Below the pieces are notes generated by a model. The model searched no databases and was not told the origin of the DNA. It saw nothing but the letters and a program-made list of their open reading frames with translations. The position numbers and the translations under genes were made by a program. A stretch of DNA of 64,000 nucleotides from Candidatus Daviesbacteria bacterium (GTDB lineage: Bacteria; Patescibacteriota; Microgenomatia; Daviesbacterales; UBA10151), in the NCBI GenBank assembly GCA_016176405.1, contig JACOXG010000013.1, forward strand, positions 398 to 64,397, in the 5' to 3' direction. Below are positions 1 through 64,000 of the stretch, in pieces (within the stretch, counting starts at the first letter, position 1; the number at the start of each line of letters is the position of its first letter).

Positions 1-302
1 AATCAGGACCAGCTCCCAATTTCTGCATCATTGAATTTTGAGTTTCTCGGTTCATATGATTCAACTTTTTGCGCACTGAATCATATCTTCCGGATTGATT
101 CAAATCTGCTAAAATTTCTATTGTTTCTAATGTAATCGATGTCTGGGTAAACACCTCAGCTCCTTGAGGGATCATCTCTAAGACTACTTCTTTTGCTTGT
201 TCACCAGTTTGAACAAATTTGGCATTGATGCCATTTGAATTTAATGCCTGAATAGTTCTATCAATAGTTTGTTGATCTGCTAAGGTATTCCATTTATCCA
301 TG
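1..302 (-). CDS. hypothetical protein, 5' portion only (gene runs off the window edge); possibly LUD/DUF162-like
   Basis: The reverse complement of 1-302 reads an ATG at 300-302 followed by an open frame MDKWNTLADQQTIDRTIQALNSNGINAKFVQTGEQAKEVV... to the window edge. It is absent from the ORF track because it is partial. Confidence 0.35.
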
Positions 303-312
303 AAGTTGTTAA

Positions 313-1398
313 TTATATCTCAATTATCTGCTTAGGAGAAAGTGTTATTTGTCTAATTTTATCTTTTTCTAATACAAATAAATCCTCAATTCTGACTCCA
401 CCAAAACCTGCGATGTAAATCCCTGGTTCTATTGAAAATACCATCCCATTTTTTAAAATATCTTTACTTTTAGGAGATAATGAAGGATGTTCATGAACTT
501 CTAATCCTATCCCATGCCCCAAAGAATGAGGAATATCTAAATATCCTTTTGATTTAATATATTCTCTTGCTACTTTATCCACCTCTTTAGCCCTAACTTG
601 CTTTCCCAATTTTATTTGAATATTTATAAAATCCACTGCTCTTTTTTGAGTTTCTAAAACTGTCCGGTATATTTTCTTTTGTTTTTCAGATGCTTTGCCA
701 AAAATAATTGTCCTGGTCATATCTGAACAATAACTTTCTACTTTTGCACCAAGATCTAATAAAACAAAATCTTCTCTTTTTAATTTAGTCTCACCACTTT
801 GATGGTGTGGTATGGAGGAATTTTTTCCAAAAGCCACTATAGGAGGAAAAGAAATTTCAGCTCCATTCTTTTTAAGAAAATATTCTATCTCGAAGACTAT
901 TTCTTTCTCACTTACTCCAACCTTTAGCTTTTTTAATATATGTTCAAATGTATCATCACCCAATTTAGCTGCTTTCTCAATTTTCTTAATTTCCTCAATA
1001 TCTTTTGTATTTCTTAAATGATTTAAATTAAAATGTTTTAATTTTTTAAAATGCTTTTGTAAAATTTTGTGTTCTGAAACTGTTAAATTATCTTCTTCTA
1101 TGCCTAAACTTTTGATTTTTTTCTTCAAACTTTTTAAAAGATCTTCTGTTGATTTTTTATATCCTCTTTCAAAAAGCTCAAAAGATGATACTTCTTCTTT
1201 TATCGCCTCTGTATATCTTCCATCAGTAATAATATAACCAAAATCTCTACCTACTAAAATATAAGCTTCTCTTTCATCCTTGGAAAAATTTGAATATCCG
1301 CTCAGATATTCAATATTTGAAACAGATGAGATAAAAACAGCATCTATATTTTCTTTTTTTATCTGCTTTCTTAACTGTTTAAGTTTTCTATCAAACAT
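313..1398 (-). CDS. pepP: Xaa-Pro aminopeptidase / M24 family metallopeptidase
   Basis: 361 aa with an M24 pita-bread fold signature: HGIGLEVHEHP, plus D/E metal ligands (DLGAKVESYCSDMTRT). The N-terminal creatinase-like domain is present. Confidence 0.8.
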   Translation of the reverse strand: MFDRKLKQLRKQIKKENIDAVFISSVSNIEYLSGYSNFSKDEREAYILVGRDFGYIITDGRYTEAIKEEVSSFELFERGYKKSTEDLLKSLKKKIKSLGIEEDNLTVSEHKILQKHFKKLKHFNLNHLRNTKDIEEIKKIEKAAKLGDDTFEHILKKLKVGVSEKEIVFEIEYFLKKNGAEISFPPIVAFGKNSSIPHHQSGETKLKREDFVLLDLGAKVESYCSDMTRTIIFGKASEKQKKIYRTVLETQKRAVDFINIQIKLGKQVRAKEVDKVAREYIKSKGYLDIPHSLGHGIGLEVHEHPSLSPKSKDILKNGMVFSIEPGIYIAGFGGVRIEDLFVLEKDKIRQITLSPKQIIEI

Positions 1399-1441
1399 AG
1401 GGCCGATTGTATCATGGATTTATGGTAAAATCCCTCTTGCC

Positions 1442-2584
1442 ATGAAGATTCTCCATTTTTCAGATATCCATATTGGCATGGAAAATTATGGGAAATTGGA
1501 TCCCCAAACAGGATTATCCAGCCGCCTTTTAGATTTTTTCCAAACTTTTGATTTTATTGTAGAAACCGCCATTAAAGAGCAAGTTGATGCGGTACTTTTT
1601 GCTGGCGATGCTTATAAAACTCGTGACCCCAACCCGACCCAGCAAAGAGGCTTTGGGGAAAGAATTAGAAAAATTGCCAAAAAAATTCCAGTTATTTTAG
1701 TAGTGGGCAATCATGACACTTCCAATGCAGAAGGCAAGGCCAATACTTTAGATATCTACTCTGCCTTGGAAATAGATAATGTTTATGTTTCTAGAAAAAT
1801 AGAATATTTAAAAATCCCCACTAAGAGTGGAGCCTTACAAGTTATCACTCTACCTTGGCTTCACAAAAATGATTATAAAACTGCGGGGGAGAAGTTAAAA
1901 CTTTTATATGAAAAAATTGATCTATCCTCACCTGCCATATTTTTATCCCATTGTGAAATAGAAGGAGCATCTTTCGGATCTGAGAAAGGTATGGCAATTG
2001 CCAATGATGTAACCATTCCTTTACCACTTTTACAAGATAAAAGATTATCCTATGTAGCTTTAGGTCACCTTCATAAACATCAAGTTTTATCAAAAGACCC
2101 GCTGATTGTTTACTCTGGTTCTCCTCAAAGAATTGATTTTGGAGAAGAAAAAGAGGAAAAGGGAATAATTCTTGTGGAAATTGGCAGCATAGCTAATTTT
2201 CGGTTTATCCCAACAAATGCCAGGAAATTTTTAACCATCACTGTTAATTTAAAATCTTCTGATCAAAATCCTACTCAGACAATAGTTAATGAGATTTTAA
2301 AAAATGATATTACTGAGGCTGTTGTCAGATTAATCATCAATATCCCATCAGATTTGGAAGAGAATTTAGAGATGGCTGTGATTAAAAAGTCTTTAGTAGG
2401 AGCTCATTATATTGCCGGTATTTCCAAAAATATCAATAAAACAAAAAGAATTATTTTAGAAATGCAAGGAGTTGAAAGTCTAAAGCCCTATGAGGCTTTA
2501 AAAAAATATTTTCAGGCCAAAAATTTTTCTAATAAAAAAATTCATGAATTAGAAAACTATGCCCAAAATTTGCTGCAAGAATGA
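1442..2584 (+). CDS. sbcD: DNA double-strand break repair nuclease SbcD (Mre11-like calcineurin phosphoesterase)
   Basis: MKILHFSDIHIG, GDAYKTRDP and GNHD phosphoesterase motifs. The ORF-track start at 1280 overlaps pepP; the in-frame ATG at 1442 matches the canonical SbcD N-terminus. The 3' end overlaps sbcC in an ATGA arrangement. Confidence 0.8.
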   Translation: MKILHFSDIHIGMENYGKLDPQTGLSSRLLDFFQTFDFIVETAIKEQVDAVLFAGDAYKTRDPNPTQQRGFGERIRKIAKKIPVILVVGNHDTSNAEGKANTLDIYSALEIDNVYVSRKIEYLKIPTKSGALQVITLPWLHKNDYKTAGEKLKLLYEKIDLSSPAIFLSHCEIEGASFGSEKGMAIANDVTIPLPLLQDKRLSYVALGHLHKHQVLSKDPLIVYSGSPQRIDFGEEKEEKGIILVEIGSIANFRFIPTNARKFLTITVNLKSSDQNPTQTIVNEILKNDITEAVVRLIINIPSDLEENLEMAVIKKSLVGAHYIAGISKNINKTKRIILEMQGVESLKPYEALKKYFQAKNFSNKKIHELENYAQNLLQE

Positions 2585-4737
2585 TACCTGTAAGACTCAA
2601 ACTGTTAAACTTCACATCATATAAGGACGCTCCCGAGCTTAACTTTTCCAAATTTCACTTGGCAGCTATCTCCGGCCCTAATGGCGCTGGTAAATCATCA
2701 CTTTTGGATGCTATTACCTGGTGTGTTTGGGGCTGGTCCCGGGCAGGAGATTTAGCGGATCAACTTGTTCATAAAGGTACAAAACATATGTTTGTAGAAT
2801 TAACTTTCCAACTTGATAGTCAGGAGTTTACTGTTAAAAGAGAGCGGAATTTGACTGGTGGCTCCTCAACCAATTTGGAACTTTGGTCGGGAAATCACAA
2901 TTTAACAGAAGGCACTATAAAGATGACTCAGGAAAAAATAATCAATCTTTTGCATTTAACCTTTGAAACTTTCATTAATTCCTCATTCTTAAGACAAGGT
3001 CATGCAGATGAGTTTACTACCAAAGGTCCAACAGATAGAAAAAGAATTTTGGCAGATATTCTAGGTTTATCTCACTATGATGAGTTGGAAGAAAAAGCAA
3101 AAGAAAAAATCAAGGATATCCAAACCAAGCTGAAACTTTTGGAATATCAAATTTTAGAGATAGAGGCGGAAATTTCCATGAAAGGAGATAGAGAAAAAAC
3201 CCTGACTGAATCAAAACAGAAAGTTTTCGAAATAGAGAAAACTGTAAGAAGAGTGGAGGAGGAGTTAATGCTTTTACAAAGGAGGAGGGAGGTCCTTATC
3301 TTAGCATCAGAGCAGCATCAGAAATTAGAACAAAATCTTAATGCCCAACTTATGGAACTCAGTGAAATTGTCACAAAAGGTAAACAAAGAGCAAATAGAA
3401 TTAAGGGTCTTGAACAAAAAATTTTAAGCCTCGAATCAGTTGATCAAAAAATTAAGGAATTAAAAAATTTAGAGCAGGAGGTAGAAATTTTAAACAAGAA
3501 AAATCAAGAAAAATTGGAGTTGGAGAAGCAGTTAGCTCAGATTGCTGGTGTCCTCAATGTAAAAGAAGAGCAGAAAAAAAATTTACAAAAAATCATAGAA
3601 GATTTAAAAAAACAGCTGAACCAGTTATCTATTCCTGCCGCCAAATGTCCAACTTGCGGACAAGAAATTGGCAAAGATCAAAAACACCAAGTCAGACAAG
3701 AACTTGAAAAAAAATTAAATGATAGGGTATCTGAAGTTAACAAAATTTCCATCAAAGATGAACAGATACAAATTCAAAATCTAAATCAAAGAATTATTGC
3801 TCTAAAAATTGATGACTCGAAATTAATAAAACTGCAAAAGGATTTACAAAATCTTGAAATTTTGCAAAAACAGAAAGAAGAATTTTTACAAAACCAAGCC
3901 AGTTTAGAAACTGAAAAGAAAACACGAGAAGAATTATTATCACTTTACAATAATAAAAAAACACAAGTAGATAAATTGCGATCCGAGTTAGAAAAACTTC
4001 CCAAAGTCTCACAAAATTTATTAAAAATCCAAGCTGATTTGGAAAGTAAAGAAAATTCTCTGCAAACTTTGAGAGTAACAGAGAAAGAAGCCCAGACTAT
4101 TTTAGGACAGGCTAAAGAGTTGATCTCTAGATCAGAGCAGCTGGAAAAACTAGCCAAACAGAAAAAGGATGAACAAACATCCTTACAAAAAGATAAAGCG
4201 GCCTATGACGAACTGGCTTTGGCTTTTGGCAAAAAGGGTATTCAAGCCATGATTATTGAAACAGCCATTCCGGAAATTGAAGATGAAGCCAATAGATTAC
4301 TGGAAAAATTAACAGATGGTCGGATGAAAATTGAACTACAAACTCAAAGAGAAACTAAAACTAAGCTGGAGACTGGCGAAAAAGGTATCATCGAAACTTT
4401 AGATATTATCATTTCTGATGAGATGGGTGAGCGACCTTATGAACTTTATTCAGGAGGAGAAACTTTTAGGGTTAATTTTGCCCTCAGAATTGCTCTATCT
4501 AAGCTATTAACCAAGCGGGCTGGAGCCAGATTGCAATTTTTGGTCATCGATGAAGGATTTGGTACACAAGATGTAGAAGGAAGAAACAGAATCGTGGAGG
4601 TGTTAGATGCCATTAAAAATGACTTCGAAAAAATATTAGTCATTACTCATTTGGAAGAGTTAAAGGAAGAATTCCCAATTAGAATTGAGGTTTCAAAAGG
4701 AATTAGCGGATCTACCTTTGAAGTGGTCGGTGTTTGA
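2581..4737 (+). CDS. sbcC: DNA repair ATPase SbcC (Rad50/SMC-like)
   Basis: Walker A GPNGAGKSS, a long coiled-coil, a CPTCGQ zinc hook, and a C-terminal signature/Walker B LQFLVIDEGFGTQD. Immediately downstream of sbcD. Confidence 0.85.
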   Translation: MIPVRLKLLNFTSYKDAPELNFSKFHLAAISGPNGAGKSSLLDAITWCVWGWSRAGDLADQLVHKGTKHMFVELTFQLDSQEFTVKRERNLTGGSSTNLELWSGNHNLTEGTIKMTQEKIINLLHLTFETFINSSFLRQGHADEFTTKGPTDRKRILADILGLSHYDELEEKAKEKIKDIQTKLKLLEYQILEIEAEISMKGDREKTLTESKQKVFEIEKTVRRVEEELMLLQRRREVLILASEQHQKLEQNLNAQLMELSEIVTKGKQRANRIKGLEQKILSLESVDQKIKELKNLEQEVEILNKKNQEKLELEKQLAQIAGVLNVKEEQKKNLQKIIEDLKKQLNQLSIPAAKCPTCGQEIGKDQKHQVRQELEKKLNDRVSEVNKISIKDEQIQIQNLNQRIIALKIDDSKLIKLQKDLQNLEILQKQKEEFLQNQASLETEKKTREELLSLYNNKKTQVDKLRSELEKLPKVSQNLLKIQADLESKENSLQTLRVTEKEAQTILGQAKELISRSEQLEKLAKQKKDEQTSLQKDKAAYDELALAFGKKGIQAMIIETAIPEIEDEANRLLEKLTDGRMKIELQTQRETKTKLETGEKGIIETLDIIISDEMGERPYELYSGGETFRVNFALRIALSKLLTKRAGARLQFLVIDEGFGTQDVEGRNRIVEVLDAIKNDFEKILVITHLEELKEEFPIRIEVSKGISGSTFEVVGV

Positions 4738-5132
4738 TCTACAATATATACATGCCGGCATTAGTTAGTAAACTCACTTTAGCCATAATTTTTTGGGTAG
4801 TTTTTATTTATGTAGTTTTATATATTCCTTATCCGCCAAATTTTACTCAAGCTTCTGCCTTTCAGCTGATTTCATTTTTTGGGGCATTATTTTTAGCAAT
4901 AATATTCACCTTAAATATTTTTCTAAATTCTATTTTTCTCTCAGTATCCATTTCTTTGGGTGTAATTTTTCTTTTAATACTTAAAGCCTTAGAATCTTTA
5001 AATATTGTCACCGCTGTATTAACTATTGTGGCTGTCTATTTGCTTTTTACATATTTTAAGAAAAATCAAAAAGGTTTGACTAATCTTTCCAAAATCCCTA
5101 AACTAAGTAGTTTCAGAAGGAGAAAAAGTTGA
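4734..5132 (+). CDS. small integral membrane protein, function unknown
   Basis: 132 aa, four predicted hydrophobic helices, tightly packed between sbcC and metG. Confidence 0.4.
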   Translation: MIYNIYMPALVSKLTLAIIFWVVFIYVVLYIPYPPNFTQASAFQLISFFGALFLAIIFTLNIFLNSIFLSVSISLGVIFLLILKALESLNIVTAVLTIVAVYLLFTYFKKNQKGLTNLSKIPKLSSFRRRKS

Positions 5133-6551
5133 ATGAATAAATTTTATATACATTGTGCCATTCCTTATGTGAATGCCAAACCACATATTGGTCATGCACT
5201 TGAATTTATCCAAACTGATACTATTGCCCGTTACCACCGCTTATTGGGTGAGGAAATCTTAATGCTTTCTGGGTCAGATGAAAATGCCTTAAAAAATGTT
5301 CAAGCAGCTGAAGAAGCAGGTGAAGATGTCCAAACTTTTGTAGATAAAAATGCCAAACTTTTCCAAGATTTGGCGGAAAAACTTAATGTAAATTTTGATG
5401 TCTTCCAAAAAGGCAGTGATAAAAAACATCATCATCCATCAGCTCAAAAACTTTGGCAGCTTTGTGAGAGTGCCGGTGATATCTACAAAAAATCTTATAA
5501 GGGTCTGTATTGTGTTGGATGTGAATTATTTTATTCACCTGATGAATTAGATGAAAAAGGTGAATGCTTTGAACATCCGGGCAAAAAACTAGAGGAGGTA
5601 GAGGAAGAGAATTATTTTTTTAAGCTTTCAAAATACCAAGATAAATTAATCACAATCATTGAATCAGGAGAATATGAAATTATTCCCGAAAGCAGAAAAC
5701 ATGAAGTTTTATCTTTTCTAAAAAGTGGGCTACAAGATATCAGCATTTCTAGAACTAATAAGCGGACCAAAAATTGGGGAGTCCCTGTGCCCGGCGACCC
5801 CTCCCAGCGAATCTATGTCTGGTTTGACGCATTAAATATCTATCAATCAGGTGTGGGATTTGGTTGGGGTGATAAAAAATATCAAAAATGGTGGCCTGCA
5901 GATTTACAAGTCATAGGAAAAGGGATCATTAGATTCCATGCTATTTATTGGCCTGCTTTTTTACTTTCTGCAAAATTAAAATTGCCTAAAAAATTATTTG
6001 TTCATGAGTATTTTACAGTTGATGGCCAAAAAATGTCTAAAACATTGGGTAATGTTTATGATCCAAATATAGCCATAAAAAAGTTTGGTTCAGATGCCTT
6101 ACGTTACTTTTGTTTGGCTAAAATTTCCCCATTTCAAGACGGAGATTTCTCAGAGGAGAAATTAAAAGAGGCTTATAATGCAGATTTGGCCAATGGGTTG
6201 GGAAATTTAGTCTCAAGAATTGCCAAACTTTGTGAACAGAATAATATCCAAGCAACTGATGGATCCAATGTCTGGTGTGCTGATTTGGAAAAATATATGG
6301 GGGAGTTTAAATTTAATGAAGCCATAGCTGTAATTTGGGAGCTTATTGCTGAAGCAGATAAGAAAATCAATCAAGAAAAACCATGGGAACTTTCTGGAGA
6401 AAAGTTAAAGGCTGTTCTATTAGATTATGTCAAAAGGATCCAAGCCATAGGTTATAACTTGCAACCCTTCTTACCAGAAACTGCCGAAATAATCTTAAAA
6501 CAATTCTCAGGGCCAATTAAATCAGGCCTACCCCTTTTTCCAAGGATCTAA
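5133..6551 (+). CDS. metG: methionyl-tRNA synthetase (short form lacking the C-terminal tRNA-binding domain)
   Basis: HIGH motif (AKPHIGHALE), KMSKS motif (KMSKTLGNV), and a Cys knuckle CVGCE...CFEHPG. Confidence 0.85.
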   Translation: MNKFYIHCAIPYVNAKPHIGHALEFIQTDTIARYHRLLGEEILMLSGSDENALKNVQAAEEAGEDVQTFVDKNAKLFQDLAEKLNVNFDVFQKGSDKKHHHPSAQKLWQLCESAGDIYKKSYKGLYCVGCELFYSPDELDEKGECFEHPGKKLEEVEEENYFFKLSKYQDKLITIIESGEYEIIPESRKHEVLSFLKSGLQDISISRTNKRTKNWGVPVPGDPSQRIYVWFDALNIYQSGVGFGWGDKKYQKWWPADLQVIGKGIIRFHAIYWPAFLLSAKLKLPKKLFVHEYFTVDGQKMSKTLGNVYDPNIAIKKFGSDALRYFCLAKISPFQDGDFSEEKLKEAYNADLANGLGNLVSRIAKLCEQNNIQATDGSNVWCADLEKYMGEFKFNEAIAVIWELIAEADKKINQEKPWELSGEKLKAVLLDYVKRIQAIGYNLQPFLPETAEIILKQFSGPIKSGLPLFPRI

Positions 6552-7459
6552 TGTTAATAGATACGCATGCTCATTTATATTGGGATTCCTATAAAGATGA
6601 TTTAGATGAAGTTATTCAGCGCTCCATTGATGCGGGAGTAACTAGCATTATTAATGTTGGGGTTGATGTCCAAAAATCAGAACTTGCAGCCAAACAGGTT
6701 AAAGAGAAGTTATCCAAAATTCCCAATTTTAAAAGCTATTCTACCATTGGAATTCATCCTCATGAATCATTAAAATATAATTCAGATGTATCCATACATC
6801 GTGACATAGAAAAATTAGAGAAACTATATAAGCAAAGCTTGCCTTCGTCTAACGACGAACGTCAAACCCAACCAGATCAAATCATAGCAGTTGGAGAATG
6901 TGGTCTAGATTATTTTTTTGATCCTGAGTTTGTCCCCCCTACTCTACCCCCTGAGCAGATTAAAGATTCTCAAAGAAAACTTTTTAAAGCTCAAATAGAT
7001 TTAGCAAAAAAACTAAATCTACCTTTAATAGTTCACTGCAGAGATGACCGATCTAAAAATCCCAATAATTCTGGGGCATGGGATGAAGTATTAAAGATGG
7101 TGGGCACTCATCCTGCCATCCTCCACTGCTATTCTGGTTTATCCCATACTACTAACTATATGCTGCAAACCACCAACCTAATTGTCTCTTTTGCAGCCAC
7201 CATCACTTATCCCAAAAATGAATATTTAAGAGATGAATATTTAAGAGCAGCTGCCAAAATTTTACCTTTGGAAAAAATAGTCTTGGAAACAGATTGTCCA
7301 TTTTTACCTCCACAATCAAGACGAGGCCAAAGAAATGAACCCTCTGCTGTCTTAGAAATAGCCCAACTGATTGCTGATTTAAAAGAAATTTCTTTAAAAG
7401 AAGTTTCCACTCAAACTACAGCTAATGTTAAAAAAATATTTAATATTAAAGTTATTTAA
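6551..7459 (+). CDS. tatD: TatD-family metal-dependent DNase/hydrolase
   Basis: N-terminal MLIDTHAHL; conserved His/Asp/Glu ligands (GECGLDY, VHCRD, ETDCPFL). Confidence 0.8.
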   Translation: MLIDTHAHLYWDSYKDDLDEVIQRSIDAGVTSIINVGVDVQKSELAAKQVKEKLSKIPNFKSYSTIGIHPHESLKYNSDVSIHRDIEKLEKLYKQSLPSSNDERQTQPDQIIAVGECGLDYFFDPEFVPPTLPPEQIKDSQRKLFKAQIDLAKKLNLPLIVHCRDDRSKNPNNSGAWDEVLKMVGTHPAILHCYSGLSHTTNYMLQTTNLIVSFAATITYPKNEYLRDEYLRAAAKILPLEKIVLETDCPFLPPQSRRGQRNEPSAVLEIAQLIADLKEISLKEVSTQTTANVKKIFNIKVI

Positions 7460-7479
7460 TCATTTGTTATACTTCAAGA

Positions 7480-8217
7480 ATGATTGAAAAACCAAATTGG
7501 TATGGCCTAAGACTTGCTAGAGAAGCTTCAGGGGTTACAGCTTTTAATGTTATTTATGAAGATACTAAAAGAGAAGATGACTTAGTTGCTAGACCATTTG
7601 CAGTTATATGGGGATTAGGGGAATTGATATTCCCAGCAACTATGAGGTTTATGAGAGAACATACAGAATATAATCCCGATAAATCTTTGAGAGATATTTT
7701 GTTCTTTATGAGTTCAATCGCCACAGATGTTGCAACAAATGCCTTGATTGCAGTACCTGGCTTAGATGGTCCTCTTGAAGTTGTAGCTAGAAGAACAACA
7801 TTAAACTATGCCACTCATATGGGGATAGATTTTATGCAACATATATCTCATATTAGAGCAGCTTCCCAAAAACCATTGCAGTCTTCTACTACTGATATTT
7901 CTCAGACTCCAGTTAGAAGAAGGACTCCTGAGAATAGAACACGACCAGTGCAATCTGCAAGATCCCCTCAGAGGCTATCAACTAAAAAACCTATTGAGGT
8001 ACAACCATTACCAATAAATGCTGGTAATATCATCAATATGAATACAGAGGAAAAAGGTTGGCTTCTCAGAGATGAAACAGGCCAGTTAATTAGAGATCCT
8101 GAGGGATTACTAACTATAGAATTTCCTGGACCTCCCAAATATACAGCTAGAATACCCGAAAGTTTGATTGGAACAAAGTATCAGACAATTGATGAAGATC
8201 AAACTCATTCCGAATAA
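7480..8217 (+). CDS. hypothetical protein
   Basis: 245-aa ORF with no motif I recognise. The C-terminal half is Ser/Pro/Arg/Thr-rich and low-complexity. Confidence 0.4.
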   Translation: MIEKPNWYGLRLAREASGVTAFNVIYEDTKREDDLVARPFAVIWGLGELIFPATMRFMREHTEYNPDKSLRDILFFMSSIATDVATNALIAVPGLDGPLEVVARRTTLNYATHMGIDFMQHISHIRAASQKPLQSSTTDISQTPVRRRTPENRTRPVQSARSPQRLSTKKPIEVQPLPINAGNIINMNTEEKGWLLRDETGQLIRDPEGLLTIEFPGPPKYTARIPESLIGTKYQTIDEDQTHSE

Positions 8218-8247
8218 TTCCTATTAAAATCTTACAAATATATAAAG

Positions 8248-8283
8248 AGATCCTTCGACCCTTCGACTTCGCTCAGGATGATC
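8248..8283 (-). repeat. copy of the dispersed GTCATCCTGAGCG..CGAAGGATC repeat family (minus orientation)
   Basis: The reverse complement reads atcatcctgagcgaagtcgaagggtcgaaggatctc, matching copies at 18571, 41049, 46217, 55267 and 63208. Confidence 0.6.
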
Positions 8284-8300
8284 CGCCTCTGGCGGATCAT
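8278..8300 (+). terminator. perfect 10-bp stem / 3-nt loop hairpin (ATGATCCGCC tct GGCGGATCAT) followed by a T-rich run; candidate intrinsic terminator for the upstream gene
   Basis: Inverted repeat read directly from the sequence, followed by ttgctttctc. Confidence 0.4.
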
Positions 8301-8439
8301 TTGCTTTCTCAGCTCAAATTTTTTACACTTAACACTGCTGACTATAATATGCGACTCATTTTGGCTTTTTTTATTGGTTTCATAGGCTTTTTTTATACTG
8401 CAGAACTGCTCCAAAGATTTAGTAGATTTTGGCCCTTTT

Positions 8440-10086
8440 TTGCTTTTACTAAATCAATCTATCCTTGAGGGTGGATTAAATGTTTTATCTGCCAATTTTT
8501 TAATTGGAGCAGGCTTAGGTCTAATTATGCATCATCTTTTATCCCGCCGCTATATTTTCTTTGAGAAATTGGAGAAAGATTTTATTATTAGACATGAAAC
8601 AAAAGTAGAAAGGCTACTAGAAATTTTTCCAGGAGCCTTTACTTGGCTGGCTCTCACCTCACCAATTTGGTTATCCTTTACTCTCCCTTTTGCTGTAGCC
8701 TATTTAATTTTAATTGCAGATACCTATTGGCTACTTACTGCCTTAAGAATTGGTATTTTGATATTAATTGGTTTTAGGAAAATGGAGGTGGCTAAAAAGC
8801 AAGATTGGTTATCTAATCTTAAAAAAGATTTCCCCAATGATTGGGGAAAATATTATCATTTAATACTAGTTCCCACCTATAAAGAAGCACCGTATATACT
8901 TACTACCACCTTCCAAGGAATTATTAATTCCAACTATCCTAAAGATAAAATTTTGCTGGCAGTCGGGTTTGAGGAAAGAGATGAGCCTAAAAAAATTAGA
9001 GATACCCAAAAAAATCTTAAAAAAATTGAAGGAAAAATTGTCGCAGTTTACACTACCATTCACCCTTATAACCTTCCTGGAGAAGTGGCTGGCCAAGGCT
9101 CAAATAAAAACTGGATGATCAAAAATATTGTCCCTCAGCTTAAAGCAAAAGGTATTAAGGTAGAAGATGTTTTTGTGACCACTTTAGATGCTGATTTTGT
9201 CCTACATCGGGAGTTTTTAGCAGGGGCTTTATATAAATACTTATCCCAACCAAACGAAAAAAGAGACAAAAGAACTTTTACTGGAGTATTTTTATATCAC
9301 AATAACTATTGGCAAACTCCAGCTCCGATGAGGCTGATGGCCACTGGTACTTCCTTTTGGCAACTGGCTGAGATGGTTGGTTCTGATAAATATATGAACT
9401 ACTCTTCGATGTCCATTTCTTTAAAAGCTCTCTTAGATGTGGGTGGCTGGATACCAGATAAGGTCAACGATGATAACGGGTTTTATTGGAAGGCCTATTT
9501 TCACTTTAATGGTGACTATAAAGTCATCCCACATTTTTTACCAATTTCTGCTGATGCAGTCCAAGATACCACCCTCCTTAAAACCTTTCAAAACCAATAT
9601 CTACAAATTAAAAGATGGGCTTATGGGGTTGAACATATCCCCTATGTGGTTACACAGTATTTTAAAAAAGAAATCGATTTTTGGGATAAAACTGATAAGT
9701 TACTTTTTAAAATTTGGGGGGATTTGAAATGGGGCTTTTTGGCAATCTTTGTAACATTCGGCAGTATCATTATTCCTTTAGTTAATCCTGATTTTAAAGA
9801 ATCTGTATTGTCTATTAATCTCCCAATAGTCTCGTCTTGGATATTAACAGCGGCATTTTTAGGGCTTTTTGCCACCATCTTTGTTCATGAAAAAACTGCT
9901 CCCAAAAGACCAAGAAATTGGTCGCCCTTTCAAAAAATATTTTCCTATATTCAGTGGCTTTTGGTACCAATTATTTTAATTACTATCTCATCCCTACCTG
10001 CCATTGATGCCCAAACCTCCTTAATGTTTGGTAAAAAATTGGAGTTTAGGGTAACCAATAAAGCGCGGTTATCAGAAAAAGTATAA
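8440..10086 (+). CDS. membrane glycosyltransferase, family 2-like (cellulose-synthase-like architecture)
   Basis: N- and C-terminal transmembrane blocks flank a cytoplasmic domain with GT-A-like features (ILLAVGFEERDEP, TTLDADFVL as a DxD-type motif, QIKRWAYG resembling QxxRW). Confidence 0.5.
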   Translation: MLLLNQSILEGGLNVLSANFLIGAGLGLIMHHLLSRRYIFFEKLEKDFIIRHETKVERLLEIFPGAFTWLALTSPIWLSFTLPFAVAYLILIADTYWLLTALRIGILILIGFRKMEVAKKQDWLSNLKKDFPNDWGKYYHLILVPTYKEAPYILTTTFQGIINSNYPKDKILLAVGFEERDEPKKIRDTQKNLKKIEGKIVAVYTTIHPYNLPGEVAGQGSNKNWMIKNIVPQLKAKGIKVEDVFVTTLDADFVLHREFLAGALYKYLSQPNEKRDKRTFTGVFLYHNNYWQTPAPMRLMATGTSFWQLAEMVGSDKYMNYSSMSISLKALLDVGGWIPDKVNDDNGFYWKAYFHFNGDYKVIPHFLPISADAVQDTTLLKTFQNQYLQIKRWAYGVEHIPYVVTQYFKKEIDFWDKTDKLLFKIWGDLKWGFLAIFVTFGSIIIPLVNPDFKESVLSINLPIVSSWILTAAFLGLFATIFVHEKTAPKRPRNWSPFQKIFSYIQWLLVPIILITISSLPAIDAQTSLMFGKKLEFRVTNKARLSEKV

Positions 10087-10088
10087 AA

Positions 10089-10454
10089 ATGGCCAACTTT
10101 AAAGAAAATTTTGAACAAATGAATCATTTTTCCCAATTTTTCTTATTAACAATCTCTTTACAAATATTTTTGGCGTTTTTGATCAGCCTTTTTATATTAT
10201 TTTCCTCAAAATTTTTACCGCCAAAATTACCACTATTCTATTCCCTACCTTGGGGAGAAAAACAGCTGGCTACTCACCAACAACTTTTTATCCTCCCTGC
10301 TATTTTAGTGTTGATTACTCTTATTAATATTGCCGTCGCCTGGCAACTACATCTTTCTCAATCATTTTTCAAAAAAATATTAATCTTTAGCTCATTGGTA
10401 ACAAGCATGATTCTAGTCATTACTTTTATTAAAATTATTTTAATTTTTATTTGA
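10089..10454 (+). CDS. small membrane protein
   Basis: 121 aa, three hydrophobic helices, starts 3 nt after the upstream gene. Confidence 0.35.
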   Translation: MANFKENFEQMNHFSQFFLLTISLQIFLAFLISLFILFSSKFLPPKLPLFYSLPWGEKQLATHQQLFILPAILVLITLINIAVAWQLHLSQSFFKKILIFSSLVTSMILVITFIKIILIFI

Positions 10455-10464
10455 AAAAAGTTTT

Positions 10465-11508
10465 ATGAGTTTTGTAATACCTGCACTGATTGCTTTTTTG
10501 GCAACTGTTTTAGCAATTTTCCCAACAATTAAAATTGCCAAAAAATTTAATTTATTAGATCATCCTCAAAAAAGACCTCACCCAGCTCATATTCAAAATA
10601 GAGTTGTTCCTAGGGCCGGTGGATTAGCTATATTTTTTGGTCTGATATCCTCTATCTTACTTTTTATCTCTCCCTCACCACCAATTATCGGGATTATTTT
10701 TGGACTATTAATTCTATTGATAGTGGGCTTACTTGATGACAGATACCCTCACCTTTCCCCATATCTAAGATTGGTCAGTCAATTTATGGCGGCCTTTTTT
10801 GTTGTTTCTCAAGGGGTAGATATAAAATTTATCACCAATCCTTTAGGTGGGATTATTAATTTTTCTCCCCTTTTTGCTTCTATCTTAGCCTTGCTTTGGA
10901 TTGTCTGGGTAATGAATATGATCAACTGGTCTAAAGGGGTTGATGGACAAATGCCAGGCATTACCACTATGGCAGCCATTATCCTAGGACTACTCTCCAT
11001 TAAACTCAACTTTTTGGGAGATCCTTCCCAAGCCGATATAGCCAAACTGTCATTTATCACCGCCGCCTCAAGCTTGGGTTTGTTAATTTTTAATTGGTAT
11101 CCTGCCAAAATTTTTCCTGGATTTTCCGGATCAACCATTTTAGGTTTTATGATTGCAGTTTTGGCCATTCTCTCCGGAGCAAAACTAGCCACAGCCGGTC
11201 TGGTCCTTTTAATTCCTGCCACAGATTTTGCTTATACCTTTTTTCGAAGAGTCTTACAAGGCAAATCTCCTGTTTGGGGAGATCAAGGACACCTCCACCA
11301 TAAACTTTTACAAATAGGTTTATCTCACTCACAAATCTCCTTGTTTTATATTTTGGGATCTGCTATCTTAGGGGCAGTTGCCCTAAGTTTAAATAGTCGA
11401 GGTAAACTATTTGCTGCTTTGCTTTTGGCAACTCTAATTTTGGGTGGGATCTTATGGTTAAACTTTTTTGGGGCCTTATCAAAGCGTCGCGCCCCAGACA
11501 GTGGATAA
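10465..11508 (+). CDS. glycosyltransferase family 4 (MraY/WecA-like polyprenyl-phosphate N-acetylhexosamine-1-phosphate transferase)
   Basis: LLDHPQKRPHPAHIQNRVVPRAGGLAIFFG and VGLLDDRYPHLSP resemble WecA/MraY motifs; NMINWSKGVDG is NxxNxxDGxDG-like; about 10 TM helices. Confidence 0.65.
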   Translation: MSFVIPALIAFLATVLAIFPTIKIAKKFNLLDHPQKRPHPAHIQNRVVPRAGGLAIFFGLISSILLFISPSPPIIGIIFGLLILLIVGLLDDRYPHLSPYLRLVSQFMAAFFVVSQGVDIKFITNPLGGIINFSPLFASILALLWIVWVMNMINWSKGVDGQMPGITTMAAIILGLLSIKLNFLGDPSQADIAKLSFITAASSLGLLIFNWYPAKIFPGFSGSTILGFMIAVLAILSGAKLATAGLVLLIPATDFAYTFFRRVLQGKSPVWGDQGHLHHKLLQIGLSHSQISLFYILGSAILGAVALSLNSRGKLFAALLLATLILGGILWLNFFGALSKRRAPDSG

Positions 11509-12380
11509 AAAATTTTGCTCTTTTTGCCGCCCTAATTTTTTCTGGCACCTTGTTTGACCCCATCAGCCAATTAAAAACCTTACAAGCTTTTGCTCTTTTT
11601 TGCGCTTTTTCCTCAGCCACCTATTTATTAAATGATGTTTTTGATATTGAAAGGGATAAACTTCATCCATTTAAAAAAAGGCGGGCCATTACCTCCGGAA
11701 TAATCCCGGTCTGGTTGGCCGTTACAATATCACTTTTAATTGTGGCCATAGGACTACCCATATCCTATCAACTCTCCCCTTCCTTTTTCTTTGCTGCCCT
11801 GGCCTATTTAGTCTTACAACTTTTCTATTCTGCCTATTTAAAACAGATTATTTTAATTGATGTCTTGGTGATTGCAGCAGGATTTGTCTTAAGGGTTTAT
11901 GCCGGGGTTTGGGCAATTGATGCCCACTTAAATGTTTGGTTTTTACTCTCTGTCACCTCATTTGCTCTCTTTTTGGCAATTGGTAAAAGACGATCTGAAA
12001 GAACTTTAATGGAAGCTCAAGCTGGACGTCACCGAGAAACTTTACTCCATTATCCCCCCAACTTATTGGATAGCTTAACCACCATGTTTGCCAATTCTAC
12101 CTGGTTAACCTATGCCTTTTTTGCCTTTTTGCAACCTCCCATTTCTGCCCCTCATGCCTTTATTACCTTTTTAGGTGTGTTTGAACTGCCTCAAGGAGAG
12201 GCTAAATATTTAATGGTCACTGTTCCTGTTGTGATATATGCAGTCATGAGATATCTCTATATTATCTATGAGAAAAAAGAAGGTGAATCACCTGAAAGGG
12301 TGATATTAACTGATATGCCTCTTTTGATAACTGTGATTATTTGGTTAGGTCTAGTTTTAGGAATAATTTATTATTTGTAA
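11454..12380 (+). CDS. UbiA-family prenyltransferase, decaprenyl-phosphate phosphoribosyltransferase (DPPR synthase)-like
   Basis: N-terminal RPRQWIKN plus LNDVFDIERDKLHPFKKRRAITSG (NDxxDxxxD...HPxKxxRxxxSG signature); polytopic membrane protein. Confidence 0.65.
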   Translation: MVKLFWGLIKASRPRQWIKNFALFAALIFSGTLFDPISQLKTLQAFALFCAFSSATYLLNDVFDIERDKLHPFKKRRAITSGIIPVWLAVTISLLIVAIGLPISYQLSPSFFFAALAYLVLQLFYSAYLKQIILIDVLVIAAGFVLRVYAGVWAIDAHLNVWFLLSVTSFALFLAIGKRRSERTLMEAQAGRHRETLLHYPPNLLDSLTTMFANSTWLTYAFFAFLQPPISAPHAFITFLGVFELPQGEAKYLMVTVPVVIYAVMRYLYIIYEKKEGESPERVILTDMPLLITVIIWLGLVLGIIYYL

Positions 12381-12381
12381 T

Positions 12382-13203
12382 TTATTGCTCTTCTTTTTCA
12401 ATATAAGTTGCGGAAACATAGCCTTCTGTACCGTCAGCCAATCTGACTCTGGCCCAAGATGGCAACTCTTCTAAAAGTATTAGTTTGTCTCCTGGTTTAA
12501 CCTGAGTTATTTCTTTACCTGCCAAAGATGGCTTATCTCTAACTCTTAAAAAGCCGGTAGGAGTATCTAAGACCACAACTTCCAGAGTTTGGGTAATAAC
12601 TGGAGTCTGAACACTGGTCAAATCTGCCTCAGATAACTGAAGATCAATTAAGACAATTAAATTATAACCTTCAGGCAGATTGGCCTTGGTATTTCTTTCT
12701 AAATAATTTGAATGGTTTAAGCTGATGTTATGCTCACCGCTATCGATTGCGACAGTGATGGGAGTTTTACCATAAGCTTTGCCATCTATCTTAAGTTCTG
12801 CCTCTTGAGGATTTGATAAAACAGTGATGCCTCTGCCCTTGGTTAAAGTCAATATTTCCCCAACTGATGAATAAGGATCCTGTGATAACTCCCTACTAAC
12901 TACAGTAATAGTGCCCTCATTAAGTTTCACCTTTCCCTGCCAGAAAAGATTATCTTTTTGTATCTTTAAATCATATTCCTTTGGCTCTAAACCTTTACTT
13001 TCAAATGGGGTGATACCAATTTCCTTCCCATCAAGTATCACTGCTGCTCCTTCGGGTGCAGAAGTCACAGTCAGACCACTTAGCCCTTTAATACCCAATA
13101 AGAATTCTAAACCCTGACCTCCAAATCTGATCAAAAGAAAAAGAATACTGATTAAAAGCAAAAATAAAATTATAGTTTTTTTCATCTTTGACAACTTTAG
13201 CAA
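12382..13203 (-). CDS. secreted/anchored protein with PEGA domains and a C-terminal bacterial SH3-like domain
   Basis: N-terminal signal/TM segment; PEGAAVILDGKEIGITP is a PEGA motif; repeated beta-rich modules; C-terminal GYVSATYI SH3b-like. Confidence 0.45.
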   Translation of the reverse strand: MLKLSKMKKTIILFLLLISILFLLIRFGGQGLEFLLGIKGLSGLTVTSAPEGAAVILDGKEIGITPFESKGLEPKEYDLKIQKDNLFWQGKVKLNEGTITVVSRELSQDPYSSVGEILTLTKGRGITVLSNPQEAELKIDGKAYGKTPITVAIDSGEHNISLNHSNYLERNTKANLPEGYNLIVLIDLQLSEADLTSVQTPVITQTLEVVVLDTPTGFLRVRDKPSLAGKEITQVKPGDKLILLEELPSWARVRLADGTEGYVSATYIEKEEQ

Positions 13204-13240
13204 AATCTGCTAATATTCACAACTTATCCGGGCCCAAAGC

Positions 13241-13876
13241 TTGAAAAGATACCAAAAAAACCTTCTGTCTAGGAAAGTTTCTGACGGGGTCGCCCCAATT
13301 TTTAAACTTTCTAAAATTAAGTCCAGGTTTTCCAAAAAGTTTAGCAGGCTTACTATTATCTCCTTAATGCTGATATTTTTGTCAGGTTATTACCCGACAT
13401 TCACTTTTCCACCCCTTAAATCATCTCAAGTTCGCGCCAATACTCAAGAAGAAAAAGGAGAAGTTGTGGCTTTATCGTTTCCGAAACCTTTAGTACTACC
13501 CCATCCAGGTTATTTATCAGCCAAATTTTACAGATGGCACCCAGGAGTTGACATAGCCACAGGTTTAGGGATGCCCATCCATCCTATTACTGAAGGGATT
13601 ATAGAAGATACTGGTTTTGGTTTTTGGGGATATGGTAACAATGTCCTAATTTCCCATGCTAATGGATTTAAATCATTTTATGCTCATATGGGAAAAATTT
13701 ATGTTAAAAAGGGACAAACAGTGAGATCGGAAGACACCTTAGGAGAGGTTGGTATGACCGGTCATACCTCAGGTCCTCATACTCATTTAGAAATCACTCA
13801 TAATGGAAATTATATTGATCCTACCACCATCCTACCAGAAATTCCTACCATGCCCAAAATTATTGTTAAGAAATAA
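13241..13876 (+). CDS. M23 family (LytM-like) peptidoglycan endopeptidase
   Basis: HPGVDIA ... GMTGHTSGPHTHLEI, the classic M23 HxxxD / HxH zinc motifs. Confidence 0.8.
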   Translation: MKRYQKNLLSRKVSDGVAPIFKLSKIKSRFSKKFSRLTIISLMLIFLSGYYPTFTFPPLKSSQVRANTQEEKGEVVALSFPKPLVLPHPGYLSAKFYRWHPGVDIATGLGMPIHPITEGIIEDTGFGFWGYGNNVLISHANGFKSFYAHMGKIYVKKGQTVRSEDTLGEVGMTGHTSGPHTHLEITHNGNYIDPTTILPEIPTMPKIIVKK

Positions 13877-14462
13877 TCTCTCCCTCCACAGTTGAGATTG
13901 GTACCCCTCTTAAACCAACCTGTTCTCTTTCTCTGTTAATCAGTCTTTCCAAAAGATTTTTAATTTCAATTGGATAATCAATATATTTTAAAACAATCGA
14001 TCCTCCTCCGGCAGTATGAATCATAATGTTACCATGATGAAAAAATAATCTGTCAATAAAGGTTTGATCAACTTCGAGATGAGTCACCTTATCATATAAA
14101 GCACTCATCAGTTTGACAGAAAAAAGCCCTCTTTTAAAAATAACTCTTCTGGTTGTCAGCAAATACCTATTAGCATGATAGATATGCATGGTACGCAAAA
14201 TGGCAGCCAAAATCATCAGAAAAATAGCCAAGAAAAAAGCCCACATTCTGGCTGATTCTTCTAATCCTAACAGCCAACCTATGCCTAAGCCAATTCCAAA
14301 AAAAAGCATTCCAGGAAAAAGTAAATACATCACAAATTTAGAGCGGATATACGCTCTAGAAAAGGAGGTCACTAAAACTAATTCCTCATCTTCAGACAGA
14401 TATTTGGCAAAAGCTTTTCTTTGTTTCTCAGTAGGAGCTTCCCTGTAGTGATATTTAGCCAT
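13866..14462 (-). CDS. membrane protein with a bacterial PH (bPH_2 / YdbT-like) domain
   Basis: Two TM helices, then RRVIFKRGLFSVK...IMIHTAGGGSIVLKYIDYP typical of the bPH_2 family. Confidence 0.5.
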   Translation of the reverse strand: MAKYHYREAPTEKQRKAFAKYLSEDEELVLVTSFSRAYIRSKFVMYLLFPGMLFFGIGLGIGWLLGLEESARMWAFFLAIFLMILAAILRTMHIYHANRYLLTTRRVIFKRGLFSVKLMSALYDKVTHLEVDQTFIDRLFFHHGNIMIHTAGGGSIVLKYIDYPIEIKNLLERLINREREQVGLRGVPISTVEGEIIS

Positions 14463-14851
14463 CAGCTAAATTGTAGCACGATTTGACGTTCCCGCGGTCC
14501 ATCAAATTCTATTAACACAACTTTTTGCCAAGTTCCTAAGATAAGTTTTCCATGTTCTACTGGAACAGTTAAAGATGTGCCAATTAAGGCAGATGAAATA
14601 TGATCGGGGGTATGTCCTGGATCATGTGGATGCTTGTAATTCAATTTTGGAACCATTTTCTCAAAAGCAGCCAAATAATCCTGATCAGTCCCGGGGTCCA
14701 AATCAGCAGTAGTAAGGGCTGCTGTAGTATGAGTTAAAAATAAATTACAAATCCCATCCTTAATTTCTAATTTCTCAATTTCCTCATTAACTTGATCGGT
14801 AATATCCACTACTTCTCTTTTTTTAGCAGTTTTTACAGAAATTTTAATCAC
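14462..14851 (-). CDS. YjbQ/UPF0047 family protein (secondary thiamine-phosphate synthase-like)
   Basis: TAALTTADLDPGTDQDYL...HPHDPGHTPDHISSALIGTSLTVPV matches the conserved YjbQ core. Confidence 0.7.
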   Translation of the reverse strand: MIKISVKTAKKREVVDITDQVNEEIEKLEIKDGICNLFLTHTTAALTTADLDPGTDQDYLAAFEKMVPKLNYKHPHDPGHTPDHISSALIGTSLTVPVEHGKLILGTWQKVVLIEFDGPRERQIVLQFS

Positions 14852-14869
14852 AACAACTATTATAATGGA

Positions 14870-16516
<1,647 letters not shown>

Positions 16517-16529
16517 TTACCCTTTAAGA

Positions 16530-16823
16530 TTAACCTCCTTTTGCCAGTCCAGTCTGAACAAGAAAATCTAAATCATACATTCCGACCCTATCTACTGGTT
16601 CACCCCTGGCAATTCGAATACCCAAAGTCACACCATAAAAAAGATTCTGCCTCATCCCATGAGCCATAGTATTTATATCGTCATTAGGAAGTCCAGAACT
16701 TAGTAAATCTTCTAATCTTTTTGCTACACTATTTTCGCCTTCGCTATAAGGAAGCTCTGATATTGCATCCATGTGGGCGTTTAAAGCTAATATAGCATTG
16801 TCTAAATTTATTTCTTGGCTCAT
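16530..16823 (-). CDS. hypothetical 97-aa protein encoded between groES and groEL
   Basis: The ORF exactly fills the 314-bp groES-groEL spacer. Its ATG is 4 nt after the groES stop and its stop is 16 nt before the groEL start. I recognise no motif. Confidence 0.45.
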   Translation of the reverse strand: MSQEINLDNAILALNAHMDAISELPYSEGENSVAKRLEDLLSSGLPNDDINTMAHGMRQNLFYGVTLGIRIARGEPVDRVGMYDLDFLVQTGLAKGG

Positions 16824-16827
16824 ATTT

Positions 16828-17151
16828 TTACTCCAAAATTGCCATTAGATCATCAAATTTTACTAATTTTAATTCTTTTCCTTCTACCTTTATTTCATCT
16901 CCACCCCATTTTTTATAAACTACTTTATCTCCATTTTTAACTGGGCATTTGACCACTTTACCATTTTCTAAAACCATGTCATCTCCACAAGCTACAACTG
17001 TTCCCTGAGCTGGTTTTTCTTGAGCAGATTCTGGCAGGATAATTCCGGAGGCAGTGGTACTTTCAGCTTCAGAAGGCTCAACTAACACATAACCCATTAA
17101 GGGTTTTATAGAAATTTTATTTACTTTTTTATTCTTTCTTGCTTTTGTCAT
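16828..17151 (-). CDS. groS: co-chaperonin GroES (Cpn10) with a short basic N-terminal extension
   Basis: IKPLMGYVLVEP...GIILPESAQEKPAQGTVVACG...GDKVVYKKWGG is the typical GroES core; MTKARKNKKVNK precedes the usual start. Confidence 0.9.
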   Translation of the reverse strand: MTKARKNKKVNKISIKPLMGYVLVEPSEAESTTASGIILPESAQEKPAQGTVVACGDDMVLENGKVVKCPVKNGDKVVYKKWGGDEIKVEGKELKLVKFDDLMAILE

Positions 17152-17211
17152 GAAATATTATGGGGCAGACTTGTCCGCCGAAGCCTTATGCGGAGGCGGA
17201 ATCAGGTACAA

Positions 17212-17240
17212 AATATACAAAATTTAGCACTAAATGTCAA
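17212..17240 (-). promoter_or_regulatory. sigma70-type promoter for groES-groEL (TTGACA - 17 nt - TATATT) overlapping a degenerate CIRCE-like inverted repeat
   Basis: The minus strand reads cTTGACAtttagtgctaaattttgTATATTttg. The adjacent TTAGCACT..GTGTTGCTA is a partial CIRCE match. A GC hairpin (TCCGCC..GGCGGA) lies in the 5' leader at 17175-17198. Confidence 0.5.
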
Positions 17241-18114
17241 GTGTTGCTAGTTTTTCTTTGAAAGATCTTAAAATCTTAGGCCTAATGTCATTAGGATGGA
17301 AATATAGGGCTCCTTCTTGGATCCTCTCCTGACCAATAGATTTTTGCATGATCTTTAACTGAAACCATTTAGATATAGCTTCTAAAGTATCAAAAGTAGT
17401 AGAAATATCAGAGGTATCAGAAGCTTTTGATACATTTGATACTTTTCCATCCTTTGATACCTTTTCCTGAGCTATCCAATTTGGTAAAAATTTAAATACC
17501 CATTCATTATCAGATAAATACTTAGAATAAACCCCATCTCTCTCCCAAATAACCCTCATTTGTAAAACTTCATGAGCTGTATAAAGATCTTTATTTTTTT
17601 GTTCTAAACAATCTTCTTCCAGTAAAATATTTAGACAAATTTTTCCGGCAATTTTTTGGCCAAAATCTTTTGTAGTTCTTCTTTGTCCAGTTAAAGATAA
17701 AAGTCCCAAAGCCAAAAGTCTGCTAATCCATAATCTATTTTCAGCTGTAATCACAATTAAATCTATATCATCCCCTTTTTCAGCATTTTCCATAGCCAGC
17801 CCACCAGAAATTCCCACCAACTTTATCCAGGGAATAATTTTTAGTAGCTGAGAAATAACAGTTACCTTCCTTATATATAATAGTGACTGTCTTTCTCTTC
17901 TTTTTCTTTTTACTACAATACTTTTTCTCCCTAGCAAAAAATAATAACCACTTTGCACTTGGCACTTCCCACTTTGCACTAATTTCCCCAAACTCTTCTC
18001 CACTTGCCTTAAATTAGCTTTTCTGCCAATCAGCCATTTATGAATTTCAAAAAAGTTTAACGGATAATCAAAAATATCAGCGTAAACTAAAGTTTTCAAG
18101 ATTGCTTTATTCAT
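17230..18114 (-). CDS. nucleotidyltransferase-domain protein (Pol-beta superfamily), function unknown
   Basis: GISGGLAMENAEKGDDIDLIVI matches the GS...DhD nucleotidyltransferase motif. Confidence 0.4.
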   Translation of the reverse strand: MNKAILKTLVYADIFDYPLNFFEIHKWLIGRKANLRQVEKSLGKLVQSGKCQVQSGYYFLLGRKSIVVKRKRRERQSLLYIRKVTVISQLLKIIPWIKLVGISGGLAMENAEKGDDIDLIVITAENRLWISRLLALGLLSLTGQRRTTKDFGQKIAGKICLNILLEEDCLEQKNKDLYTAHEVLQMRVIWERDGVYSKYLSDNEWVFKFLPNWIAQEKVSKDGKVSNVSKASDTSDISTTFDTLEAISKWFQLKIMQKSIGQERIQEGALYFHPNDIRPKILRSFKEKLATLDI

Positions 18115-18156
18115 AATTTATAAATCTTAAATCATAAATCATATATAATATCAAGC

Positions 18157-19098
18157 ATGCTTAAATTTATGGATAATTATCCAATGAAAAATCTGACTAC
18201 CTTAAAGATTGGTGGTCCTGCTAAAAAATTTGTCAAAGTTACTAATCCTAATGAATTAATTGAAGCTATAAATTATGCCAAACAAAATAATTTAGAATAT
18301 TTAGTTATTGGTGGAGGAAGCAATCTTTTAGTTTCTGATAAAGGAGTTGATAAATTAATTATCAAAAATGAAATTTTGGGTATTGAACATCAAGGTCAAA
18401 ATATAAAAGTAAAAAGTGGCACAGTTTTGCAAGATTTAGTACATTACTCTATTTCCCATGGGCTGTTGGGAATCCAAAAAATGACAGGAATTCCCGGCAC
18501 AGTTGGTGGAGCAGTTTATGGTAATGCTGGTGCTTATGGCCAAACCATTTCCGACAACATCATTTCTGTTGTCGTCCTGAGCGACCGAAGGGAGTCGAAG
18601 GATCTAATTACTTTAAATAAAGATGATTGCAATTTTAATTACCGGGATAGTGGTTTCAAGAAAAATAAATACACTATTCTAGAAGTGAGATTTAGTTTAA
18701 ATACTAATAATCCAACCACCCTAGATCAAGAGGCTAAAGATGTATTATCCAAAAGATTAATTAAATATCCCCCAGGTATTAAATGTCCTGGGTCTTTTTT
18801 CAAAAATATAGTGGCAGAAACTTTACCAAAAGAAATTTTAGAAAAAATTCCATCAGAAAAAATAACCTATGGCAAAATTTCAGCAGGATATTTATTAGAA
18901 AGCGTTGGTGCCAATGGCCAAGTTCTGGATGGAATAGAAATTGCCGGATATCATGCCAATTTATTTATTAATAAAGGCGGTGGCAGCGCCCAAACTTTCT
19001 ACACTTTAGCCAAAAAATATAGCCAAAAGGTAAAAGAAAAATTTGGCATCACCTTAGAACCCGAAGTCCAACTAATCAACCTTCCACCAATATCTTGA
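18157..19098 (+). CDS. murB: UDP-N-acetylenolpyruvoylglucosamine reductase MurB
   Basis: FAD-binding N-terminus (LKIGGPAKKFV, VIGGGSNLLVSD) and C-terminal MurB domain. An in-frame copy of the dispersed repeat lies at 18571-18605 (VVLSDRRESKDL). Confidence 0.8.
   Translation: MLKFMDNYPMKNLTTLKIGGPAKKFVKVTNPNELIEAINYAKQNNLEYLVIGGGSNLLVSDKGVDKLIIKNEILGIEHQGQNIKVKSGTVLQDLVHYSISHGLLGIQKMTGIPGTVGGAVYGNAGAYGQTISDNIISVVVLSDRRESKDLITLNKDDCNFNYRDSGFKKNKYTILEVRFSLNTNNPTTLDQEAKDVLSKRLIKYPPGIKCPGSFFKNIVAETLPKEILEKIPSEKITYGKISAGYLLESVGANGQVLDGIEIAGYHANLFINKGGGSAQTFYTLAKKYSQKVKEKFGITLEPEVQLINLPPIS
18571..18605 (+). repeat. copy of the dispersed GTCATCCTGAGCG..CGAAGGATC repeat family, inside murB in-frame
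   Basis: gtcgtcctgagcgaccgaagggagtcgaaggatct. Confidence 0.55.
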
Positions 19099-19107
19099 TT
19101 TTAAAAG

Positions 19108-19908
19108 TTGGTTAAAGTATACTTAAAAATAATGCGCTATTTTGCCATACTGATTTCCCTAGCAGCAGTTTTATTTTTCATAGCCAGCCCCACTTTTGCA
19201 GCACCACCTGACAACCCTCTCTCAAATGTTCCGGAAAGATCCGGTTTATATGATGACCCTGATCATCCAGGTATAAAGGTGCGAGTGATTGTCCATCCGG
19301 AAAAACCCAACCAAACTTCCAACTCTGTTTTAGTTTGTTCTTTGGATGATCCTGATTCCTCCGCAGTAGTTTCCCCTGAAGCTTGGCACCTACCCTCTAA
19401 CTGGACTTACAATTTAAATCCCTCCTCAGTCCCTTCATCAGTTGGTGTTGGTTCATCTACTTTATCAACCATGGCCGGAAATGGTTTTGCAGATTGGTCT
19501 TCGGCTATTTCCGGTAAAGTTAACTTCTTAAGAGGTACAGATACTTCTATTGCCAGATCTGCCTATGATAGTAAAAATATTATTGCCTGGGGTAGGACTC
19601 AGGGCACAGCTTTGGGAGTTACCTATATCAGGTATTACACCTCCAGCGGGTTGGCAGTCGATGTTGATACCATCATGAACAAAAAGTTTAGCTGGAAATG
19701 GTCAAATTCTAACTCCTGTGCTTTTGATGATGCTTATGATGCAGAAAATGTTTTAACCCATGAAATCGGACACTGGCTGGGATTAGATGATGAGTATGAT
19801 GTTATCTTTACTGATAACACCATGTTCGGTTATGCTGATAAAGGAGAGGTCAAGAAGAATACCTTAACCACTGGGGATATTTTAGGCGCTCAATCCATCT
19901 ATCCATAA
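19108..19908 (+). CDS. secreted zinc metalloprotease, snapalysin (M7)-like
   Basis: Signal peptide (FIASPTFA|APP); HEIGHWLGLDD matches the snapalysin HExxHxxGxxD motif, followed by a Met-turn-like MFGY. Confidence 0.65.
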   Translation: MVKVYLKIMRYFAILISLAAVLFFIASPTFAAPPDNPLSNVPERSGLYDDPDHPGIKVRVIVHPEKPNQTSNSVLVCSLDDPDSSAVVSPEAWHLPSNWTYNLNPSSVPSSVGVGSSTLSTMAGNGFADWSSAISGKVNFLRGTDTSIARSAYDSKNIIAWGRTQGTALGVTYIRYYTSSGLAVDVDTIMNKKFSWKWSNSNSCAFDDAYDAENVLTHEIGHWLGLDDEYDVIFTDNTMFGYADKGEVKKNTLTTGDILGAQSIYP

Positions 19909-19910
19909 AT

Positions 19911-20099
19911 TTACTCATTAATGATGTTATTTTCAATTAAAAAGTCTTTGACAATGACAAAGAATTGATTGTGTCCCTCATCACTCATATGTACTCCATC
20001 AACCAGTAAACTGGAGTAATCTTTATTGATGAACTGGCGGTAGATTTCTATAAAATGAACATTCTCTTTTAATTTCTGCCATACTTTAATTAACAGTAT
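19911..20099 (-). pseudogene. start-less C-terminal remnant of an SGNH/GDSL-family hydrolase
   Basis: An open frame without a start codon reads ...IEIYRQFINKDYSSLLVDGVHMSDEGHNQFFVIVKDFL...*. DGVHMSDEGH matches SGNH block V (DxxH catalytic Asp/His). It overlaps the 3' end of the neighbouring gene by 14 nt. Confidence 0.35.
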
Positions 20100-21033
20100 T
20101 TATTGGTTTCCCTTTGAGAAAAGCTTCCATGTTATCAAAAAATATTTCCTGTTTAGTAATTCTTGCCTCAGCAGACATAAATCCGACAGTAGGATACAAG
20201 ATACAATTTTCGTACTTTGATAATCTTTTAGCATCATTTTTATCTAATTCATCTGCATGATCAGTAATAAAAGTAATATCTTCTTTTTTTAATCTTTGTT
20301 CTAAAGCTTCTAAATCTGTAATCTCATTTGGAACTGTACTGATAATCAAAGCTCCATGTTTAATACTATTTATCCTTTTTTTATTTAAAAAATGCTTAGT
20401 TTCTGGAGTTTCTGCAAAATGAAGTGAGATTATATCCGCATCTTGTATTAACTGATCGGCATCTTGGTATTTAATACCTTCTCTTTCTAAATCTTTTTTT
20501 CTGTGTTTTGACCAATACCTCACATCAGCTCCAAACCCTTTGGCAATTTGTGCAACTCTTCCTCCAATCATTCCCAAACCCAAAACCGCAAATACTTTAT
20601 CTTTTATTTCTGTGGCTCTTAAACCCACTCCTGAATAATTACCTTTACTTCCTCTACTTTTAGCTTTAGCTATATCTCTAATATTTTCTAAAATTAGTGC
20701 AAAAACCAATTCTGCTACTGACTCTGTAGCATAACCTGGAACATTTGTAACAACTATCCTTTTTTTCTTAGCATAATCAGTATCTATTTTTCCGTAAGCT
20801 GTTGCTAGCGTACTAACATACTTTAAATTTGGCGCTGCATCTATTTCCGCTTTACCAACATCTACTTGAAATCCAGTTAAAATACAATCAGTATCAGCTA
20901 ATTCTTCTTGGATTTGAGGACTATCTTTTGGAAGTATTACTACAGATTCTGCTAGATCATTCAACTTCTCCCAATAAATTGGATCTAATCTATCTTCGCT
21001 AATATTTATTACTAAAGCCTTCTTAAATTTCAT
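20086..21033 (-). CDS. D-isomer-specific 2-hydroxyacid dehydrogenase family (glycerate/phosphoglycerate dehydrogenase-like)
   Basis: NAD-binding GLGMIGGRVAQIAKGFGA (GxGxxG), catalytic-domain layout, conserved R/E/H region (ISLHFAETPET). Confidence 0.7.
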   Translation of the reverse strand: MKFKKALVINISEDRLDPIYWEKLNDLAESVVILPKDSPQIQEELADTDCILTGFQVDVGKAEIDAAPNLKYVSTLATAYGKIDTDYAKKKRIVVTNVPGYATESVAELVFALILENIRDIAKAKSRGSKGNYSGVGLRATEIKDKVFAVLGLGMIGGRVAQIAKGFGADVRYWSKHRKKDLEREGIKYQDADQLIQDADIISLHFAETPETKHFLNKKRINSIKHGALIISTVPNEITDLEALEQRLKKEDITFITDHADELDKNDAKRLSKYENCILYPTVGFMSAEARITKQEIFFDNMEAFLKGKPINTVN

Positions 21034-21051
21034 TTCAAATGAGATTATACT

Positions 21052-21978
21052 CTAAGCAGCAAATATTTTTGCATATTTTCCTAAAGTTGTTTGGGCTGGT
21101 CTTTCAAAAAATGCCCGGGTTACAAAACGAGTAATCTTTTTTAACTCAAGTCTACTTAAAATCTTTCTTGACACATCTAAATAATATTGACCTGCTGTTA
21201 TTTGGTCTTGGTACCATCTTCTCATTGGATGATACCCAGCAAACTGTTCTACCCTATCTACCCTAAGTGCTTCTAATTCAACTCCATATCTTTTAATATC
21301 CTCTTCTGACATATTAATCAACCCATCTCTAAAATCTTTGGGAAAATCTCTTAAATTAAACATGGTTCTGACTGCTAAACTTAAAGGGTCAAAATTACGA
21401 TGATCACATGTTTCCCCAGCAACTTTTAAAGCTCCTCTAATACAAGCTGGGTCTAGCTGACCAAAATATTCATCCAGTTCTTGCTGAGTTAAAATTCTTC
21501 TCTCTCTAGCCCTTTCTTCATCAAAAATAATTGAATCTAAGATGTCAAAAGATTCCTGACTTAAATCAACACCAAGTTTTCTTGAAGTAGAGTAATAATC
21601 TGCCAGTAATATATCCTCTTTATCTCCATAGATAGTTGATTCAGGTTGAGAAAATAACTGATGAATAGTACCTTTTTTATGCTGTAAAAATTCCTCTCTA
21701 CTTTTATACCAAGGCGAAAGAGGTCTATCCTTATCAGCAATATCATCAATAAACCTCCAGTAAAAATTAGCAGATCTAAAAAGCCTTGACTCCTCAGAAT
21801 AGATTAATCCAAATCCCCACATAGCTGCAAAATATGATCCATATTGGATAAAACCCCTTTTACCTCTACTTGTTAAAGTTTCCCATCCAATAGATCTTTG
21901 AAGTTTATCTGCCTCAGCTTGTAAAACTTTTGGTTGGGCAAGAAGATTTGATAAGTTGACGTTTTCCTGCTCTCTCAT
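21052..21978 (-). CDS. hypothetical protein, possibly squalene/phytoene synthase-like (isoprenoid synthase fold)
   Basis: YWRFIDDIADKD resembles the first Asp-rich motif of head-to-head prenyl synthases. Otherwise weak. Confidence 0.3.
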   Translation of the reverse strand: MREQENVNLSNLLAQPKVLQAEADKLQRSIGWETLTSRGKRGFIQYGSYFAAMWGFGLIYSEESRLFRSANFYWRFIDDIADKDRPLSPWYKSREEFLQHKKGTIHQLFSQPESTIYGDKEDILLADYYSTSRKLGVDLSQESFDILDSIIFDEERARERRILTQQELDEYFGQLDPACIRGALKVAGETCDHRNFDPLSLAVRTMFNLRDFPKDFRDGLINMSEEDIKRYGVELEALRVDRVEQFAGYHPMRRWYQDQITAGQYYLDVSRKILSRLELKKITRFVTRAFFERPAQTTLGKYAKIFAA

Positions 21979-22307
21979 TAACCAATTTCATCCTCACTGA
22001 GCAGTTTATAAATTTCTAAAGGAATTTCTTCATAAGGATGAGTTTTCTTAATTGCTGCTACCACATCCTTTACTTTTTCTTTATCACAGATTACCTCAAT
22101 TCTTTCTTCCTCAACTTCTGTTAATTTCCCAACTTTCCCAATAGTTGGTTGCGTCCCTTGCCCTGGAATAAACCTACCAATTCCTTTAGTTGAAAATGAA
22201 GCATGATGATATTTTCCTAAAACTCCAGCCCCTGCATCCCCCATAGCCTGTCTCATTTTATTTGCATCTTTAATCGGCACAAAAGTAATAATTTTAACTA
22301 GGTTCAT
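21978..22307 (-). CDS. small PII/CutA-like fold protein (hypothetical)
   Basis: 109 aa; C-terminal KTHPYEEIPLEIYKL resembles the CutA/Nif3-insert HPYExP motif. Confidence 0.3.
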   Translation of the reverse strand: MNLVKIITFVPIKDANKMRQAMGDAGAGVLGKYHHASFSTKGIGRFIPGQGTQPTIGKVGKLTEVEEERIEVICDKEKVKDVVAAIKKTHPYEEIPLEIYKLLSEDEIG

Positions 22308-23043
22308 GTTCTCCCCTAGCTATTGCTATAAAATTACTAAATAATTGTCTACCATGTTGTGCCATGGTAACTGCCTTAATAAGAGCTTGTTCTTTTAACT
22401 TGTTTTCATCAATCTCAAAATCTTCATGAATCCACTGCCTACCCTCCTTAATCCATTCATTAATCATAAAAGGGGTTGCTTCTAAATGAAATAATATTCC
22501 GAAAGCTATTGTCATTCCCTTACCGTAGGAAAATGCCTGATTCTCGCAATTAGGTGAGGTGGCTAGGCGTACGGCCCCCTTTGGTAGATCAAACTCATCT
22601 CCATGCCATTCTAATACTTCTAAAGGTGATGGTAGATTATTAAAAAGATAATGACCTTCCTCTCTTCTAGTTGAGGTAACATTAGAAAAGCCTATTCCCT
22701 TTGTACCAGCATAAACTTTTGCCCCTAAAGCTTCTGCTATTAATTGACTCCCCAAACATATTCCCAATATAGGTACCCCTGCCTTTAAAGCTGATTTAAT
22801 TACAGCCATTTCAAAATCTTTTGAGGGAAAATCTTGTGGCTGATAAACAGACATCGGTCCTCCCATAATTACCAAACCATCGTATAAATTATCCCGATAT
22901 CTTTTGGCTAACCTAGGCCTAGGATTTTTCCATAATTGAAGAGTATTCAGCTCAACATTCTGTTCCTCTGCTACTTGAGCATATATTCCCATATGCTCAT
23001 ATGGCACATGTTGTAAAACAAGAAATTCTAATTTCTCTCTCAT
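22294..23043 (-). CDS. class I glutamine amidotransferase-like protein
   Basis: ILGICLGSQLIAEALG nucleophile elbow (Cys in GxCxG) and a downstream His/Glu region. Confidence 0.65.
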   Translation of the reverse strand: MREKLEFLVLQHVPYEHMGIYAQVAEEQNVELNTLQLWKNPRPRLAKRYRDNLYDGLVIMGGPMSVYQPQDFPSKDFEMAVIKSALKAGVPILGICLGSQLIAEALGAKVYAGTKGIGFSNVTSTRREEGHYLFNNLPSPLEVLEWHGDEFDLPKGAVRLATSPNCENQAFSYGKGMTIAFGILFHLEATPFMINEWIKEGRQWIHEDFEIDENKLKEQALIKAVTMAQHGRQLFSNFIAIARGEHEPS

Positions 23044-24362
23044 TCTGGTGTGGGAACTGGAGCAGGTTTTGTATATTTATCCAAAGTCTGTTTTACTCCT
23101 GATGCCACTGTTTGTAAAGCACCTAAAGGATCAGCTCCAGCTAAAGTACTATTTATCCCATCCTCCCAATATTTAATTATTTCCACATTGATCCCGCTAT
23201 CACCTTCCTGAGTATTAGAACATAAATACCAACTTTTATAAATTGGTCCCTGTTTAACCACTGCCCCCACCCAAGGATCATTAATCAACTCACTTTGTAA
23301 AGAAACCAAAGAATATGGTTCTCCAAACAGTCTCACGTTGGAGGCTTCAGCATACATCAGTTTCTCAGCTTCCTCTGATGTTAAAAATTTGACAAATTGC
23401 CAGGCTTCTTTGGGATGTTTAGAATTTTTGGAAACAGCTTCTGCCCAAAAGCTTCCGTAAGCTACCTGATTTTGCGAGGACAGTTGAGGTACTGGCGCTG
23501 TCTTAAAATTTAAATTGGGATTGGCCACTCTAATCTCGTGTGCTCTCCAAGATGGAGCAAAGTAAAATCCTAACCTGCCAGAAACAAACATATCTGTTGA
23601 GCGCGGCAGATTAACATCCCAGGTTTTTCTCCCAGGATTTGTCACAAAACCTGTATAAAATCTTAATACATCTGCTGTCAAATCTGTGGCAGGATTGTCT
23701 AAATCTACATTTGGTTGCTGAAAAAGCAGTAGTCCCAAAAGATCGCTCCAATGATCTACATTTGAGGCGGTCCCCACTCCTGCCCCAGCTGTTTTGATAC
23801 CACTACTATCCCTCACAGTCATTTTGGTGGCTATATCAATAAACTCTGGCCAAGTGGTGGGAATTACTCCTCCCACTCCATTTAAAATATCGACATTATA
23901 AAAAAGTACCAACCCATCTATTTCCATGGGGGCAGCATAAATTTGACCCCCTTTAACAAAACTAGTATTAGCAACTGGATAAAACAAGTTCTTATAATCT
24001 GCAATTGTCAAAACATCGGCTGGCGCAGGATATAAATCTTGCTCAAACATAGGCAGCCAGCTGTTATGCATTCTAAAGACATCCGGCCCCACCCCTTCTC
24101 TAATTTGGGTTTGGACTCTGGTTCTATAATTGACAGAAGATTGACGCTGATAAGTAACTTTAATATTGGGATGTTGTTTTTCAAACTCTGCAATAGCCCC
24201 TTTGACTAAATTCTCCTCTTCCCATAAGCCCCAATAGGTTAAAGTAACTGGCCCCTGCGGTTCTTTTTGAGAAAACAAACCAGTAATATTCGGCCCAAAT
24301 TTCCAAACCAAAAATCCCAAAATAATACTTAAAGATAAAACAATAATAATTATTTTTTTCAT
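23040..24362 (-). CDS. ABC transporter substrate-binding protein (family 1 / sugar-type), orphan
   Basis: N-terminal TM/signal, then LTYWGLWEE...FEKQHPNIKVTY typical of SBP_bac_1. No permease or ATPase genes are adjacent. Confidence 0.65.
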   Translation of the reverse strand: MKKIIIIVLSLSIILGFLVWKFGPNITGLFSQKEPQGPVTLTYWGLWEEENLVKGAIAEFEKQHPNIKVTYQRQSSVNYRTRVQTQIREGVGPDVFRMHNSWLPMFEQDLYPAPADVLTIADYKNLFYPVANTSFVKGGQIYAAPMEIDGLVLFYNVDILNGVGGVIPTTWPEFIDIATKMTVRDSSGIKTAGAGVGTASNVDHWSDLLGLLLFQQPNVDLDNPATDLTADVLRFYTGFVTNPGRKTWDVNLPRSTDMFVSGRLGFYFAPSWRAHEIRVANPNLNFKTAPVPQLSSQNQVAYGSFWAEAVSKNSKHPKEAWQFVKFLTSEEAEKLMYAEASNVRLFGEPYSLVSLQSELINDPWVGAVVKQGPIYKSWYLCSNTQEGDSGINVEIIKYWEDGINSTLAGADPLGALQTVASGVKQTLDKYTKPAPVPTPE

Positions 24363-24413
24363 AATCCAATCTGACCCAACATTCTTTCAATTATATCCTA
24401 AAAAGATTAAAAT

Positions 24414-26213
24414 ATGCGTATGGCCAAGGCCAAAACAACCAAATCTAAAAAAACTCTCTTCAAATGGGTTAAAAGAGGCTTAGCTATTACAAAACCAAAC
24501 TTACTGCCAGCCACCTTAACCATACTGCTCATAATTTTTATCCTATTAACTTATCAATTTATCATGGCCAATAAATTTTATCCCCTCACCTTCCTAGGTG
24601 ACACCAATGTCAGTTTTTTAACAAAATCCCAGGCCAAATTCGCTTTAGATAATAAATTTAATCAAAGAAAAAATCAAAAATTAACCTATGGAGATTTTAC
24701 TATTGATCTATCAACTGCCTCAGCCCAACTAAATTATGAAGTCTTAGATCAAGCTTATCAGATTGGTCGAAGCGGTAGTATTTGGGAAAGAATCACAGAT
24801 CAATTTAAAGCCTTAGTCTTAAAAGCCAATTTTAAGCCAAAAATTTCTTTAAGTTTAGACAAACAACTTGAACCAATTTCTACCAACCTCTATAAAGCAT
24901 CAAAAAATGCTCAGCTGATATTCGATGAAAAAACTAATTTAGAAGGCTCACCTTCTGCTAGTATTCAAATTATTCCTGCAGAGAATGGCATGGAGTTAGA
25001 TAAAGAGGCTTTAACTTCCGATCTGGAAAACTATTTACTCTTTGGCTACTCCCAATCTGAGTTACCAAGAAAGATTGTCCAACCAAAAGTAACCACCCAA
25101 CAAGTTGAGCTGGCCAAGCAGGCTTTGGAATCTCTCAAAGATCAGTCAATTAGCTTAAAATTTAAAGGTGATATTTGGTTAGTTGATACTAAACAACTGT
25201 TGACCCTGTTGGATTTACAATCTGGTTCTGATCTGTTACTAGATAAAGAGAAAACTTATGCCTTTTTGGAAAAGATTGCCGCGGAAATTGATCAAGATGT
25301 CCAGGAGGCCCTTTTTGAGTTTGACCCTCAAACCAAAAGAGTCAGCGCCTTTAAACCATCTCAGGAAGGTTACAAGCTGGATGTTGATAAGACTTATCAG
25401 CTTTTGACAGAGGCTTTGACAGAAACTCATGCCAAAAGTATCAACTTGCCGGTTGAGATCTTAAAACCCAAAATTGAAACAGCCAATGTCAATTCTTTGG
25501 GTATTAAAGAGCTGATTGGTCGGGGTATTTCTAATTTTAAAGGTTCAATTGTCAATAGGATCTACAATATAAATTTGGCTGCCTCGCGTATCAATGGCCT
25601 CCTTATTCCTCCAGGAGAGGCTTTCTCTTTTAATGGCCAGGTGGGTGATATTTCCGCTGCCTCAGGTTATAAACAAGCTTATGTGATCAAGAGTGGCAGG
25701 ACTGTTTTGGATGATGGAGGTGGAGTTTGTCAAGTTTCCACCACTGTTTTTAGGGCGGTGTTAAATTCTGGTTTACCAGTTACTCAAAGAGTGGCTCATG
25801 CTTACAGAGTTAGTTATTACGAGCAAGGCTTTCCAGTGGGATTGGATGCCACGATTTTCTCCCCTTCGGTTGATTTTAAATTTAAAAATGATACCCCAAA
25901 TCATATTTTAATCCAAGCTTACATTGCTGGTACTACTTTATACGTAGATTTTTATGGCACTTCAGATGGCAGGGTGGCCACTATCTCCAAATCTATTGTC
26001 ACTAATCTGACTTCTCCTCCACCAGAGTTAAGACAAGATGATCCCACTTTACCTAAAGGTGAAGTTAAACAAGTTGATTTTCCCGCCTGGGGAGCCAATG
26101 TCTCATTTAGTAGAACTGTAACCAGAGGAAGTGAAACATTAATTTCAGAAACATTTAAGTCTAACTATAAGGCATGGCAGGCAGTGTATCTGGTGGGTAC
26201 CAAAGAAAACTAA
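24414..26213 (+). CDS. VanW/YoaR-family protein with a C-terminal G5-like domain
   Basis: N-terminal TM; VanW core (GEAFSFNG...DDGGGVCQVSTTVFRAVLNSGLP...RVAHAY); C-terminal LPKGEVKQV...VTRGSE G5-like module. Confidence 0.75.
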   Translation: MRMAKAKTTKSKKTLFKWVKRGLAITKPNLLPATLTILLIIFILLTYQFIMANKFYPLTFLGDTNVSFLTKSQAKFALDNKFNQRKNQKLTYGDFTIDLSTASAQLNYEVLDQAYQIGRSGSIWERITDQFKALVLKANFKPKISLSLDKQLEPISTNLYKASKNAQLIFDEKTNLEGSPSASIQIIPAENGMELDKEALTSDLENYLLFGYSQSELPRKIVQPKVTTQQVELAKQALESLKDQSISLKFKGDIWLVDTKQLLTLLDLQSGSDLLLDKEKTYAFLEKIAAEIDQDVQEALFEFDPQTKRVSAFKPSQEGYKLDVDKTYQLLTEALTETHAKSINLPVEILKPKIETANVNSLGIKELIGRGISNFKGSIVNRIYNINLAASRINGLLIPPGEAFSFNGQVGDISAASGYKQAYVIKSGRTVLDDGGGVCQVSTTVFRAVLNSGLPVTQRVAHAYRVSYYEQGFPVGLDATIFSPSVDFKFKNDTPNHILIQAYIAGTTLYVDFYGTSDGRVATISKSIVTNLTSPPPELRQDDPTLPKGEVKQVDFPAWGANVSFSRTVTRGSETLISETFKSNYKAWQAVYLVGTKEN

Positions 26214-26215
26214 AA

Positions 26216-26599
26216 TTACTTTAAGGCGGACAATTTTTGATCAAAAGTAAAAATATCCACCTCTTCAATTTCTGATTTAGCAACCAGAAAACAATCAACC
26301 AAACTTAAATTTTTCTCTTTATAGATATTTAATGCTCTTTGAAAAATCTCTTTATCTTGAATATCTAAGTAAGCTACACCGACTATTGATTGGAGTCTAT
26401 CAATAATCTCATTTTTAGGAAAAAGGTAATATTTACTGAGAATAAACTCTATTTCAAAAATAATTATTTGAGGAACTACTAGGTTTAATTTTTTATCTTT
26501 TGCCTTTTGAAGTAACTGTGCTGCTTTCTTTTGCTGAGCTGGTACATCATTTAGAAAAAACCTCAGGAAGATATTGGCATCGGCAAGTAGCGATTTCAT
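26216..26599 (-). CDS. vapC: PIN-domain toxin VapC
   Basis: Starts MKSLLADANIF with the conserved acidic residues of a PIN domain; overlaps the upstream antitoxin gene by 4 nt. Confidence 0.7.
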   Translation of the reverse strand: MKSLLADANIFLRFFLNDVPAQQKKAAQLLQKAKDKKLNLVVPQIIIFEIEFILSKYYLFPKNEIIDRLQSIVGVAYLDIQDKEIFQRALNIYKEKNLSLVDCFLVAKSEIEEVDIFTFDQKLSALK

Positions 26600-26856
26600 C
26601 GCTTTTTATCTTTTCTCGCATACTCCTTCACTATATAATCTGAAAATAACTCGTGTACTTGACTATCTGATAAAGGTTTTTTATTACTTTTTAATGACCC
26701 TCCTAACTCTAGTAGGTCTTTAACCGGCTCCAGTATAAGCTTACCGTCTTTTTCTTCTATAAAGGCTAGTTTATTTTTTCCAAACCCAAGTTTACGTCTA
26801 AGCTTTGCCGGGATACTAATTTGTCCTTGAGAGGTAACTGAAACTGTATAAACCAT
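26596..26856 (-). CDS. vapB: AbrB/MazE-fold antitoxin VapB
   Basis: MVYTVSVTSQGQISIPAKLRRKLG is a SpoVT/AbrB swapped-hairpin motif; 86 aa; operonic with the PIN gene. Confidence 0.65.
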   Translation of the reverse strand: MVYTVSVTSQGQISIPAKLRRKLGFGKNKLAFIEEKDGKLILEPVKDLLELGGSLKSNKKPLSDSQVHELFSDYIVKEYARKDKKR

Positions 26857-26857
26857 A

Positions 26858-26903
26858 CATTAAATATACCATATTACATTAAATTTGTCAAATCACATTA
26901 AAT
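26858..26903. promoter_or_regulatory. three CATTAAAT direct repeats at exact 19-bp spacing immediately upstream of vapB; candidate antitoxin operator
   Basis: CATTAAAT at 26858, 26877 and 26896, read directly from the sequence. Confidence 0.45.
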
Positions 26904-26985
26904 TTGCATTTTTAATTACAGTAAGCTATATACTTAGGCTATTTCAACTAACTATATTGGAACTTACTTCTGATATACTTTCTTT

Positions 26986-27651
26986 ATGATTAAAGCAATC
27001 ATTTTTGATGCAGGTGGACTTTTATATAAAAGAGGTGACGCGATTGAAGCTCTTAAAAAAGATCTTCTAGTGCAATTTGGATATCAAGGTAACTATAAAG
27101 ACTTTGAAAAAGCTTATATAAAAGAAAAGTTCAGTGGCTATATTCAACAAAAATCAGTTGAGGAAATGTTTAAAGATATCCTTTCAACTATTGGACTAAA
27201 ATTGGACTCTTATCAATTATTAGAATTTATTCATCAATTTAATACAATTCATAAAAAGATTGCGCCATCAGAATATGCAATTTCAACTTTATCAAAGCTT
27301 AAAGAAATGGGGTTAAAAATATGTATTCTCACTGATAGCTTTTACAATGAGGAAGAAAAATGGAATTGGTTTAAAAGAATTGGTATGAATCATCTGATTG
27401 ATATCATTGTCACCTCATTTGATATCAAAAAATTAAAAGATTCTAAAGAAGCTTATGAGCAATGCTTAGATAAACTTCAATTAAAACCAGAAGAAGTTAT
27501 ATTTGTGGGTCATCAACAATATGAAATGGATGGAGCAAAGGAAGCAAAAATTATCTCAATCGCAATTGCATCTATCTCTGAACCAAATATTAAAGCAGAC
27601 TTTATCGTTAATTCACTGAAAGAAGTACCAGGATTTATTTCTAATTTGTAG
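26986..27651 (+). CDS. HAD-superfamily hydrolase
   Basis: N-terminal IIFDAGGLL (a DxD-type motif I variant), motif II ILTDS, C-terminal K...GHQQYEMDG. Confidence 0.55.
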   Translation: MIKAIIFDAGGLLYKRGDAIEALKKDLLVQFGYQGNYKDFEKAYIKEKFSGYIQQKSVEEMFKDILSTIGLKLDSYQLLEFIHQFNTIHKKIAPSEYAISTLSKLKEMGLKICILTDSFYNEEEKWNWFKRIGMNHLIDIIVTSFDIKKLKDSKEAYEQCLDKLQLKPEEVIFVGHQQYEMDGAKEAKIISIAIASISEPNIKADFIVNSLKEVPGFISNL

Positions 27652-27655
27652 AAAA

Positions 27656-28180
27656 TTATCTTATGAATCTCTTTGCTAAATAGAGTGCAGCAATCATTCT
27701 AGCCTCTGTAAGTTTCCTATCTTCTATTAATTTTTCAAAATCTTTAAAGGGGTACTCAATAATCTCTAATTCTTCAGGTTCATCACCATCAAGTTTACTA
27801 GGTACTAAATCTCTAGCTAGGAATACATGGGTTCTTTGGGTCAAATATCCGGGGGACATTGTTAAAACTCCTAACTTATCCAATTTCCCCGCCCTATAAC
27901 CAATTTCTTCTTGTAACTCTTTATTGGCAGTTTTCAAATCATCGGAATTGTCCTCTATTCTTCCCTTTGGTAATCCATATTGATATTCGTCTATGGCGTA
28001 GAAGTATTCCTTAACCAGAATTAAATCTCCCTTTGAGTTTATTGGTACTATAAGTGCAGTATCAGATTTTTCCATTATCTGATAGGTTACTTTTTGCCCA
28101 TTTTCCAACTGAAGATCAATATCTTTTATAATAAATAATTTTGTTTTGAAAAGTTCTCTTTCACGAAGTCTTTTTATCAT
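27656..28180 (-). CDS. NUDIX hydrolase (ADP-ribose pyrophosphatase-like)
   Basis: Nudix box GRIEDNSDDLKTANKELQEEIG (GX5EX7REUXEEXGU). Confidence 0.8.
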   Translation of the reverse strand: MIKRLRERELFKTKLFIIKDIDLQLENGQKVTYQIMEKSDTALIVPINSKGDLILVKEYFYAIDEYQYGLPKGRIEDNSDDLKTANKELQEEIGYRAGKLDKLGVLTMSPGYLTQRTHVFLARDLVPSKLDGDEPEELEIIEYPFKDFEKLIEDRKLTEARMIAALYLAKRFIR

Positions 28181-28215
28181 AAATAGATTATAGCAGCTCT
28201 AATACCTCAAATTGG

Positions 28216-28242
28216 CATATTATGGATTTTCCGGGCAAGTTT
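28216..28242 (+). repeat. 27-bp direct repeat (26/27 identical), copy 1, flanking the DUF433/DUF5615 module
   Basis: catatTatggattttccgggcaagttt here versus catatCatggattttccgggcaagttt at 28913-28939, inside the 5' end of the PfkB kinase gene. Confidence 0.7.
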
Positions 28243-28272
28243 CCATAAAGATGTAGTATAATACTTTCTGTT

Positions 28273-28470
28273 ATGACAAATAAATCTACATTGAAGAAAA
28301 ATCTTGTGCCAAAAAGCAGAATCCCTATTTCCTATCTTTTGGATTATATAAAAGAGGGTTTAACCATCTCGGATTTCATAGCTTCATATCCTTGGGTTAA
28401 AAGAAAAGATGTGGAAAAAGCTTTAGAAGAAATTAAAAAGAGAGAATTTACCTCTCGTTATGCCTTCTAA
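28273..28470 (+). CDS. DUF433-family small protein (putative antitoxin)
   Basis: 65 aa; the ...ISYLLDYIKEGLTISDFIASYP... pattern is typical of DUF433; overlaps the downstream partner gene. Confidence 0.5.
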   Translation: MTNKSTLKKNLVPKSRIPISYLLDYIKEGLTISDFIASYPWVKRKDVEKALEEIKKREFTSRYAF

Positions 28471-28864
28471 AAAGAGTAAGCTCCAACTTTATGCTGATGA
28501 ATGTTTTCCAGTCCCAGCAGTAACTTATTTGAAATCCTTAGGTTATTCAATTATTCACTCTTATGATAAAAACTTTATTCAGAAAAGTGATCAGTTTCAT
28601 TTATTAACCAGCAAAAAATTGGGTAGAATTTTAATTACTCTTGATAGAGACTTCAATGATTATGAAACAGCTGATCTTAAAGGGTATCCAGGAGTAATAA
28701 TTATTTCCGCTGGATCTACCACTCCGCTCCACATCATTAAAGTTTGTAAAAAGGTACTGAAATTTATCTCTCAAGATTTGGCAAAAGAATCCCTAATTAA
28801 AGTCACTATAGACAAGCTGATTAAAATCAAGAACGGAGAAATAGTTTATGAAAAATTGCTATGA
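28460..28864 (+). CDS. DUF5615 / Mut7-C-like PIN-like protein (putative toxin partner of DUF433)
   Basis: 134 aa; N-terminal LYADECFP acidic motif typical of PIN-like DUF5615; conserved DUF433-DUF5615 gene pairing. Confidence 0.5.
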   Translation: MPSKKSKLQLYADECFPVPAVTYLKSLGYSIIHSYDKNFIQKSDQFHLLTSKKLGRILITLDRDFNDYETADLKGYPGVIIISAGSTTPLHIIKVCKKVLKFISQDLAKESLIKVTIDKLIKIKNGEIVYEKLL

Positions 28865-28879
28865 TAGAATCATCAAGCA

Positions 28880-29812
28880 ATGATTTTAGTTACTGGCTCT
28901 TTAGCTTTTGATCATATCATGGATTTTCCGGGCAAGTTTGCCGATCATATTCTACCTGATAAAATTCACCAAATTAATCTATCTTTTTTAGTAAATAATC
29001 TATCCAAACAAAAAGGAGGTAATGCCGGCAATATTGCCTATACTTTGGCCTTATTTGGCTGTCCAGTTGCCATAGTTGGATCAGTCGGTGGCGATTTTTC
29101 AGAATATGCTAATTTTTTACAAGATGCTGGTGTAGATGTCTCAAAAATAAAAATTATTGAGGGTGATTCCACTTCATCTGCCTTTATCATGACAGATTTG
29201 GCTGATAATCAAATCACCGCTTTTTATCCAGGGGCCATGAATGAAGCTTCATCCCTTTCACTAAGTGGTGTCCAAAGCGATCTGGTAGTGATATCCCCAA
29301 ATGATCCCAACGCCATGGTAAATTTTGTCAAGCAATGTCAAATCTCCCATACTCCCTACATGTTTGATCCAGGAATGCAGTTGCCAGTTTTATCAGATGA
29401 GCAATTATTACAAGAAATTAGTGCTGCTGAAATTTTAGTTGGTAATGATTATGAAATGGAGCTAATAAAACAAAGAATTAAAGATCAAACATTACTTAAA
29501 AAAATCAAAATCCTAATTACCACTTTAGGAGAAAAAGGATCTTTAATACAGACAAAAGAACAAACCATACAGGTCAATCCAGCCAAACCAGATCAGGTGC
29601 TGGATCCCACAGGTGCAGGTGATGCCTATAGAGCAGGCTTTTTGGCAGGATATATAAAAAATTTAGATCTGAAAACTTGTGGCCAAATGGGCTCGGTTGC
29701 TGCTTGTTATGCAATAGAAAAATATGGTACAACTAATCACAAATTTTCAATTTTGGAATTTTGCCAAAGATATAAGGAGAATTTTGGAGAAGAATTAAAC
29801 TATGAAATATGA
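28880..29812 (+). CDS. PfkB-family carbohydrate/nucleoside kinase (adenosine kinase / ribokinase-like)
   Basis: N-terminal GG motif (KGGNAGNIA); C-terminal DPTGAGDAYRAGFLAG PfkB signature 2. Confidence 0.8.
   Translation: MILVTGSLAFDHIMDFPGKFADHILPDKIHQINLSFLVNNLSKQKGGNAGNIAYTLALFGCPVAIVGSVGGDFSEYANFLQDAGVDVSKIKIIEGDSTSSAFIMTDLADNQITAFYPGAMNEASSLSLSGVQSDLVVISPNDPNAMVNFVKQCQISHTPYMFDPGMQLPVLSDEQLLQEISAAEILVGNDYEMELIKQRIKDQTLLKKIKILITTLGEKGSLIQTKEQTIQVNPAKPDQVLDPTGAGDAYRAGFLAGYIKNLDLKTCGQMGSVAACYAIEKYGTTNHKFSILEFCQRYKENFGEELNYEI
28913..28939 (+). repeat. 27-bp direct repeat copy 2 (within the 5' end of the PfkB kinase gene)
   Basis: See 28216-28242. Confidence 0.7.
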
Positions 29813-31058
29813 TATCAAAGACCTAAAACTTGCTCCTCAAGGCAAACTGAAAATTGAGTGGGCCGGCTCCCAAATGAAGGTACTCCGACTAATCAGGGAT
29901 AGGTTTGCCAAAGAAAAACCCCTCTCCGGTATTAAAATAGCCGCCTGTTTACATATTAGTTCAGAAACTGCCAATCTGATGCTGACTCTTAAAGCAGGTG
30001 GTGCTGATGTGACTCTTTGTGCTTGTAATCCCCTCTCCACCAAAGATGATATTGCAGCATCTTTAGTCAAAGATTTTGGCATTCCCACTTTTGCCATCTC
30101 CGGCGAGGATAAGAAAACTTATTATAAACATTTAACAGCAGCTTTGGATACTCACCCGCAAATTACCATGGATGATGGAGCAGACTTGGTCACTTTGCTC
30201 CACACAGAAAGAAAATCTCAGCTAAAAGAAGTTATTGGTTCATCTGAAGAGACTACCACTGGGATGATTAGACTCAAAGCCATGCTTAAGGAGGGCGCAC
30301 TAAAAATTCCGGTAATGGCAGTGAATAATTCTTTAACCAAACATCTGTTTGACAACCGTTATGGGACTGGTCAATCCACAGTGGATGGGATACTTAGGGC
30401 AACCAATATACTTTTGGCTGGAAAAAAGGCTTTAGTTTGCGGTTACGGTTGGTGCGGCAAAGGGGTGGCAATGAGGCTTCGGGGTATGGCTGCAAATGTG
30501 GCGGTGGCTGAAGTTGATCCTGTTAAAGCATTGGAGGCTTTGATGGATGGGTTTGTAGTTAGAACAATCAAGGATGCCATAAAAGACAATGATCTGGTGA
30601 TTACTGCCACCGGTAATAAATCAGTCATCACAGTATCTGATCTTAAAAAAGCCAAAGACGGGATAATTGTGGCCAACACCGGCCACTTTAATGTGGAATT
30701 TGATTATGAGGGAATTGTTAAAGCTGCCAAAAGTAGAAGAACTTTAAGAGAAAATTTAGAGGAGATTACCTTTGAGGGAGACAAAAAAATTTTTGTTTTA
30801 GCAGAAGGCAGGCTGGTCAATTTAGTCACTGCTGAAGGTCATCCACCGGATGTGATGGATATGAGCTTTGCTAACCAAGCATTAGCTGCAGAATATTTAG
30901 TTCAAAACAAGAGCAAGCTTAAAGTAGGAATTCACACCATTCCTGCTCAGTTAGATCAAATGATAGCCCAACTGAAACTTGAATCTCTCGGTATTTCCAT
31001 TGATAAATTAACTGAAGAACAAAAGAAATATCTATCCTCTTGGCAAGAGGGAACTTAA
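29802..31058 (+). CDS. ahcY: adenosylhomocysteinase (S-adenosyl-L-homocysteine hydrolase)
   Basis: IAACLHISSETANLMLTLKAGGADV, the NAD-binding GYGWCGKGVA, and HPPDVMDMSFANQALA are all SAHH hallmarks. Confidence 0.9.
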   Translation: MKYDIKDLKLAPQGKLKIEWAGSQMKVLRLIRDRFAKEKPLSGIKIAACLHISSETANLMLTLKAGGADVTLCACNPLSTKDDIAASLVKDFGIPTFAISGEDKKTYYKHLTAALDTHPQITMDDGADLVTLLHTERKSQLKEVIGSSEETTTGMIRLKAMLKEGALKIPVMAVNNSLTKHLFDNRYGTGQSTVDGILRATNILLAGKKALVCGYGWCGKGVAMRLRGMAANVAVAEVDPVKALEALMDGFVVRTIKDAIKDNDLVITATGNKSVITVSDLKKAKDGIIVANTGHFNVEFDYEGIVKAAKSRRTLRENLEEITFEGDKKIFVLAEGRLVNLVTAEGHPPDVMDMSFANQALAAEYLVQNKSKLKVGIHTIPAQLDQMIAQLKLESLGISIDKLTEEQKKYLSSWQEGT

Positions 31059-31061
31059 ACC

Positions 31062-31622
31062 ATGCGATTCTTCGTTGCACTTGAAATTCCTGAGGAAAAT
31101 AAAAAACAATTTCAGCAGATTCAAATAAATTTACAAAATCTTCTTCCCAAAATTAGACTGACTGATTTGGAAAAAATCCATCTCACTTTAGCCTTTATTG
31201 GAGAACAACCAGATCATTTAAAAGATAACTTAGCTTCAGTCATTAAACAGGCAGCTTACGGAATTCCTAATTTTGAGGTGACTCCTGCCTATATTGATGG
31301 ATTTCCTAATATTCATCATCCACAAAATCTTTGGGTAGGGGTTAAAGGAGATATAGATAAGATTCTTTTGATAAGAGAAAGGGTTAAAGATGGGTTGGAG
31401 ATTTTACACTTACCAGTTGATGAGAGAAGATTTATTCCTCATGTCACCATTGCCAAGTTTAATAATCATATTAGAATTTATAGAAAATTGGAGGTTGAAC
31501 TGGAAAAAATTATGACCATGTTATTTGATCCAATTAAAATTTCCTCTATCAAACTATTTGAATCAATCCCCTCTGGGGATTTCCATAAACATAATACTTT
31601 AGCTGAGGTTAGGCTTTTATAA
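31062..31622 (+). CDS. thpR: RNA 2',3'-cyclic phosphodiesterase (2H family, ThpR/LigT)
   Basis: Two HxT/S motifs: HLTLAFIG and HVTIAKF. Confidence 0.8.
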   Translation: MRFFVALEIPEENKKQFQQIQINLQNLLPKIRLTDLEKIHLTLAFIGEQPDHLKDNLASVIKQAAYGIPNFEVTPAYIDGFPNIHHPQNLWVGVKGDIDKILLIRERVKDGLEILHLPVDERRFIPHVTIAKFNNHIRIYRKLEVELEKIMTMLFDPIKISSIKLFESIPSGDFHKHNTLAEVRLL

Positions 31623-31678
31623 CCCCTGGCGCTTGACAAGAAGATAAATTTTGCTTAATCTATACATATAGGGTATTA

Positions 31679-31707
31679 AAGGACTTACTTTAGGTCCTTA
31701 TTTTTTT
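31679..31707 (+). terminator. rho-independent terminator hairpin (AAGGAC-ttactttag-GTCCTT) followed by ATTTTTTT
   Basis: Inverted repeat plus T-tract read directly from the sequence. A TTGACA-N17-TAATCT promoter-like element lies just upstream at 31633-31661. Confidence 0.55.
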
Positions 31708-31715
31708 CAAAGCTT

Positions 31716-31901
31716 ATGCCAAGACCAGTTGAAGCCGCCCTAAATTCTGACTCTTCTACCTCAGCTGATTTAGTAGAGGAAAACAAAGATAGTCTTTTGA
31801 GAATGCCAGTTTTTGGGCGAGGACGCAGAAGATTTGGAAGACCTGGAAGAATTGGAAAATCACGAAGAATACTCAATCTATCCAATTCACATTCTGATTA
31901 A
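31716..31901 (+). CDS. hypothetical small basic protein (61 aa, Arg/Gly-rich C-terminus)
   Basis: ORF MPRPVEAALNSDSS...RMPVFGRGRRRFGRPGRIGKSRR. No recognisable RBS, so coding status is uncertain. Confidence 0.25.
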   Translation: MPRPVEAALNSDSSTSADLVEENKDSLLRMPVFGRGRRRFGRPGRIGKSRRILNLSNSHSD

Positions 31902-31910
31902 AGTTAAATT

Positions 31911-32756
31911 TTATTTACTTCCCAGATAATACACATCTTTTTTGTACCTGTAGTCTGAGAATTGAAACTCACCTTTGCCATCAATTATAGCCTGATGAAG
32001 CTGGCAATCCTGACAAAGATCCTCCCCTTTAATACAAACCCAAATACCTTCTTCCAAAGCCTGTTTAAGTTGTTTGGCTTTTTCTTTTAGCCACTCCAGC
32101 TTTGGCTCCAGTGGATCTAAAACAATGGCTCTGGGACTATCATCTCTATCTAAATACCAAAATGAGGCAACAGAAACTACTTTTCCTAAATTAGCCTCTG
32201 CCAAAATAGCATAAATATAAAGCTGAATCGGGTCTTTTTCATCCGTGACACCTGTTTTAAAATCTAAAACATGCAAGGTTTGATCTTCTCTTTCCCCCAC
32301 AAAATCAAAATTACCCATTAAAATAACATCTTCAAAAAGCGGATATTTAGGAAATGAAATAGCTGGAGCCCCTTTTTCCAAAATTTTGGCATTTTGAAAA
32401 AAATTATCTATCATTTTTAAACCTCTTTTACCAAAAGTGGCCTCCTCTTCTCTGGAGCTAAAACCTCCTCTTTTGCCGGAATATTTCAGCCAAAAATTTC
32501 TAAATTTTTTAATCAGTTGATCTTGACTGACCTGTCCACCCATCTCCAAATACCATTTCACACTATCATGAACTGTGGAACCTAAAGATAGGTGAGGAGA
32601 AGCAATCTGGATTCTAAAACCAGTTTCTTTTCGTTTATAAATATTTTTCAGATAATAGCTTCTGGGACATTTTAAAAAATCAGATAAAGAAGTATAGGAA
32701 ATAAAAATGGGGTCTTTGATAAAACCAGTTTGAGGTTTAGTAATCATAATATGCAA
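31911..32756 (-). CDS. PD-(D/E)XK nuclease, RecB/Cas4-like with a four-Cys Fe-S cluster arrangement
   Basis: One N-terminal Cys (LKCPRSY) plus a C-terminal [12 protein letters not shown] cluster; D...E.K core ([11 protein letters not shown]...VLDFKTG). There is no CRISPR context. Confidence 0.5.
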
Positions 32757-32785
32757 ATTTTACTCTCAATTTTGTTAGAATACCA

Positions 32786-32923
32786 ATGATGATTGTTTTG
32801 GGCATTGAAACATCTTGTGATGAGACAGCTGCAGCTGTTTTGGAACAAAAAGGGGGACGGATACAAATATTATCCAATGTTGTGGCATCATCTGCATCCT
32901 TACAAGCTAAATATTACCCGTGA
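32786..32923 (+). pseudogene. tsaD: tsaD N-terminal segment in a different frame from the main tsaD ORF
   Basis: [24 protein letters not shown]...LQAKYYP then TGA. This is the canonical Kae1/TsaD N-terminus (GIETSCDET). The main ORF continues at 32920 in the -1 frame, and about 18 codons (the GGVVPE..R.H block) are missing relative to TsaD homologues. Confidence 0.5.
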
Positions 32924-33828
32924 TTGAGACTGCGCTGAACGGATCACGGATTACGAATCACGAATTAGATGCCATTGCTGTAACCTATGGCCCAGGCCTA
33001 ATTGGTTCACTTTTGGTGGGAGTAGAAACAGCTAAAACTTTAGCATACGTTTGGAATAAACCACTTATTCCAGTTAACCACCTCATAGGGCACTTCTATG
33101 CTAACTGGATAACCTCAGCTCACCTCCGAGGTGAAACTAAGGTGTCACCAAGATCACACCTCGGAGGTGTACCTAAGTTTCCCTGCTTGGGTCTACTGGT
33201 CTCTGGTGGCCATACAGACTTGGTACTATTTCATGATCATAGTAAATATACTTACCTTGGTGGAACTAGAGACGATGCGGCAGGAGAGTGTTTTGATAAA
33301 TGTGCCCGCCTGTTAGGTTTACCCTATCCAGGTGGACCAGCCATTTCTAAACTGGCCAAAAAGGGTGATCCTAATAAATTTAAATTACCTACCCCAATGA
33401 AAGGCATCAAAGGCTTTGATTTTTCCTATTCTGGTCTGAAAACTGCAGTAGCAAACCTTTTGCACACCTCCGAGGTGAAGGCTAGGTTACAGCAAGATCA
33501 CACCTCGGAGGTGAAACAGGATTTGGCAGCTTCAATTGAGGAAACTATAGCTAATTCTTTAATTGATAAGGTTATCTTAGCAGCAAAAAAATATAAAGTT
33601 GAACAAATTATGGTTGCAGGAGGAGTAGCTGCTAACCAGAAATTAGTGGACAGGTTACAGGATACAGTGAACAGTATGAATCCAAAGATCAGCTTACACG
33701 TACCACCTGCCCATCTTTGCACGGACAATGCTGCCATGATTGCAGCAGCCGCCTTTTTCCAAAAACCTATTAATCCGCCAGCTGGCGGACCCCTCTCTTT
33801 ACAGGCAGACCCTAATTTGACTTTATAA
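32920..33828 (+). CDS. tsaD: tRNA N6-adenosine threonylcarbamoyltransferase TsaD (Kae1/Gcp family), body of the gene
   Basis: [26 protein letters not shown] metal site, [49 protein letters not shown]. Carries two in-frame palindromic insertions. Confidence 0.8.
33121..33169 (+). repeat. 49-bp palindromic element (13-bp perfect terminal inverted repeats CACCTCCGAGGTG / CACCTCGGAGGTG) inserted in-frame in tsaD, copy 1
   Basis: Read directly. Encodes [17 protein letters not shown], an insertion relative to TsaD homologues between the HxxGH site and the LVSGGHT motif. Confidence 0.75.
33465..33513 (+). repeat. 49-bp palindromic element, copy 2, inserted in-frame in tsaD in a different reading phase
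   Basis: Same 13-bp arms; the 23-nt loop ends in the same caagatca as copy 1; encodes [18 protein letters not shown]. Confidence 0.75.
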
Positions 33829-33877
33829 ACTAGATTCAATAGAATGTGTCATCAATTACTAGCTTTAGCTTATTTTT

Positions 33878-34246
33878 ATGAAAGAGAGAATATTAGAAAA
33901 AAACCGATCAGTGCACAAGGCTCTCCAGGGAGTAACCATGGTTAATCCTAATCCTGAGAGTTATTTCCCTTATTTGGGGCCAGTGCGACTTTGGGGAGTA
34001 AGTGTAGGAGACAGTAGAAAACTTTTTCTAAAAGACCCTTCATTCCCTACACAAACCTATCACGAGGATAACATATATAGAATGTTAGGCGTTAGTATCA
34101 GACCTTTACAAGGCATACTTACGGTAAAATATCTTGACTTTGCGGAAAGAACACATACTCAAACCTTTAATCTTACTAACATCCCCTATCAATCTATGGT
34201 ACTTTTTAACAGTGTGGTGATACCTAATCGGTATCCCCAGAATTAA
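33878..34246 (+). CDS. hypothetical protein
   Basis: 122-aa ORF, no recognisable motif. Confidence 0.35.
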   Translation: MKERILEKNRSVHKALQGVTMVNPNPESYFPYLGPVRLWGVSVGDSRKLFLKDPSFPTQTYHEDNIYRMLGVSIRPLQGILTVKYLDFAERTHTQTFNLTNIPYQSMVLFNSVVIPNRYPQN

Positions 34247-34289
34247 AAGATAGGTTGACCATAAAGTTAGCTTCCCATATACTTACTGC

Positions 34290-36347
34290 ATGGATAAGGT
34301 ATACAAACAAAACCAAGTTGAACAAAAATGGTATAAGTTTTGGGAAGAAAATGGCTTTTTTAAACCTGAAATAAACCCTTCTGGCAAACCGTATGTTATT
34401 ACCATGCCTCCCCCTAATGTCACAGGAGAACTACACCTGGGCCATGCTTTAACTGCTTCCATTGAGGATTTGCTGATCAGATATCATAGAATGAAGGGTG
34501 AAGCTGCCCTTTGGATCCCAGGAGTTGATCATGCTGGTATCGCCACTCAGGTGGTGGTAGAAAAAGAATTAGCCAAAGAAGGTAAAACCAGACATGATTT
34601 AGGTAAAGATGAATTTTTAAAAAGAGTTTGGGGGTGGGTCAAGAAATATGGCCAAAGAATTGATGAACAGCATAAAAAATTGGGAGTATCGGCTGATTGG
34701 TCCAGAAGAAGATTTACCATGGATGATGATTACCAAGAGGCGGTGCAGGAGGCATTCAATAGATTAAAAAGGAAAGATTTGATCTATCAAGACACGAAAA
34801 TAACCAGTTGGTGCTCTCGTTGTTCAACAGTTTTATCTGACTTGGAAAGTATCTACAAGGAGGAAAGGGCTAAACTTTATTATCTTGATTATGGTTCAAT
34901 CCAAATTGCCACCACCCGACCTGAAACCATATTTGCAGATGTGGCTGTGGCCGTGCCTCCTAAAAAAGCCAAAGCTAAAGTGGCCACCATCCCACTTATT
35001 AATTTAGACATCCCCATTATTGAGGATGGTTTAGTTGATCCCAAATTTGGAACAGGAGCCCTTAAGATTACACCTGCCCATGACCCTTTGGACTTTCAGA
35101 TCTGGCAAAAACATAAAAGTCAAATAAAAGAATTTCCTGTAGTGATCAATGCGGATGGATTATTAGTTAATGATAAACGCACACCCAAAGAGTTTACAGG
35201 ATTAAAAGTTGCTCAGGCCAAAGAGTCAGTTGTGGAATCTTTAAAGAAGGCAGGAAAACTGATTCAAGAAGAAAATATCACTCATTCCGTGGCGCATTGT
35301 CAGCGTTGTGATACTGTGATTGAACCAATGGTATCTTTACAGTGGTTTATTAAGATGCAACCTCTTGCCAAACCAGCCATAAGTGCTGTCAAATCTGGCC
35401 AGATTAAAATTATCCCCAAAAGATTTGAAAAAGTTTACTTTCAATGGCTAGAAAATATTCAGGACTGGTGTATTTCTAGGCAGATTTGGTGGGGTCATGA
35501 AATTTTAGAAGGTGGGGACGTATTAGACACCTGGTTTTCCTCATCTCTTTGGCCATTTGCCACTTTGGGCTGGCCAAAAGAAACTGAAGATCTAAAATAT
35601 TTTTATCCCACTACTGTGATGGAAACAGGCTATGACATTCTCTTTTTTTGGGTAGCCCGAATGATCATGATGGGACTGGAGATGACTGATCAGGCCCCAT
35701 TCCAGACAGTCTATTTACATGGATTAATCAGAGATCCATTAGGCCAAAAAATGAGTAAATCCAAAGGTAATGTGATTGAGCCACTGCTGATGGCAGATAA
35801 ATATGGTACTGATGCCCTGAGAATGTCACTGGTAGTTGGCAATACTCCAGGCAAAGATATGAGATTATCTGAACCAAAAATTCAAGGTATGCGCAATTTC
35901 ACCAATAAACTTTGGAATATCGGCAGATTTATCATTGATTTTGCCCCAGATGATGCCAAACATTTGGACAAAAATGTTTCGATCGAAAACAAAATGTCCA
36001 ATCCAGCTGATCGGGAAATTTTGGATCAGCTCAGTCATACCATCCAATCTGTCACAGAATCAATTGAAAAATATAGATTTCATGATGCAGCAGAAGCTTT
36101 ATATGAATTTATTTGGCATCAGTTTGCAGATAAATATATTGAATCCACCAAGAATAGGCGGACGGAAGCTCAACCTGTTTTAGAATATGTCTTCAGAACT
36201 TCCTTAGAACTCCTCCATCCATTCATGCCTTTTATAACCGAGGAACTATGGCAAGGGCTACCTCACCAAGCAGCCTCAATTATGGTCACCAAATGGCCAT
36301 CCGGTAATAATTTAGGCACGAATTCCCGCAAAATCAACGCAAATTAG
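34290..36347 (+). CDS. valS: valyl-tRNA synthetase (short form without the C-terminal coiled-coil)
   Basis: PPPNVTGELHLGHA (ValRS-type HIGH region), GVDHAGIATQ, editing-domain region, KMSKS (GQKMSKSKGNV), anticodon-binding domain. Confidence 0.8.
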   Translation: MDKVYKQNQVEQKWYKFWEENGFFKPEINPSGKPYVITMPPPNVTGELHLGHALTASIEDLLIRYHRMKGEAALWIPGVDHAGIATQVVVEKELAKEGKTRHDLGKDEFLKRVWGWVKKYGQRIDEQHKKLGVSADWSRRRFTMDDDYQEAVQEAFNRLKRKDLIYQDTKITSWCSRCSTVLSDLESIYKEERAKLYYLDYGSIQIATTRPETIFADVAVAVPPKKAKAKVATIPLINLDIPIIEDGLVDPKFGTGALKITPAHDPLDFQIWQKHKSQIKEFPVVINADGLLVNDKRTPKEFTGLKVAQAKESVVESLKKAGKLIQEENITHSVAHCQRCDTVIEPMVSLQWFIKMQPLAKPAISAVKSGQIKIIPKRFEKVYFQWLENIQDWCISRQIWWGHEILEGGDVLDTWFSSSLWPFATLGWPKETEDLKYFYPTTVMETGYDILFFWVARMIMMGLEMTDQAPFQTVYLHGLIRDPLGQKMSKSKGNVIEPLLMADKYGTDALRMSLVVGNTPGKDMRLSEPKIQGMRNFTNKLWNIGRFIIDFAPDDAKHLDKNVSIENKMSNPADREILDQLSHTIQSVTESIEKYRFHDAAEALYEFIWHQFADKYIESTKNRRTEAQPVLEYVFRTSLELLHPFMPFITEELWQGLPHQAASIMVTKWPSGNNLGTNSRKINAN

Positions 36348-36354
36348 CCGCAAA

Positions 36355-37128
36355 TCAATCTTTTTTAGGCTCCTCCGGAGTAGTTTCAGTAGGTTCAGCT
36401 GGTTTTTCTCCCTCAGCAGGAGCTTCTCCCTCAGCTGGGGCAGCTTCTTCGCCTTCTGCAGCTACTCCCTCAGCCGGAACTTCAGCTCCTGCCTCAGCAG
36501 CTGCTTCAGCAGCCGCGGCAGCTTTTTCAACTGCCTCCTCTTCCAATAACTTCTCCATCTCCTCTGAAACAGCTGGAGCTAACTTGACCACAATTTCTTC
36601 AGGATCGGCATTGATGGTAATTTTTTCTCTATCCACACCTAACTGTCCCACTGTAACGGCATCATCAATTTGTTTAAGAGCAGATACATCCACCTCAATT
36701 TTTTCTGGTAAATCAGTAGGCAAAGCCTCCACCTCCACCTCATTTAAGGTTTGCAAAACAATCGCCTCCCCCAAATGAACTGCCTCAGGCTGCTCACCCA
36801 CTTGTTCAATCGGTACAGATACCTTCACCTTCTCAGACAAATTAACCTGATAAAAATCAATGTGAATTGGTTCCGAAGTCATAGGATCATACTGTACTTC
36901 TCGAATTAAAACCGGCCTAACCTTCTCAGAACCAATTTTTAGATCAATCAGTCCAGTCTCACCAGCAGCCGCAAAAGTTTTAAGAAATTCTTTGGCCTTA
37001 ACACTAACTAGCTCTCCCTCTACCCCTTTACCAAAAACATGGCCGGGTAAAATTCCATCAGAGCGCAATTTCTTCACCTTTTTGCCAACAATTTTTCTAT
37101 CATCAGCATTTAAACTTAATCTATCCAT
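36355..37128 (-). CDS. rplY: 50S ribosomal protein bL25 (general stress protein Ctc form) with an acidic Ala/Glu/Pro-rich C-terminal tail
   Basis: MDRLSLNADDRKIVGKKVKKLRSDGILPGHVFGKG is the conserved L25 N-terminus; two-domain Ctc architecture. Confidence 0.8.
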   Translation of the reverse strand: MDRLSLNADDRKIVGKKVKKLRSDGILPGHVFGKGVEGELVSVKAKEFLKTFAAAGETGLIDLKIGSEKVRPVLIREVQYDPMTSEPIHIDFYQVNLSEKVKVSVPIEQVGEQPEAVHLGEAIVLQTLNEVEVEALPTDLPEKIEVDVSALKQIDDAVTVGQLGVDREKITINADPEEIVVKLAPAVSEEMEKLLEEEAVEKAAAAAEAAAEAGAEVPAEGVAAEGEEAAPAEGEAPAEGEKPAEPTETTPEEPKKD

Positions 37129-37165
37129 AATTAAACTCCTAATTTAACAAAAAAACACTGATTAT

Positions 37166-38008
37166 TCAAGCTGAACTTAGGATGACTACTCCCAGTAGTA
37201 GAATGATTGCTCCAATCATCACCTGGATTTTCTGCTTCTTTTGGGTAATTTCTCTAAAATAAACTAAACCCCAAACTACTGCCACTAACACTGCCACTTG
37301 AGTCAGTGGTAATCCTTTAGCCAAACCAATCAAAGATATGGCCATCACCCCCAATAGATTACCAATATTCCAAATTATGCCTGATAACAGACTTTCTTTT
37401 AAAGCTTCTTTTTCCAACTTTATTCTTTTTATCAAAAATGTCACCAACCCTGTTAAAAAAATCCCCAAAGACATGGAAAAGAAAAAATCCCGAGCCTCAA
37501 TCTGGCCTATTTTAACCGGCACAAATTGACTACCAAACATCAAACCTGCCACGATTGCAGCCAGTAACCCTTTTCTGACATTTTGACTTTGAGCATTGCC
37601 GGTGGAACTGACCAAAACTACTCCCAAAATAATCAGTCCAATCCCACTAAAACCTGCTTTCATACCAGTAGACAACTCATTGAATACTACTGTTCCCCAC
37701 AGAAAGGAGCTTAAGATCACCAGAGAAGCCAGAATTGGAGCAGCTCTGGAAATACCCAAATTTAATACCGCACTTAATGAAATAGTATTAGCAATTGCCC
37801 AAATTACTCCAGTTAAAACTCCAAAAATATTAAAACTTAAAGGAAAACCCATCATAATAGATAGAATTATGCCGGAAATTAAAATACCAATCGTCATCAC
37901 AAACTGAAATAAAATCAATTTGTGAGATTTAGACTTTTTAAAGGGAACAAAATATGAACCCCAAGCCAAAGCTGCCCCTAAAGCAGACAAAACACCTAAA
38001 TTTTCCAT
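37166..38008 (-). CDS. polytopic membrane protein, possibly DMT-superfamily transporter
   Basis: 280 aa, about 9-10 hydrophobic helices; the two halves look internally similar. Confidence 0.3.
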   Translation of the reverse strand: MENLGVLSALGAALAWGSYFVPFKKSKSHKLILFQFVMTIGILISGIILSIMMGFPLSFNIFGVLTGVIWAIANTISLSAVLNLGISRAAPILASLVILSSFLWGTVVFNELSTGMKAGFSGIGLIILGVVLVSSTGNAQSQNVRKGLLAAIVAGLMFGSQFVPVKIGQIEARDFFFSMSLGIFLTGLVTFLIKRIKLEKEALKESLLSGIIWNIGNLLGVMAISLIGLAKGLPLTQVAVLVAVVWGLVYFREITQKKQKIQVMIGAIILLLGVVILSSA

Positions 38009-38107
38009 TAATCTACTATATAGTAATCATCAGGAAGTTTAAAGTCTCTTTGTCTAACCTTGCATGTTATCCAAATAAAACCCATAGTTTCTCACGTGAG
38101 CGGAGGC

Positions 38108-40990
38108 TTACTTCTTAAAGACCACCTCAAAACTTCTATCTTCTGATAAATCTGTTTTGATGACTCTTTCTTGCGGACTAACACTACTGGTCGTGGATGA
38201 CACTATCTGATAATTAATTGGATAGGTAATCTTCCATTCAAAGGGATCTTTTAAAGTCCCCATCTGCTTAATCACATCCAATCTATAAGTAGTTTGATTT
38301 TGTTGAAAATTTAGTTTTTCCCCCAAGTTATAATCTAACACCAAGATTTTTTGCTCCTTAGGTTGCAGTTCCAAAGTTAAAGAGTATCCTACCCTACCAA
38401 AGTCCACAAAAGAGCTCACTTCTTTGGTTATATCTGTCTCCCCCCACAACACTCTGACCATTTTAGTGCCAAAAGGCAAATAGACCCTCATTCTGTTCCT
38501 GTATCTGCCGGCGGGAAAAGCATTAGAGGGAGATCTATTCAGATAATTAATTCTTAATCTATGAGCTACTTCCCCATCTTTACCTATTACCGTTTCCAAA
38601 TTGTAACTGCGATCCAAATAGTAGTTCGCCTTATTGGCCCCTAAATTAGCCTCCACTGGAAAGAGAAAATCTGATAATTGCCCTATTTGTGGTTGGGCTG
38701 GCCTGGGCATCAGTGAGGCCCATCTTTGTGAGACCACATAAGAGAAAAGTTTGGGATCCTCCAAATAAATGGCCATGTGTTTGCCTGCCAAGGATTGACC
38801 TAAAGCACCCACAATGGCTGGCCAATTAGGATGAGGCAAAAAGAAAACCTTATTGAGTACTCCTCCAGTTAGGGTGGTCAGGAAAGTTTTTTTGGCCTGA
38901 GAACCGGGGAAAAAACCTTGCTCAGAATGAGAGATGGCTTTTTCAAAAAGATTTTCGTAAGTTACTTGCTCCCCATAATCGGGCAGATCAATAGGACCCA
39001 AAACAGAGAGCAAATTCTCCATGGCTGTCACATCTAAAGCAATCACTCCCAAAACTTTTTGTCCTGTTTCCTGATTATAAAACCAGGAGGCTTGTCTGGC
39101 AGAGGTGGGAAAATCTGGCTCCCAGTTGGAATCCCTTAAAAACCAGCCTGTTTGAGCCAAATCCTCAGCTATTTCTTTGGGGGGTTCAACATGAACTTTT
39201 AGCTGTCCATCAACAGTGTAAACATCATTAACCTCCAGTTTTTTCAGCTTACCTGCCTCAAAAGTGATGGTGCCAATTGACCCAATAAAGCCGCCTCCTG
39301 GACGAAGTTCCATATTATTTTGTAAAAGTACCAGATAACTCTTACTGGGATTTTCCGCTTCCGAACCAACCACCTCTGGTAAAATAGACACTGATGATCT
39401 GCCCTTTTCCACCAAACTTCGGTAAGTTATTAATTTCTGCTCCAAAGACTTAACTCTCCCTCTTAAAATAACCGGAACAGAGGAAGAAAAATTTTCATCC
39501 TTAAATAAAGCTTCTGCCAAAGATAAATCTTCTTCTGCCCGGCTCAAATTAGCATATGCCTCATCAAAGTAGGACTTGGGGCTATCTGCTCTTTCTCCGG
39601 TCACTGCTTCCAAACCCTGATACAAAAATTCAATCCCCAAAACAGTTGATTTGGCAGAAGATACGGACAGACTGGCTATTTTTGATAAATTATCTCCTGC
39701 CTCAAAAAGATCAGCCAAAAAATTAATATTTCTTAAAACAGATAGTGACTCGAAGATGGCCTGGGATTGTAGTACCCCATCCTCTGCCTGTTCAATTCTT
39801 TTTAAGCTCTGATTAAAATCTCCCTCAGATAGGAGGTTAACCGCCTCTGTCAACTGATATCGAAAGGTGAGCACTCCCCAACTTAAAGAAATAATTGGCC
39901 AAATCAGACTGTAAAAAATTAAACCTAAGGCAATTAACAGATAGATTTTGCCCGGTTTCATCTTTAATTTTGGCAGATTTAACCTTAACCTAGGGGTTTT
40001 TTTAACCTCTGGCTCTGGCTTCTTTGGAGCAATTGCCTTCAGTTCTGCTTCCTTTTCCTCTCTCCATTTTTTCTGCTGCCAAGCTATTTCTTCCTCAACC
40101 TTAGGCAATCTAACCTCATTATCCTTAAAAAATTCTAGAGTTTTTCTTAAAGCCTCCACCAAACTTACTTTTGGTTTCCAGTGCAAAAATTTTAGAGTTT
40201 TATCCAAATTAGGGGTGGGCCAAGGTGGTAACTGATCTGGTGTAAAACCCCTGGTATCAAACCAAACAGGATCCAAAAGTATTTGTTTTATCTCAGCCAC
40301 TTTAACGGGAGTTGGAGAAACTCCGTCAAAGATTTTCTGGGCAGTGGCTCCAGCCAAAATACATTTGATCATTAAATCAGCCGCATCATCTACATATAAG
40401 GCTCTTGAGGAAAATTCCAAATTGACATTTTTCTGTAACTCATCTTTTAGTGAGGCCACAATTAGGCTTACGAGCGGGTCTTTGGTTTTAAAATCCATTC
40501 TGGGACCAAAAACCGCTCCCAGTCTTAAGATCCTGGCGTTTAAATTATGTTCTTTGGCAAATCTGGCCAGTCCGACTTCGTTTTCTTTAAACCATTCTCT
40601 CTCAGCTGGAATTTCCCGATCATAAAGATCGATCCAGGAGATAAAGACACAGCGGCAATTACTCTTTTTAAATAGCTGTAGAATTTGATCCATATCCCAG
40701 CCAGGAGAAGCTGCTAAGAATAGATAATCCAATCTGTTTAAGTCCAAATCTAAATTTTTAGCATCTGTATCGATTAAATGAAAATTTTTATTCTTAATAG
40801 CCTCCTCTAAGTTAGACCTAAATCCATCGGAAAAGTTGTCTACTCCAATCACCTGAATATTTTTATCAAGCAGCTTATCCACCACATGAGATCCCAAAAA
40901 ACCAGCTGCACCCACCACCATTGCTACTGGAGTATTTCGCGAAAGCTGAATAATATTCTTTTGTTTGCTATAATTGCCGAGCTCGTCCAC
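38108..40990 (-). CDS. fusion protein: N-terminal NAD-dependent epimerase/dehydratase (SDR) domain + TM segment + C-terminal DUF4012 domain
   Basis: Rossmann VVGAAGFLGSHVVDKLL at the N-terminus; Pro/Lys linker; TM helix (IYLLIALGLIFYSLIWPII); a long extracytoplasmic domain with the DUF4012 architecture common in CPR and actinobacterial cell-wall loci. Confidence 0.55.
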   Translation of the reverse strand: MDELGNYSKQKNIIQLSRNTPVAMVVGAAGFLGSHVVDKLLDKNIQVIGVDNFSDGFRSNLEEAIKNKNFHLIDTDAKNLDLDLNRLDYLFLAASPGWDMDQILQLFKKSNCRCVFISWIDLYDREIPAEREWFKENEVGLARFAKEHNLNARILRLGAVFGPRMDFKTKDPLVSLIVASLKDELQKNVNLEFSSRALYVDDAADLMIKCILAGATAQKIFDGVSPTPVKVAEIKQILLDPVWFDTRGFTPDQLPPWPTPNLDKTLKFLHWKPKVSLVEALRKTLEFFKDNEVRLPKVEEEIAWQQKKWREEKEAELKAIAPKKPEPEVKKTPRLRLNLPKLKMKPGKIYLLIALGLIFYSLIWPIISLSWGVLTFRYQLTEAVNLLSEGDFNQSLKRIEQAEDGVLQSQAIFESLSVLRNINFLADLFEAGDNLSKIASLSVSSAKSTVLGIEFLYQGLEAVTGERADSPKSYFDEAYANLSRAEEDLSLAEALFKDENFSSSVPVILRGRVKSLEQKLITYRSLVEKGRSSVSILPEVVGSEAENPSKSYLVLLQNNMELRPGGGFIGSIGTITFEAGKLKKLEVNDVYTVDGQLKVHVEPPKEIAEDLAQTGWFLRDSNWEPDFPTSARQASWFYNQETGQKVLGVIALDVTAMENLLSVLGPIDLPDYGEQVTYENLFEKAISHSEQGFFPGSQAKKTFLTTLTGGVLNKVFFLPHPNWPAIVGALGQSLAGKHMAIYLEDPKLFSYVVSQRWASLMPRPAQPQIGQLSDFLFPVEANLGANKANYYLDRSYNLETVIGKDGEVAHRLRINYLNRSPSNAFPAGRYRNRMRVYLPFGTKMVRVLWGETDITKEVSSFVDFGRVGYSLTLELQPKEQKILVLDYNLGEKLNFQQNQTTYRLDVIKQMGTLKDPFEWKITYPINYQIVSSTTSSVSPQERVIKTDLSEDRSFEVVFKK

Positions 40991-41048
40991 GCGTAAATCG
41001 TAGCACGTTAGATTAGGAATGCAAGAGAGATCAAAGGTGACATTCTAT

Positions 41049-41113
41049 GTCATCCCTTCGGGTCTGAGCCTCAGGGTCGAAGACCTGAGCGAGTGAAACG
41101 AGTCGAAGGATCT
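41049..41113 (+). repeat. extended copy of the dispersed GTCATCC..CGAAGGATC repeat family
   Basis: gtcatcccttcgggtctgagcctcagggtcgaagacctgagcgagtgaaacgagtcgaaggatct; lies in the rnhA / DUF4012-gene spacer. Confidence 0.55.
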
Positions 41114-41114
41114 A

Positions 41115-41522
41115 TTACCGGGAATCCAGGGCTTGGTTAGCCAACCTATCTGCCAGCGTATTTTTGGATCTGGGAATATGGCTATAGATCACTCCCCCAA
41201 GCTCCCAGGAGAGAATTTTAATTTTTTCAATGATTGGTTTTAAGTGCTTGGCTTTGATTTTAAAATTACCCGACAGCTGTTCTGCTACCAGCTTTGAGTC
41301 TGCAAACAGTGCTACTTTGGGGTGACGATGACCATAATCTTTTTTGGCATGTTTTAAAGCTTCCAAAACCGCTGTATATTCAGCCACATTATTGGTAGTT
41401 TTACCAATGTATCTACCCTCCTCATACAATAGCTTGCCATTCTCATCTGATATAGTAAAGCCATACGATGAAGGGCCAGGATTGCCGCGAGAAGCTCCAT
41501 CTGTATAGATAATAAGCTGCAT
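41115..41522 (-). CDS. rnhA: ribonuclease HI
   Basis: MQLIIYTDGASRGNPGPSSYG...(D,E,D,D residues)...NTLADRLAN is the canonical RNase H fold. Confidence 0.85.
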   Translation of the reverse strand: MQLIIYTDGASRGNPGPSSYGFTISDENGKLLYEEGRYIGKTTNNVAEYTAVLEALKHAKKDYGHRHPKVALFADSKLVAEQLSGNFKIKAKHLKPIIEKIKILSWELGGVIYSHIPRSKNTLADRLANQALDSR

Positions 41523-41532
41523 ATTTTGACCT

Positions 41533-42738
41533 TTATTTATTGCGTATCAAGATAAATGCTTGTAGAAATAAAATCAAGTACTCAGAGATGACTGTGATCC
41601 AAGATGCAGCATAAAATGAGTATTTCGGAATATAAATAAAATTGAGAGAAAGATTAATGACCAAGCCCAATCCATAAACAAGTAACATTTGTTGGTACTG
41701 ACCTCTGGTGACTAAAATCCACATTATCAGAGCTGACAGAAAATATGCTGGAAAACCCAAAGACAGAATTTGTAAGCTGATGGTAGAACCTGAAAATCCC
41801 CCACCAGTTAGAATTTGGATAATGGTGGGTGAAAAAATAAAGGTCAGGATAGTTCCAGCTGAGGATAACCCCAACAGCCCCAGACCAACCAGTTTAATCC
41901 CTCTCAACGATTTCAACATCAGTGGATAATAAGCATTCATAATAAATGTTGGCAAAACCAAGGCTGTTTGAAAAACTGAAAAAGCCAAATTATAAATACC
42001 TACCTCAGAACCAGATTTAAAATAGGCCAAAATAAAAGCATCAGCCCTAAAATAAACTACATTCAAAGCCAAGGTAGTAGCAATCGGCCAAGAAGCTTTA
42101 AATAAGTGTTTCGTATATGGTATGTCGTAAATAGGAAGAGCAGTCTTTGCTAATTTATAAATCAAAAACAGGGCTACCAAAGCTATCATCAGCCATGAGA
42201 GCAAATGAGCTAAAAGTAAAAGGGGGATTGGTAATTGTAAAAAAATTAGATAGGCAAATATGCCTAGGCCAAAAATTGTACCAAATGATGATGCCAAAAC
42301 TGATAAATCGTATCTAAGTTTGGATTGGAAGATCAGATTACAAGTTACAAATATAGCTGAAGCCATAATTGCTAAGGAGCCAAATAAAACAGCCTGAGAA
42401 AATGGGGCAGTGGCAAAGGGCCAAAAGGGTAGTAGCCCCACTGCCACAAATATCAACACCACAGACCAGATTATTCGTGTTCCCAAAAGTTTCTGCCATT
42501 CAGCCTTGACTCTTAACTCTAGACTCTTGACTCTCCTCAGAACATGAGCATTAAATCCAAAATCGCCTAAAAGATAAAATATGGCCAAATAGGTGAGTGC
42601 TAAAGTAAAAATCCCAGTTCCTTCCTCACCATAATTTCTGGCCACCAGTCCCAAAATAATAAAAGTAGATAGGGAAGTGACTACTTTCCCCAACACCTGC
42701 CAGAGGGTTTGTTGGGAGATTTTAAGAAGATTTGGCAT
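41533..42738 (-). CDS. polysaccharide biosynthesis protein / oligosaccharide flippase (MOP superfamily, Wzx-like)
   Basis: 401 aa, about 12 TM helices; N-terminal pattern typical of the Polysacc_synt family. Confidence 0.5.
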   Translation of the reverse strand: MPNLLKISQQTLWQVLGKVVTSLSTFIILGLVARNYGEEGTGIFTLALTYLAIFYLLGDFGFNAHVLRRVKSLELRVKAEWQKLLGTRIIWSVVLIFVAVGLLPFWPFATAPFSQAVLFGSLAIMASAIFVTCNLIFQSKLRYDLSVLASSFGTIFGLGIFAYLIFLQLPIPLLLLAHLLSWLMIALVALFLIYKLAKTALPIYDIPYTKHLFKASWPIATTLALNVVYFRADAFILAYFKSGSEVGIYNLAFSVFQTALVLPTFIMNAYYPLMLKSLRGIKLVGLGLLGLSSAGTILTFIFSPTIIQILTGGGFSGSTISLQILSLGFPAYFLSALIMWILVTRGQYQQMLLVYGLGLVINLSLNFIYIPKYSFYAASWITVISEYLILFLQAFILIRNK

Positions 42739-43957
42739 TTTTCCATTCTAACATGGACAAAGAGATTCCCCAGATTAAAAAAAGTAATCTATAGCCTTGG
42801 GGTAAAGTTAGAAAGTAGTGGTCAAATAGACCCAGGAAAATGATGACAACCCAGATTAAAAGTAGAGTTTTGGGTTCAGGGTTGGTGGTTCTAAGTTTAA
42901 AAAGCTTCCAAATTGGATAACCAATTAACCCTAACAGCCCCAACAACCCTAAAATTCCCGTTTCAGCCAAAGCTAAAAGGAAAATATTATGTACTGGTTG
43001 TAAAAATCTGGAAGGCCCAGATACTAACCCCTCAGATGAAGCTGGAATAAAATTATTTAAGCCTATTCCAAAAATAGGCGAGCTTAAAAACATCTGCCAG
43101 GCACTGATTGAGAGCTCTTCTCTTCTTATAAGTGTCAAGCTATCAAAACTAAATAAAGCCTCGAATCTAGTAAAAAGAATGGGGGAGAGGATAATTAATA
43201 ATAATACTAAAACTATTTTCCACCTTCTTGACAAAGTCATCATGGCCATAGCCACTCCAGCTATCAAGGCTACTCTGGAGACAGTTAAGAGTAGTGTGAT
43301 TGTGCCTAGAAGCATTGATAAATTTAAAAGCCCCCCTCTCCTGTTTACCCCTTGATAGGCAATCCATGACACCAACATTATTCCAATAACCATAAATCCT
43401 GCCAAAACATTAGGGTGAGGAAAAGTGGCGTATGGCCTTAAAAATTCGAAGCCCCGGAAATCAAATTTGGCAATGGCAGGGGTGGTAATAGAAAAAGTCC
43501 GCTCCCCCAAGATCCAAAGTCCAATAGTCCCTCCCTTTAAAAACTGCAGGATGGCCAAAATAGATTCTCCCAAAATGGCCAAACTTAGTGGTAAAAACAA
43601 CTTTCCCCTTAACACTTCCCACTTTGCACTTGCTATATAGATCCCAAATAAGCCTGCCATTAAATATTGATCTAATCTGACCAACCCTGCTCCCAAATTA
43701 CCGTTAACCAGTGAAAGGCTTTGGGATAAAATAAAAAAGAGAAATAAATTTAAGGCCTTTTTGTTGATGGGCTGTCTTTGGATTAGCCAGACTACCAAAA
43801 GTAATCCCACCAAAAGATCCCAAAAATAGATGGTGGGCGAGAGGTAATCAACTCTTAAGGAGAAAATATAACTAAACTGGGGCCAAAAATGCTTCCCCAA
43901 TTGCGTTGGAAGAAAGAGCAGGGTTAAAAAAAGAAATATTGCCTCAACTCTCTTCAC
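42722..43957 (-). CDS. O-antigen ligase / Wzy_C-family polytopic membrane protein
   Basis: 411 aa, more than 10 TM helices with a periplasmic-loop region typical of the O-antigen ligase family. Confidence 0.45.
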   Translation of the reverse strand: MKRVEAIFLFLTLLFLPTQLGKHFWPQFSYIFSLRVDYLSPTIYFWDLLVGLLLVVWLIQRQPINKKALNLFLFFILSQSLSLVNGNLGAGLVRLDQYLMAGLFGIYIASAKWEVLRGKLFLPLSLAILGESILAILQFLKGGTIGLWILGERTFSITTPAIAKFDFRGFEFLRPYATFPHPNVLAGFMVIGIMLVSWIAYQGVNRRGGLLNLSMLLGTITLLLTVSRVALIAGVAMAMMTLSRRWKIVLVLLLIILSPILFTRFEALFSFDSLTLIRREELSISAWQMFLSSPIFGIGLNNFIPASSEGLVSGPSRFLQPVHNIFLLALAETGILGLLGLLGLIGYPIWKLFKLRTTNPEPKTLLLIWVVIIFLGLFDHYFLTLPQGYRLLFLIWGISLSMLEWKNAKSS

Positions 43958-44453
43958 TTTTCACTTTTGACTTGCCACTTTGCTCGCTTCGCGAAGCGAG
44001 CACTTTTATTACAATGTGTCTATCTCTTCCCTCACCCATACTTTCAGTTTCCAATCCTTCCATCTCACCAATGGCTGTGTGTACTACTCTTCTTTGCCAA
44101 GCTGACATTGGCTCCAGCTCTAAATTTTCTTTAGTTTCCAAAACTTGATTGCCCCAATTTTCAGATTGTCTTTTTAAATCCTCCTCTTTCTGTTTTCTCC
44201 ATCCCCCCACATCTACTATCACTCGCTTGAATCCGTCAGCTGACGGACTTTCTCCCGCCTTTCGAGACACCATCTGGTTAATTAAAAGCTGTAAAGCCTC
44301 CAAAGATTCACCTCTGGCTCCAATCAGCCTTCCTGCATCTTTAGTTTCAATTGAGACTGAAAAATTTTCCTCAGTCTCCTCAATATCATAACTACCCTCA
44401 AGAAGGAGAAGTCCTAATAGATTGTCCAAAATTTCTGATAATTGTTCTTCCAT
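43944..44453 (-). CDS. jag: Jag/KhpB-like RNA-binding protein (KH + R3H domains)
   Basis: GRLIGARGESLEALQLL is a KH-like GxxG motif; R3H region EPMSAWQRRVVHTAI; sits in the conserved rnpA-yidC-jag arrangement. Confidence 0.7.
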   Translation of the reverse strand: MEEQLSEILDNLLGLLLLEGSYDIEETEENFSVSIETKDAGRLIGARGESLEALQLLINQMVSRKAGESPSADGFKRVIVDVGGWRKQKEEDLKRQSENWGNQVLETKENLELEPMSAWQRRVVHTAIGEMEGLETESMGEGRDRHIVIKVLASRSEQSGKSKVKSEES

Positions 44454-44499
44454 GTTATTTAAATTCCAAAAACCAAATTACAAATTTCAAACAAGTTTG

Positions 44500-45348
44500 T
44501 TATTTGGTGCTTGGAGTTTTGAATTTGCCGACGAAATCGGCCATTCCTCCCCAGCCAGCAATTCGATGCTGCTGAATAATCCCTAGTATTGTATAGGCAT
44601 TCCAATAAATTGCAAGTCCAACAGGAAAAGTGAAGGCAAAATAGCCAATCATAATTGGCATCAAGAAAACCATCTGAGATTGAACCGCTGACATACTATC
44701 CTCCATACTCTCCTTTTCCTTCTCCTCTTTGGGTGAATCTGAGGGGTAATGTTTAATCGGCCTTGGCAAGGTCATTTTTGATTGAACAAAGGTCAAAAGA
44801 GCAGTGATTAAGGGCACAGATACTAAAGATATGCCATATTTACTAAAGTCGGAAGGTTTAGCTCCCAGATTTAGCCCAAAAAAGTTGGGATCCGGAAAAT
44901 TATCAAGATGTAGCCAGGGAAAATATAAAATAGAATTAATCCAGCCTAAATTGCCATTTTGCATCCCAGGCAAAATATTAATAATAGCCTGATAAAGACC
45001 AATAAAAATTGGTATTTGTATCAAGGCTGGCAAGCACCCCCCAGCTGGATTTACCCCATGCTCTTTATATAAAGCCATTTGGGCAGAAGCCATAGCCTGT
45101 TTATCATCTTTATGTTTTCTTTTTAACTCATCCAAGTGGGGTTTTAAATCAGCCATTTTCTTGGTAGCTTTAATCTGAGAAGTCATCACAGGCCAAACCA
45201 ACAGCCTAATTAAAACAGTCAAAATAATCAGAGCAAATCCTAAGCTACCGGGAATATGAAGAGAGTTCAAACCATAATAAATCAAAAGCAACAAATTGAT
45301 AATTGGTATTAAAAATAAAGTATTAAAAATATCGCCTATTGCACCCAC
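44500..45348 (-). CDS. yidC: membrane protein insertase YidC (short Oxa1-type)
   Basis: GCLPALIQIPIFIGLYQAI conserved TM2/TM3 region; five-TM core; downstream of rnpA and yidD. Confidence 0.85.
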   Translation of the reverse strand: MGAIGDIFNTLFLIPIINLLLLIYYGLNSLHIPGSLGFALIILTVLIRLLVWPVMTSQIKATKKMADLKPHLDELKRKHKDDKQAMASAQMALYKEHGVNPAGGCLPALIQIPIFIGLYQAIINILPGMQNGNLGWINSILYFPWLHLDNFPDPNFFGLNLGAKPSDFSKYGISLVSVPLITALLTFVQSKMTLPRPIKHYPSDSPKEEKEKESMEDSMSAVQSQMVFLMPIMIGYFAFTFPVGLAIYWNAYTILGIIQQHRIAGWGGMADFVGKFKTPSTK

Positions 45349-45373
45349 GTTTTTTGACTCCTTTCACTTATTT

Positions 45374-45574
45374 TTATCTACAACTCCAAATTCTTTTTAG
45401 GCCCATCCACCCACCATGGATAACCCCATACTGTATGATGGACTGTTTGGTATATTCAGAACAACTTATTGGATATTTACATGCCCCCCCAGGAGTAAAG
45501 ATAGACATTAGCCCATGGTCAAATGACAAATATATTTGATAAAAATTGATTAGACTAATCAACAATTTTTTCAT
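45374..45574 (-). CDS. yidD: membrane protein insertion efficiency factor YidD
   Basis: 66 aa; Y..ISP/FTP..CKYPISCSEY..Q...YG conserved Cys pattern. Confidence 0.7.
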   Translation of the reverse strand: MKKLLISLINFYQIYLSFDHGLMSIFTPGGACKYPISCSEYTKQSIIQYGVIHGGWMGLKRIWSCR

Positions 45575-45893
45575 GCTTTAGTGTATCCTCTAAATCCAAA
45601 AGAATGTCTCCTGATTTTACCTCAAGCACCCTATCTTTGGGAAGAGCCACAATATTTATATTTGATGGTAACTTGGCATATAAAGACTCAAAAACTGTTG
45701 AAGTTATTCTTCTGGCCCTATTTCTCTGGGTGGCTTTTTTAAAAATTTGAGCAGATACAGCAATCCCCACCCTAGCGCTCAGATTATCTCCCATCTTTAT
45801 AAAAAGTTTCATATATTTGGTATCAATTCTTTTACCCGCAGATACCCATTTAAAATCTTTTTTTAAATTAAGGCGTTGAGGTTTTGGAAGCAT
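45555..45893 (-). CDS. rnpA: ribonuclease P protein component
   Basis: LPKPQRLNLKKDF...RNRARRITSTVFE is the RnpA RNR motif; immediately follows rpmH. Confidence 0.8.
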   Translation of the reverse strand: MLPKPQRLNLKKDFKWVSAGKRIDTKYMKLFIKMGDNLSARVGIAVSAQIFKKATQRNRARRITSTVFESLYAKLPSNINIVALPKDRVLEVKSGDILLDLEDTLKHEKIVD

Positions 45894-46031
45894 TTAAATG
45901 GTTAAGCGTTTTCTACCACGAGCCCTTCTTCTTTTTAAAACTCTTCTACCATCGTGGGTCTTGATTCTCTCTCTAAACCCATGCTTTTTAGCTCTTTTTA
46001 ATTTTTTTGGTTGGTATACCCGTTTTGGCAA
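45894..46031 (-). CDS. rpmH: 50S ribosomal protein bL34 (probable TTG start)
   Basis: A minus-strand translation gives (M)[44 protein letters not shown], matching the L34 consensus. It is not in the ORF track because it is under 60 aa; the plus-strand 45898-46080 ORF is therefore spurious. Confidence 0.75.
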
Positions 46032-46182
46032 TCGGAGCGCGCCCCCTTTCTTTGCGCGCGAGATCCACTTGCAAAAATGATCTAAATGATCATTTTTGAC
46101 AAGGGCTAAAGGAGTATATCATAACTTGATCTACTTTTTAATAGTTTCTCTATCTTGTCAATTAAATCTTTCTGGATTATTT

Positions 46183-46210
46183 TGTGGATAACTGATTTGA
46201 CTTATCCACA
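46183..46210. promoter_or_regulatory. pair of inverted perfect DnaA boxes (TGTGGATAA ... TTATCCACA) upstream of dnaA
   Basis: Read directly at 46183-46191 and 46202-46210; the rpmH-dnaA intergenic region is the classic oriC / dnaA-promoter location. Confidence 0.7.
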
Positions 46211-46216
46211 AGTCAA

Positions 46217-46247
46217 ATCATCCTGAGGAGTCTGCGACGAAGGATCT
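46217..46247 (+). repeat. copy of the dispersed repeat immediately upstream of the dnaA start; its GAAGGAT end supplies an SD-like sequence
   Basis: atcatcctgaggagtctgcgacgaaggatct, then catcc ATG. Confidence 0.5.
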
Positions 46248-46252
46248 CATCC

Positions 46253-47572
46253 ATGGATAATCAAAAACTCTGGCACAAATTTTTAGATACTATCAAACCC
46301 CAAGTTAGTTCTGCTAATTTTAAAACCTTTTTTTCCAAAACCAAAATCAACCAAGAGAATGATAAAATAATTTTATCTACCCCCTCTGCCTTCATTGAAG
46401 AAACCCTTAAAAAACGTCACCTGCCTCTCATCCAGCAAATTTTTGATGATATCTTAGGCAAAAAAGTTAAGATTGAATTTTTAATCAGCGGTGAAAACGG
46501 TCAATCAAAAAAGAAGGAGGAAGATGATTTTTTCTCTCCCATCACCATTCAATCCTCTTATTCTTTAAATCCCAAATATACCTTGGAAAATTTTGTGGTG
46601 GGGCCTTCCAATAATGTGGCATTTGCTGCAGCTCAAGCAGTAGTGCAAAATCCCGGCACTTCCTATAACCCTTTATTTGTCTATGGAGGAACAGGAGTAG
46701 GTAAGACTCATCTGATGCTTGCAATCGGAAATGCTATCTTCAAAAAAAAACCCTCGGTCAATATTATCTATTGTTCTTCGGAAAAGTTTATGAATGATTA
46801 TGTGGCAGCCATCCAAAATCACAGGATGATTGATCTAAGAAACAAATATCGCTCAGCTCAAATTCTTTTGATTGATGATGTGCAGTTTTTCTCCGGGCGC
46901 GAAGGCACTCAGGAGGAATTTTTCCATACCTTCAATGAGTTGCAATCAAAAAACTCCCAGATGATTATCACCTCAGACAGATCGCCTCATGAGATTGCCA
47001 AACTAGAGGATCGGTTGAGAAGTCGTTTTGCCGGAGGTTTAATGGTGGATATCCAACCTCCTGATTTTGATACCAGAGTGGCTATCCTTAAGGCCAAATG
47101 TACTGAGTGGGGTAGCCTACTTCCTGAGGATACCCTCAGGCTGATTGCCTCATCAACTGAATCCTCTATTAGGGAGCTGGAGGGAAGATTGATGCAAATT
47201 CTACAAATTTTAAAAGCCCAAAATTTGGAGCCTTCGTCTGAAAATATTGCCCTTTATCTTAAAGAGCCTCAAAAATCTCTTAACCTAAATCATAAACAAG
47301 TCATCTCAGCAATTTGTAGCTATTTTGATCTTTCCCTCAAAGATTTAACTGGTCCCAAAAGACAAAAAGAGTTGGTTTTACCTCGTCACATCACCATGTA
47401 TATTTTGGCTGAGGAGTTGGGGATGACTGTGGAAAAAATTGGACAACTGCTGGGTGGTAGAGACCACACCACAGTCATGCATGGTAGGGACCGGATCAAG
47501 AAACAACTTGCCAAGGATAGAGAAATTCAAAGATTATTTATGGAAATTAAAAACTATTTCCAAACTATTTAG
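46253..47572 (+). CDS. dnaA: chromosomal replication initiator DnaA
   Basis: AAA+ Walker A GGTGVGKTHL, Walker B LLIDDVQF, sensor motifs, and a C-terminal DNA-binding domain (MYILAEELGMTVEKIGQLLGGRDHTTVMH). Confidence 0.95.
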   Translation: MDNQKLWHKFLDTIKPQVSSANFKTFFSKTKINQENDKIILSTPSAFIEETLKKRHLPLIQQIFDDILGKKVKIEFLISGENGQSKKKEEDDFFSPITIQSSYSLNPKYTLENFVVGPSNNVAFAAAQAVVQNPGTSYNPLFVYGGTGVGKTHLMLAIGNAIFKKKPSVNIIYCSSEKFMNDYVAAIQNHRMIDLRNKYRSAQILLIDDVQFFSGREGTQEEFFHTFNELQSKNSQMIITSDRSPHEIAKLEDRLRSRFAGGLMVDIQPPDFDTRVAILKAKCTEWGSLLPEDTLRLIASSTESSIRELEGRLMQILQILKAQNLEPSSENIALYLKEPQKSLNLNHKQVISAICSYFDLSLKDLTGPKRQKELVLPRHITMYILAEELGMTVEKIGQLLGGRDHTTVMHGRDRIKKQLAKDREIQRLFMEIKNYFQTI

Positions 47573-47749
47573 TTTTCCACTTAAAACTTCACTTTTCCAC
47601 AATTTATCCACTAAATAACCACCATTTTTTAACACGAAATAAAAACGAAAAATGAATATAAATTTTTCATTTTTCAACATATCCACAGGACATATTAATA
47701 ACTATTACTGTTTTAAATATGTAGTATAATCTAACCTCTCTGTGGATAA
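47573..47749. promoter_or_regulatory. oriC-like region: at least 5 DnaA-box matches plus an AT-rich unwinding-element-like stretch between dnaA and dnaN
   Basis: TTTTCCACA (47593-47601), TTATCCACT (47604-47612), ATATCCACA (47669-47677), TGTGGATAA (47741-47749), and an AT-rich aaataaaaacgaaaaatgaatataaatttttcatttttcaac. Confidence 0.6.
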
Positions 47750-48197
47750 TTTAAACTTAACCCTGATTGGTATAATTTTACTTCTTTTAATTATTGCTTA
47801 TCTTTTAGGTAGACTACAAGGAAGAGGTCCGCAAGATATCCCCTCGGATCTGATTGATTTGTACCGAGGAGTACAAGAATTACCAGCCAGAATTTTACAG
47901 GTAATTCAGGGCTCAATTAATCCTCAGAAAGGTAGAATGGCAGAGCTTTTAACTTATGCTGAACTGAGATATGATTATGATCGGATTATCCCTTTAGGTT
48001 GGCCAATTGACTTTATTGGTATTAAAAATGGTGATCGGATTGACTTTATTGAAGTCAAGAGCGGACAAACTCATCTCTTGACAGATGAAGAAAAACACAT
48101 TAAAAACCTAATTGCTACGGGAAGAGTCAATTTTAGACTAATTAAGGTTTCAGAGGAAGAAATCCAAAAGTTTGTTTCTGCCCAGAAAGGGGATTAG
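47742..48197 (+). CDS. hypothetical membrane-anchored protein with a PD-(D/E)XK-like core, located between dnaA and dnaN (GTG start)
   Basis: N-terminal TM helix, then DFIGIKNGDRIDFIEVKSG, a D..(D/E)xK nuclease-like motif. Confidence 0.35.
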   Translation: MDNLNLTLIGIILLLLIIAYLLGRLQGRGPQDIPSDLIDLYRGVQELPARILQVIQGSINPQKGRMAELLTYAELRYDYDRIIPLGWPIDFIGIKNGDRIDFIEVKSGQTHLLTDEEKHIKNLIATGRVNFRLIKVSEEEIQKFVSAQKGD

Positions 48198-48198
48198 G

Positions 48199-49296
48199 GT
48201 GAAGTTTTCTTGTCTACAACAAGATCTGCTGCCTCCATTACAACAAGTCGGTCGCTCTGTTGGAGTTCATTCAGCCTTACCTGTTCTGGATAATATTTTA
48301 CTCTCTTGTGAGGGTAAAAAGTTAAGATTAGCAGCCACTAATTTGGAGGTTGGGGTAATAAAGTGGGTCCCAGTTGAGGTGGAAATAGAGGGTGAGCTAA
48401 CCATTCCTGCCAAAACCTTTATTGAGCTAATTTCCAGCTTGGGGCAAAGTAAAATCACCTTTGAGTCTGAGGGAGAAATTTTAACTGTTGAGTCTGGTAA
48501 AGCCAAGGTTACCATCAACGGTATTGCCGCCTCTGAGTTTCCTGCCATTCCGCTACCAGACGGTAAGGGCTTTTCTTTTCCCAAACATATCTTTTTAGCT
48601 TGCTCTCAGATTCTTTTTGCCACCGCAGTTGATGAAGGCAGACCACAGCTGACAGGGGTTTTAACCAAAGCAGAGGGTCAAAAATTAGAGTTTGTAGCCA
48701 CTGATGGTTTTAGATTGGCTCATCTAATAGTACCCCTTGATAAAGAGGGCGCTCCTTTTAAAAGTCTTATTCCCAAAAGAACTTTTGAGGAGATTTTAAG
48801 AATCATTGCTGAAGATAGCGAGGATCAGCTGACTATTTCACCTTCCCAAAATCAAAATCAAATTGTTTTTACTATTGGCCCAACCACTCTTTCCTCCAGA
48901 CTAATTGAGGGGGTTTTTCCTTCTTGGGAAAAAATTATCCCCCAAAAAACTAATACCAGGTTGATCTTGGAACGGGAGGAATTTTTAAAGGCCTTAAAGT
49001 TGGCTGCCATCTTTTCTGCCAGTGAAAATGTGGTTAGTTTAGAATTAGGCAAAGATAAGTTTCAGCTCAGCTCATCTGCCAAGCAGTTAGGTACTCAGGA
49101 GAATGAACTGGAGGCTCAGGTTGAAGGAGAACAGTTAAAGATTGCCTTTAATACCAAGTTTTTATTGGATGTTGTTTCAGCTGCCTCCTCAAAGCAGCTG
49201 ATGGTAGAATTTTCCGGCCCCCTGTCTCCTGCCTTGATTAAACCAGTCGGCATAGAAGGATTGGAATATATTTTAATGCCAGTCAGGTTAACCTAA
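48199..49296 (+). CDS. dnaN: DNA polymerase III beta sliding clamp
   Basis: VKFSCLQQDLLPPLQQVGRSVGVHSALPVLDNILL aligns with the DnaN N-terminus; three-domain length. The GTG at 48199 follows the upstream stop directly; the ORF-track start at 48172 overlaps the preceding gene. Confidence 0.85.
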   Translation: MKFSCLQQDLLPPLQQVGRSVGVHSALPVLDNILLSCEGKKLRLAATNLEVGVIKWVPVEVEIEGELTIPAKTFIELISSLGQSKITFESEGEILTVESGKAKVTINGIAASEFPAIPLPDGKGFSFPKHIFLACSQILFATAVDEGRPQLTGVLTKAEGQKLEFVATDGFRLAHLIVPLDKEGAPFKSLIPKRTFEEILRIIAEDSEDQLTISPSQNQNQIVFTIGPTTLSSRLIEGVFPSWEKIIPQKTNTRLILEREEFLKALKLAAIFSASENVVSLELGKDKFQLSSSAKQLGTQENELEAQVEGEQLKIAFNTKFLLDVVSAASSKQLMVEFSGPLSPALIKPVGIEGLEYILMPVRLT

Positions 49297-49748
49297 AAGC
49301 CTCTAAATTTGACTGTTTTAAAATGGTAAATTTTTTCTTCACTTAATTTGCTACCATCCTCAAATTTGGTATCACCTAAAATAATTAAGGTGTATTCATA
49401 TCCCAACTCAAAGGGTTTGTCCGGAATAATTTTAACTGTCCTTTTATCCTCTGATAACTCCAAACTATATTCAATTTCAGGTTCAAGTCTGTGCTTAAAC
49501 TCACCAGTAAACGATAAGGATTTGTTAAAGGTGATTTCTATAATCTCATCAGAGGAAATAGTGGCATTATCCAAAGGATCTGGTTTGGTAGAAATGATTT
49601 CGGCAGATTCATCTTGGTTTGACTGTGGATTTATTTGATTCTGATTGGGTACACTAGATTGTTTATTATTTTGATTAATCCACCAAAAAATACCAGCTAG
49701 GACGGCTAATCCAATTACTAAAACCACGATTTTCTTGTTTACTTGCAT
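49293..49748 (-). CDS. membrane-anchored/secreted beta-rich protein, first gene-end of the T4SS-like cluster
   Basis: N-terminal TM/signal (IVVLVIGLAVLAGIFWWI), a Gln/Asn/Ser linker, and an Ig-like beta-rich C-terminus. Confidence 0.4.
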   Translation of the reverse strand: MQVNKKIVVLVIGLAVLAGIFWWINQNNKQSSVPNQNQINPQSNQDESAEIISTKPDPLDNATISSDEIIEITFNKSLSFTGEFKHRLEPEIEYSLELSEDKRTVKIIPDKPFELGYEYTLIILGDTKFEDGSKLSEEKIYHFKTVKFRGF

Positions 49749-51577
49749 AAGTTAAAGTATAGATCAGCCGGTTTAAATACTCCATCCTCCTGGATTGTGA
49801 CATGAACATGATCTGTATCTGCTAAATATTGACCTACAGGTGTGGCCGATTGAGCCGTCTGTCCCACTCTTAGGATGGGTGTAATATGTACAAATCTAAT
49901 TGTGTAGTTTTTAGTTTTGGCAGATAGAGCAAATCCGCCACCTTCATTTGTACTTATTGGTGTGCCGGATTCAATGATAGTCCAAGTGACTTGCTCGCCA
50001 TTTAAATAAGGCAAAAATACTGTTTTGTCAGAGCTCTGTAGATCAACAGCTGTTGATCTACCTGTCACATCAGGAGATGCGCAAGGATACTTTTGTTGGT
50101 ATTCTGCACTGCAATGGCCCCCAGGAGTGTCTTTTGAGCCAAGAGTAACGATGCCTCCATTAAGAGGACAACTAACTATCCCATTTCCTCCTCCTGGATT
50201 ATAGCCACTACTGGTTACTTGACAATTTTGGTAGTCTTGCCAGACCTCATTGCAATAACTGTAGCTGCCATAGTTGCAGCTATTGTAGTAGAGTCGGATG
50301 GCTGTATTGACCTGATCTTGAGTTGGCTGTTGAGTAATTCCGTTGGCTTTTAATTTCTCTGCTGCAATTGCCAAGCTGTTGGTAATACTACAAAGGTCTC
50401 CTTTACCTTGATTGTAAATGTCCAAAAGCTGCATCAACCCAACTGCTTGGGCAGTTCTGGCTCCTCTGGCAATTTCTTCAGCAGTACACGGATCATCTTT
50501 TTCAGGATTACTATGTAAAACCTGACCATTTAGCTCACAAAAGCTTTTAGCCTTCTGGCAATACTGATTAGATTTAATAGCATCATGATTATCATCAGCA
50601 TTAGCCACAAAATTGGCACTTTCATGCATGGCAATGCTTGCCAAAACTGCTGGAGCAGCTCCTGCATTGTTACCAGCTGCCACAATCCATCCTTGTAAAG
50701 TGGTGCTTTTAATAGGTAAAGAAGTGCCAGAACGGGTGAACTTGCAATTACTAATGTTAGTGACTGGTGTCACTCCGGCTTCAGACTCTTCTGTGGAAGT
50801 TAAAGGAACAGAAAATCCTGTCAGAAACAGTAGTGCCAAAAATGCTAAAATTATCCCCCAGACTACTTTTTTTGAAGAAGTTTTGGCCCAATTTACTCCT
50901 GGTGAATTGGGAAATCTGCTTAGAACATCGCCTATCCCCCCAATGAATCTGAAACCTCCGTTACCTACCCCACCTAAAACACCACCTAACCCACCGCCCA
51001 GTCTGCTGCCAAATTTTTTTATACCAATGCCTGTGGAAGAACCTAAGTTTTTGACCACCCGCTCACCCACCGCCACCCCACTTCTGTTGGCCACAGCTAG
51101 TTTGGAAGGAGCTGTTTCCTCTGGAGGAGGTTGAGGTGCTCGGGGTACAGTATGAACTATCCTGGGTACTCCAAAAGATCCGCCAGGCATAGGAGGGATA
51201 CCTCCAGCTGCTCCAGCCGCTTCAGCTGGAGGTGATGGTGGCAGGGTTTCTGCCTGCCCAGAAGGAATACCTTCTGCTGAGGCTGTAGGCTCTTCATAAA
51301 AAATTTGTTCCTCAGGTGTTTTGGCGCCTTTATTAATTTCTGTAATTAGTTCACTATTTTTTCTATAAAGGTCTCTGGTAAAAGCCTCAGCAAAATCCTG
51401 ATTGTCCCTGTATGCTAGATTATATTTTTGAAACTGATATCTGGCAGATGGGAAAATCTCCTTTTCAAAATCATATTCATAACCTTTGTAACGGAATTTA
51501 GTTTCTGAGGAATATCTTGGATTAGCTTTGCGCTCCAGAGCCAATGCCAAAAGTTTTTTGTCAGTTATTATTGCCAT
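49739..51577 (-). CDS. bitopic cell-wall hydrolase: SLT-family lytic transglycosylase domain + C-terminal M23 peptidase domain (VirB1/PrgK/TcpG-like role)
   Basis: Cytoplasmic N-terminus, Pro/Gly-rich linker, single TM (VVWGIILAFLALLFLTGF). SLT motifs: MHESANF (catalytic ES) and AVGLMQL. C-terminal M23-like region FVHITP...TDHVHVTIQEDG. Confidence 0.6.
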   Translation of the reverse strand: MAIITDKKLLALALERKANPRYSSETKFRYKGYEYDFEKEIFPSARYQFQKYNLAYRDNQDFAEAFTRDLYRKNSELITEINKGAKTPEEQIFYEEPTASAEGIPSGQAETLPPSPPAEAAGAAGGIPPMPGGSFGVPRIVHTVPRAPQPPPEETAPSKLAVANRSGVAVGERVVKNLGSSTGIGIKKFGSRLGGGLGGVLGGVGNGGFRFIGGIGDVLSRFPNSPGVNWAKTSSKKVVWGIILAFLALLFLTGFSVPLTSTEESEAGVTPVTNISNCKFTRSGTSLPIKSTTLQGWIVAAGNNAGAAPAVLASIAMHESANFVANADDNHDAIKSNQYCQKAKSFCELNGQVLHSNPEKDDPCTAEEIARGARTAQAVGLMQLLDIYNQGKGDLCSITNSLAIAAEKLKANGITQQPTQDQVNTAIRLYYNSCNYGSYSYCNEVWQDYQNCQVTSSGYNPGGGNGIVSCPLNGGIVTLGSKDTPGGHCSAEYQQKYPCASPDVTGRSTAVDLQSSDKTVFLPYLNGEQVTWTIIESGTPISTNEGGGFALSAKTKNYTIRFVHITPILRVGQTAQSATPVGQYLADTDHVHVTIQEDGVFKPADLYFNLCK

Positions 51578-51596
51578 AAATTCATTTTATCTTCTC

Positions 51597-53393
51597 TTAT
51601 GCATTTTGTCTTGCCAAAATTTCCTGTGGGCTGGATGTAATCAGCTCATGTTCTTTAGGGGAAGCCACTACGCTCATGGCTACATGGGTTGATCCGGCAA
51701 AAAATAGGCCTTGGCCTACCCCGGCTGATAATAGCAGTCTCTCCTCTCCTTCCGACAGATAAAAAACCTTAGATAACAGATCAATTGAGGCCGGAGCTTG
51801 TTTAAGTAGGACCTGGATAGATGAGTTGGAAATAATTTCTTTACCCCTCTCAGTTGCCAAAAAATCCTCCACATCTTGGGTTATGGTGGTTAGTCCCAGA
51901 TAGTATTTTCTGGCTCTTTTGGCCATATCCACCAAAAAGTTGGCTGAATCTTCATTTCTCATCAAATACCAGGCCTCATCCACAATTAAAATTCTTTTTT
52001 TGAGCTTAGTTCTGATTTTAGTCCAGACATAATCCAAAATCATATGGATGGCCAAAGGTCGGAGTTGATCAGCCAAATCCCGTACCGAAAAAACTGTGAA
52101 GGAGTTGGTTAAATTGATGTTGGATTGGGAAGAAAAAATGCCCATCAGGGAACCCCTGATAAATCTTTCCAATCTGGCAGCCAGCTCTATGGCTGGTCCC
52201 TCCTCCATGCCCACTAAAATTTTATAAAGATCCTCCATCAAAGGAGGCTGTCTATTTTGAGTTTTTGGATCATCGGTGATACCTTTAAGCTGATAAGTTT
52301 GCTTTAGGGCTCGATCCAAAATGGCACCTTCTGTGGCAGTTAGTTGTCCCAAGACCAATTTTAGAAAAGTAGTTAAAGACAAAATTTTTCGTCCCAGCTC
52401 ATTTTCTCCACTTATTTCTGCTGACATATCAAAGGGATTGATCTTAACCGGCGAAGATGAGGAAAAATTAATAAATTCTCCTCCCACTGCCTGAGCTAAA
52501 GGTAGATACTCTTGCTCAGGATCAATCACGATAATTTCTGTCCCAAACATCAAAGAACGTAGCGCTTCCAGCTTGACAAAGTAACTTTTCCCAGCACCGG
52601 ATTTAGCAAAAACCACCGAGTTGGCATTTTCCAAAGTAAACCTGTCAAATAAAATCAAAGAATCATTGTGAGCATTGATACCATACATAATGCCTTCATT
52701 AGCTGTGAGCTCCGATGAGGCAAAAGGAAAAGTGGTAGCCAAAGAGGTAGTATCCATGTTATGAGCCAGGTTAAGATAATCAACGCCGATGGGAATAGTT
52801 GATCTAAAACCATCTTCCATCTGTAAAGTGGTGGGTCGGGCAGTCATCGACAGGGAGGCAAAGGTTGATTCCACCAGTTTGGAGGTGTTATGGAGTTCTT
52901 CTTTAGATAAAGCAGGTACTGTGATGTATAAGGCAAACTGAAAAAATCTCTCCGCTCCTCTGACCAGTTGATCTTGTAAGGCCCTGGCATCTTCCAAAGC
53001 CACCTCAACTGCTGGATCAACAGCTCTGCCTCTTTCCAGATCTGTTTGGAGCGTTGCCTCCATCTCAGCAATCTTTCTTTTTAATTCATCCAAAACCCCA
53101 GCTGATTCTGAAGGATAAATGAACATGGAGATAAATAGGGAATGATCAAAGGAGATTAATGGTTCTAGCCAGTTTGGTTCCACAAATCTGGGGTAGTTTG
53201 ATACAAAGTAGCTTCTAAAGAAACGATCATTGATGTTGAGCTCATTAAAGTCCACCTCAATCTCTGCCGGGGCAATCACATCAGAGATGGTCAGTTGATC
53301 TTCCCTAGCCACTTCTTCTGGCTTGGTCTTTTTGAATAAACTCGATAATTTCACGTTTTTTGAATCCTTATCCCTCCAACTCCTCCACCACAA
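51597..53393 (-). CDS. VirB4/TraC/CagE-family type IV secretion ATPase
   Basis: Walker A FAKSGAGKSYFV, Walker B RILIVDEAWYLM, and the conserved VirB4 C-terminal region (GLTTITQDVEDF). Confidence 0.8.
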   Translation of the reverse strand: MWWRSWRDKDSKNVKLSSLFKKTKPEEVAREDQLTISDVIAPAEIEVDFNELNINDRFFRSYFVSNYPRFVEPNWLEPLISFDHSLFISMFIYPSESAGVLDELKRKIAEMEATLQTDLERGRAVDPAVEVALEDARALQDQLVRGAERFFQFALYITVPALSKEELHNTSKLVESTFASLSMTARPTTLQMEDGFRSTIPIGVDYLNLAHNMDTTSLATTFPFASSELTANEGIMYGINAHNDSLILFDRFTLENANSVVFAKSGAGKSYFVKLEALRSLMFGTEIIVIDPEQEYLPLAQAVGGEFINFSSSSPVKINPFDMSAEISGENELGRKILSLTTFLKLVLGQLTATEGAILDRALKQTYQLKGITDDPKTQNRQPPLMEDLYKILVGMEEGPAIELAARLERFIRGSLMGIFSSQSNINLTNSFTVFSVRDLADQLRPLAIHMILDYVWTKIRTKLKKRILIVDEAWYLMRNEDSANFLVDMAKRARKYYLGLTTITQDVEDFLATERGKEIISNSSIQVLLKQAPASIDLLSKVFYLSEGEERLLLSAGVGQGLFFAGSTHVAMSVVASPKEHELITSSPQEILARQNA

Positions 53394-54126
53394 ATGGGTG
53401 AGCTCTCGATGATTGGCTTCTAATTGGAGCTTGGTCTAATTTTGTTTCAGCTGCTATTTGAGAAACCTGGGCTGGTGTGACAGTTTCTAAAGGTTTGGGA
53501 GTACTCTTAGGCTCCTTTAAATTAACAGGCATGGTGGGTAAAGCTGGACTGGGTTTGGTACTGTAGTTGTAGATATTAAAAAAAACTTGTAAAAGTTTTT
53601 GGTTATCAAGCTGGGTGGCTTTCAAGCCGATTCTAGACAGCTGTCTCAAAATTTGATCTCGCCTGGGTAGTAGGACAGTTTTTATTTTTTGCTCCAGAGC
53701 TTGTTTTGAGGCAATCAGCCCCAGTTCCAATTTAAAAAGGGGCACCACTATATAAAATTTTTTATCTAAAACTTCATTTTCTTTGATGGTGGATTGGATA
53801 AATTGCCGGTAATGACTCATCATCTGAGATAACAGTTGGTTAGTTTGACTCTTTTGCGCCTTATTCAACAGCTCAAGATAGGATGAGATGTCCAATCTTT
53901 CTGAATCGATGACAATTTGGATACTAAAGGATAGGGAATTTAGCATTTGGGCAAAAGCATCAATGATGGCCATTTGCTCCCGGCCAGAAAGCAAACCAAA
54001 ATTAACAGCCGAAACTTGCAAAATTAAGGCTCCGCCACCACCTTTTAAAATGACGATTCCTTCCTGAATATCAGCTATGGGCAGATGATTTTGGGTGGTA
54101 TTCATGTTAGCTTTTAGCCACCACAT
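53368..54126 (-). CDS. hypothetical T4SS-associated protein (26-nt overlap with the VirB4 gene; possibly a detached VirB4 N-terminal module)
   Basis: 252 aa, no TM; coupled to the downstream ATPase gene by overlap. Confidence 0.35.
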   Translation of the reverse strand: MWWLKANMNTTQNHLPIADIQEGIVILKGGGGALILQVSAVNFGLLSGREQMAIIDAFAQMLNSLSFSIQIVIDSERLDISSYLELLNKAQKSQTNQLLSQMMSHYRQFIQSTIKENEVLDKKFYIVVPLFKLELGLIASKQALEQKIKTVLLPRRDQILRQLSRIGLKATQLDNQKLLQVFFNIYNYSTKPSPALPTMPVNLKEPKSTPKPLETVTPAQVSQIAAETKLDQAPIRSQSSRAHPFVVEELEG

Positions 54127-55183
54127 TAATGGGTGGTAAAACAGAACCTGTCAGTTCAATCTGTAATACATCAAAGGCAAAATTTTCCTTCTCCAGCTCC
54201 AGAGTGTAGATGCCATTAGGCAAAGGAGTAGAGCCACTAAATTGACCTAATTTGTTAGTTTTTAAGGCTCTGACTGGTAGACCCTCTTTGTCATAGATGA
54301 CTGCCACCACTCCTTCTAAATAATTGCCCACTGTATCTTTGACCACCCCATTAATCACATTAGGAAAAGTAGTCAGGGCCACCTGAGCAATCTTTGGTCT
54401 AATTGGGATGACTACCTTAACTTTTTCCTTAGGTGGCTCTTTTTCCGAAGGTTCCGGAGGCCCGGAAACATTTTCCAGTTTTTCCTTGACCGCCGATGCT
54501 TGAGTGATCATGTTTTTTAAATCAGCCAGGATCTTATTGACTTGCTGGCTGTAATCAACTGGTATGGGAGTAGGTTTGGTAGCTTCAGCCCTAATTTGTC
54601 CTAAAGTTCTTTCTGTCTGAATAATTTTTAGCTGTAAATCTTGAGCCTGTTTGGCCAAGTCAACTGTTTTTTGCAACTCTTCGCCGGTGGGCAGTTGGGA
54701 GACAGGTTTAGAGAGCTGAGGAGTTGGTGGAGTAGGTTCTTCGGGCACCTTTTTCATCTGAGGACCGGAAGTAAAAACTAACAATCGGCTGCCAAAAAGA
54801 GGATCTTCAAAATAGCTTTTACCTGCTCTTATCCAAGATCTTTTGGTGGGAGAATAGATGGCTTTAATGAAGGCTGCAAACCAGTGATCAAGGGGTCTAG
54901 ATCCTATTGGTAAAAAAGCAAAAGCTACTCCTGAAAGGGCCGATAAAACAATCAAAGGCCAAGCCAGATAAGGGTAAGGAGCGGCTAAAAAGACAAACAT
55001 TAAATAGGCCAAACCAACACCGGTTGCCAGGTAAAGAAACTGTTTTAAAGTCATATCCCCAATCAGCCTAAACTGAAATGAGGTGACATTTTGTGGAATA
55101 GGATGTGGTTCCATGACTATAAGGTATGCTACAGCGTGAAAAATTACAGGTAAAGAGGTACAAAGTAGGTCATTTAAGGGCAA
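54107..55183 (-). CDS. T4SS-associated membrane protein: VirB3-like two-TM N-terminus + C-terminal carboxypeptidase-regulatory-like beta-sandwich domain
   Basis: TM pair (FLYLATGVGLAYLMFVFLAAP / LIVLSALSGVAFAFLPI), a Pro/Glu/Lys linker, and a C-terminal GVVKDTVGNYLEGVVAVIYDKEG..NGIYTLEL CarbopepD_reg-like region. Confidence 0.4.
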   Translation of the reverse strand: MPLNDLLCTSLPVIFHAVAYLIVMEPHPIPQNVTSFQFRLIGDMTLKQFLYLATGVGLAYLMFVFLAAPYPYLAWPLIVLSALSGVAFAFLPIGSRPLDHWFAAFIKAIYSPTKRSWIRAGKSYFEDPLFGSRLLVFTSGPQMKKVPEEPTPPTPQLSKPVSQLPTGEELQKTVDLAKQAQDLQLKIIQTERTLGQIRAEATKPTPIPVDYSQQVNKILADLKNMITQASAVKEKLENVSGPPEPSEKEPPKEKVKVVIPIRPKIAQVALTTFPNVINGVVKDTVGNYLEGVVAVIYDKEGLPVRALKTNKLGQFSGSTPLPNGIYTLELEKENFAFDVLQIELTGSVLPPINVVAKS

Positions 55184-55266
55184 TCTGAACCAATCTGAGA
55201 GAAAGTACTACACAATATACGCTATATTGACAGAAAAAGTTTTCTTGATATGCTGAAATGGTGGTG

Positions 55267-55315
55267 TACCATCCTGAGTACTGAGCGAAGTCGAAGTATC
55301 GAAGGGTAAGGTACA
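55267..55315 (+). repeat. copy of the dispersed repeat with GTACC/GGTAC inverted termini, in the leader of the minus-strand T4SS operon
   Basis: gtaccatcctgagtactgagcgaagtcgaagtatcgaagggtaaggtac. Confidence 0.55.
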
Positions 55316-55480
55316 AAAGGGAATCCAGTGTAAATCTGGAGTCCATGAAGTGGATCGCTTAGCGATCACTTCAGGACCATGAAGTGAACTTTGCTCTACT
55401 TCATGGCTGTGCCGCAACTGTTAAAGCCAGGAGACCGACCACTCCGCCATCTGGCGGATTCTTTCCCGAGCAGGAGCAAT

Positions 55481-56782
55481 ATGCCAGTTGAAACCTTAGA
55501 ATCATCATATATTCCTCCACCTGAAATAGCCGAAATTGCCATCCCAGAAGTCTTTGTAGAGGCTTTTAGAGAAGAGCCTTCACCTTTAGAATTAAGATCA
55601 ACCAAAGTATCTGAAAGACAGTGGTATTTGTTGCCTGGAACAGGATTTGATGTTAGGGGGCAAATTAATAAACTGATCAGAAGTTTAAATTCTCACTTGG
55701 ATGGGAAAAATCAAGCACAAGTAGTGAGTGAATTTGTCGAAGATACAGCTGAAGATATGAGACATTTTGTAATTGAGTATCCCTTGCAAAGATTAGTTTT
55801 CCCTATTTTTTTAGATCTTAGACAAGGTGGAGTCAGAAAATTAATCGCCCCCCGCTATAGTAACCAGACTTATTCAGATTTGATTTCTTCACAAGAAAGA
55901 AGAGGATCTGTTAAAAGTTCAGTTCTTAGAATAGAGAGCCTGATGATTGATGCTCCTGAGGGTACTATCGCTGGATTCATCAGTCCTCCGGGCTGGACAG
56001 ATCTAGAGGATAGACAAGGAGGGAAGATTGAGTTTGTTGATAATCAAATTTACCTGTATAAAAAGACTAAGACCGGGTTAGAGGCAAGAACAGTTAGGAC
56101 TGATCTAACTTTGGAGCAAAGCGAATTATTACTAGAACAGCTCAACTTCACAAGGGAGAATCCTCCTAATTTACATACCCCGGAAGAAAGAATTATGACA
56201 GTGGTGGAAAGCGTTTTTTACTTACAAGGTCAGACCTTTGAAACTGTGGTGGATCTTATAAAAACAACCAAAGGTAGTGAGCTCGCTTATAAGGACAGAT
56301 CTTTTGAGGAGATTTATTATGATTTGAGTTTGGGTGATGATCTTTTGGACTTTAATTTGGATGTCCAAAAGTATGCTGAGCCAATCATTGAACAGTTTAA
56401 ACTTTTGGCTAGGAACAAATTGGTATATATTTCAGATCAAACTTTAGATGAGCTAGAAATGGAGTTGGGAAAAGCCATATTAAGAATACATAAAGCAATT
56501 AAGAGCAGACATTCTTCTGATGAAATGATTAGACCTATTCCCTATATGACAGAAACAGATTTTAAGAGAGAACTGGTACAACTGCAGGTAATACCAGGAT
56601 GTAATGGAGGAAGCTGTAGACGTTTTATTATAACAGCTTCTGGTGGTGTTAGAGAACTGGTAGGTAATTCAAAGTCCATATCCCCAGATTTTTATGAGTA
56701 TTGTCCTGCTTGTGATGAGGAAATTAATTGTACTGTTAAGGTTGGTCAATCATGCCCCAAATGTAATAAAGTCAGAATGTAA
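55481..56782 (+). CDS. hypothetical protein with a C-terminal multi-Cys zinc-ribbon-like module
   Basis: The ATG at 55481 has AGGAG 5 nt upstream; the ORF-track start at 55391 lacks an RBS and overlaps a GC hairpin. The C-terminus reads CNGGSC...CPACDEEINC...CPKCNK. Confidence 0.45.
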   Translation: MPVETLESSYIPPPEIAEIAIPEVFVEAFREEPSPLELRSTKVSERQWYLLPGTGFDVRGQINKLIRSLNSHLDGKNQAQVVSEFVEDTAEDMRHFVIEYPLQRLVFPIFLDLRQGGVRKLIAPRYSNQTYSDLISSQERRGSVKSSVLRIESLMIDAPEGTIAGFISPPGWTDLEDRQGGKIEFVDNQIYLYKKTKTGLEARTVRTDLTLEQSELLLEQLNFTRENPPNLHTPEERIMTVVESVFYLQGQTFETVVDLIKTTKGSELAYKDRSFEEIYYDLSLGDDLLDFNLDVQKYAEPIIEQFKLLARNKLVYISDQTLDELEMELGKAILRIHKAIKSRHSSDEMIRPIPYMTETDFKRELVQLQVIPGCNGGSCRRFIITASGGVRELVGNSKSISPDFYEYCPACDEEINCTVKVGQSCPKCNKVRM

Positions 56783-56863
56783 ATTGTAAATAAACTTTAG
56801 TTAAATTCATCCCAATACCGTCAGGATTATATCAGGATTTAATCAAGCACTTAATTCCGATTT

Positions 56864-56930
56864 ATTGTTAAATTGCTTCATTGTTATATTGTCTTAAAAA
56901 ACAATTTAACAGTTTAACAATATAACAATT
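56864..56930. promoter_or_regulatory. nested inverted repeats (TTGTTAAATTG / TTGTTATATTG ... CAATTTAACA / CAATATAACAA) upstream of a TTGACA-N18-TACACT promoter and GGAAAGG RBS for the giant gene
   Basis: Palindromes read directly from the sequence; a -35-like TTGACA at 56943-56948. Confidence 0.5.
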
Positions 56931-57003
56931 TTATTTGTTGAAGTTGACACTTAGGTTTCCAAGGCTCTACACTAATTAAGGTAGGCCTTGTGGAAAGGCT
57001 TAC

Positions 57004-60000
57004 ATGTCTAATGCTGAAAGATTAAATATGGCAGATGCTATTGCAACAGAAACAGCTGAGCCAAAAGTAGTGGTTACTTCTGAGAAAGACAGCTACCAAA
57101 AAGGCGGCATAATGAGGTGGCTTAAAAGAGGTTCAAAGGCTCAAGTTTTGATGAAACCAGGTGAATTTGAACCTCCCACAGCAACTCAAGATTCTCAAAT
57201 TGAGAATGTGCATGCTCGGAATCAACAAGCAGCTGAGACATCTTCCAAGAGAGAACATATCCTAAAATTACCTGGTTATGATCCAAATAAAGAATATGAG
57301 ATTAGAGAATTGGGGAATGCTGTAATTATTGTTGATCCAGTAACAGGGAAAGAGATAGGTATATTACCAAGAATTGCTGGAGGTAGCCCGGATATACCAG
57401 ATTGGATTACTGAAGCAGCCAAGAGTAAGCCTTTGAGGTTACAGGAAGCTCAAGAGCTTGATCAAATTTATTCAAGGGTTGATCGTTCTAGACTTCCTGG
57501 GCATCAGGTTGGTGAATTAGACCGCATGATTCAGGCAAATCAGAATGAACTCAATACCCTTCAGAGAGAGGTAGAGCAACTGTTTGAAGAAGCAAGCAAT
57601 GACAATATCTTGAATTTTGTCATAAATGATGTAAGAGCTGCTTACATTAAAGCCATTCAACCACCGCCAGCTTCCATTTGGGAAGCGCAACCTCCAACAG
57701 GCCGAGAAATTGATTTGAAAAATTATCAGGAAACATTTTGGGATTTAGGATACGATGTTTTGCGCGATTTATTTTTAAGGGGGGCGGTCGGACCTATTGA
57801 CATAAGAGCGTTACGAGCAAAGTATGAAGGTTTGGGCAGTTATATAGCCTCAAGAGCGGCTGTAGCTATTGATAAGGATTTAAAAGGATTACCATTATCA
57901 CCATCGACTGAGTTAGGAGATCGTATTCTTGAGGGTGTCAAAAGGGAACATGAATATGCAGAAAGCAGAAGAAGAGCAAGAGCCAGTGCTGATGAGATGC
58001 TTAGATATAGTGACTGGAGAGAACGCTTTGATTTTGACTGGGCTCAAAATAGGCCGGAGTTGAGAGCCTCAGTTTTTGCCTGGCTGGAGAAATTTGTTGC
58101 CCATTTACCAGAAGCAACAATAGATGAACTTAACAATGAATCACTGACTTGGAAGCGTAATGCTATCAGTGCTCTGGAAAAAGCTGCCAATAGGCTACGA
58201 ATTTCAGAAAAAGAACCTTTTTACAAAGAACTTAAAAGTACTATTGAAGCATATGTTGAAGTATATCGAGGAGCAAAGTTTTTGGAAACTGATGGTGGGC
58301 TTGAGGCGGCTACAATTGCCTTGGAAGAATTTGCCCATAATTTTAATCCTAAACATGATGCAATATATTTAGGTAATGCTAAATCTGCCATTATTCAAGC
58401 CTTTATGGCTAGAAATCATGGGGCCATATCCGCTAGCACCGTACCCATCACAAGAGATACCGCTCCTACGGGCGCAGCCATTGAAACTATTGAGAAACCT
58501 CAGGCAGGAGACTTGGAAGAGTTTAGAGGTAATATAGAAGAGCAAGCAAAACAATATGCAGCCACTCACCAGTTATATATCAGGGAAGCTGATTTTGAAA
58601 CAAGAATTAGACAAAGTAACGGGGGTTATAGTTGGGATGATGTTATCGAAGACTTATTACTCGAAGATAGAAGGGGTATGAATGCCGCTAATGCTTTAAC
58701 AGACCCGATTGCTCAAGCTGAAGCTATAGCCAGAGTAGTAACCAGAACAGGTGTTTTCCAAAGAATTAAAGAAAGGTTGGATAGAGAAGATGAAGCGAGA
58801 GATGGAAGAAGCTTTGCCGAACTCACAGATGATGAAAGAAGAGAAGAGATTAGGTTTAGGATCAGAACAAAGATGTTTCTGACAGGATATAGAAATCTGG
58901 TAGACGACATTGATCTTACCACAGATCCGGTAGACAAAGACAGGAAATTATGGAATTGGCTAAAAGGATACAACCTAAGAAGAGAAATCCAGGGTCATAC
59001 GTTGTTTTTCCCCAGCTACTGGGATGAAGTCAGATTAAGCATAAATAGACCAACCAAATTAGTAGATAGGGCTCTCCAAGAAATCAATAAAGCTGAACAA
59101 ATGAGGAGATTGAATCCCATTCAAGCAGAAGCCATCCGAAACAGTATCAAAAACGAAATGAGAGCTAGAGGGGCGGATAAAGAAGTTGACAGAATTGAAT
59201 CCTTAATAAGTCCGCTTAATAGAGACAAGGCTTTATGGAGATGGGTTGATAAGTATAATGCAGCCAGAAAAGACCGTGGGGAGGAACCTTGGTATGCCGG
59301 TGATTGGGATAGAGCTCTACCTGAAGACGAGCTTGAGGCCATGATTGAGGAAGTAGATCCTTTTAGAGGGGTATTACGCATTGATGGCTTAACAGATCAA
59401 GAGATTAATACAGCCATAGAAAATCTTAATTGGACAGATCCCGCACAACCCAATTTTATTGGAAGTGGATTAACTGCTGAACAAATTGAAACAGCCAAGA
59501 GAGAAATGTTGGAAGATGCTTTATTTGATAAACAACAACGAGAAACTGAGGCTGAACGAGCTTACAATATTAACAGAGCTTACCAGAAATTCTTAGGAAT
59601 TGATGCCAGATGGGGTGGTATGTCTATAAGGGAGATTAATGATGAGGGAGAGATGTTCCTGAAAAATGTCTGGGAGAAAGCTGAAGAAATATTGAAGGAG
59701 AAGATTGATAATGAGGAAGAAGAAACAGAAGAAAAAGTAGCTGCCCTTGAAGCAGCTTTAAGAGCCAGAGGGGGTTTAACAGATGCTGAGATAGAGACAA
59801 CTCTCATTGAAAGAAGAAGGTTATTAAGAAGGGATTCCACATTCGGAGCCACCTTGGCGCTTAGGGAAATAGGCATTGCTAATGATTTACCCATTTGGAA
59901 TTACTATTACTATAACGACCCTCAACGTATTCAAACTTTTGCTCCCTTGGTGGGATATACACATAATGATAAACCACAAATAATCGATCTTTTGGACAGA

Positions 60001-61419
60001 GGCAGAAGGGAAATGAGAGCGGTTTGGGATTATCTGGCAGATACTTACATGGATGGTAGAGTCTTGATAGTCAGAGATGAGCCGAATGCTGATGTTAATG
60101 AAAATGGTCAGCCAAAAGACTTTCATCAAGAAAGATGGGATCGGGCCAGGGTCATTAATGAGGCTGGAGTACAAGCCCTAAGAGAAGTATTTGAATCAAG
60201 ATTTATGTTGTCAACTAGCGGAGGGATAGAAGTAGTAGATTTAATCTCTAAGATAGGAGACTTAGGCATATATGATTTGCTTTGGGAAATGGGTTGTAAG
60301 GATTTTAGGGAATTTCAGGGATTTATTAAAAGACGAGATGAAGTGGAACTTAGAAGACAAAGTTTTTGGAATATTAGAGAATGGAGAGATCCCATTTCTT
60401 ATGCTAAAAGACTAAGAGGTGGAGGTGGAGCAATAGTATATCTTCGAGGAGGAGAGGTAAAAGGGCAACAACGTGAGCCAGGCGTACTTCAGGAACCGAT
60501 GATGGGTGCTTATAAATTTAGAGATGAATATGTGAATCGAGAGCATTGGGTAAGTAGTGACATAAGGAATAAACTAGATCAGACTACTGCGGAGTTTAGG
60601 AGAATACTCCAAGAGATAATTAATAATGACCAGAACCTAAGCAAACTTACTGAACAGGAGCGAGATAAACTGATAGAGGTAGGAGCAGGAGTGTTAATTA
60701 CCCTTATAAAATTCATGGATGCCCTGAGGTATAAGATGAATAGAGCCGGACTGGCTCCTAAAAACTGGAAATTAGACAATGAGCTGAACTTCAGACATTA
60801 TGCTGTGGAGTTATTAAAAAGGGTGTCAATTGAAGGCCGAGCAGCTATCTTAGGTGGCGGTGAAAAATTAGGGGAGCAAGATTTAGGTTATGCTGTACAA
60901 GGTAGAAGTCCACTGACTATTAAGATATTCGAAAATTTTTTCAGAACCAGCTCCTACCATATCTTAGTAGAAAAAGATCGTAAAGTTTTTGATCAGATGG
61001 GACAAGAGGTTAAAGCCAGGATGGATACTAAAAGAAGAGAGCTAGATGCTCAACCCTTGCCTGTCGCAATTCAAACAAAAATTAATAATAGGAGAAATCG
61101 TTTAAGAGCCTTGGGTATGGGTACAAGGATAGATAGATTAATAAATCGGGGAGTACTTTCACAATCAGAAATTGATTCATTAACAGATATTCATTTACGA
61201 TTCGAAATGGACAACAAAAGAAAAGAGGAGTTGAAGTCTAGAGGGGTACCTGATGAAGAAATAGATTCATTTCTTAATTTAAACCAAGAGCTTCGGAGAA
61301 TGAGGAATCAATACATAAATGAAGAGCTCCATAGGCAGTTTTATGGGGAATGGTCTGCTAAATTGGCAGAAGTTGCCGAGCAGTTAGAGAAGGTCGGATC
61401 GTATAAACTTGGGGTGTAA
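57004..61419 (+). CDS. giant (1471 aa) highly charged Glu/Arg/Asp-rich hypothetical protein, no signal peptide or TM, no motif I recognise
   Basis: A single uninterrupted ORF with a strong RBS; no Walker or HUH motif recognised; embedded in the T4SS-like cluster. Confidence 0.6.
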   Translation: MSNAERLNMADAIATETAEPKVVVTSEKDSYQKGGIMRWLKRGSKAQVLMKPGEFEPPTATQDSQIENVHARNQQAAETSSKREHILKLPGYDPNKEYEIRELGNAVIIVDPVTGKEIGILPRIAGGSPDIPDWITEAAKSKPLRLQEAQELDQIYSRVDRSRLPGHQVGELDRMIQANQNELNTLQREVEQLFEEASNDNILNFVINDVRAAYIKAIQPPPASIWEAQPPTGREIDLKNYQETFWDLGYDVLRDLFLRGAVGPIDIRALRAKYEGLGSYIASRAAVAIDKDLKGLPLSPSTELGDRILEGVKREHEYAESRRRARASADEMLRYSDWRERFDFDWAQNRPELRASVFAWLEKFVAHLPEATIDELNNESLTWKRNAISALEKAANRLRISEKEPFYKELKSTIEAYVEVYRGAKFLETDGGLEAATIALEEFAHNFNPKHDAIYLGNAKSAIIQAFMARNHGAISASTVPITRDTAPTGAAIETIEKPQAGDLEEFRGNIEEQAKQYAATHQLYIREADFETRIRQSNGGYSWDDVIEDLLLEDRRGMNAANALTDPIAQAEAIARVVTRTGVFQRIKERLDREDEARDGRSFAELTDDERREEIRFRIRTKMFLTGYRNLVDDIDLTTDPVDKDRKLWNWLKGYNLRREIQGHTLFFPSYWDEVRLSINRPTKLVDRALQEINKAEQMRRLNPIQAEAIRNSIKNEMRARGADKEVDRIESLISPLNRDKALWRWVDKYNAARKDRGEEPWYAGDWDRALPEDELEAMIEEVDPFRGVLRIDGLTDQEINTAIENLNWTDPAQPNFIGSGLTAEQIETAKREMLEDALFDKQQRETEAERAYNINRAYQKFLGIDARWGGMSIREINDEGEMFLKNVWEKAEEILKEKIDNEEEETEEKVAALEAALRARGGLTDAEIETTLIERRRLLRRDSTFGATLALREIGIANDLPIWNYYYYNDPQRIQTFAPLVGYTHNDKPQIIDLLDRGRREMRAVWDYLADTYMDGRVLIVRDEPNADVNENGQPKDFHQERWDRARVINEAGVQALREVFESRFMLSTSGGIEVVDLISKIGDLGIYDLLWEMGCKDFREFQGFIKRRDEVELRRQSFWNIREWRDPISYAKRLRGGGGAIVYLRGGEVKGQQREPGVLQEPMMGAYKFRDEYVNREHWVSSDIRNKLDQTTAEFRRILQEIINNDQNLSKLTEQERDKLIEVGAGVLITLIKFMDALRYKMNRAGLAPKNWKLDNELNFRHYAVELLKRVSIEGRAAILGGGEKLGEQDLGYAVQGRSPLTIKIFENFFRTSSYHILVEKDRKVFDQMGQEVKARMDTKRRELDAQPLPVAIQTKINNRRNRLRALGMGTRIDRLINRGVLSQSEIDSLTDIHLRFEMDNKRKEELKSRGVPDEEIDSFLNLNQELRRMRNQYINEELHRQFYGEWSAKLAEVAEQLEKVGSYKLGV

Positions 61420-61433
61420 TTTAAGGATGAATA

Positions 61434-63212
61434 CTAAGGTTTTTTGAGCCTCCACTTCAAAGGATTCCAGGTAGAAGCACTTCTATCTATAGCTTGAAAT
61501 ACCCCAGGTCTAACAGGGCCATACTCAAATCCTCCCGTAGAGGGATCGAAACGATATCCATACTCTCCAAAAATACCCCTCTTTATATTTCCTGAAGCTT
61601 CTGTGACAGCACCAGTTGACTGCCCATAATATGTTCGACCGCTTGCTACACCACCGGAAATTTCCTGTCCTAGAAATTGTCCTGCCTGACCCATTCTACC
61701 AATAGTACTAACTACAATGTCTGGAATTTTGGGAAGTGCCATTAATGCCCCAAAAGCCAAAAGAAGATTAATGAAATTTAAATCCAATCCTCCAAGCAAT
61801 GGAAATGTCTTTTCACCTGTGATTTGAGTATTAGTTTGGGCGGAAACAATAAAACTATTGTTATCTACATAGTTTGATTGTGAAATTTTTAAGGGATAGT
61901 CATTTTTTACAATGCCCGGACCTAAAAGAAAGGCCACAAAATAAAATACCGCCAAAACTGCAGGGAATACTAATATATTTGCCAACATATTTAATATCCA
62001 GGCAGTTGCTATACCTTGCCTTCCTGGTAAGGCTGCTGCCAGAAATTGGAAGGGAGCACTTATTGTCAGAAAGATAATCGTCAAGTAGGTTGTTAGAAGC
62101 CTAAGCAATAACTTTAACATCTGGTAAATTAAGGCCAAGGTTGCTACAAAGCTAATAATGAACCCTAAAAAGAATGTGGGGGCGCCTGCCCCAGCCCCGA
62201 TTGCTATTAAACTAACGGCGGGACCTAAAAATAGACTAAGAGGACCCAGAGCGGCAGGTACACCTCCTGCCAAAGGTGCTATGAGGTGAGCGGATAAGAG
62301 TCCTGCTACTATTCTTAAGGTACCTTGAGCATCGCCTAATTTATCCCAAACAGATCCTAAAGCCTCAGATGCTCTCTCTTGTGTGACTATTCCTACAAGG
62401 GGGCTAAATATAGATAAAACATTCTCTCTGGAGATTTTATTGACCAAATTTGTTCTTTCTGGGTCATCTGTTTTTCCTTGGGCAGCGGCAAAATAATAAC
62501 CTACCATATTTGTTCCCACAAAGGCCATATCTGAAACCAGGCCTGCTAAGAAATAACTAAAGGTAATTAAAATTAATCCAATCACCAATCCTGGTAGAGC
62601 TGCCTGAGCAGTAATGACTGTTTGAGGATTAATTCTTTGTCTAAACATCACCATTAGCCCAATAATCACAAAAATAATGGTCATAATTACATAAGAGATA
62701 TTTCTGGATACCTGCCATAAGGCTAAAATAGGACGTAATACTCCCTCTCCGGATCCTACCACTTGAGCATTAACCTGTTTCACTACTCTAAACTGATCTC
62801 CAAAGGAAGCCAGGTAATCAACAGTTCTAACAGGCGGATTCATGTATAAAGCTGTAATTAAAGAGGTGGTTGTTCCCAAAGCTCCGTTAGATAAATTGGT
62901 TTGGGATAAAATAGGAACTCCCTGAATTGCTCCTTGCGCATTTTTAGTGATCTGATAAGTCAAACATGGTTGGCCGATAAAGGAAGAGCCAACAGTTAGA
63001 CAGGAAAAAGTATGAAACATGTTGTGGACTAAAAGATCTGTATAAAGGGGGGAGGTAGGAGAGATAGAGGTGGGAAGTTGGAGGTTGGAAGATGGATATT
63101 GAGGTGGGAAGTTGGAGGTTGGAAGAGCACTGGGAGTAGCAGTTTGAGCATTAGCAATGGGAATATTAAATATTAAATAGCAAATAGTAAATAATGCCAG
63201 TACCACTGTCAT
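61434..63212 (-). CDS. VirB6/TrbL-like polytopic membrane protein with an N-terminal signal peptide and a Pro/Ser/Thr-rich extracellular segment
   Basis: Likely start at MTVVLALFTICYLIFNIPIANA|Q (signal peptide); the ORF track extends to 63308 through a repeat-element copy. At least 8 TM helices arranged as in VirB6/TrbL; sits next to the pilin-like and VirB4 genes. Confidence 0.5.
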   Translation of the reverse strand: MTVVLALFTICYLIFNIPIANAQTATPSALPTSNFPPQYPSSNLQLPTSISPTSPLYTDLLVHNMFHTFSCLTVGSSFIGQPCLTYQITKNAQGAIQGVPILSQTNLSNGALGTTTSLITALYMNPPVRTVDYLASFGDQFRVVKQVNAQVVGSGEGVLRPILALWQVSRNISYVIMTIIFVIIGLMVMFRQRINPQTVITAQAALPGLVIGLILITFSYFLAGLVSDMAFVGTNMVGYYFAAAQGKTDDPERTNLVNKISRENVLSIFSPLVGIVTQERASEALGSVWDKLGDAQGTLRIVAGLLSAHLIAPLAGGVPAALGPLSLFLGPAVSLIAIGAGAGAPTFFLGFIISFVATLALIYQMLKLLLRLLTTYLTIIFLTISAPFQFLAAALPGRQGIATAWILNMLANILVFPAVLAVFYFVAFLLGPGIVKNDYPLKISQSNYVDNNSFIVSAQTNTQITGEKTFPLLGGLDLNFINLLLAFGALMALPKIPDIVVSTIGRMGQAGQFLGQEISGGVASGRTYYGQSTGAVTEASGNIKRGIFGEYGYRFDPSTGGFEYGPVRPGVFQAIDRSASTWNPLKWRLKKP

Positions 63213-63233
63213 CCTGAGCGCAGCGAAGGATCT
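63208..63233 (+). repeat. copy of the dispersed repeat overlapping the start codon of the VirB6-like gene
   Basis: gtcatcctgagcgcagcgaaggatct. Confidence 0.55.
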
Positions 63234-63348
63234 CAATATTAATCTAGAGATTCTTCGGCCTTTGGCCTCAGAATGACACTTTATGTCAGTTTTGAGTTTG
63301 GACAACATACTTTAAGAGTAAACTAAATAAGCTGTAAATGTCAAAGAT

Positions 63349-63690
63349 TTATCTTGGACAAAACCATTTGGTGGGATCTGCTTTGGCATTTGGATCACCA
63401 CATAAAGCAAAGATATTAAAAACAGTTACTTCTATGCCGGTAAAGGCTTGGATTAGCTGTAAAATAATCCAGGCGATGGCCAAAAATAGAGCTCCCAAAA
63501 GGGCCCAAGTCACTGTTTGATGAGCAGCTTGAATGGCTTTGGGTTCACCACCGCTAATTAAATATTTAATCCCAGCCCAGACCAAAAAGGCCAGCATAGC
63601 TACAAAAGCCAGTCCCACCACCACAGAAATGATGCTGGTAAAAACTTGCTCTATTTCTACTAAACCCGCAGGTGAAGGACCAGGATTCAT
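63349..63690 (-). CDS. VirB2/TrbC-like pilin-like small membrane protein (paralog 1)
   Basis: 113 aa; hydrophobic helix, short charged loop (SGGEPKAIQAA), second hydrophobic helix; paralogous to the adjacent gene. Confidence 0.45.
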   Translation of the reverse strand: MNPGPSPAGLVEIEQVFTSIISVVVGLAFVAMLAFLVWAGIKYLISGGEPKAIQAAHQTVTWALLGALFLAIAWIILQLIQAFTGIEVTVFNIFALCGDPNAKADPTKWFCPR

Positions 63691-63693
63691 GTT

Positions 63694-63969
63694 TTAGGGA
63701 GCCGGAGTGGGGATGTTGAAATTACGGATATCAAACCCTAAGAATAACCCGGCTACCTGGAATAAAGCAAAAGCAATGGCCAAAACAGCCAAACCAATTA
63801 AGGCATTAATAATTCTGCCTCTGGCCTTACCAACAGCCTCTTTGTCTCCTCCTGAGGTAATCCATTCAAATGCTCCCCAAACTAACATGGCTAAAACTAC
63901 CAGTACAGCCACCATAAAAGCCAAAACAAGAGTTTTTTGGATAAAATCACCTAAAGTGGAAAATCCCAC
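63694..63969 (-). CDS. VirB2/TrbC-like pilin-like small membrane protein (paralog 2; the start may lie beyond the window edge)
   Basis: Helix, SGGDKEAVGKA loop, helix; the reading frame stays open upstream to position 64000, so the N-terminus is uncertain. Confidence 0.45.
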   Translation of the reverse strand: MGFSTLGDFIQKTLVLAFMVAVLVVLAMLVWGAFEWITSGGDKEAVGKARGRIINALIGLAVLAIAFALFQVAGLFLGFDIRNFNIPTPAP

Positions 63970-64000
63970 ATCACGTCCATCTACTCGGGGTCTTTCTATG

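Follow-up and report, generated by a model that had tools for sequence, protein, structure and literature searches.

GA-bracketed repeats in a Candidatus Daviesbacteria contig are probably oriented DNA hairpins of the class associated with Ssn GIY-YIG nucleases

The 64-kb stretch of Candidatus Daviesbacteria DNA analysed here (the window) carries seven units of a short hairpin repeat, located in the murB gene, near the dnaA start and at other sites. This is one more than in the original prediction, in which six sites had been named; the motif was present at all of them, with coordinates essentially as given. We searched the window for the 5' arm CATYCTGAG (at most one mismatch) followed by CGAAGRATC within 75 nt, and the results revealed five occurrences compared to 0.007 per shuffle. 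The arm CATYCTGAG was observed six times (expected: 1.0), a count reached in none of 100 shuffles, and exact CGAAGGATC was observed five times (expected: 0.12). These counts exclude an unrelated low-complexity coincidence, and the repeat is not confined to the window, as it was found in many bacterial phyla, plasmids and uncultured viral contigs.

From 5' to 3', the unit consists of a (T)GTC tag, an AT-NNN stem, a tandem G·A/A·G, a GCGNAGC-type mini-hairpin, N'N'N'-AT and a C(TC) tail, which gives a geometry of 5 bp, two G·A mismatches, 2-4 bp and a 3-nt loop (GNA). GCGNAGC is a documented ultra-stable DNA mini-hairpin (PMC13037366). Only the units at 63207-63234 and 63247-63278 (minus strand) are canonical, and the other five of the seven are degenerate, nested or tag-mutated. 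The tag TGTC was found at 63207, 63278 (minus strand), 41048 and 18570, the last reading TGTCgT, and degenerate tags were found at 46216 (AATC), 8283 (GATC) and 55267 (TACC); the tag is thus altered in 4/7 copies when TGTCgT is counted as degenerate. A C lies directly 3' of the palindrome (AGGAT-C or AGAAT-C) in six of the seven units, the exception being the nested copy at 55265.

The canonical plus-strand unit TGTCATCCTGAGCGCAGCGAAGGATCTC (63207-63234) matches the family core exactly, folds as predicted and comprises the tag TGTC, the stem ATCCT/AGGAT, the tandem GA/AG, the mini-hairpin GCGCAGC and the tail CTC. Exact matches to its 23-mer class numbered at least 120 among viral contigs and also at least 120 among genome contigs. 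The copy predicted at 63208-63233 was real, and an inverted minus-strand partner, TGTCATTCTGAGGCCAAAGGCCGAAGAATCTC (63247-63278), had been missed. This partner also folds as predicted, with the stem ATTCT/AGAAT and the inner hairpin GGCC-AAA-GGCC, and the two units form a tail-to-tail doublet (63207-63278) with a 12-nt spacer (63235-63246). The two halves of the doublet are dissimilar, yet each is self-complementary; the same holds for doublets outside the window. The ORF at this site probably starts at an ATG inside the first unit (63209-63211); its gene had been labelled VirB6-like, and no Pfam family was matched.

The plus-strand unit AATCATCCTGAGGAGTCTGCGACGAAGGATCTC (46216-46248) is a degenerate two-layer unit with the layout CCT-GA-G-GA-GTCTGC-GA-C-GA-AGG and the tag AATC in place of TGTC. 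It ends 5 nt upstream of the dnaA ATG (46253), and the AGGA of its 3' arm lies 8 nt from that ATG, for which it may be the Shine-Dalgarno sequence, as originally proposed. Layered variants, such as GGAGCGAAGCGAC, were found repeatedly outside the window. In the dnaA leader of a relative (L280), a unit of this type and a comparable AGGA were both absent, and a different unit subtype was located about 120 nt further upstream of the site. The plus-strand unit TGTCGTCCTGAGCGACCGAAGGGAGTCGAAGGATCTA (18570-18606) lies inside murB (ORF 18157-19098), in frame as originally claimed, where it encodes VVLSDRRESKDL and has a duplicated 3' arm. Alignment of Daviesbacteria MurB proteins showed that this site is hypervariable, being empty in some homologs and occupied by different GTCAT-type elements in others, with an equal-length replacement of 27 nt for 27 nt. 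The murB copy is located at an insertion hot spot.

The remaining three copies are degenerate, composite or nested. The degenerate minus-strand unit GATCATCCTGAGCGAAGTCGAAGGGTCGAAGGATCTC (8247-8283) occupies a spacer between two plus-strand genes and adjoins a GC-rich hairpin (8283-8301). The plus-strand composite at 41048-41114 has one tag (TGTCAT), one tail (GGATCTA) and, between them, two GA-bracketed cores, TCT-GA-...-GA-AGA and CCT-GA-GCGAGTGAAACGAGTC-GA-AGG; it runs opposite to the genes on either side, and its inner hairpins of the GTGAAAC type and its multi-layer organisation also occur elsewhere. The nested degenerate plus-strand unit at 55265-55314 (outer CATCCT-GA ... GA-AGGGT; DNA fold z = -1.9) encloses an inner unit, GTACT-GA-GCGAAGTC-GA-AGTATC, and is bordered by GTACC/GGTAC within a divergent intergenic spacer. 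Nested units, layered units and units preceded by tandem orphan 5' arms were common in the family.

The pairing of the conserved ends ATCCT...AGGAT and the unity of the copies, both proposed originally, were borne out by covariation in viral contigs. We searched these contigs with a pattern in which the stem was left free (GTCAT-NNN-GAGCGNAGCGA-NNN-ATC), and the stems were fully complementary in 168 of 177 matches, with at least nine different triplets. The inner stem covaried as well (GCGNAGC, ACGNAGT, GGCGAAGCC and GGCCAAAGGCC). Outside the window, GT preceded CAT in nearly all matches even when the pattern left GT unspecified. T at -1 and A at +1 were present in about 80% of doublets (T at -1 in 81 of 103). 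Among inverted pairs within 100 nt, the tail-to-tail orientation was found 108 times compared to 17 for the opposite one.

These data also bear on the simplest alternative, namely that the similarities are coincidental or that the units are inverted repeats of an ordinary transposon (MITE). The internal CGAAGG reiterations do have a low-complexity appearance, and doublets are similar to the terminal inverted repeats of MITEs. However, the shuffle counts given above, the hundreds of exact 23- to 25-mers across phyla and the dissimilar, individually self-complementary halves of doublets all contradict this explanation. Target-site duplications were looked for at doublets and not found, and no consistent ORF was detected between wider-spaced inverted units. 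Stem complementarity, doublet features and shuffle counts have effectively refuted this alternative, which retains almost no probability.

A regulatory RNA motif shared among 5' leaders had also been proposed, and such a motif could be a hairpin affecting translation or stability, supply Shine-Dalgarno sequences or signal to a NusG paralog in the manner of ops. Three window copies (46216, 55265 and 18570) are sense and lie just upstream of or inside genes, the AGGA of one of them is 8 nt from the dnaA ATG, GCGNAGC is also part of Bacteroides ops elements, and the stem covaries. However, among solo units in about 270 loci outside the window, 36 were sense and 31 antisense; this absence of any strand preference with respect to genes speaks against a leader motif at the RNA level, and two window copies are likewise antisense to neighbouring genes. 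Concentration in 5' leaders is not a property of the family; in so compact a genome, any intergenic spacer is upstream of some gene. Rfam returned no family at gathering thresholds for the whole window, only chance-level matches around the 63207-63278 doublet (E ≥ 1.4, none convincing up to E = 10), and only tRNA in 10 outside loci. Units were also located inside coding sequence and as arrays surrounding a nuclease gene, and the RNA form of the related Neisseria hairpin is not bound by SsnA (PMC11893778). We consider an RNA function quite improbable; the data favour an element of the DNA rather than of the RNA.

One unit-flanked GIY-YIG ORF (from L190) was used as a protein query, and six homologs were picked solely by the size of their contigs, giving seven loci with the query locus. 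The results demonstrated that the GIY-YIG gene had units on both sides in 7/7 independent loci, at a density of 41 units in 5.6 kb (7.3 per kb), compared to a background of 0.37 per kb, mostly noise, in 79 dnaA loci. A homolog on a Planktothrix plasmid likewise had flanking units. The unit-flanked proteins are 92-109 aa long with PF01541 as their sole domain. One of them, P0133, shared 47% identity over 92% of its length (E = 6e-17) with the product of an N. gonorrhoeae gene bracketed by 11 copies of CGTCATTCCCGCGMAVGCGGGAATCYRG, which is the published NTS around ssnA (PMC11893778). Judged by sequence, the unit-flanked proteins are homologs of N. meningitidis SsnA, single-domain GIY-YIG proteins that probably belong to the Ssn family (cd10448); NCBIfam holds no model specific to Ssn-like proteins. 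The unit sequence TGTCATYCTGAGCGNAGCGAAGRATCTC is a candidate ssDNA target for unit-flanked GIY-YIG proteins such as P0133 and P0158.

Ssn proteins are GIY-YIG ssDNA nucleases with cognate hairpin repeats, the Ssn-related motifs (SRM/NTS) (Chenal et al. 2025, Nat Commun, PMC11893778). In Neisseria and Wolbachia, the hairpin is bound only as ssDNA and on one strand only, and is cut a few nucleotides upstream of the tag; the characterised member binds ssDNA and not RNA (PMC11893778). Mutagenesis in Neisseria showed that the 3 nt upstream of the palindrome are critical for cleavage and the C right after it for binding (PMC11893778), and these positions, GTC upstream and C after the palindrome, are those conserved in the present units. 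Going by this mutagenesis, cleavage would be impaired in the four window copies with altered tags. Like SRMs, the units are oriented hairpin repeats of about 27-30 nt with an unpaired HGTC tag abutting a palindrome that starts with AT and is selected for pairing, followed by a conserved C, and their many copies are grouped on either side of a gene for a single-domain GIY-YIG protein of about 95 aa. For this unit class, the NTS-ssnA-NTS architecture was found in other genomes, and not inside the window. The present stem is broken by the tandem G·A/A·G and capped by a GNA triloop, whereas in the NTS an 8-bp stem runs uninterrupted to a loop of 4 nt. CTC takes the place of CYRG or CCA in the tail, the units are often nested, layered or located behind orphan 5' arms, and they occur in CPR bacteria and uncultured viral contigs. 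The published degenerate SRM string (HGTCWYN(0-2)YYVSBRHN(0-5)WNVSBRGN(0-2)RNCYNB) matched the NTS control but nothing in the window, the canonical units or the regions flanking six GIY-YIG genes; this string is a search heuristic derived from 29 genomes (PMC11893778) and not a functional definition.

The termini also resemble those of the CGTC-tagged REP superfamily, which includes Neisseria dRS3 (Di Nocera, De Gregorio and Rocco 2013, BMC Genomics, PMC3733652). That survey described TGTC variant tags, AT-starting stems, short tails, dimers and copies inside genes, among them Rickettsia RPE-4 and RPE-6 (PMC3733652). The present units share the TGTC tag, the AT...AT stem start with A-T as the first two stem pairs, a short unpaired tail (3 nt, CTC; paper consensus CCA), a patchy spread over phyla, dimers that are mostly inverted and spaced by 20-100 bp, frequent heterodimers and in-frame intragenic copies. 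The families of the survey have 8-9 bp in the stem, no more than one mismatch and 4-5 nt in the loop; the present units do not share this geometry, and GA-bracket units would have been pruned by the stem/loop rule. Further differences are that no dedicated enzyme was given for CGTC repeats, and that CPR, Acidobacteriota, Chloroflexota and Firmicutes were not listed for them (PMC3733652).

Palindromic elements are known from other systems. Rickettsia palindromic elements and the small dispersed repeats (SDRs) of cyanobacteria, the latter reportedly treated by Elhai et al. in 2008, are very small palindromes that insert in frame or nest and show presence/absence polymorphism, and in these respects they resemble the present unit. 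RPE-1 type elements, at 100-150 bp, are unlike it, and SDRs have been reported from Nostocaceae only.

Classical REP/REPIN elements mobilised by RAYT, an IS200-like Y1 tyrosine transposase, have a similar anatomy: their imperfect palindrome, recognised as ssDNA, carries a short unpaired tag at its 5' end, doublets are inverted, positions are intergenic and sometimes intragenic, and a single-copy enzyme gene is bracketed by repeats in what is probably a domesticated selfish system. However, the present tag is (T/C)GTC, continuing as GTC(AT), rather than GTAG, and the genes bracketed in 7/7 loci encode GIY-YIG nucleases, which differ from the HUH/Y1 transposase in fold and chemistry. A recurrent transposase was looked for up to 4 kb from units in 276 loci and not found, and in the 2013 survey CGTC units did not flank any RAYT (PMC3733652). 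REP sequences are lineage-specific, whereas the present unit is nearly identical across phyla. Mobilisation by RAYT is accordingly a very remote prospect.

Taken together, the repeats are probably oriented DNA hairpins of the SRM/NTS-like class, cognate sites of Ssn GIY-YIG nucleases within the CGTC/TGTC-tagged REP superfamily, and sequence comparison indicates that the GA-bracket unit is a previously uncatalogued variant of the Ssn-targeted repeat class. Each unit has an unpaired (T/C)GTC tag, a stem starting A-T, T-A, two sheared G·A pairs around a GCGNAGC-type mini-hairpin, and a 3' C, and by analogy with Neisseria and Wolbachia would serve as a cognate site for small single-domain Ssn nucleases. 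As selfish or domesticated DNA, the units may spread and turn over in the vicinity of an ssn gene and farther from it; solo units, doublets in tail-to-tail arrangement, nesting and tandem orphan 5' arms would result, and a unit may at times insert in frame where a protein loop is tolerant, as in murB. The window copies are dispersed and mostly decayed derivatives, with no ssn gene in the window, and any effect on neighbours, such as on the dnaA ribosome-binding site or on the start codon at 63209-63211, would be incidental. The proposal of a small mobile or recombinogenic repeat thus named the right general category, as presence, position and subtype vary between relatives: the MurB site is polymorphic, the dnaA leader differs from that of L280, copy number differs among L025, L013 and L102, and units differ between L364 and L365.

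A further question concerns present activity rather than identity: the units may be inert SRM/Ssn relics, the nuclease having been lost from the small CPR genome while copies decay or are exapted. The degenerate state of five of the seven copies fits this reading; tblastn detected no Ssn-like ORF in the 64-kb window, none was found in the relatives' loci L277-L280, and the best 120 homologs of a Patescibacteria Ssn included none labelled Daviesbacteria. A similar idea, that CGTC repeat families are possibly heading for extinction, was raised in 2013 (PMC3733652). However, two perfectly canonical units persist at 63207-63278, unit presence or subtype has recently changed at the murB and dnaA sites in related Daviesbacteria, other Patescibacteria encode the nuclease with flanking units, and the inspection covered 64 kb of the genome. 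We regard inert relics as the less likely case, though one with appreciable weight.

At the other extreme, GA-bracket units may form an actively propagating subclass with an Ssn partner whose role goes beyond cutting: after an ssDNA cut just 5' of the tag, the unit would be copied into the break by short-patch templated repair or conversion. We consider this unlikely and put it forward tentatively. If true, it would explain the replacement of 27 nt for 27 nt in murB, the missing target-site duplications, the tandem orphan 5' arms and the recursive nesting, and the units would represent a new ultra-small, nuclease-driven 'patch' mobile element, also carried by phages, that rewrites protein loops in minimal CPR genomes.

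The repeat motif was present at all six sites listed in the original prediction, and a seventh unit, missing from that list, was detected at 63247-63278 (minus strand), inverted relative to the unit at 63207-63234 (plus strand) and 12 nt away from it. A 5' arm CATYCTGAG with at most one mismatch and, no more than 75 nt 3' of it, CGAAGRATC were found in 5 units versus 0.007 expected per shuffle, while CATYCTGAG itself occurred 6 times in the window (1.0 expected) and exact CGAAGGATC 5 times (0.12 expected). These results demonstrate that the repeat family is real and far above chance. The units at 63207-63234 and 63247-63278 are the only canonical ones in the window, with intact tag and inner hairpin, and the doublet that they form (63207-63278) folded well as ssDNA, with z = -3.6 and -4.1 for the two strands. 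Tag and inner part are altered in the units at 8247-8283 (minus strand), 18570-18606 and 46216-46248; at 41048-41114 and 55265-55314 the units have a composite or nested build. Most window copies look decayed. Additionally, the 8247-8283 unit borders directly, at its tag end, on a GC-rich perfect hairpin at 8283-8301 (GATCCGCC-tct-GGCGGATC). This hairpin, which lies 3' of the gene at 7480-8217, may be a terminator-like structure or part of the element.

The canonical unit reads (T)GTC-AT-NNN-GA-GCGNAGC-GA-N'N'N'-AT-C(TC), as in TGTCATYCTGAGCGNAGCGAAGRATCTC. We scanned viral contigs with both stem triplets left unspecified and obtained 177 distinct matches, 168 of which carried fully complementary triplets (TCT/AGA, CCT/AGG, TCC/GGA, CCC/GGG, GCT/AGC, ACT/AGT, TTC/GAA, GTT/AAC and TTT/AAA were all seen). 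This strong covariation indicates intrastrand folding. Covariation extends to the inner part (GCGNAGC, ACGNAGT, GGCGAAGCC, and GGCC-AAA-GGCC in the window), which sometimes forms a further 'stem-GA...GA-stem' layer, as in G-GA-GCGAAGC-GA-C. GCGNAGC is an extraordinarily stable DNA mini-hairpin, found at ssDNA priming sites and in the phage N4 hairpin promoter (PMC13037366). The GT 5' of CAT and the C(TC) 3' of AT were conserved even where the search pattern left them free.

The original prediction had proposed, as one reading, a regulatory RNA carried in leaders. We compared the orientation of solo units with that of their flanking genes, and the results revealed no strand bias (36 sense, 31 antisense), in any GC class. 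Rfam returned no relevant match at gathering thresholds over the whole window and nothing relevant in permissive scans of the doublet and 10 outside loci, and a tRNA/tmRNA search found none. The lack of orientation bias and of an Rfam family argues for a DNA-level element and leaves the leader RNA unsupported. At dnaA, 8 nt separate the AGGA of the unit's 3' arm from the ATG. The minus-strand ORF 61434-63308 runs through the doublet in its first 34 codons (63207-63308; CHSEAKGRRISRLILRSFAALRMT), and translation from an ATG within the unit's ATGAC (63209-63211, minus strand) would yield an N-terminus that resembles a signal peptide, MTVVLALFTICYLIFNIPIANA|Q, which suggests that the annotated ORF is probably over-extended; its product, termed VirB6-like in the original prediction, matched no Pfam family. 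Judged from sequence, both the dnaA-proximal AGGA and this ATG are possibly side effects of the units. Directly 5' of dnaA, at 46183-46191 and 46202-46210, are two DnaA boxes in inverted orientation, TGTGGATAA and TTATCCACA, both conserved in L280, the dnaA locus of a relative; together with a switch in GC skew, whose cumulative curve has its minimum around 50-52 kb of the window, they suggest a replication origin within the window.

To determine the distribution of the unit, 23- to 25-mer patterns were scanned in IMG/VR viral contigs and GTDB species genomes, and at least 120 stretches matched in each. The IMG/VR matches listed represent every GC content; at least 120 uncultured viral contigs (L001-L156) bear units that match exactly, frequently in several intergenic spacers of one contig, and many of these contigs belong to one related phage group with common capsid and portal-like genes. 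The 50,697 cultured phage genomes gave chance-level matches only and no credible copy. Among the GTDB matches listed were Nitrospirota, Chloroflexota, Acidobacteriota, Planctomycetota, Bacteroidota, Gemmatimonadota, Verrucomicrobiota and Omnitrophota, alpha-, beta-, gamma- and delta-proteobacteria, Lachnospiraceae and Oscillospiraceae, and the CPR groups Saccharibacteria, Gracilibacteria and Uhrbacteria. Unannotated units were also present in plasmids of cyanobacteria, Hymenobacter, Phocaeicola and Granulicella, and in Planktothrix plasmids they also lie inside MmeI-type and BREX PglX genes. Occurrence is patchy: 80 dnaA loci of diverse bacteria (426 kb) contained 1 strict unit, in the one locus among them from a close relative of the window. 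A Bacteroidaceae MAG (L171, 3563-4217) carries seven head-to-tail 105-bp repeats, each with a GTT/AAC-stem unit (GTCATGTTGAGCGAAGCGAAACATCTC).

Neighbouring units no more than 100 nt apart were arranged with tags outward and tails facing in 108 cases, compared to 17 cases that were not, a strong preference for one polarity. The two halves of a doublet are often unlike each other while each remains self-complementary, as in the window doublet, so that selection maintains the unit rather than the long palindrome. About 80% of doublets have T at -1 and A at +1, and no target-site duplications were found at doublets. An origin as a MITE whose autonomous parent lies between inverted units was considered and rejected, since the 10 wider pairs enclose unrelated ORFs.

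To assess turnover, we compared occupied and empty sites among relatives. The Daviesbacteria MurB alignment showed a hypervariable site after GQTISDxIxxV, at which some homologs have the native VxxYDGxxI, others VILSEAKDL, VILNEVKDL or VVLSERSESKDL, further ones different GTCAT-type elements (VIPASEPESI, VIASPKGVAIS), and one a full doublet. In murB DNA, a canonical 27-nt unit in one relative (L278) lies exactly opposite 27 unrelated nt in another (L277), with GTC starting both. In the dnaA leader of L280, whose DnaA is 70% identical, the DnaA boxes are kept, unrelated sequence occupies the position of the window unit, and a different unit subtype lies about 120 nt further upstream. Occupied and empty segments are thus nearly equal in length (27 vs 27 nt in murB, L278 vs L277; 41 vs 37 nt in the dnaA leader, window 46211-46252 vs L280), so the unit appears to replace sequence, not to add to it. 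Two Thermodesulfovibrio MAGs differ by a unit-bearing block of about 100 nt, and the related viral contigs L025, L013 and L102 have different numbers of orphan 5' arms, each made of TGTCATTCTGAG and about 16 nt more, ahead of a complete unit. The original prediction's suggestion of a mobile or recombinogenic repeat was on target. Where orphan 5' arms (TGTCATYCTGAG and a further 10-16 nt) form tandem arrays, a complete unit always follows, and arm copy number differs between related contigs; in a Planktothrix plasmid (L374) the arrays occupy 1880-2190 and 2520-2790. The MurB alignment (A3) also contains a second hypervariable insertion site, in the columns after IKNEIxGI (window about 18380-18400), where peptides like TTSKVGFLVPSEGKSDFPEVEGDSFEV and ARGDSEEGSRRVAAANDVSEDARRD occur, which probably reflect in-frame insertion of further small palindromic elements; the window MurB has no insert there.

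To identify a partner enzyme, we clustered all against all the 5,751 ORFs within 4 kb of units at 276 loci. This revealed no recurrent enzyme, and only phage structural genes recurred, because the viral contigs are related. A link to four-helix-bundle (23S IVS) proteins was also discarded, as no such ORFs lie near units. At the Gracilibacteria locus L190, however, a 109-aa GIY-YIG ORF has its stop codon inside a unit, and its catalytic domain, used as a homology query, gave 7,997 matches. Many of these lay on very short contigs, which is expected of genes with repeats on their flanks, and in about 10 of the best 120 of the 7,997 the protein termini read into units (...DSSLRSE*, MSLRAKRS...). 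Six homologs were fetched on contig size only, and all six, as well as L190, showed dense units on both sides of the GIY-YIG gene (variants TGTCATTCTGAG...GAAGAATCTC; TGTCACCCTGAGGCGTAAGCCGAAGGGTCTC; TGTCACTCTGAGCGAAGCGAAGAGTC; TGTCATTGCGAGG...GGCAATC). Unit density at the GIY-YIG loci was 41 in 5.6 kb (7.3 per kb), compared to 0.37 per kb, mostly noise, in 79 dnaA loci. The genes are insertions between housekeeping genes such as gyrB/gyrA; contigs of several samples (L366-L371) carry, between gyrB and gyrA, one and the same 94-aa Ssn-like gene, with GTCATTGCGAG-type units on its flanks.

One such protein flanked by GA-bracket units, P0133, shares 47% identity (E = 6e-17) with the product of a N. 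gonorrhoeae gene around which lie 11 NTS copies that agree with the published consensus. Its identity with WP_083616022.1, encoded on a plasmid of Planktothrix agardhii, is 69%; TGTCATTCTGAGTGAAACGAAGAATCTC units and tandem orphan arms flank the plasmid gene. The Planktothrix gene (L374, NZ_LR882964.1 16656-21316) lies between an MmeI-type RM gene and DISARM drmA, and this placement may reflect a connection to defence islands, or just to variable regions. No specific NCBIfam family and no solved relative in the PDB were found for the GIY-YIG proteins. Other Patescibacteria encode an Ssn-like nuclease; none labelled Daviesbacteria was among the best 120 homologs of a Patescibacteria Ssn, and the 64-kb window (GC content about 0.37) has no Ssn-like ORF, its Pfam scan giving housekeeping and T4SS genes only (DUF4012, PrgI and T4SS-pilin proteins are encoded). 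These three proteins, the GC content and a MurB identical to one of Candidatus Daviesbacteria assign the window to a CPR bacterium.

A literature search with exact sequence strings returned unrelated primers only. The 'CGTC-tagged REPs' of Di Nocera et al. 2013 have a CGTC, often TGTC, tag, AT-starting stems and short tails, are mostly inverted dimers with intragenic copies and a patchy occurrence across phyla, include Neisseria dRS3 and Rickettsia RPE-4 and RPE-6, and, as the authors stressed, 'seem lacking a dedicated transposase' (PMC3733652). Chenal et al. 2025 reported that ssnA, encoding a 94-aa single-domain GIY-YIG protein (cd10448), is flanked by the dRS3-containing Neisseria repeat NTS (CGTCATTCCCGCGMAVGCGGGAATCYRG) and related Ssn-related motifs (SRMs); SsnA recognises the hairpin in ssDNA alone and on a single strand, with no binding of dsDNA or RNA, and cleaves a few nt upstream of the motif, the 3 nt 5' of the palindrome being critical for cleavage and the C directly 3' for binding (PMC11893778). 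In Neisseria, the system restricts transformation by NTS-bearing DNA, and its IS-like NTS-ssnA-NTS layout led the authors to suggest domestication (PMC11893778).

The GTC tag and 3' C, biochemically important in NTS, are likewise the conserved positions in GA-bracket units. The relationship of P0133 to the NTS-flanked Neisseria gene and the Planktothrix gene places the window repeat, on sequence grounds, in the SRM/Ssn system, so that the family is accounted for by established biology and reveals no new category of it. However, the published degenerate SRM string matched the NTS control, 0 window units and 0 units flanking the seven GIY-YIG loci, and the 2013 definition prunes palindromes with more than one stem mismatch. 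Since it falls outside both operational definitions, the GA-bracket class is best viewed as a new variant in sequence and structure, with a tandem G·A bracket and a GNA mini-hairpin, often nested. We infer that Ssn homologs with GA-bracket units would act on this subclass and that their activity would underlie its spread.

These results place a puzzling repeat in a defined system, as hairpin sites of site-specific ssDNA nucleases, which are of current biotechnological interest. They extend the Ssn system by a distinct, very widespread class (tandem-GA bracket and mini-hairpin) missed by the published search string, to CPR/Patescibacteria and uncultured viral contigs, and by in-frame hot spots in the essential gene murB. 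They also provide evidence that the enzyme which the CGTC-type repeats of 2013 were 'missing' applies to the GA-bracket class too. In annotation, they account for spurious N-terminal extensions and 'VILSEAKDL'- or 'DSSLRSE'-type peptides.

Follow-up and report, generated by a model that had tools for sequence, protein, structure and literature searches.

In a Candidatus Daviesbacteria (CPR) genome, 27 bp from the 5' end of a PfkB-family kinase gene occur a second time upstream of the neighboring toxin-antitoxin (TA) module. We analyzed a 64-kb stretch of this genome (the window) and concluded that the upstream 27-mer is probably a recombination scar, i.e. the trimmed remnant of a partial duplication that ran from the TA module into the 5' end of the kinase gene, with no dedicated function. 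The scar was favored because the module lies at the edge of a recombination hot spot, because relatives have the same module-kinase junction in register, and because a longer relic of the same kind exists at a related locus (L133). It was favored further by the exact replacement of the promoter segment TTGACTATAAATTTCC, by the enrichment of bracketing repeats in the TA family, and by the absence of a recombinase, an attC site, an RNA family, and conserved termini.

Results

The direct repeat consisted of CATATTATGGATTTTCCGGGCAAGTTT at positions 28216-28242 (copy 1) and CATATCATGGATTTTCCGGGCAAGTTT at positions 28913-28939 (copy 2), both on the plus strand and 697 bp apart from start to start. 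The two copies were identical at 26 of 27 positions, as the original prediction had stated. Copy 2 encodes codons 12-20 (HIMDFPGKF) of the kinase in the ORF at 28880-29812, again as predicted, and this stretch was conserved across every Daviesbacteria kinase examined. Copy 1 is a non-coding relic of the same codons that adjoins the truncated promoter of the TA module, and it matched the corresponding codons of the kinase of one relative (L001) at 27/27 positions. Outside the 27 bp, similarity ended abruptly on both sides, with the flanks behaving like shuffled sequence (local score of 7 versus a shuffle mean of 8.0 on the left, and 10 versus 9.4 on the right). A longer duplication concealed around the 27-mer was considered and rejected, as neither gapped nor ungapped flank alignments were better than those of shuffles. 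Nor did the left flank correspond to kinase codons 1-11, as the ~39% identity of the two in a MAFFT alignment is noise. The original prediction had proposed a search for the same 27-mer elsewhere; no further copy was found within the 64-kb window with up to 3 mismatches allowed, and 100 shuffles yielded 0 matches, so that none is expected by chance. In an AT-rich genome, with 21 nt as the longest exact run shared by the two copies, chance similarity or an assembly artefact might be suspected. This explanation was refuted by the empty shuffles, by the rarity of such repeats among control segments (2/562), and by five Logan assemblies made independently from separate sequencing runs (L046-L050), in which both copy regions were identical base for base. 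The 21-nt longest exact run together with the five identical assemblies excludes a k-mer assembly artefact.

The space between the two copies is occupied by two TA genes only, in agreement with the predicted gene content. The DUF433 antitoxin gene (28273-28470, plus strand, 65 aa) matched Pfam PF04255 with 31 bits (cut-off 23.6), and the DUF5615 PIN-like toxin gene (28460-28864, plus strand, 134 aa) matched PF18480 with 54.3 bits (cut-off 23.8). Both ORFs are small and co-directional, with the antitoxin first, the toxin second, and an overlap of 11 nt. Based on gene order, overlap, and Pfam matches, the pair is predicted to be a type II TA module, which we take to be COG2442/COG4634, where a small DNA-binding antitoxin accompanies a PIN-like toxin. 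In order, overlap, sizes, and Pfam matches it agreed with other predicted type II pairs of DUF433 and DUF5615, and its two proteins showed nothing unusual in themselves. Amino-acid identity to relatives was 83-93% for the antitoxin and up to 83-90% for the toxin. Our literature search found no paper on DUF433 together with DUF5615. A conserved spacer (tagaatcatcaagca, 28865-28879, plus strand), homologous in L051, L133 (twice), L134, L138, and L139, connects the toxin gene to the PfkB-family kinase (28880-29812, plus strand), which is probably a nucleoside/adenosine kinase. An exact-protein look-up for strain variants of the kinase returned no record, and no duplicate of the kinase 5' end was present at 29 other kinase loci.

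Related cassettes have their own extended -10 promoters. The promoter and leader of the TA module in the window (28243-28272, plus strand; -10 box TATAAT at 28257-28262) are truncated. Homology to the promoters of L051, L052, L053, L133, L134, L138, and L139 begins at TTTCCATAA; the upstream promoter part that these relatives carry is missing, and the kinase fragment of copy 1 stands exactly in its place. Copy 1 thus occupies the expected -35 region of the TA promoter and is 96% identical to copy 2 although non-coding, as might be expected if it were a regulatory site coupling expression of the TA module and the kinase, such as a putative DUF433 operator or a promoter upstream element. We regard such a function as very improbable. 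Copy 1 had no dyad symmetry or stable structure, a sigma-70 promoter scan made no call at it, and none of the other TA-kinase loci that carry this module had it. That copy 2 is conserved, for its part, is accounted for by its coding role. No Rfam family matched at the locus. A separate candidate, the sequence GATTATAAATTTCC upstream of the TA module in L051 and L052, was examined as an eroded kinase fragment and rejected, as it is the cassette's own promoter segment with the counterpart TTGACTATAAATTT in L053, L133, L134, L138, and L139.

Relatives keep the genes for VanW, the PfkB kinase, and AhcY in synteny. In the window, two conserved flanks bound the interval upstream of the kinase: the VanW-domain gene (24414-26213, plus strand) on the left, and the kinase itself, followed by AhcY (29802-31058), on the right. 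The interval was filled with differing cargo in L002, L004-L009, L133, and the window. In the other genomes this cargo amounted to 0.3-4.8 kb and included HicAB, a 23S-IVS protein gene, DUF2283, and other TA pairs. The cargo of the window includes a PIN/MazE toxin-antitoxin pair on the minus strand and a HAD hydrolase gene on the plus strand (together 26216-27651), neither of which was found in the VanW-kinase interval of the relatives examined. It also includes a NudE-type NUDIX gene (27656-28198, minus strand) with its own extended -10 promoter (CTGCTATAATC, 28186-28196, minus strand); the NUDIX orthologue of a relative (L136) lies within the dcw cluster. The sequence GATTATAG at 28186 was rejected as a TA-promoter sequence, because it is the reverse complement of this NUDIX promoter, which L136 and L137 also have in conserved form. 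A junction segment of ~17 nt (28199-28215) separates copy 1 from the NUDIX promoter, and no match to the 17-35 nt left of copy 1 turned up in the window or among the fetched loci. With fixed flanks and alternative or empty cargo, the VanW-kinase interval is a hyper-variable hot spot of the minimal-mobile-element type. Minimal mobile elements are hot-spot cassettes between conserved genes, as in Neisseria; like them, the interval is empty in some genomes and in others contains varying small cargo, frequently TA pairs. A second example of a hot-spot cassette is the E. coli folA-apaH interval with ccdO157 (PMC7167474, PMC3184786). The window differs from both in that a fragment of the neighbor gene is duplicated at the cassette edge, whereas descriptions of the Neisseria and folA-apaH cassettes report none. 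DNA identity to relatives was 80-84% for the TA genes versus 70-74% for the flanks. This moderate excess in conservation does not demonstrate a recent horizontal import; it is only suggestive of an exchange through transformation with homologous recombination within the flanks.

The original prediction had read the arrangement as a cassette inserted into the kinase gene with duplication of its target, and had proposed a comparison with empty sites. VanW directly adjoins the kinase, leaving the interval empty, in four genomes (L001, L003, L010, and L019), none of which is from the lineage of the window. The closest relatives are distant, the best kinase match being 73% over the full length and 81-86% over N-terminal fragments, and no empty site, donor, or intermediate of the window's own lineage was seen in the collections searched. 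The TA-spacer-kinase junction was conserved and in register in L051, L134, L135, L138, and L139, and the variable side of the TA-kinase loci was upstream of the TA promoter. Four of these relatives (L051, L135, L138, and L139) have this junction with no upstream repeat; L134, with only 57 nt of kinase on its contig, stands outside the repeat comparison. Moreover, the supposed insert ends in the spacer and kinase codons 1-11, in register with the junction of relatives, and the supposed pre-insertion site would be without kinase codons 1-11, because an in-frame stop is present at 28180-28182 and a start codon is absent. Relatives having the same junction and no repeat therefore spoke against the cassette simply having inserted into the kinase and duplicated its target, an outcome that the original prediction itself had named as refuting it. 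The part of the cassette-insertion reading that held was the connection of the kinase 5' duplicate to the arrival or rearrangement of the TA module.

A longer relic was identified at L133, upstream of a complete second TA-kinase unit (tblastn E = 2.5e-4). In it, the toxin 3' end is followed by the spacer and by kinase codons 1 to ~20, which are fused to the TA promoter region. This is the untrimmed product or intermediate that the scar reading predicts. The L133 relic is a longer, diverged, and older duplication, only ~67-75% identical to its partner; at L134 the toxin-3' piece alone was retained. The possibility, raised originally as an objection to insertion, that the repeat belongs to a longer ancient duplication was thus borne out in part, at L133, where the duplication includes the toxin 3' end and spacer.

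Some integrative elements insert into the end of a gene and regenerate that gene, as with tRNA or tmRNA att sites. The window resembles them in that its direct repeat reproduces part of a target gene that is itself intact. Site-specific integration into the kinase 5' end, with a 27-bp att core or an integron-like cassette and the element supplying a new gene start, had also been proposed, and the module is indeed bracketed by a direct repeat with an intact kinase downstream. However, Pfam scans of the ORFs between 12 and 43 kb, including those between the repeats, found housekeeping and cargo genes only, with no integrase or transposase and no IntI integrase or attI. Single-strand DNA folds of the repeat regions were similar to those of shuffles (z = 0.09 and -1.83), with no attC-like structure, and no relevant inverted repeat was found, terminal inverted repeats included. 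A displaced kinase start beyond the distal core was absent; the sequence left of copy 1 is without codons 1-11 and has the in-frame stop. Duplication lengths varied by locus (15-58 nt), unlike the fixed length typical of a transposition enzyme, and independent insertions shared no common att core, a different repeat being present at every bracketed locus. Elements at tRNA or tmRNA att sites differ from the window on each of these counts, i.e. the integrase, the displaced gene end, and the constancy of the repeat. TA modules also occur in integron gene cassettes of the Vibrio superintegron (mentioned in PMC7167474). The window has a similar small promoter-proximal TA cassette among accessory genes, but it lacks attC, attI, and IntI, and cassettes of this family have their own extended -10 promoters. 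Together with the repeat-free junction of the four relatives, these results largely refuted site-specific integration, which now appears barely credible.

We further investigated bracketing repeats in the DUF433/DUF5615 family. A significant direct repeat bracketed the cassette at 7 of 42 non-redundant loci, and an inverted repeat at none (0/42), whereas 562 control segments matched in geometry gave 2 direct-repeat hits (Fisher p = 1.6e-7). The repeats at the seven loci were 15-44 nt long and each different in sequence, with L086 (15 nt) being marginal; across loci, lengths of 15, 19, 27, 31, 34, 44, and 58 nt were recorded. The repeat equals the first 11 codons of a flippase gene at L083, the last 10 codons of pth at L061, the stop-codon region of a GGDEF/EAL gene at L115, and VanW codons -13 to -7 at L052. 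A RhuM insert in L069, which is not a TA module, was bracketed likewise. L082, one of the seven loci, was demoted from a bracketing case to a dispersed REP-like element after the control scan revealed its repeat a third time. No empty sites for L061, L083, L115, L069, or L052 were present among the fetched loci. The bracketing of the cassette by a copy of the neighbor gene's end, as predicted for the window, therefore recurs in the family, and these locus-specific direct repeats are a recurrent insertion footprint of DUF433/DUF5615 cassettes.

The same footprint could be explained by target-site duplication, in which an unrecognised machinery acting in trans, or the predicted PIN-like nuclease with the DUF433 binder, makes long staggered cuts and the TA module is a minimal mobile element. 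At L083, L061, L115, and the RhuM insert in L069, the order is native flank, repeat, insert, repeat, native flank, with the neighbor gene intact, and the enrichment over controls is strong. We nevertheless consider this explanation improbable, because repeat length ranges from 15 to 58 nt, and because no conserved ends were common to the related cassettes L082 and L083. In the window and L052 the repeat is gene-internal, and the would-be insert supplies the gene end in register with relatives. The RhuM insert, being bracketed alike, indicated that TA proteins are not required.

Discussion

The upstream 27-mer would be accounted for by the following events, whose order we infer. In this Daviesbacteria lineage, the TA module, the 15-nt spacer, and the kinase make up a stable unit situated at the edge of the variable interval downstream of VanW. 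An illegitimate joint would have connected kinase codon 20 (...GGCAAGTTT) to the TA promoter, about 15 nt upstream of the -10 box, with the register on the kinase side kept through homology. At this joint ...AAGTTT meets CCATAA; L051-type cassettes have the TTT in their promoter as well, a microhomology of 3 nt only. The joint could have been produced by a 697-bp tandem duplication, or by import of a fragment carrying the TA module and the kinase 5' end from a related strain through one-sided homology (homology-facilitated illegitimate recombination, HFIR). Either route would have led to the structure kinase(1-20)-TA-kinase, in which the redundant upstream copy might later have been trimmed, or replaced by the NUDIX block, so that codons 12-20 alone were left.

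HFIR occurs in natural transformation of Acinetobacter, Streptococcus pneumoniae, and Pseudomonas stutzeri. The window resembles it in having in-register homology within a conserved gene on one side and, on the other, a candidate illegitimate joint with a microhomology of a few bases. The resemblance extends to the absence of an element-encoded recombinase, and to a joint inside the anchor gene that leaves a partial duplicate, in the window as well as in L133. In-register continuity was evident from the alignment of the spacer and kinase codons 1-11 with L051, L133, L134, L138, and L139. The window differs in its microhomology of only 3 nt, and an intrachromosomal tandem duplication gives the same product.

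Several observations sit less easily with the scar. Under it, relic codons 1-11 must have been lost in a further event, and the 17 nt left of copy 1 are unexplained; the microhomology is short and no close relative is at hand. The near-identity of the two copies (26/27) implies that the event was recent or that gene conversion took place, in contrast to the ~67-75% identity of the L133 relic, and the two may have separate histories.

A different origin of copy 1 is conceivable in which a second TA-kinase unit never existed. The NUDIX block would have joined near the TA promoter, and repair or template switching would have filled the junction with 27 nt copied from the kinase 5' end, plus ~17 nt of unknown origin. 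This would fit a relic that is short, sharply bounded on both sides, flanked by ~17 unexplained nt, and located exactly at the border of the variable cargo and the conserved TA-kinase unit. In addition, the resemblance of ATTATGGATTTTCC in the kinase to the displaced promoter segment ATTATAAATTTCC could have primed a switch. Such a junction filler is nevertheless unlikely, since longer relics with the toxin 3' end and spacer do occur at this locus (L133) and since it leaves the family-wide repeats with gene starts or stops unaccounted for. To our knowledge, templated junction insertions are also poorly documented in bacteria. The scar thus remained the preferred origin of copy 1.

The mode of integration of TA systems has been described as unelucidated (PMC7167474). 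Our results point to homology-anchored illegitimate recombination at hot spots as a route for such cassettes, given that the repeats are locus-specific, a recombinase is absent, cassette ends are not conserved, and an intermediate exists at L133. We raise more tentatively the possibility that small cassettes of the CPR (TA, RhuM) spread without a recombinase and regularly leave a direct duplicate of 15-58 nt from the end of the neighbor gene. If so, this duplicate would be the long-sought footprint that chromosomal TA modules leave on integration, and could serve as a substrate for precise excision of a circle and its re-integration at the homologous site of another strain. In a more extreme version, the predicted DUF5615 PIN-like nuclease and DUF433 DNA binder would drive insertion themselves. 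Scars of this kind, which flank about one in seven related cassettes, are a clue to the movement of recombinase-free cassettes, and the question of TA integration is now open to a computational survey in which bracketing repeats from many genomes are set against empty sites. In annotation, short gene-fragment repeats near TA modules should not be taken for att sites. Copy 1 in the window also contains a mini-ORF, ATGGATTTTCCGGGCAAGTTTCCATAA, which arose by chance.

A direct repeat of the kinase 5' end brackets the TA pair

The predicted bracketing of the DUF433/DUF5615 toxin-antitoxin (TA) pair by a 27-bp direct repeat taken from the 5' end of the PfkB-family kinase gene (28880-29812) was confirmed. 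Copy 1, CATATTATGGATTTTCCGGGCAAGTTT, occupies 28216-28242, and copy 2, CATATCATGGATTTTCCGGGCAAGTTT, lies 697 bp further on at 28913-28939, where it encodes kinase codons 12-20 (HIMDFPGKF); 26/27 bases are identical. The overlapping DUF433 antitoxin (28273-28470) and DUF5615 toxin (28460-28864) genes between the copies exceed the Pfam thresholds and form an ordinary member of this predicted TA family. The window holds no third copy at up to 3 mismatches, shuffled sequence gave no chance match to the 27-mer, and outside the 27 bp both flanks were no closer than shuffled sequence. Left of copy 1 there is an in-frame stop (28180-28182) and no start codon, and kinase codons 1-11 are therefore absent before it. 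The repeat is confirmed as real and not an artefact; five assemblies made independently from separate sequencing runs (L046-L050) contain both copy regions without a single difference. Copy 1 and the promoter joint also create an 8-codon mini-ORF (ATG GAT TTT CCG GGC AAG TTT CCA TAA, MDFPGKFP*; 28222-28248) just 5' of the TA -10 box, which is probably fortuitous.

The cassette occupies a hot spot between VanW and the kinase

The window kinase is 100% identical to one Candidatus Daviesbacteria protein, with the next full-length relative at 73%. The order VanW-kinase-AhcY is kept in ~20 Daviesbacteria genomes. In four relatives (L001, L003, L010, and L019) the kinase directly adjoins VanW, and in other genomes 0.3-4.8 kb of unrelated cargo (HicAB, a 23S-rRNA-IVS protein gene, DUF2283, NYN, other TA pairs) lies between them. 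The window cargo, 2.67 kb, consists of PIN/MazE, a HAD hydrolase, a NudE-type NUDIX gene (27656-28198, minus strand), and then the DUF433/DUF5615 pair. The NUDIX orthologue of relative L136 (5001-5531) stands inside the cell-division (dcw) cluster, ftsW-DUF2283-NUDIX-murG-ftsQ-ftsA-ftsZ. The NUDIX gene has its own conserved extended -10 promoter, CTGCTATAATC, which explains window 28186-28196, and the ~17 nt left of copy 1 (28199-28215) matched nothing compared. The VanW-kinase interval behaves like the minimal mobile elements and hot spots of other bacteria and like the folA-apaH site of ccdO157; a 2020 review discussing the latter describes the integration mechanism of TA systems as unelucidated (PMC7167474).

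Two relatives carried further arrangements. In L066 (5-361, minus strand, and 457-1018, plus strand) a related TA cassette is divergent to the kinase (77.5% identity over 120 aa), ~95 nt from its start codon, indicating that the hot spot is also used in the opposite orientation. In L006 a 20-nt direct repeat, ACGATAAnCnATATACGATA (18/20; 4546-4565 and 4969-4988), brackets a 23S-rRNA-IVS protein gene inserted between VanW and the kinase, and may be chance in AT-rich DNA.

TA pair, spacer, and kinase form a stable unit

Many relatives carry the DUF5615 toxin at 83-90% amino acid identity. In five of these loci (L051, L134, L135, L138, and L139) the module runs into a common spacer (tagaatcatcaag...) and then the start of the kinase, all aligned in register with the window sequence. 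These genomes vary on the other side, where the TA promoter is preceded by VanW itself, by DUF2283, or by other minus-strand genes. This common junction, with variation confined upstream of the TA promoter, indicates that TA pair, spacer, and kinase stay together as one stable unit bordering the variable interval. No kinase fragment was present upstream of the TA pair in L051, L135, L138, and L139; L134, with only 57 nt of contig beyond the toxin, was left out of this comparison. The window lacks the promoter segment TTGACTATAAATTTCC of the relatives, and the kinase fragment stands exactly in its place, the joint reading ...GGCAAGTTT followed directly by CCATAA, where TTT also occurs in the promoter of L051-type cassettes. 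A regulatory role of the 27-mer is unlikely because the fragment occurs at no other TA-kinase locus and has no symmetry or structure.

The segment between the 27-mers ends in spacer and kinase codons 1-11, homologous to other genomes. The original prediction of a simple insertion with target duplication was therefore not sustained, since the end of the insert is in register with the relatives. It is not credible that an inserted segment would have its end precisely at codon 11 and its target precisely at codon 12; homology must have mediated the joining on the kinase side. Site-specific integration into the kinase 5' end, proposed as well, is made unlikely by the locus-specific repeats, the lack of an integrase or transposase between 12 and 43 kb of the window, and the lack of an attC-like fold at either copy. 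There was no Rfam match. In L135, the VanW stop TGA is also the TGn of the extended -10 promoter of the TA operon (gaaaatTGATATAATtggattattATG; 270-292), and the cassette starts at its own -10 box.

Bracketing repeats recur across the DUF433/DUF5615 family

We compared 600 nt upstream with 600 nt downstream of the module in 42 non-redundant DUF433/DUF5615 loci (E < 1e-3). Direct repeats bracketed 7 of them, with lengths of 44 (L115), 41 (L082), 34 (L083), 31 (L061), 27 (window), 19 (L052), and 15 nt (L086), and inverted repeats bracketed none. Among controls of equal geometry, 2/562 segments had a direct-repeat match (Fisher p = 1.6e-7; 2e-6 without L082). This recurrence bears out the suggested link between the repeat and cassette recombination, and the wider value of the repeat is as a recurrent footprint in the family. 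Literature searches, which were incomplete, found no papers on DUF433/DUF5615 and no reports that TA cassettes are flanked on both sides by duplicates of an adjacent gene.

The repeats differ at each locus, each being a copy of the end of a neighbouring gene: the start codon and codons 2-11 of a polysaccharide-biosynthesis gene (L083), the last 10 codons and stop of pth (L061), the stop-codon region of a GGDEF/EAL gene (L115), or VanW codons -13 to -7 (L052; 3113-3131 and 3804-3822, 19/19). The second L052 copy lies 8 nt past the toxin stop, and the opposite strand reads it as the final codons of the ThrC ORF; in L052 the TA cassette is the same (toxin 87% identical) and has VanW on one side and a convergent threonine synthase gene on the other. 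One control match proved to be the L082 repeat again, in a third copy, so that this repeat is a dispersed REP-like element and not a target duplication. It has at least 3 copies in the locus (2594-2634, 3385-3425, and ~310-340) and is GC-rich and hairpin-capable (ACTCGCCCGCCAAAGC..TAGCGA.GGTGGGAGAAT). The other was L069, where a 58-nt direct repeat (86% identical; 3836-3893 and 5220-5277, the right-hand copy being the 3' end of an HTH_25, RodZ-like gene) brackets a 1.4-kb insert with a RhuM-family gene (4217-5212, minus strand) and a 121-aa ORF, indicating that bracketing goes beyond TA cassettes.

Homology between the related cassettes L082 and L083 begins only ~30 nt ahead of the antitoxin start codon and ends at the toxin stop codon; they share no conserved element termini. 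The variable repeat length, missing recombinase and conserved ends, locus-specific repeats, and one-sided in-register homology all speak against a transposon, integron cassette, or att-site element. The 27-nt repeat is a recombination scar rather than an attachment site.

Proposed origin of the repeat

In relative L133 (toxin 88% identical) a relic precedes the complete TA-kinase unit. It comprises the last DUF5615 codons, the spacer, and kinase codons 1 to ~20, leading into the TA promoter region (tblastn E = 2.5e-4), with ~67-75% identity to its own downstream copy. In L134 only a toxin-3' piece remains before the same promoter region. The L133 relic has the form expected of an intermediate, an untrimmed duplication of the TA-to-kinase-5' unit. 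The promoter joint sits at a different position in L133 than in the window, and the events thus appear independent.

These sequence data agree with homology-anchored illegitimate recombination. In this scheme one joint would be illegitimate and lie a few codons into the conserved neighbour, and the other side would be resolved by homology, with either the sister chromosome (tandem duplication) or imported relative DNA (homology-facilitated illegitimate recombination); either route may apply. The outcome would be a partial duplicate of this neighbour, left beyond the opposite end of the cassette. The window duplicate would later have lost all but codons 12-20, probably upon joining of the NUDIX block. 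That the 27-mer is instead templated filler, made when this block was joined, seems rather improbable to us. That 26/27 bases still match points either to a recent event or to gene conversion.

Other repeats in the window

The tsaD ORF (32920-33828) contains two in-frame copies of a palindromic element of ~50-70 nt, CACCTCCGAGGTG ... CACCTCGGAGGTG (33118-33188 and 33462-33532), translated as stretches of 18 and 20 residues and resembling the in-frame RPE-type palindromic-element insertions of Rickettsia. All 4 occurrences of its motif in the window fall in these copies (0.02 expected), and similar motifs flank the TA cassette of L054. The window also contains an 87% identical CCTGAGCGA..GAGTCGAAGGATCTA repeat (18576-18606 and 41084-41114), a CACTTTGCACT-rich 39-mer family (17942-17980, 43592-43630, and 43948-43986), and a 34-nt tandem pair (63061-63126).

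Follow-up and report, generated by a model that had tools for sequence, protein, structure and literature searches.

Short palindromic elements read in frame within tsaD of a Candidatus Daviesbacteria genome and dispersed among Microgenomates-type Patescibacteria

The window analyzed here is a 64,000-nt stretch of Candidatus Daviesbacteria DNA (assembly GCA_016176405.1, contig JACOXG010000013.1, positions 398 to 64,397, forward strand). A forward-strand ORF at 32920..33828, which hosts two short palindromic elements, encodes 302 residues from a GTG codon, and its product is identical to NCBI MBI2020420.1. The ORF was identified as TsaD from an above-threshold match to Pfam PF00814 (E = 4.5e-75), the presence of the HxxxH and SGGHT motifs, and synteny with orthologues. 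The gene order, comprising a PD-(D/E)XK nuclease, TsaD, a small ORF and ValRS, is conserved and common to the orthologues in Patescibacteria MAGs. The initial annotation of this DNA, made from the sequence alone, had placed both elements in tsaD. The Pfam match upholds this assignment, with the amendment that the gene in the window record is broken by a separate 49-nt deletion, leaving the ORF without the N-terminal 61 residues. The true start of tsaD is the ATG at 32786, and this frame (32786..32923, + strand) now encodes an orphaned 5′ part ending in ...LQAKY. It terminates at a premature TGA (32921-32923) because 49 nt are missing between positions 32914 and 32915. A sister assembly (L124, GCA_016198315.1) matches the window with 100.000% identity across 11.6 kb, apart from 49 additional bases at this junction, and both it and a further assembly (L125) contain an uninterrupted 363-residue TsaD ORF carrying both elements. 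Thus, the elements are compatible with an intact tsaD gene, and the 49-nt deletion is an event separate from them. Slippage and an excision footprint were each considered as the origin of the deletion and rejected, as the junction shows neither microhomology nor palindromic ends.

That the record is a MAG, and that the same gene carries a deletion relative to its sister assembly, could be taken to suggest an artefact of assembly or sequencing, such as a chimeric fold-back. However, three independent assemblies (the window, L124 from NCBI and L125 from Logan) contain the elements in identical form. Related in-frame copies are found in MAGs from many projects and assemblers, and the differences between their loops track phylogeny. 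We consider the probability of an artefact to be negligible.

The first element (copy 1) occupies 33121..33169 and the second (copy 2) 33465..33513, both on the + strand. Each consists of 49 bp, in which two perfect 13-bp arms (100% complementary) surround a 23-nt loop. The left arm, CACCTCCGAGGTG, lies at 33121-33133 and 33465-33477, and the right arm, CACCTCGGAGGTG, which is the reverse complement of CACCTCCGAGGTG, at 33157-33169 and 33501-33513. The loops, AAACTAAGGTGTCACCAAGATCA in copy 1 and AAGGCTAGGTTACAGCAAGATCA in copy 2, both terminate in caagatca. The element boundaries, arms and loop ends given in the initial annotation were thus correct to the base. The 13-nt arm is a palindrome by itself, CACCTC-S-GAGGTG, in which the central base is C or G. 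Since each arm is self-palindromic, the two arms of a pair repeat each other in direct as well as in inverted orientation. No arm match with up to two mismatches was found in the 64-kb window besides the two copies. These give 8 strand-matches in comparison to 0.32 expected by chance, a number reached by none of 100 shuffles. Of the window's 25 longest short-range inverted repeats, only these two are perfect G+C-rich hairpins. RNA folding of 55-nt segments produced the 13-bp stem in each case, characterized by -27.3 kcal/mol (z = -5.35) for copy 1 and -27.6 kcal/mol (z = -6.16) for copy 2.

The two copies are read in different phases, as previously claimed along with the peptides that they encode. 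Copy 1 is translated from codon position 1 of the arm, while copy 2 is translated one phase later, with the arm at codon position 3, and each contributes ~16-18 residues. The same DNA being read in two phases at the two sites indicates that it is the DNA, not the peptide, that is conserved. Copy 1 belongs to a subfamily with 23-nt loops and matches 19 of the 23 positions of the working consensus AAGCTAAGGTGACACCTGGATCA, which was picked by eye. Comparison of flanks suggests a slightly larger unit. The best-conserved members of the family recurrently carry GCT before and TA(C) after the arms, so that the full unit of copy 1 is probably 54 nt or 18 codons (GCT, the 49 nt and TA; 33118..33171, + strand). 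The insertion boundaries are approximate, since the flanks of filled and empty orthologues have diverged. The window copies look old and vertically inherited rather than recently inserted. A stretch of 21 identical bases (CAAGATCACACCTCGGAGGTG), common to both window copies and absent from the orthologous copies, hints at sequence conversion between the two.

In TsaD, copy 1 lies at a position that we term site B, which follows the HxxxH metal motif and precedes LVSGGHT, and copy 2 lies at site C, which follows GLKT. Motif positions and structure alignment bear out the placement originally proposed for the two inserts relative to the metal-binding, LVSGGHT and GLKT motifs. We aligned 29 TsaD orthologues (67-78% identical to the window protein) and found that length variation concentrates at three spots, after IPVIEEAL, after HFYANWI (site B) and after GLKTAVAN (site C). 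A wider comparison by BLASTP included 120 orthologues with 57-71% identity. Site B could be parsed in 117 orthologues and was scored as empty where it contained no more than 8 residues, an assumed definition by which 42 are empty. Canonical HLRG...HLGG pairs occupy the site in 8, variant-arm pairs such as HLPG...HLEG in 12, a solo or degenerate arm in 4, and other inserts in the remaining 51. Pairs of the TSEV...TSEV type occupy site C in 27 of 97 orthologues. The same picture holds in the DNA: both sites are empty in one orthologous locus (L121) and site B is empty in another (L118). A third (L116) has a solo arm at site B together with an orthologous version of copy 2 at site C, in which the arms are identical and the loop differs at three positions. 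Loops at site B are 23 nt long in the window and in L117, L119 and L120, 14 nt in L123, and 17 nt in L122, where the arms are also variant.

When solved TsaD structures (8IEY, 3ZET, 4YDU and 6N9A) are aligned to the window protein, they lack 16 residues at site B and 8-9 residues at site C. The intact protein was also modeled with AlphaFold2 (mean pLDDT of 82), which gives the site B insert as a coil with pLDDT ~58 between a helix and the strand leading to SGGHT, and the site C insert as a short helix-turn flanked by two helices. The inserts are therefore lineage-specific and modeled between secondary-structure elements, in keeping with the extra loop segments proposed in the initial annotation. 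Both elements are inserts and not native TsaD sequence.

An alternative is that these are native TsaD loops that only look palindromic, or palindromes that arose in place by template switching without any copying between loci. The loops at sites B and C are indeed variable throughout the TsaD proteins, and the palindromes found there in different orthologues include several unrelated ones. Yet identical arms and shared loop subfamilies recur in unrelated genes and genomes, a single gene reads the same DNA in two phases, and the number of arm matches in the window far exceeds the chance expectation given above. The initial annotation had itself recognized native sequence as the reading that would overturn its proposal. 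With the arms dispersed beyond tsaD and orthologues having empty sites, this reading is extremely improbable.

To define the extent of the family, we scanned one genome per species with the pattern CACCTCSGAGGTG-N(8-38)-CACCTCSGAGGTG, which matched at least 115 stretches. The arms thus occur in many other genes and genomes. Nearly all matching stretches come from Microgenomates-type MAGs, contributed by many projects and assemblers, and most belong to Daviesbacteria, Curtissbacteria, Beckwithbacteria, Roizmanbacteria, Woesebacteria, Levybacteria, Gottesmanbacteria, Shapirobacteria and WWE3. Among the matches listed, several MAGs contain 4-7 such stretches per genome; many orthologues and genomes lack arm-pair sites entirely. 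A few matches are from high-GC genomes (Streptomyces, Kofleriaceae and others), and these look like chance matches or peptide repeats judging from their sequences. For the low-GC copies among the matches listed, 89 of 108 (82%) lie inside ORFs of at least 150 residues. Across 83 host ORFs, matches were obtained to 139 Pfam families, most of them housekeeping, including UvrD, PurL, DinB, the CCA-adding enzyme, GatA, topoisomerase I, ATP synthase gamma, DNA ligase and RF-1. This shows that a wide range of unrelated housekeeping genes have received copies of the unit.

Copies occur in either orientation relative to the host gene, and the ORF-borne copies among the matches listed are all free of stop codons. 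Their phases are strongly biased, with 50 read as HLRG, 37 as TSEV and 2 as PRR. None of the six frames of the arm contains a stop codon. From our reading of the sequence, the 23-nt consensus is open in two phases only, the forward HLRGE phase and one reverse phase, which accounts for the bias. Units range from 37 to 55 bp in length and encode 12-18 residues. Loop lengths cluster at 11, 14, 17, 23 and 26 nt, so that in the main classes the combined length of arm and loop is divisible by three. The loops fall into sequence subfamilies, which comprise AAGCTAAGGTGACACCTGGATCA-like loops (including both window copies), AAAAAATGCGATTA, GTGTTGCGCCTGCGGCA and several 11-mers. Six copies with differing flanks share exactly the loop GTGTTGCGCCTGCGGCA; five of them have identical arms and one has the arm centres swapped. 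On one Curtissbacteria contig, an identical 37-nt unit is present in two different genes and in two phases (L113 and L001). Many copies are nonetheless old and orthologous, such as those in TsaD, PurL and the gene containing IINHLRGEKMRLHLGGVAVL. Comparison to solved structures revealed a clean 15-residue insert in ATP synthase gamma, whereas the element in GatA gives no net length change relative to solved homologues. Thus, not every copy is a simple insertion.

We next consider the conservation of the arms over evolutionary time. We aligned by codon nine tsaD genes with 66-73% DNA identity. Outside the elements, identical residues are encoded by the same codon in ~49-51% of cases. Within the arms, this is true of 72 of 76 identical residues at site B and 19 of 19 at site C (95-100%), even though the codons used are rare in these genes (CTC 4%, CGA 5% and TCG 5%). 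The loops diverged over the same interval in which the arms stayed constant. Perfect arms in species with saturated synonymous sites are not predicted for decaying selfish DNA.

Arm pairing is retained where the arm sequence has changed. There are six arm types in all, every one perfectly complementary, and other genes contribute further variants to this number. In L122, the site B arms are CACCTTCCAGGTG and CACCTGGAAGGTG, a perfectly complementary variant, and at site C (CACCTTCGAGGTG and CACCTCGAAGGTG) the self-symmetry of each arm is broken while pairing between the arms is kept. An unbiased metagenome scan, in which only the left arm was fixed, as the C6T variant, found the right arm compensated 51 times and canonical 9 times, which from our reading of the table corresponds to approximately ten distinct compensated elements and eight uncompensated ones. 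Taken together, we infer that arm sequence and complementarity are actively maintained in ancient copies. Hairpin-templated correction of quasi-palindromes is known from E. coli and could keep the complementarity. The conservation of the arm sequence itself would suggest that copies undergo gene conversion or that a protein recognizes the sequence specifically.

Compensatory changes that preserve a stable 13-bp stem (-27 to -30 kcal/mol, z ~ -5 to -6) might indicate a function in RNA, in which an mRNA hairpin regulates translation or stability, or is excised or skipped, with the result that no peptide is produced from it. Uncompensated T:G positions, albeit a small sample, are distributed as 4 in the sense and 6 in the antisense orientation. 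Given this lack of sense-strand bias, the data do not support selection at the RNA level. Further, the elements are found in dozens of unrelated host genes, in both orientations and in two main phases. An Rfam search over 32700-33900 returned chance-level matches only, far under the gathering scores. Excision of the 49-nt hairpin would shift the frame, while read-through preserves the conserved downstream frame of TsaD, and the absence of stop codons from ORF-borne copies is as expected if they are translated. A role in RNA is therefore very unlikely.

The main rival to a mobile element, although still unlikely, is that the 13-bp palindromes are sites in the host DNA under selection, which bind a dimeric host protein in the manner of parS, matS or Noc sites, or form a functional cruciform. 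The arms would then be conserved through their use by the cell, and the elements would be domesticated or would never have been selfish. This reading fits the conservation of the arm sequence across species and genes despite saturated synonymous sites, the 13-bp dyad with its 6-bp half-sites, and the modest copy number per genome. It also fits two locations relative to dnaA, as tsaD lies ~13 kb from this gene in the window and one copy sits between dnaA and dnaN in another genome (L055). However, origin-proximal, parS-like clustering was not found, with dnaA in only 1 of ~110 element-bearing stretches among the matches listed. Binding sites normally arise from point mutation and not as imported 37-55-nt units with conserved loop subfamilies. 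In addition, the sites are wholly absent from many orthologues and genomes, variant arm sequences persist, and the same hairpin forms the core of a longer repeat, described below.

Inspection of the loops revealed that they can be inverted relative to their surroundings. Among the TsaD orthologues, the 17-nt loop at site B is found in both orientations, encoding VPQAQH in one and GVAPAA in the other. In a further stretch (L131), the same flip distinguishes two copies of a MITE-like repeat, with the loop in opposite orientations between otherwise identical flanks at 42-85 and at 11225-11268. Together with the changes of loop class and the solo arm at site B, these flips indicate that the arms behave as substrates for inversion and deletion. 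The hairpin of one subfamily forms the centre of a ~137-bp MITE-like repeat with TATATAGC... ends, which is present at no fewer than 11 loci. We also considered whether hairpin pairs ~11.2 kb apart at contig ends might be replicon termini, and rejected this, as the interval is ordinary chromosome encoding UvrA, UvrC and a solute-binding protein, and the repeat is the ~137-bp MITE-like unit. Many metagenome contigs have a related MITE-like repeat at their ends, which would fit a tendency of assemblies to break at repeats of this kind. At TsaD site B the arms stay constant while the loop changes in length, flips or is lost with collapse to a solo arm. A more speculative reading of this, and one that we think quite improbable, is that the arms are the recombination sites of a dedicated system and the loops are exchangeable, invertible cassettes. 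If this were true, CPR bacteria would rewrite the surface loops of conserved proteins, going beyond the tolerance of junk DNA. Alternatively, within the same reading, the elements would be domesticated for a function at the DNA level.

Searches for the machinery behind such movement gave no candidates. Neither the 23-nt class, of which 28 copies were examined, nor the 11-, 14- and 17-nt classes showed a target-site duplication. There was no consistent target motif in the four loop classes, beyond the weak GCT and TA(C) flanks in one. No transposase was found among the best 25 of the 78 Pfam families matched by the window ORFs, or in ten ORFs scanned singly, and neither a RAYT gene nor an autonomous parent was found in the window or the other loci examined. 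A longer element bounded by the arms or by MITE-like ends was not found in ~1.65 Mb of examined DNA, and a scan of viral contigs with the arm-loop-arm pattern gave no match.

We compared the family to known classes of small repeats. Rickettsia palindromic elements (RPEs) are ~150-bp palindromic elements that lie in frame within many Rickettsia genes (Ogata et al. 2000, Science 290:347, as cited in PMC10969869). The present family resembles them as repeated palindromic DNA lying in frame within unrelated housekeeping ORFs of a host-dependent bacterium with a small genome, where it adds an extra peptide at fold-compatible positions and has no obvious transposase. The RPE-like behavior suggested in the initial annotation is thereby supported. 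The likeness is in behavior, however, and homology to RPEs is not expected, as length and host set the two apart. RPEs are ~95-150 bp and encode ~30-50 residues, making the present units 2-4 times shorter. They are restricted to Rickettsia and have their own consensus sequences, whereas the family described here belongs to Patescibacteria and is built of perfect, self-palindromic 13-bp arms with modular loops.

REP and REPIN sequences (PMC3733652, PMC3116915) are similar in their size range of 20-40 nt, their G+C-rich hairpins and their occurrence as families within a genome, and a REPIN, with two inverted REPs around a short spacer, is formally an arm-loop-arm structure. REPs are extragenic, in contrast to the predominantly ORF-borne copies described above (82% among the matches listed). 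REPs also carry a GTAG or CGTC head, while the flanks here are variable and amount at most to GCT.../...TA(C). Finally, REPs accompany a RAYT gene which they flank, and we found no RAYT in the DNA examined here. MITEs, such as Correia/CREE, ERIC and Nezha (reviewed in PMC10969869), share the terminal inverted repeats, the non-autonomous and dispersed character, and occasional in-frame location. They usually measure 100-400 bp and have target-site duplications and an identifiable parent IS. The present mini-elements are far shorter, and neither a duplication nor, in the DNA examined, a parent was found. Judged by the features that define those classes, the family is neither REP nor classical MITE.

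The G+C-rich palindromic clusters and byps of yeast mitochondria are also very short, have spread in an A+T-rich genome and can occupy protein-coding genes. Both belong to organelle genomes, and byps are skipped by the ribosome, whereas the elements described here preserve the frame, with read-through as the simplest account of them. Elhai and colleagues reportedly described, in 2008, very small dispersed repeats in cyanobacteria, which are mobile-looking palindromes of tens of bases that nest inside other repeats. These are mainly intergenic and are not known to form in-frame protein inserts. A search of the literature on palindromic, MITE or in-frame insertions in CPR/Patescibacteria found no description of the present family, in agreement with the impression of novelty in the initial annotation. 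The family is apparently undescribed, and it is specific to Microgenomates-type CPR/Patescibacteria.

We conclude that the two elements in tsaD are probably members of a dispersed, copy-and-paste palindromic family that is translated as loop inserts, its mobility being suggested by the distribution of the copies. The unit consists of two 13-bp palindromes, CACCTC-S-GAGGTG, inverted around a loop drawn from a few sequence subfamilies. Under this model, copies would survive where they land in a permissive surface loop, in a stop-free phase and at an overall length that leaves the frame intact. In tsaD, the elements would be transcribed and translated through, to give ~16-18-residue inserts at two loops. 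We propose that the arms of old copies stay perfect because both their sequence and their complementarity are maintained. This upkeep would likely take place through hairpin-templated correction, through gene conversion between copies, or through a protein that moves or recombines the elements, and the same arms would permit loop inversion and collapse to a solo arm.

Until now, selfish palindromes lying in frame were considered peculiar to Rickettsia. That a far smaller family unrelated to them is spread across a large CPR clade suggests that such insertion is a general way for protein loops to evolve in reduced genomes. Arm upkeep in ancient copies, loop flipping and solo arms go beyond simple decay, and the underlying mechanism is directly testable via a protein that recognizes CACCTCSGAGGTG. 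The repeats inflate the apparent divergence of proteins, and their HLRGE..HLGG and TSEVK..TSEVK motifs seed spurious similarity between unrelated ones. The family would also help to account for the many lineage-specific inserts that are found in CPR proteins.

Insertions in TsaD extend beyond the family of 13-bp-arm palindromic elements. Among the TsaD orthologues compared (P0002-P0120), unrelated, non-family inserts of several kinds occupy site B (the loop after HFYANWI) and site C (the loop after GLKTAVAN) in different species; at site B a non-family insert is present in 51 of the 117 orthologues. Site C of the tsaD-bearing records L117, L119, L120 and L123 is among these cases, and across the orthologues a third loop, after IPVIEEAL, likewise holds unrelated inserts. 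Example peptides from these loops include ...IASSPSAPRNDNF, DYSLPSS..GSRKSE and KYHVSSI..KIHNTKYIIQ, with further ones represented by SEQFTVNS/SEQVTVDS and VIPSE(A)RNL...DPSL(I/V)VQDD. The non-family peptides look palindrome-derived, with DNA-level palindromy read for the site-C insert of L120 only. In the genomes carrying these TsaD orthologues, palindromic in-frame inserts thus far look like a widespread trait.

The window tsaD also carries a loss in its 5' region. At 32914/32915, 49 nt (GGTGGTATTATTCCGGAACAGGCTGCTCGCGAACAGATCAAATCCATCA) are absent that are present in the two sister assemblies L124 and L125, both of which are 100% identical to the window apart from this stretch. The loss shifts the frame and takes out the conserved TsaD segment GGIIPEQAAREQIKSI; in the orthologue alignments, conservation is complete or at least 90% in most of its columns. 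No microhomology was found at the junction. The missing stretch has the same length as the palindromic elements from arm to arm (49 nt), and the right flank TACC is common to the loss and to palindromic copy 1. This resemblance may be coincidental, and the loss itself may be a real variant or may stem from misassembly.

A family copy whose loop measures 25 nt occupies the short dnaA-dnaN spacer of a Patescibacteria MAG (L055, 5477-5527) and is among the few clearly intergenic copies. The copy in GatA (AHLRGESKVTPGSHLGGV; GatA at L051, 1086-2486) lines up with native sequence in solved GatA structures, the net length change being 0; here resident sequence is replaced, or an earlier deletion is filled. 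Many element-bearing contigs (L009-L011, L015, L020, L024, L027, L045 and others), from binchicken MAGs, are titled ‘uncultured Gammaproteobacteria/Pseudomonadales’. These contigs are low-GC, and the labels are probably wrong.

A MITE-like repeat of ~137 bp, with ends TATATAGC..., contains a central hairpin (CACCTTCGAGGTG - 18 nt - CACCTCGAAGGTG) with compensated arms, in which a change in one arm is matched in its partner. It occurs in L131 (1-127 and 11183-11309) and also in L128, L130, L135, L143, L153, L158, L172, L175, L196, L200, L209, L221 and L225. These groundwater metagenome contigs give at least 11 different flanks, the repeat lies frequently at contig ends, and its loop occurs either way round (flip or flop) where the flanks are identical.

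Within the window, two imperfect A+T-rich hairpins are unrelated to the family: one (17381-17445) lies inside a minus-strand ORF (17230-18114), and the other (56863-56929), a composite inverted repeat, is immediately upstream of a 1471-aa ORF at 57004. The minus strand at 51597-55183 carries a type IV secretion-like cluster, in which a VirB4/TraG P-loop ATPase (51597-53393) is accompanied by a PrgI-family protein (54107-55183). Large ORFs without a Pfam match (49739-51577, 57004-61419 and 61434-63308) flank this cluster.

The cumulative GC skew reaches its minimum near the origin-region genes dnaA (46253-47572) and dnaN (48172-49296). Between these genes, a 151-aa ORF (47742-48197; PF10107) is related to archaeal Holliday-junction resolvase-type endonucleases. 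Speculatively, a junction- or cruciform-cutting nuclease of this sort may be a candidate actor on the palindromes.
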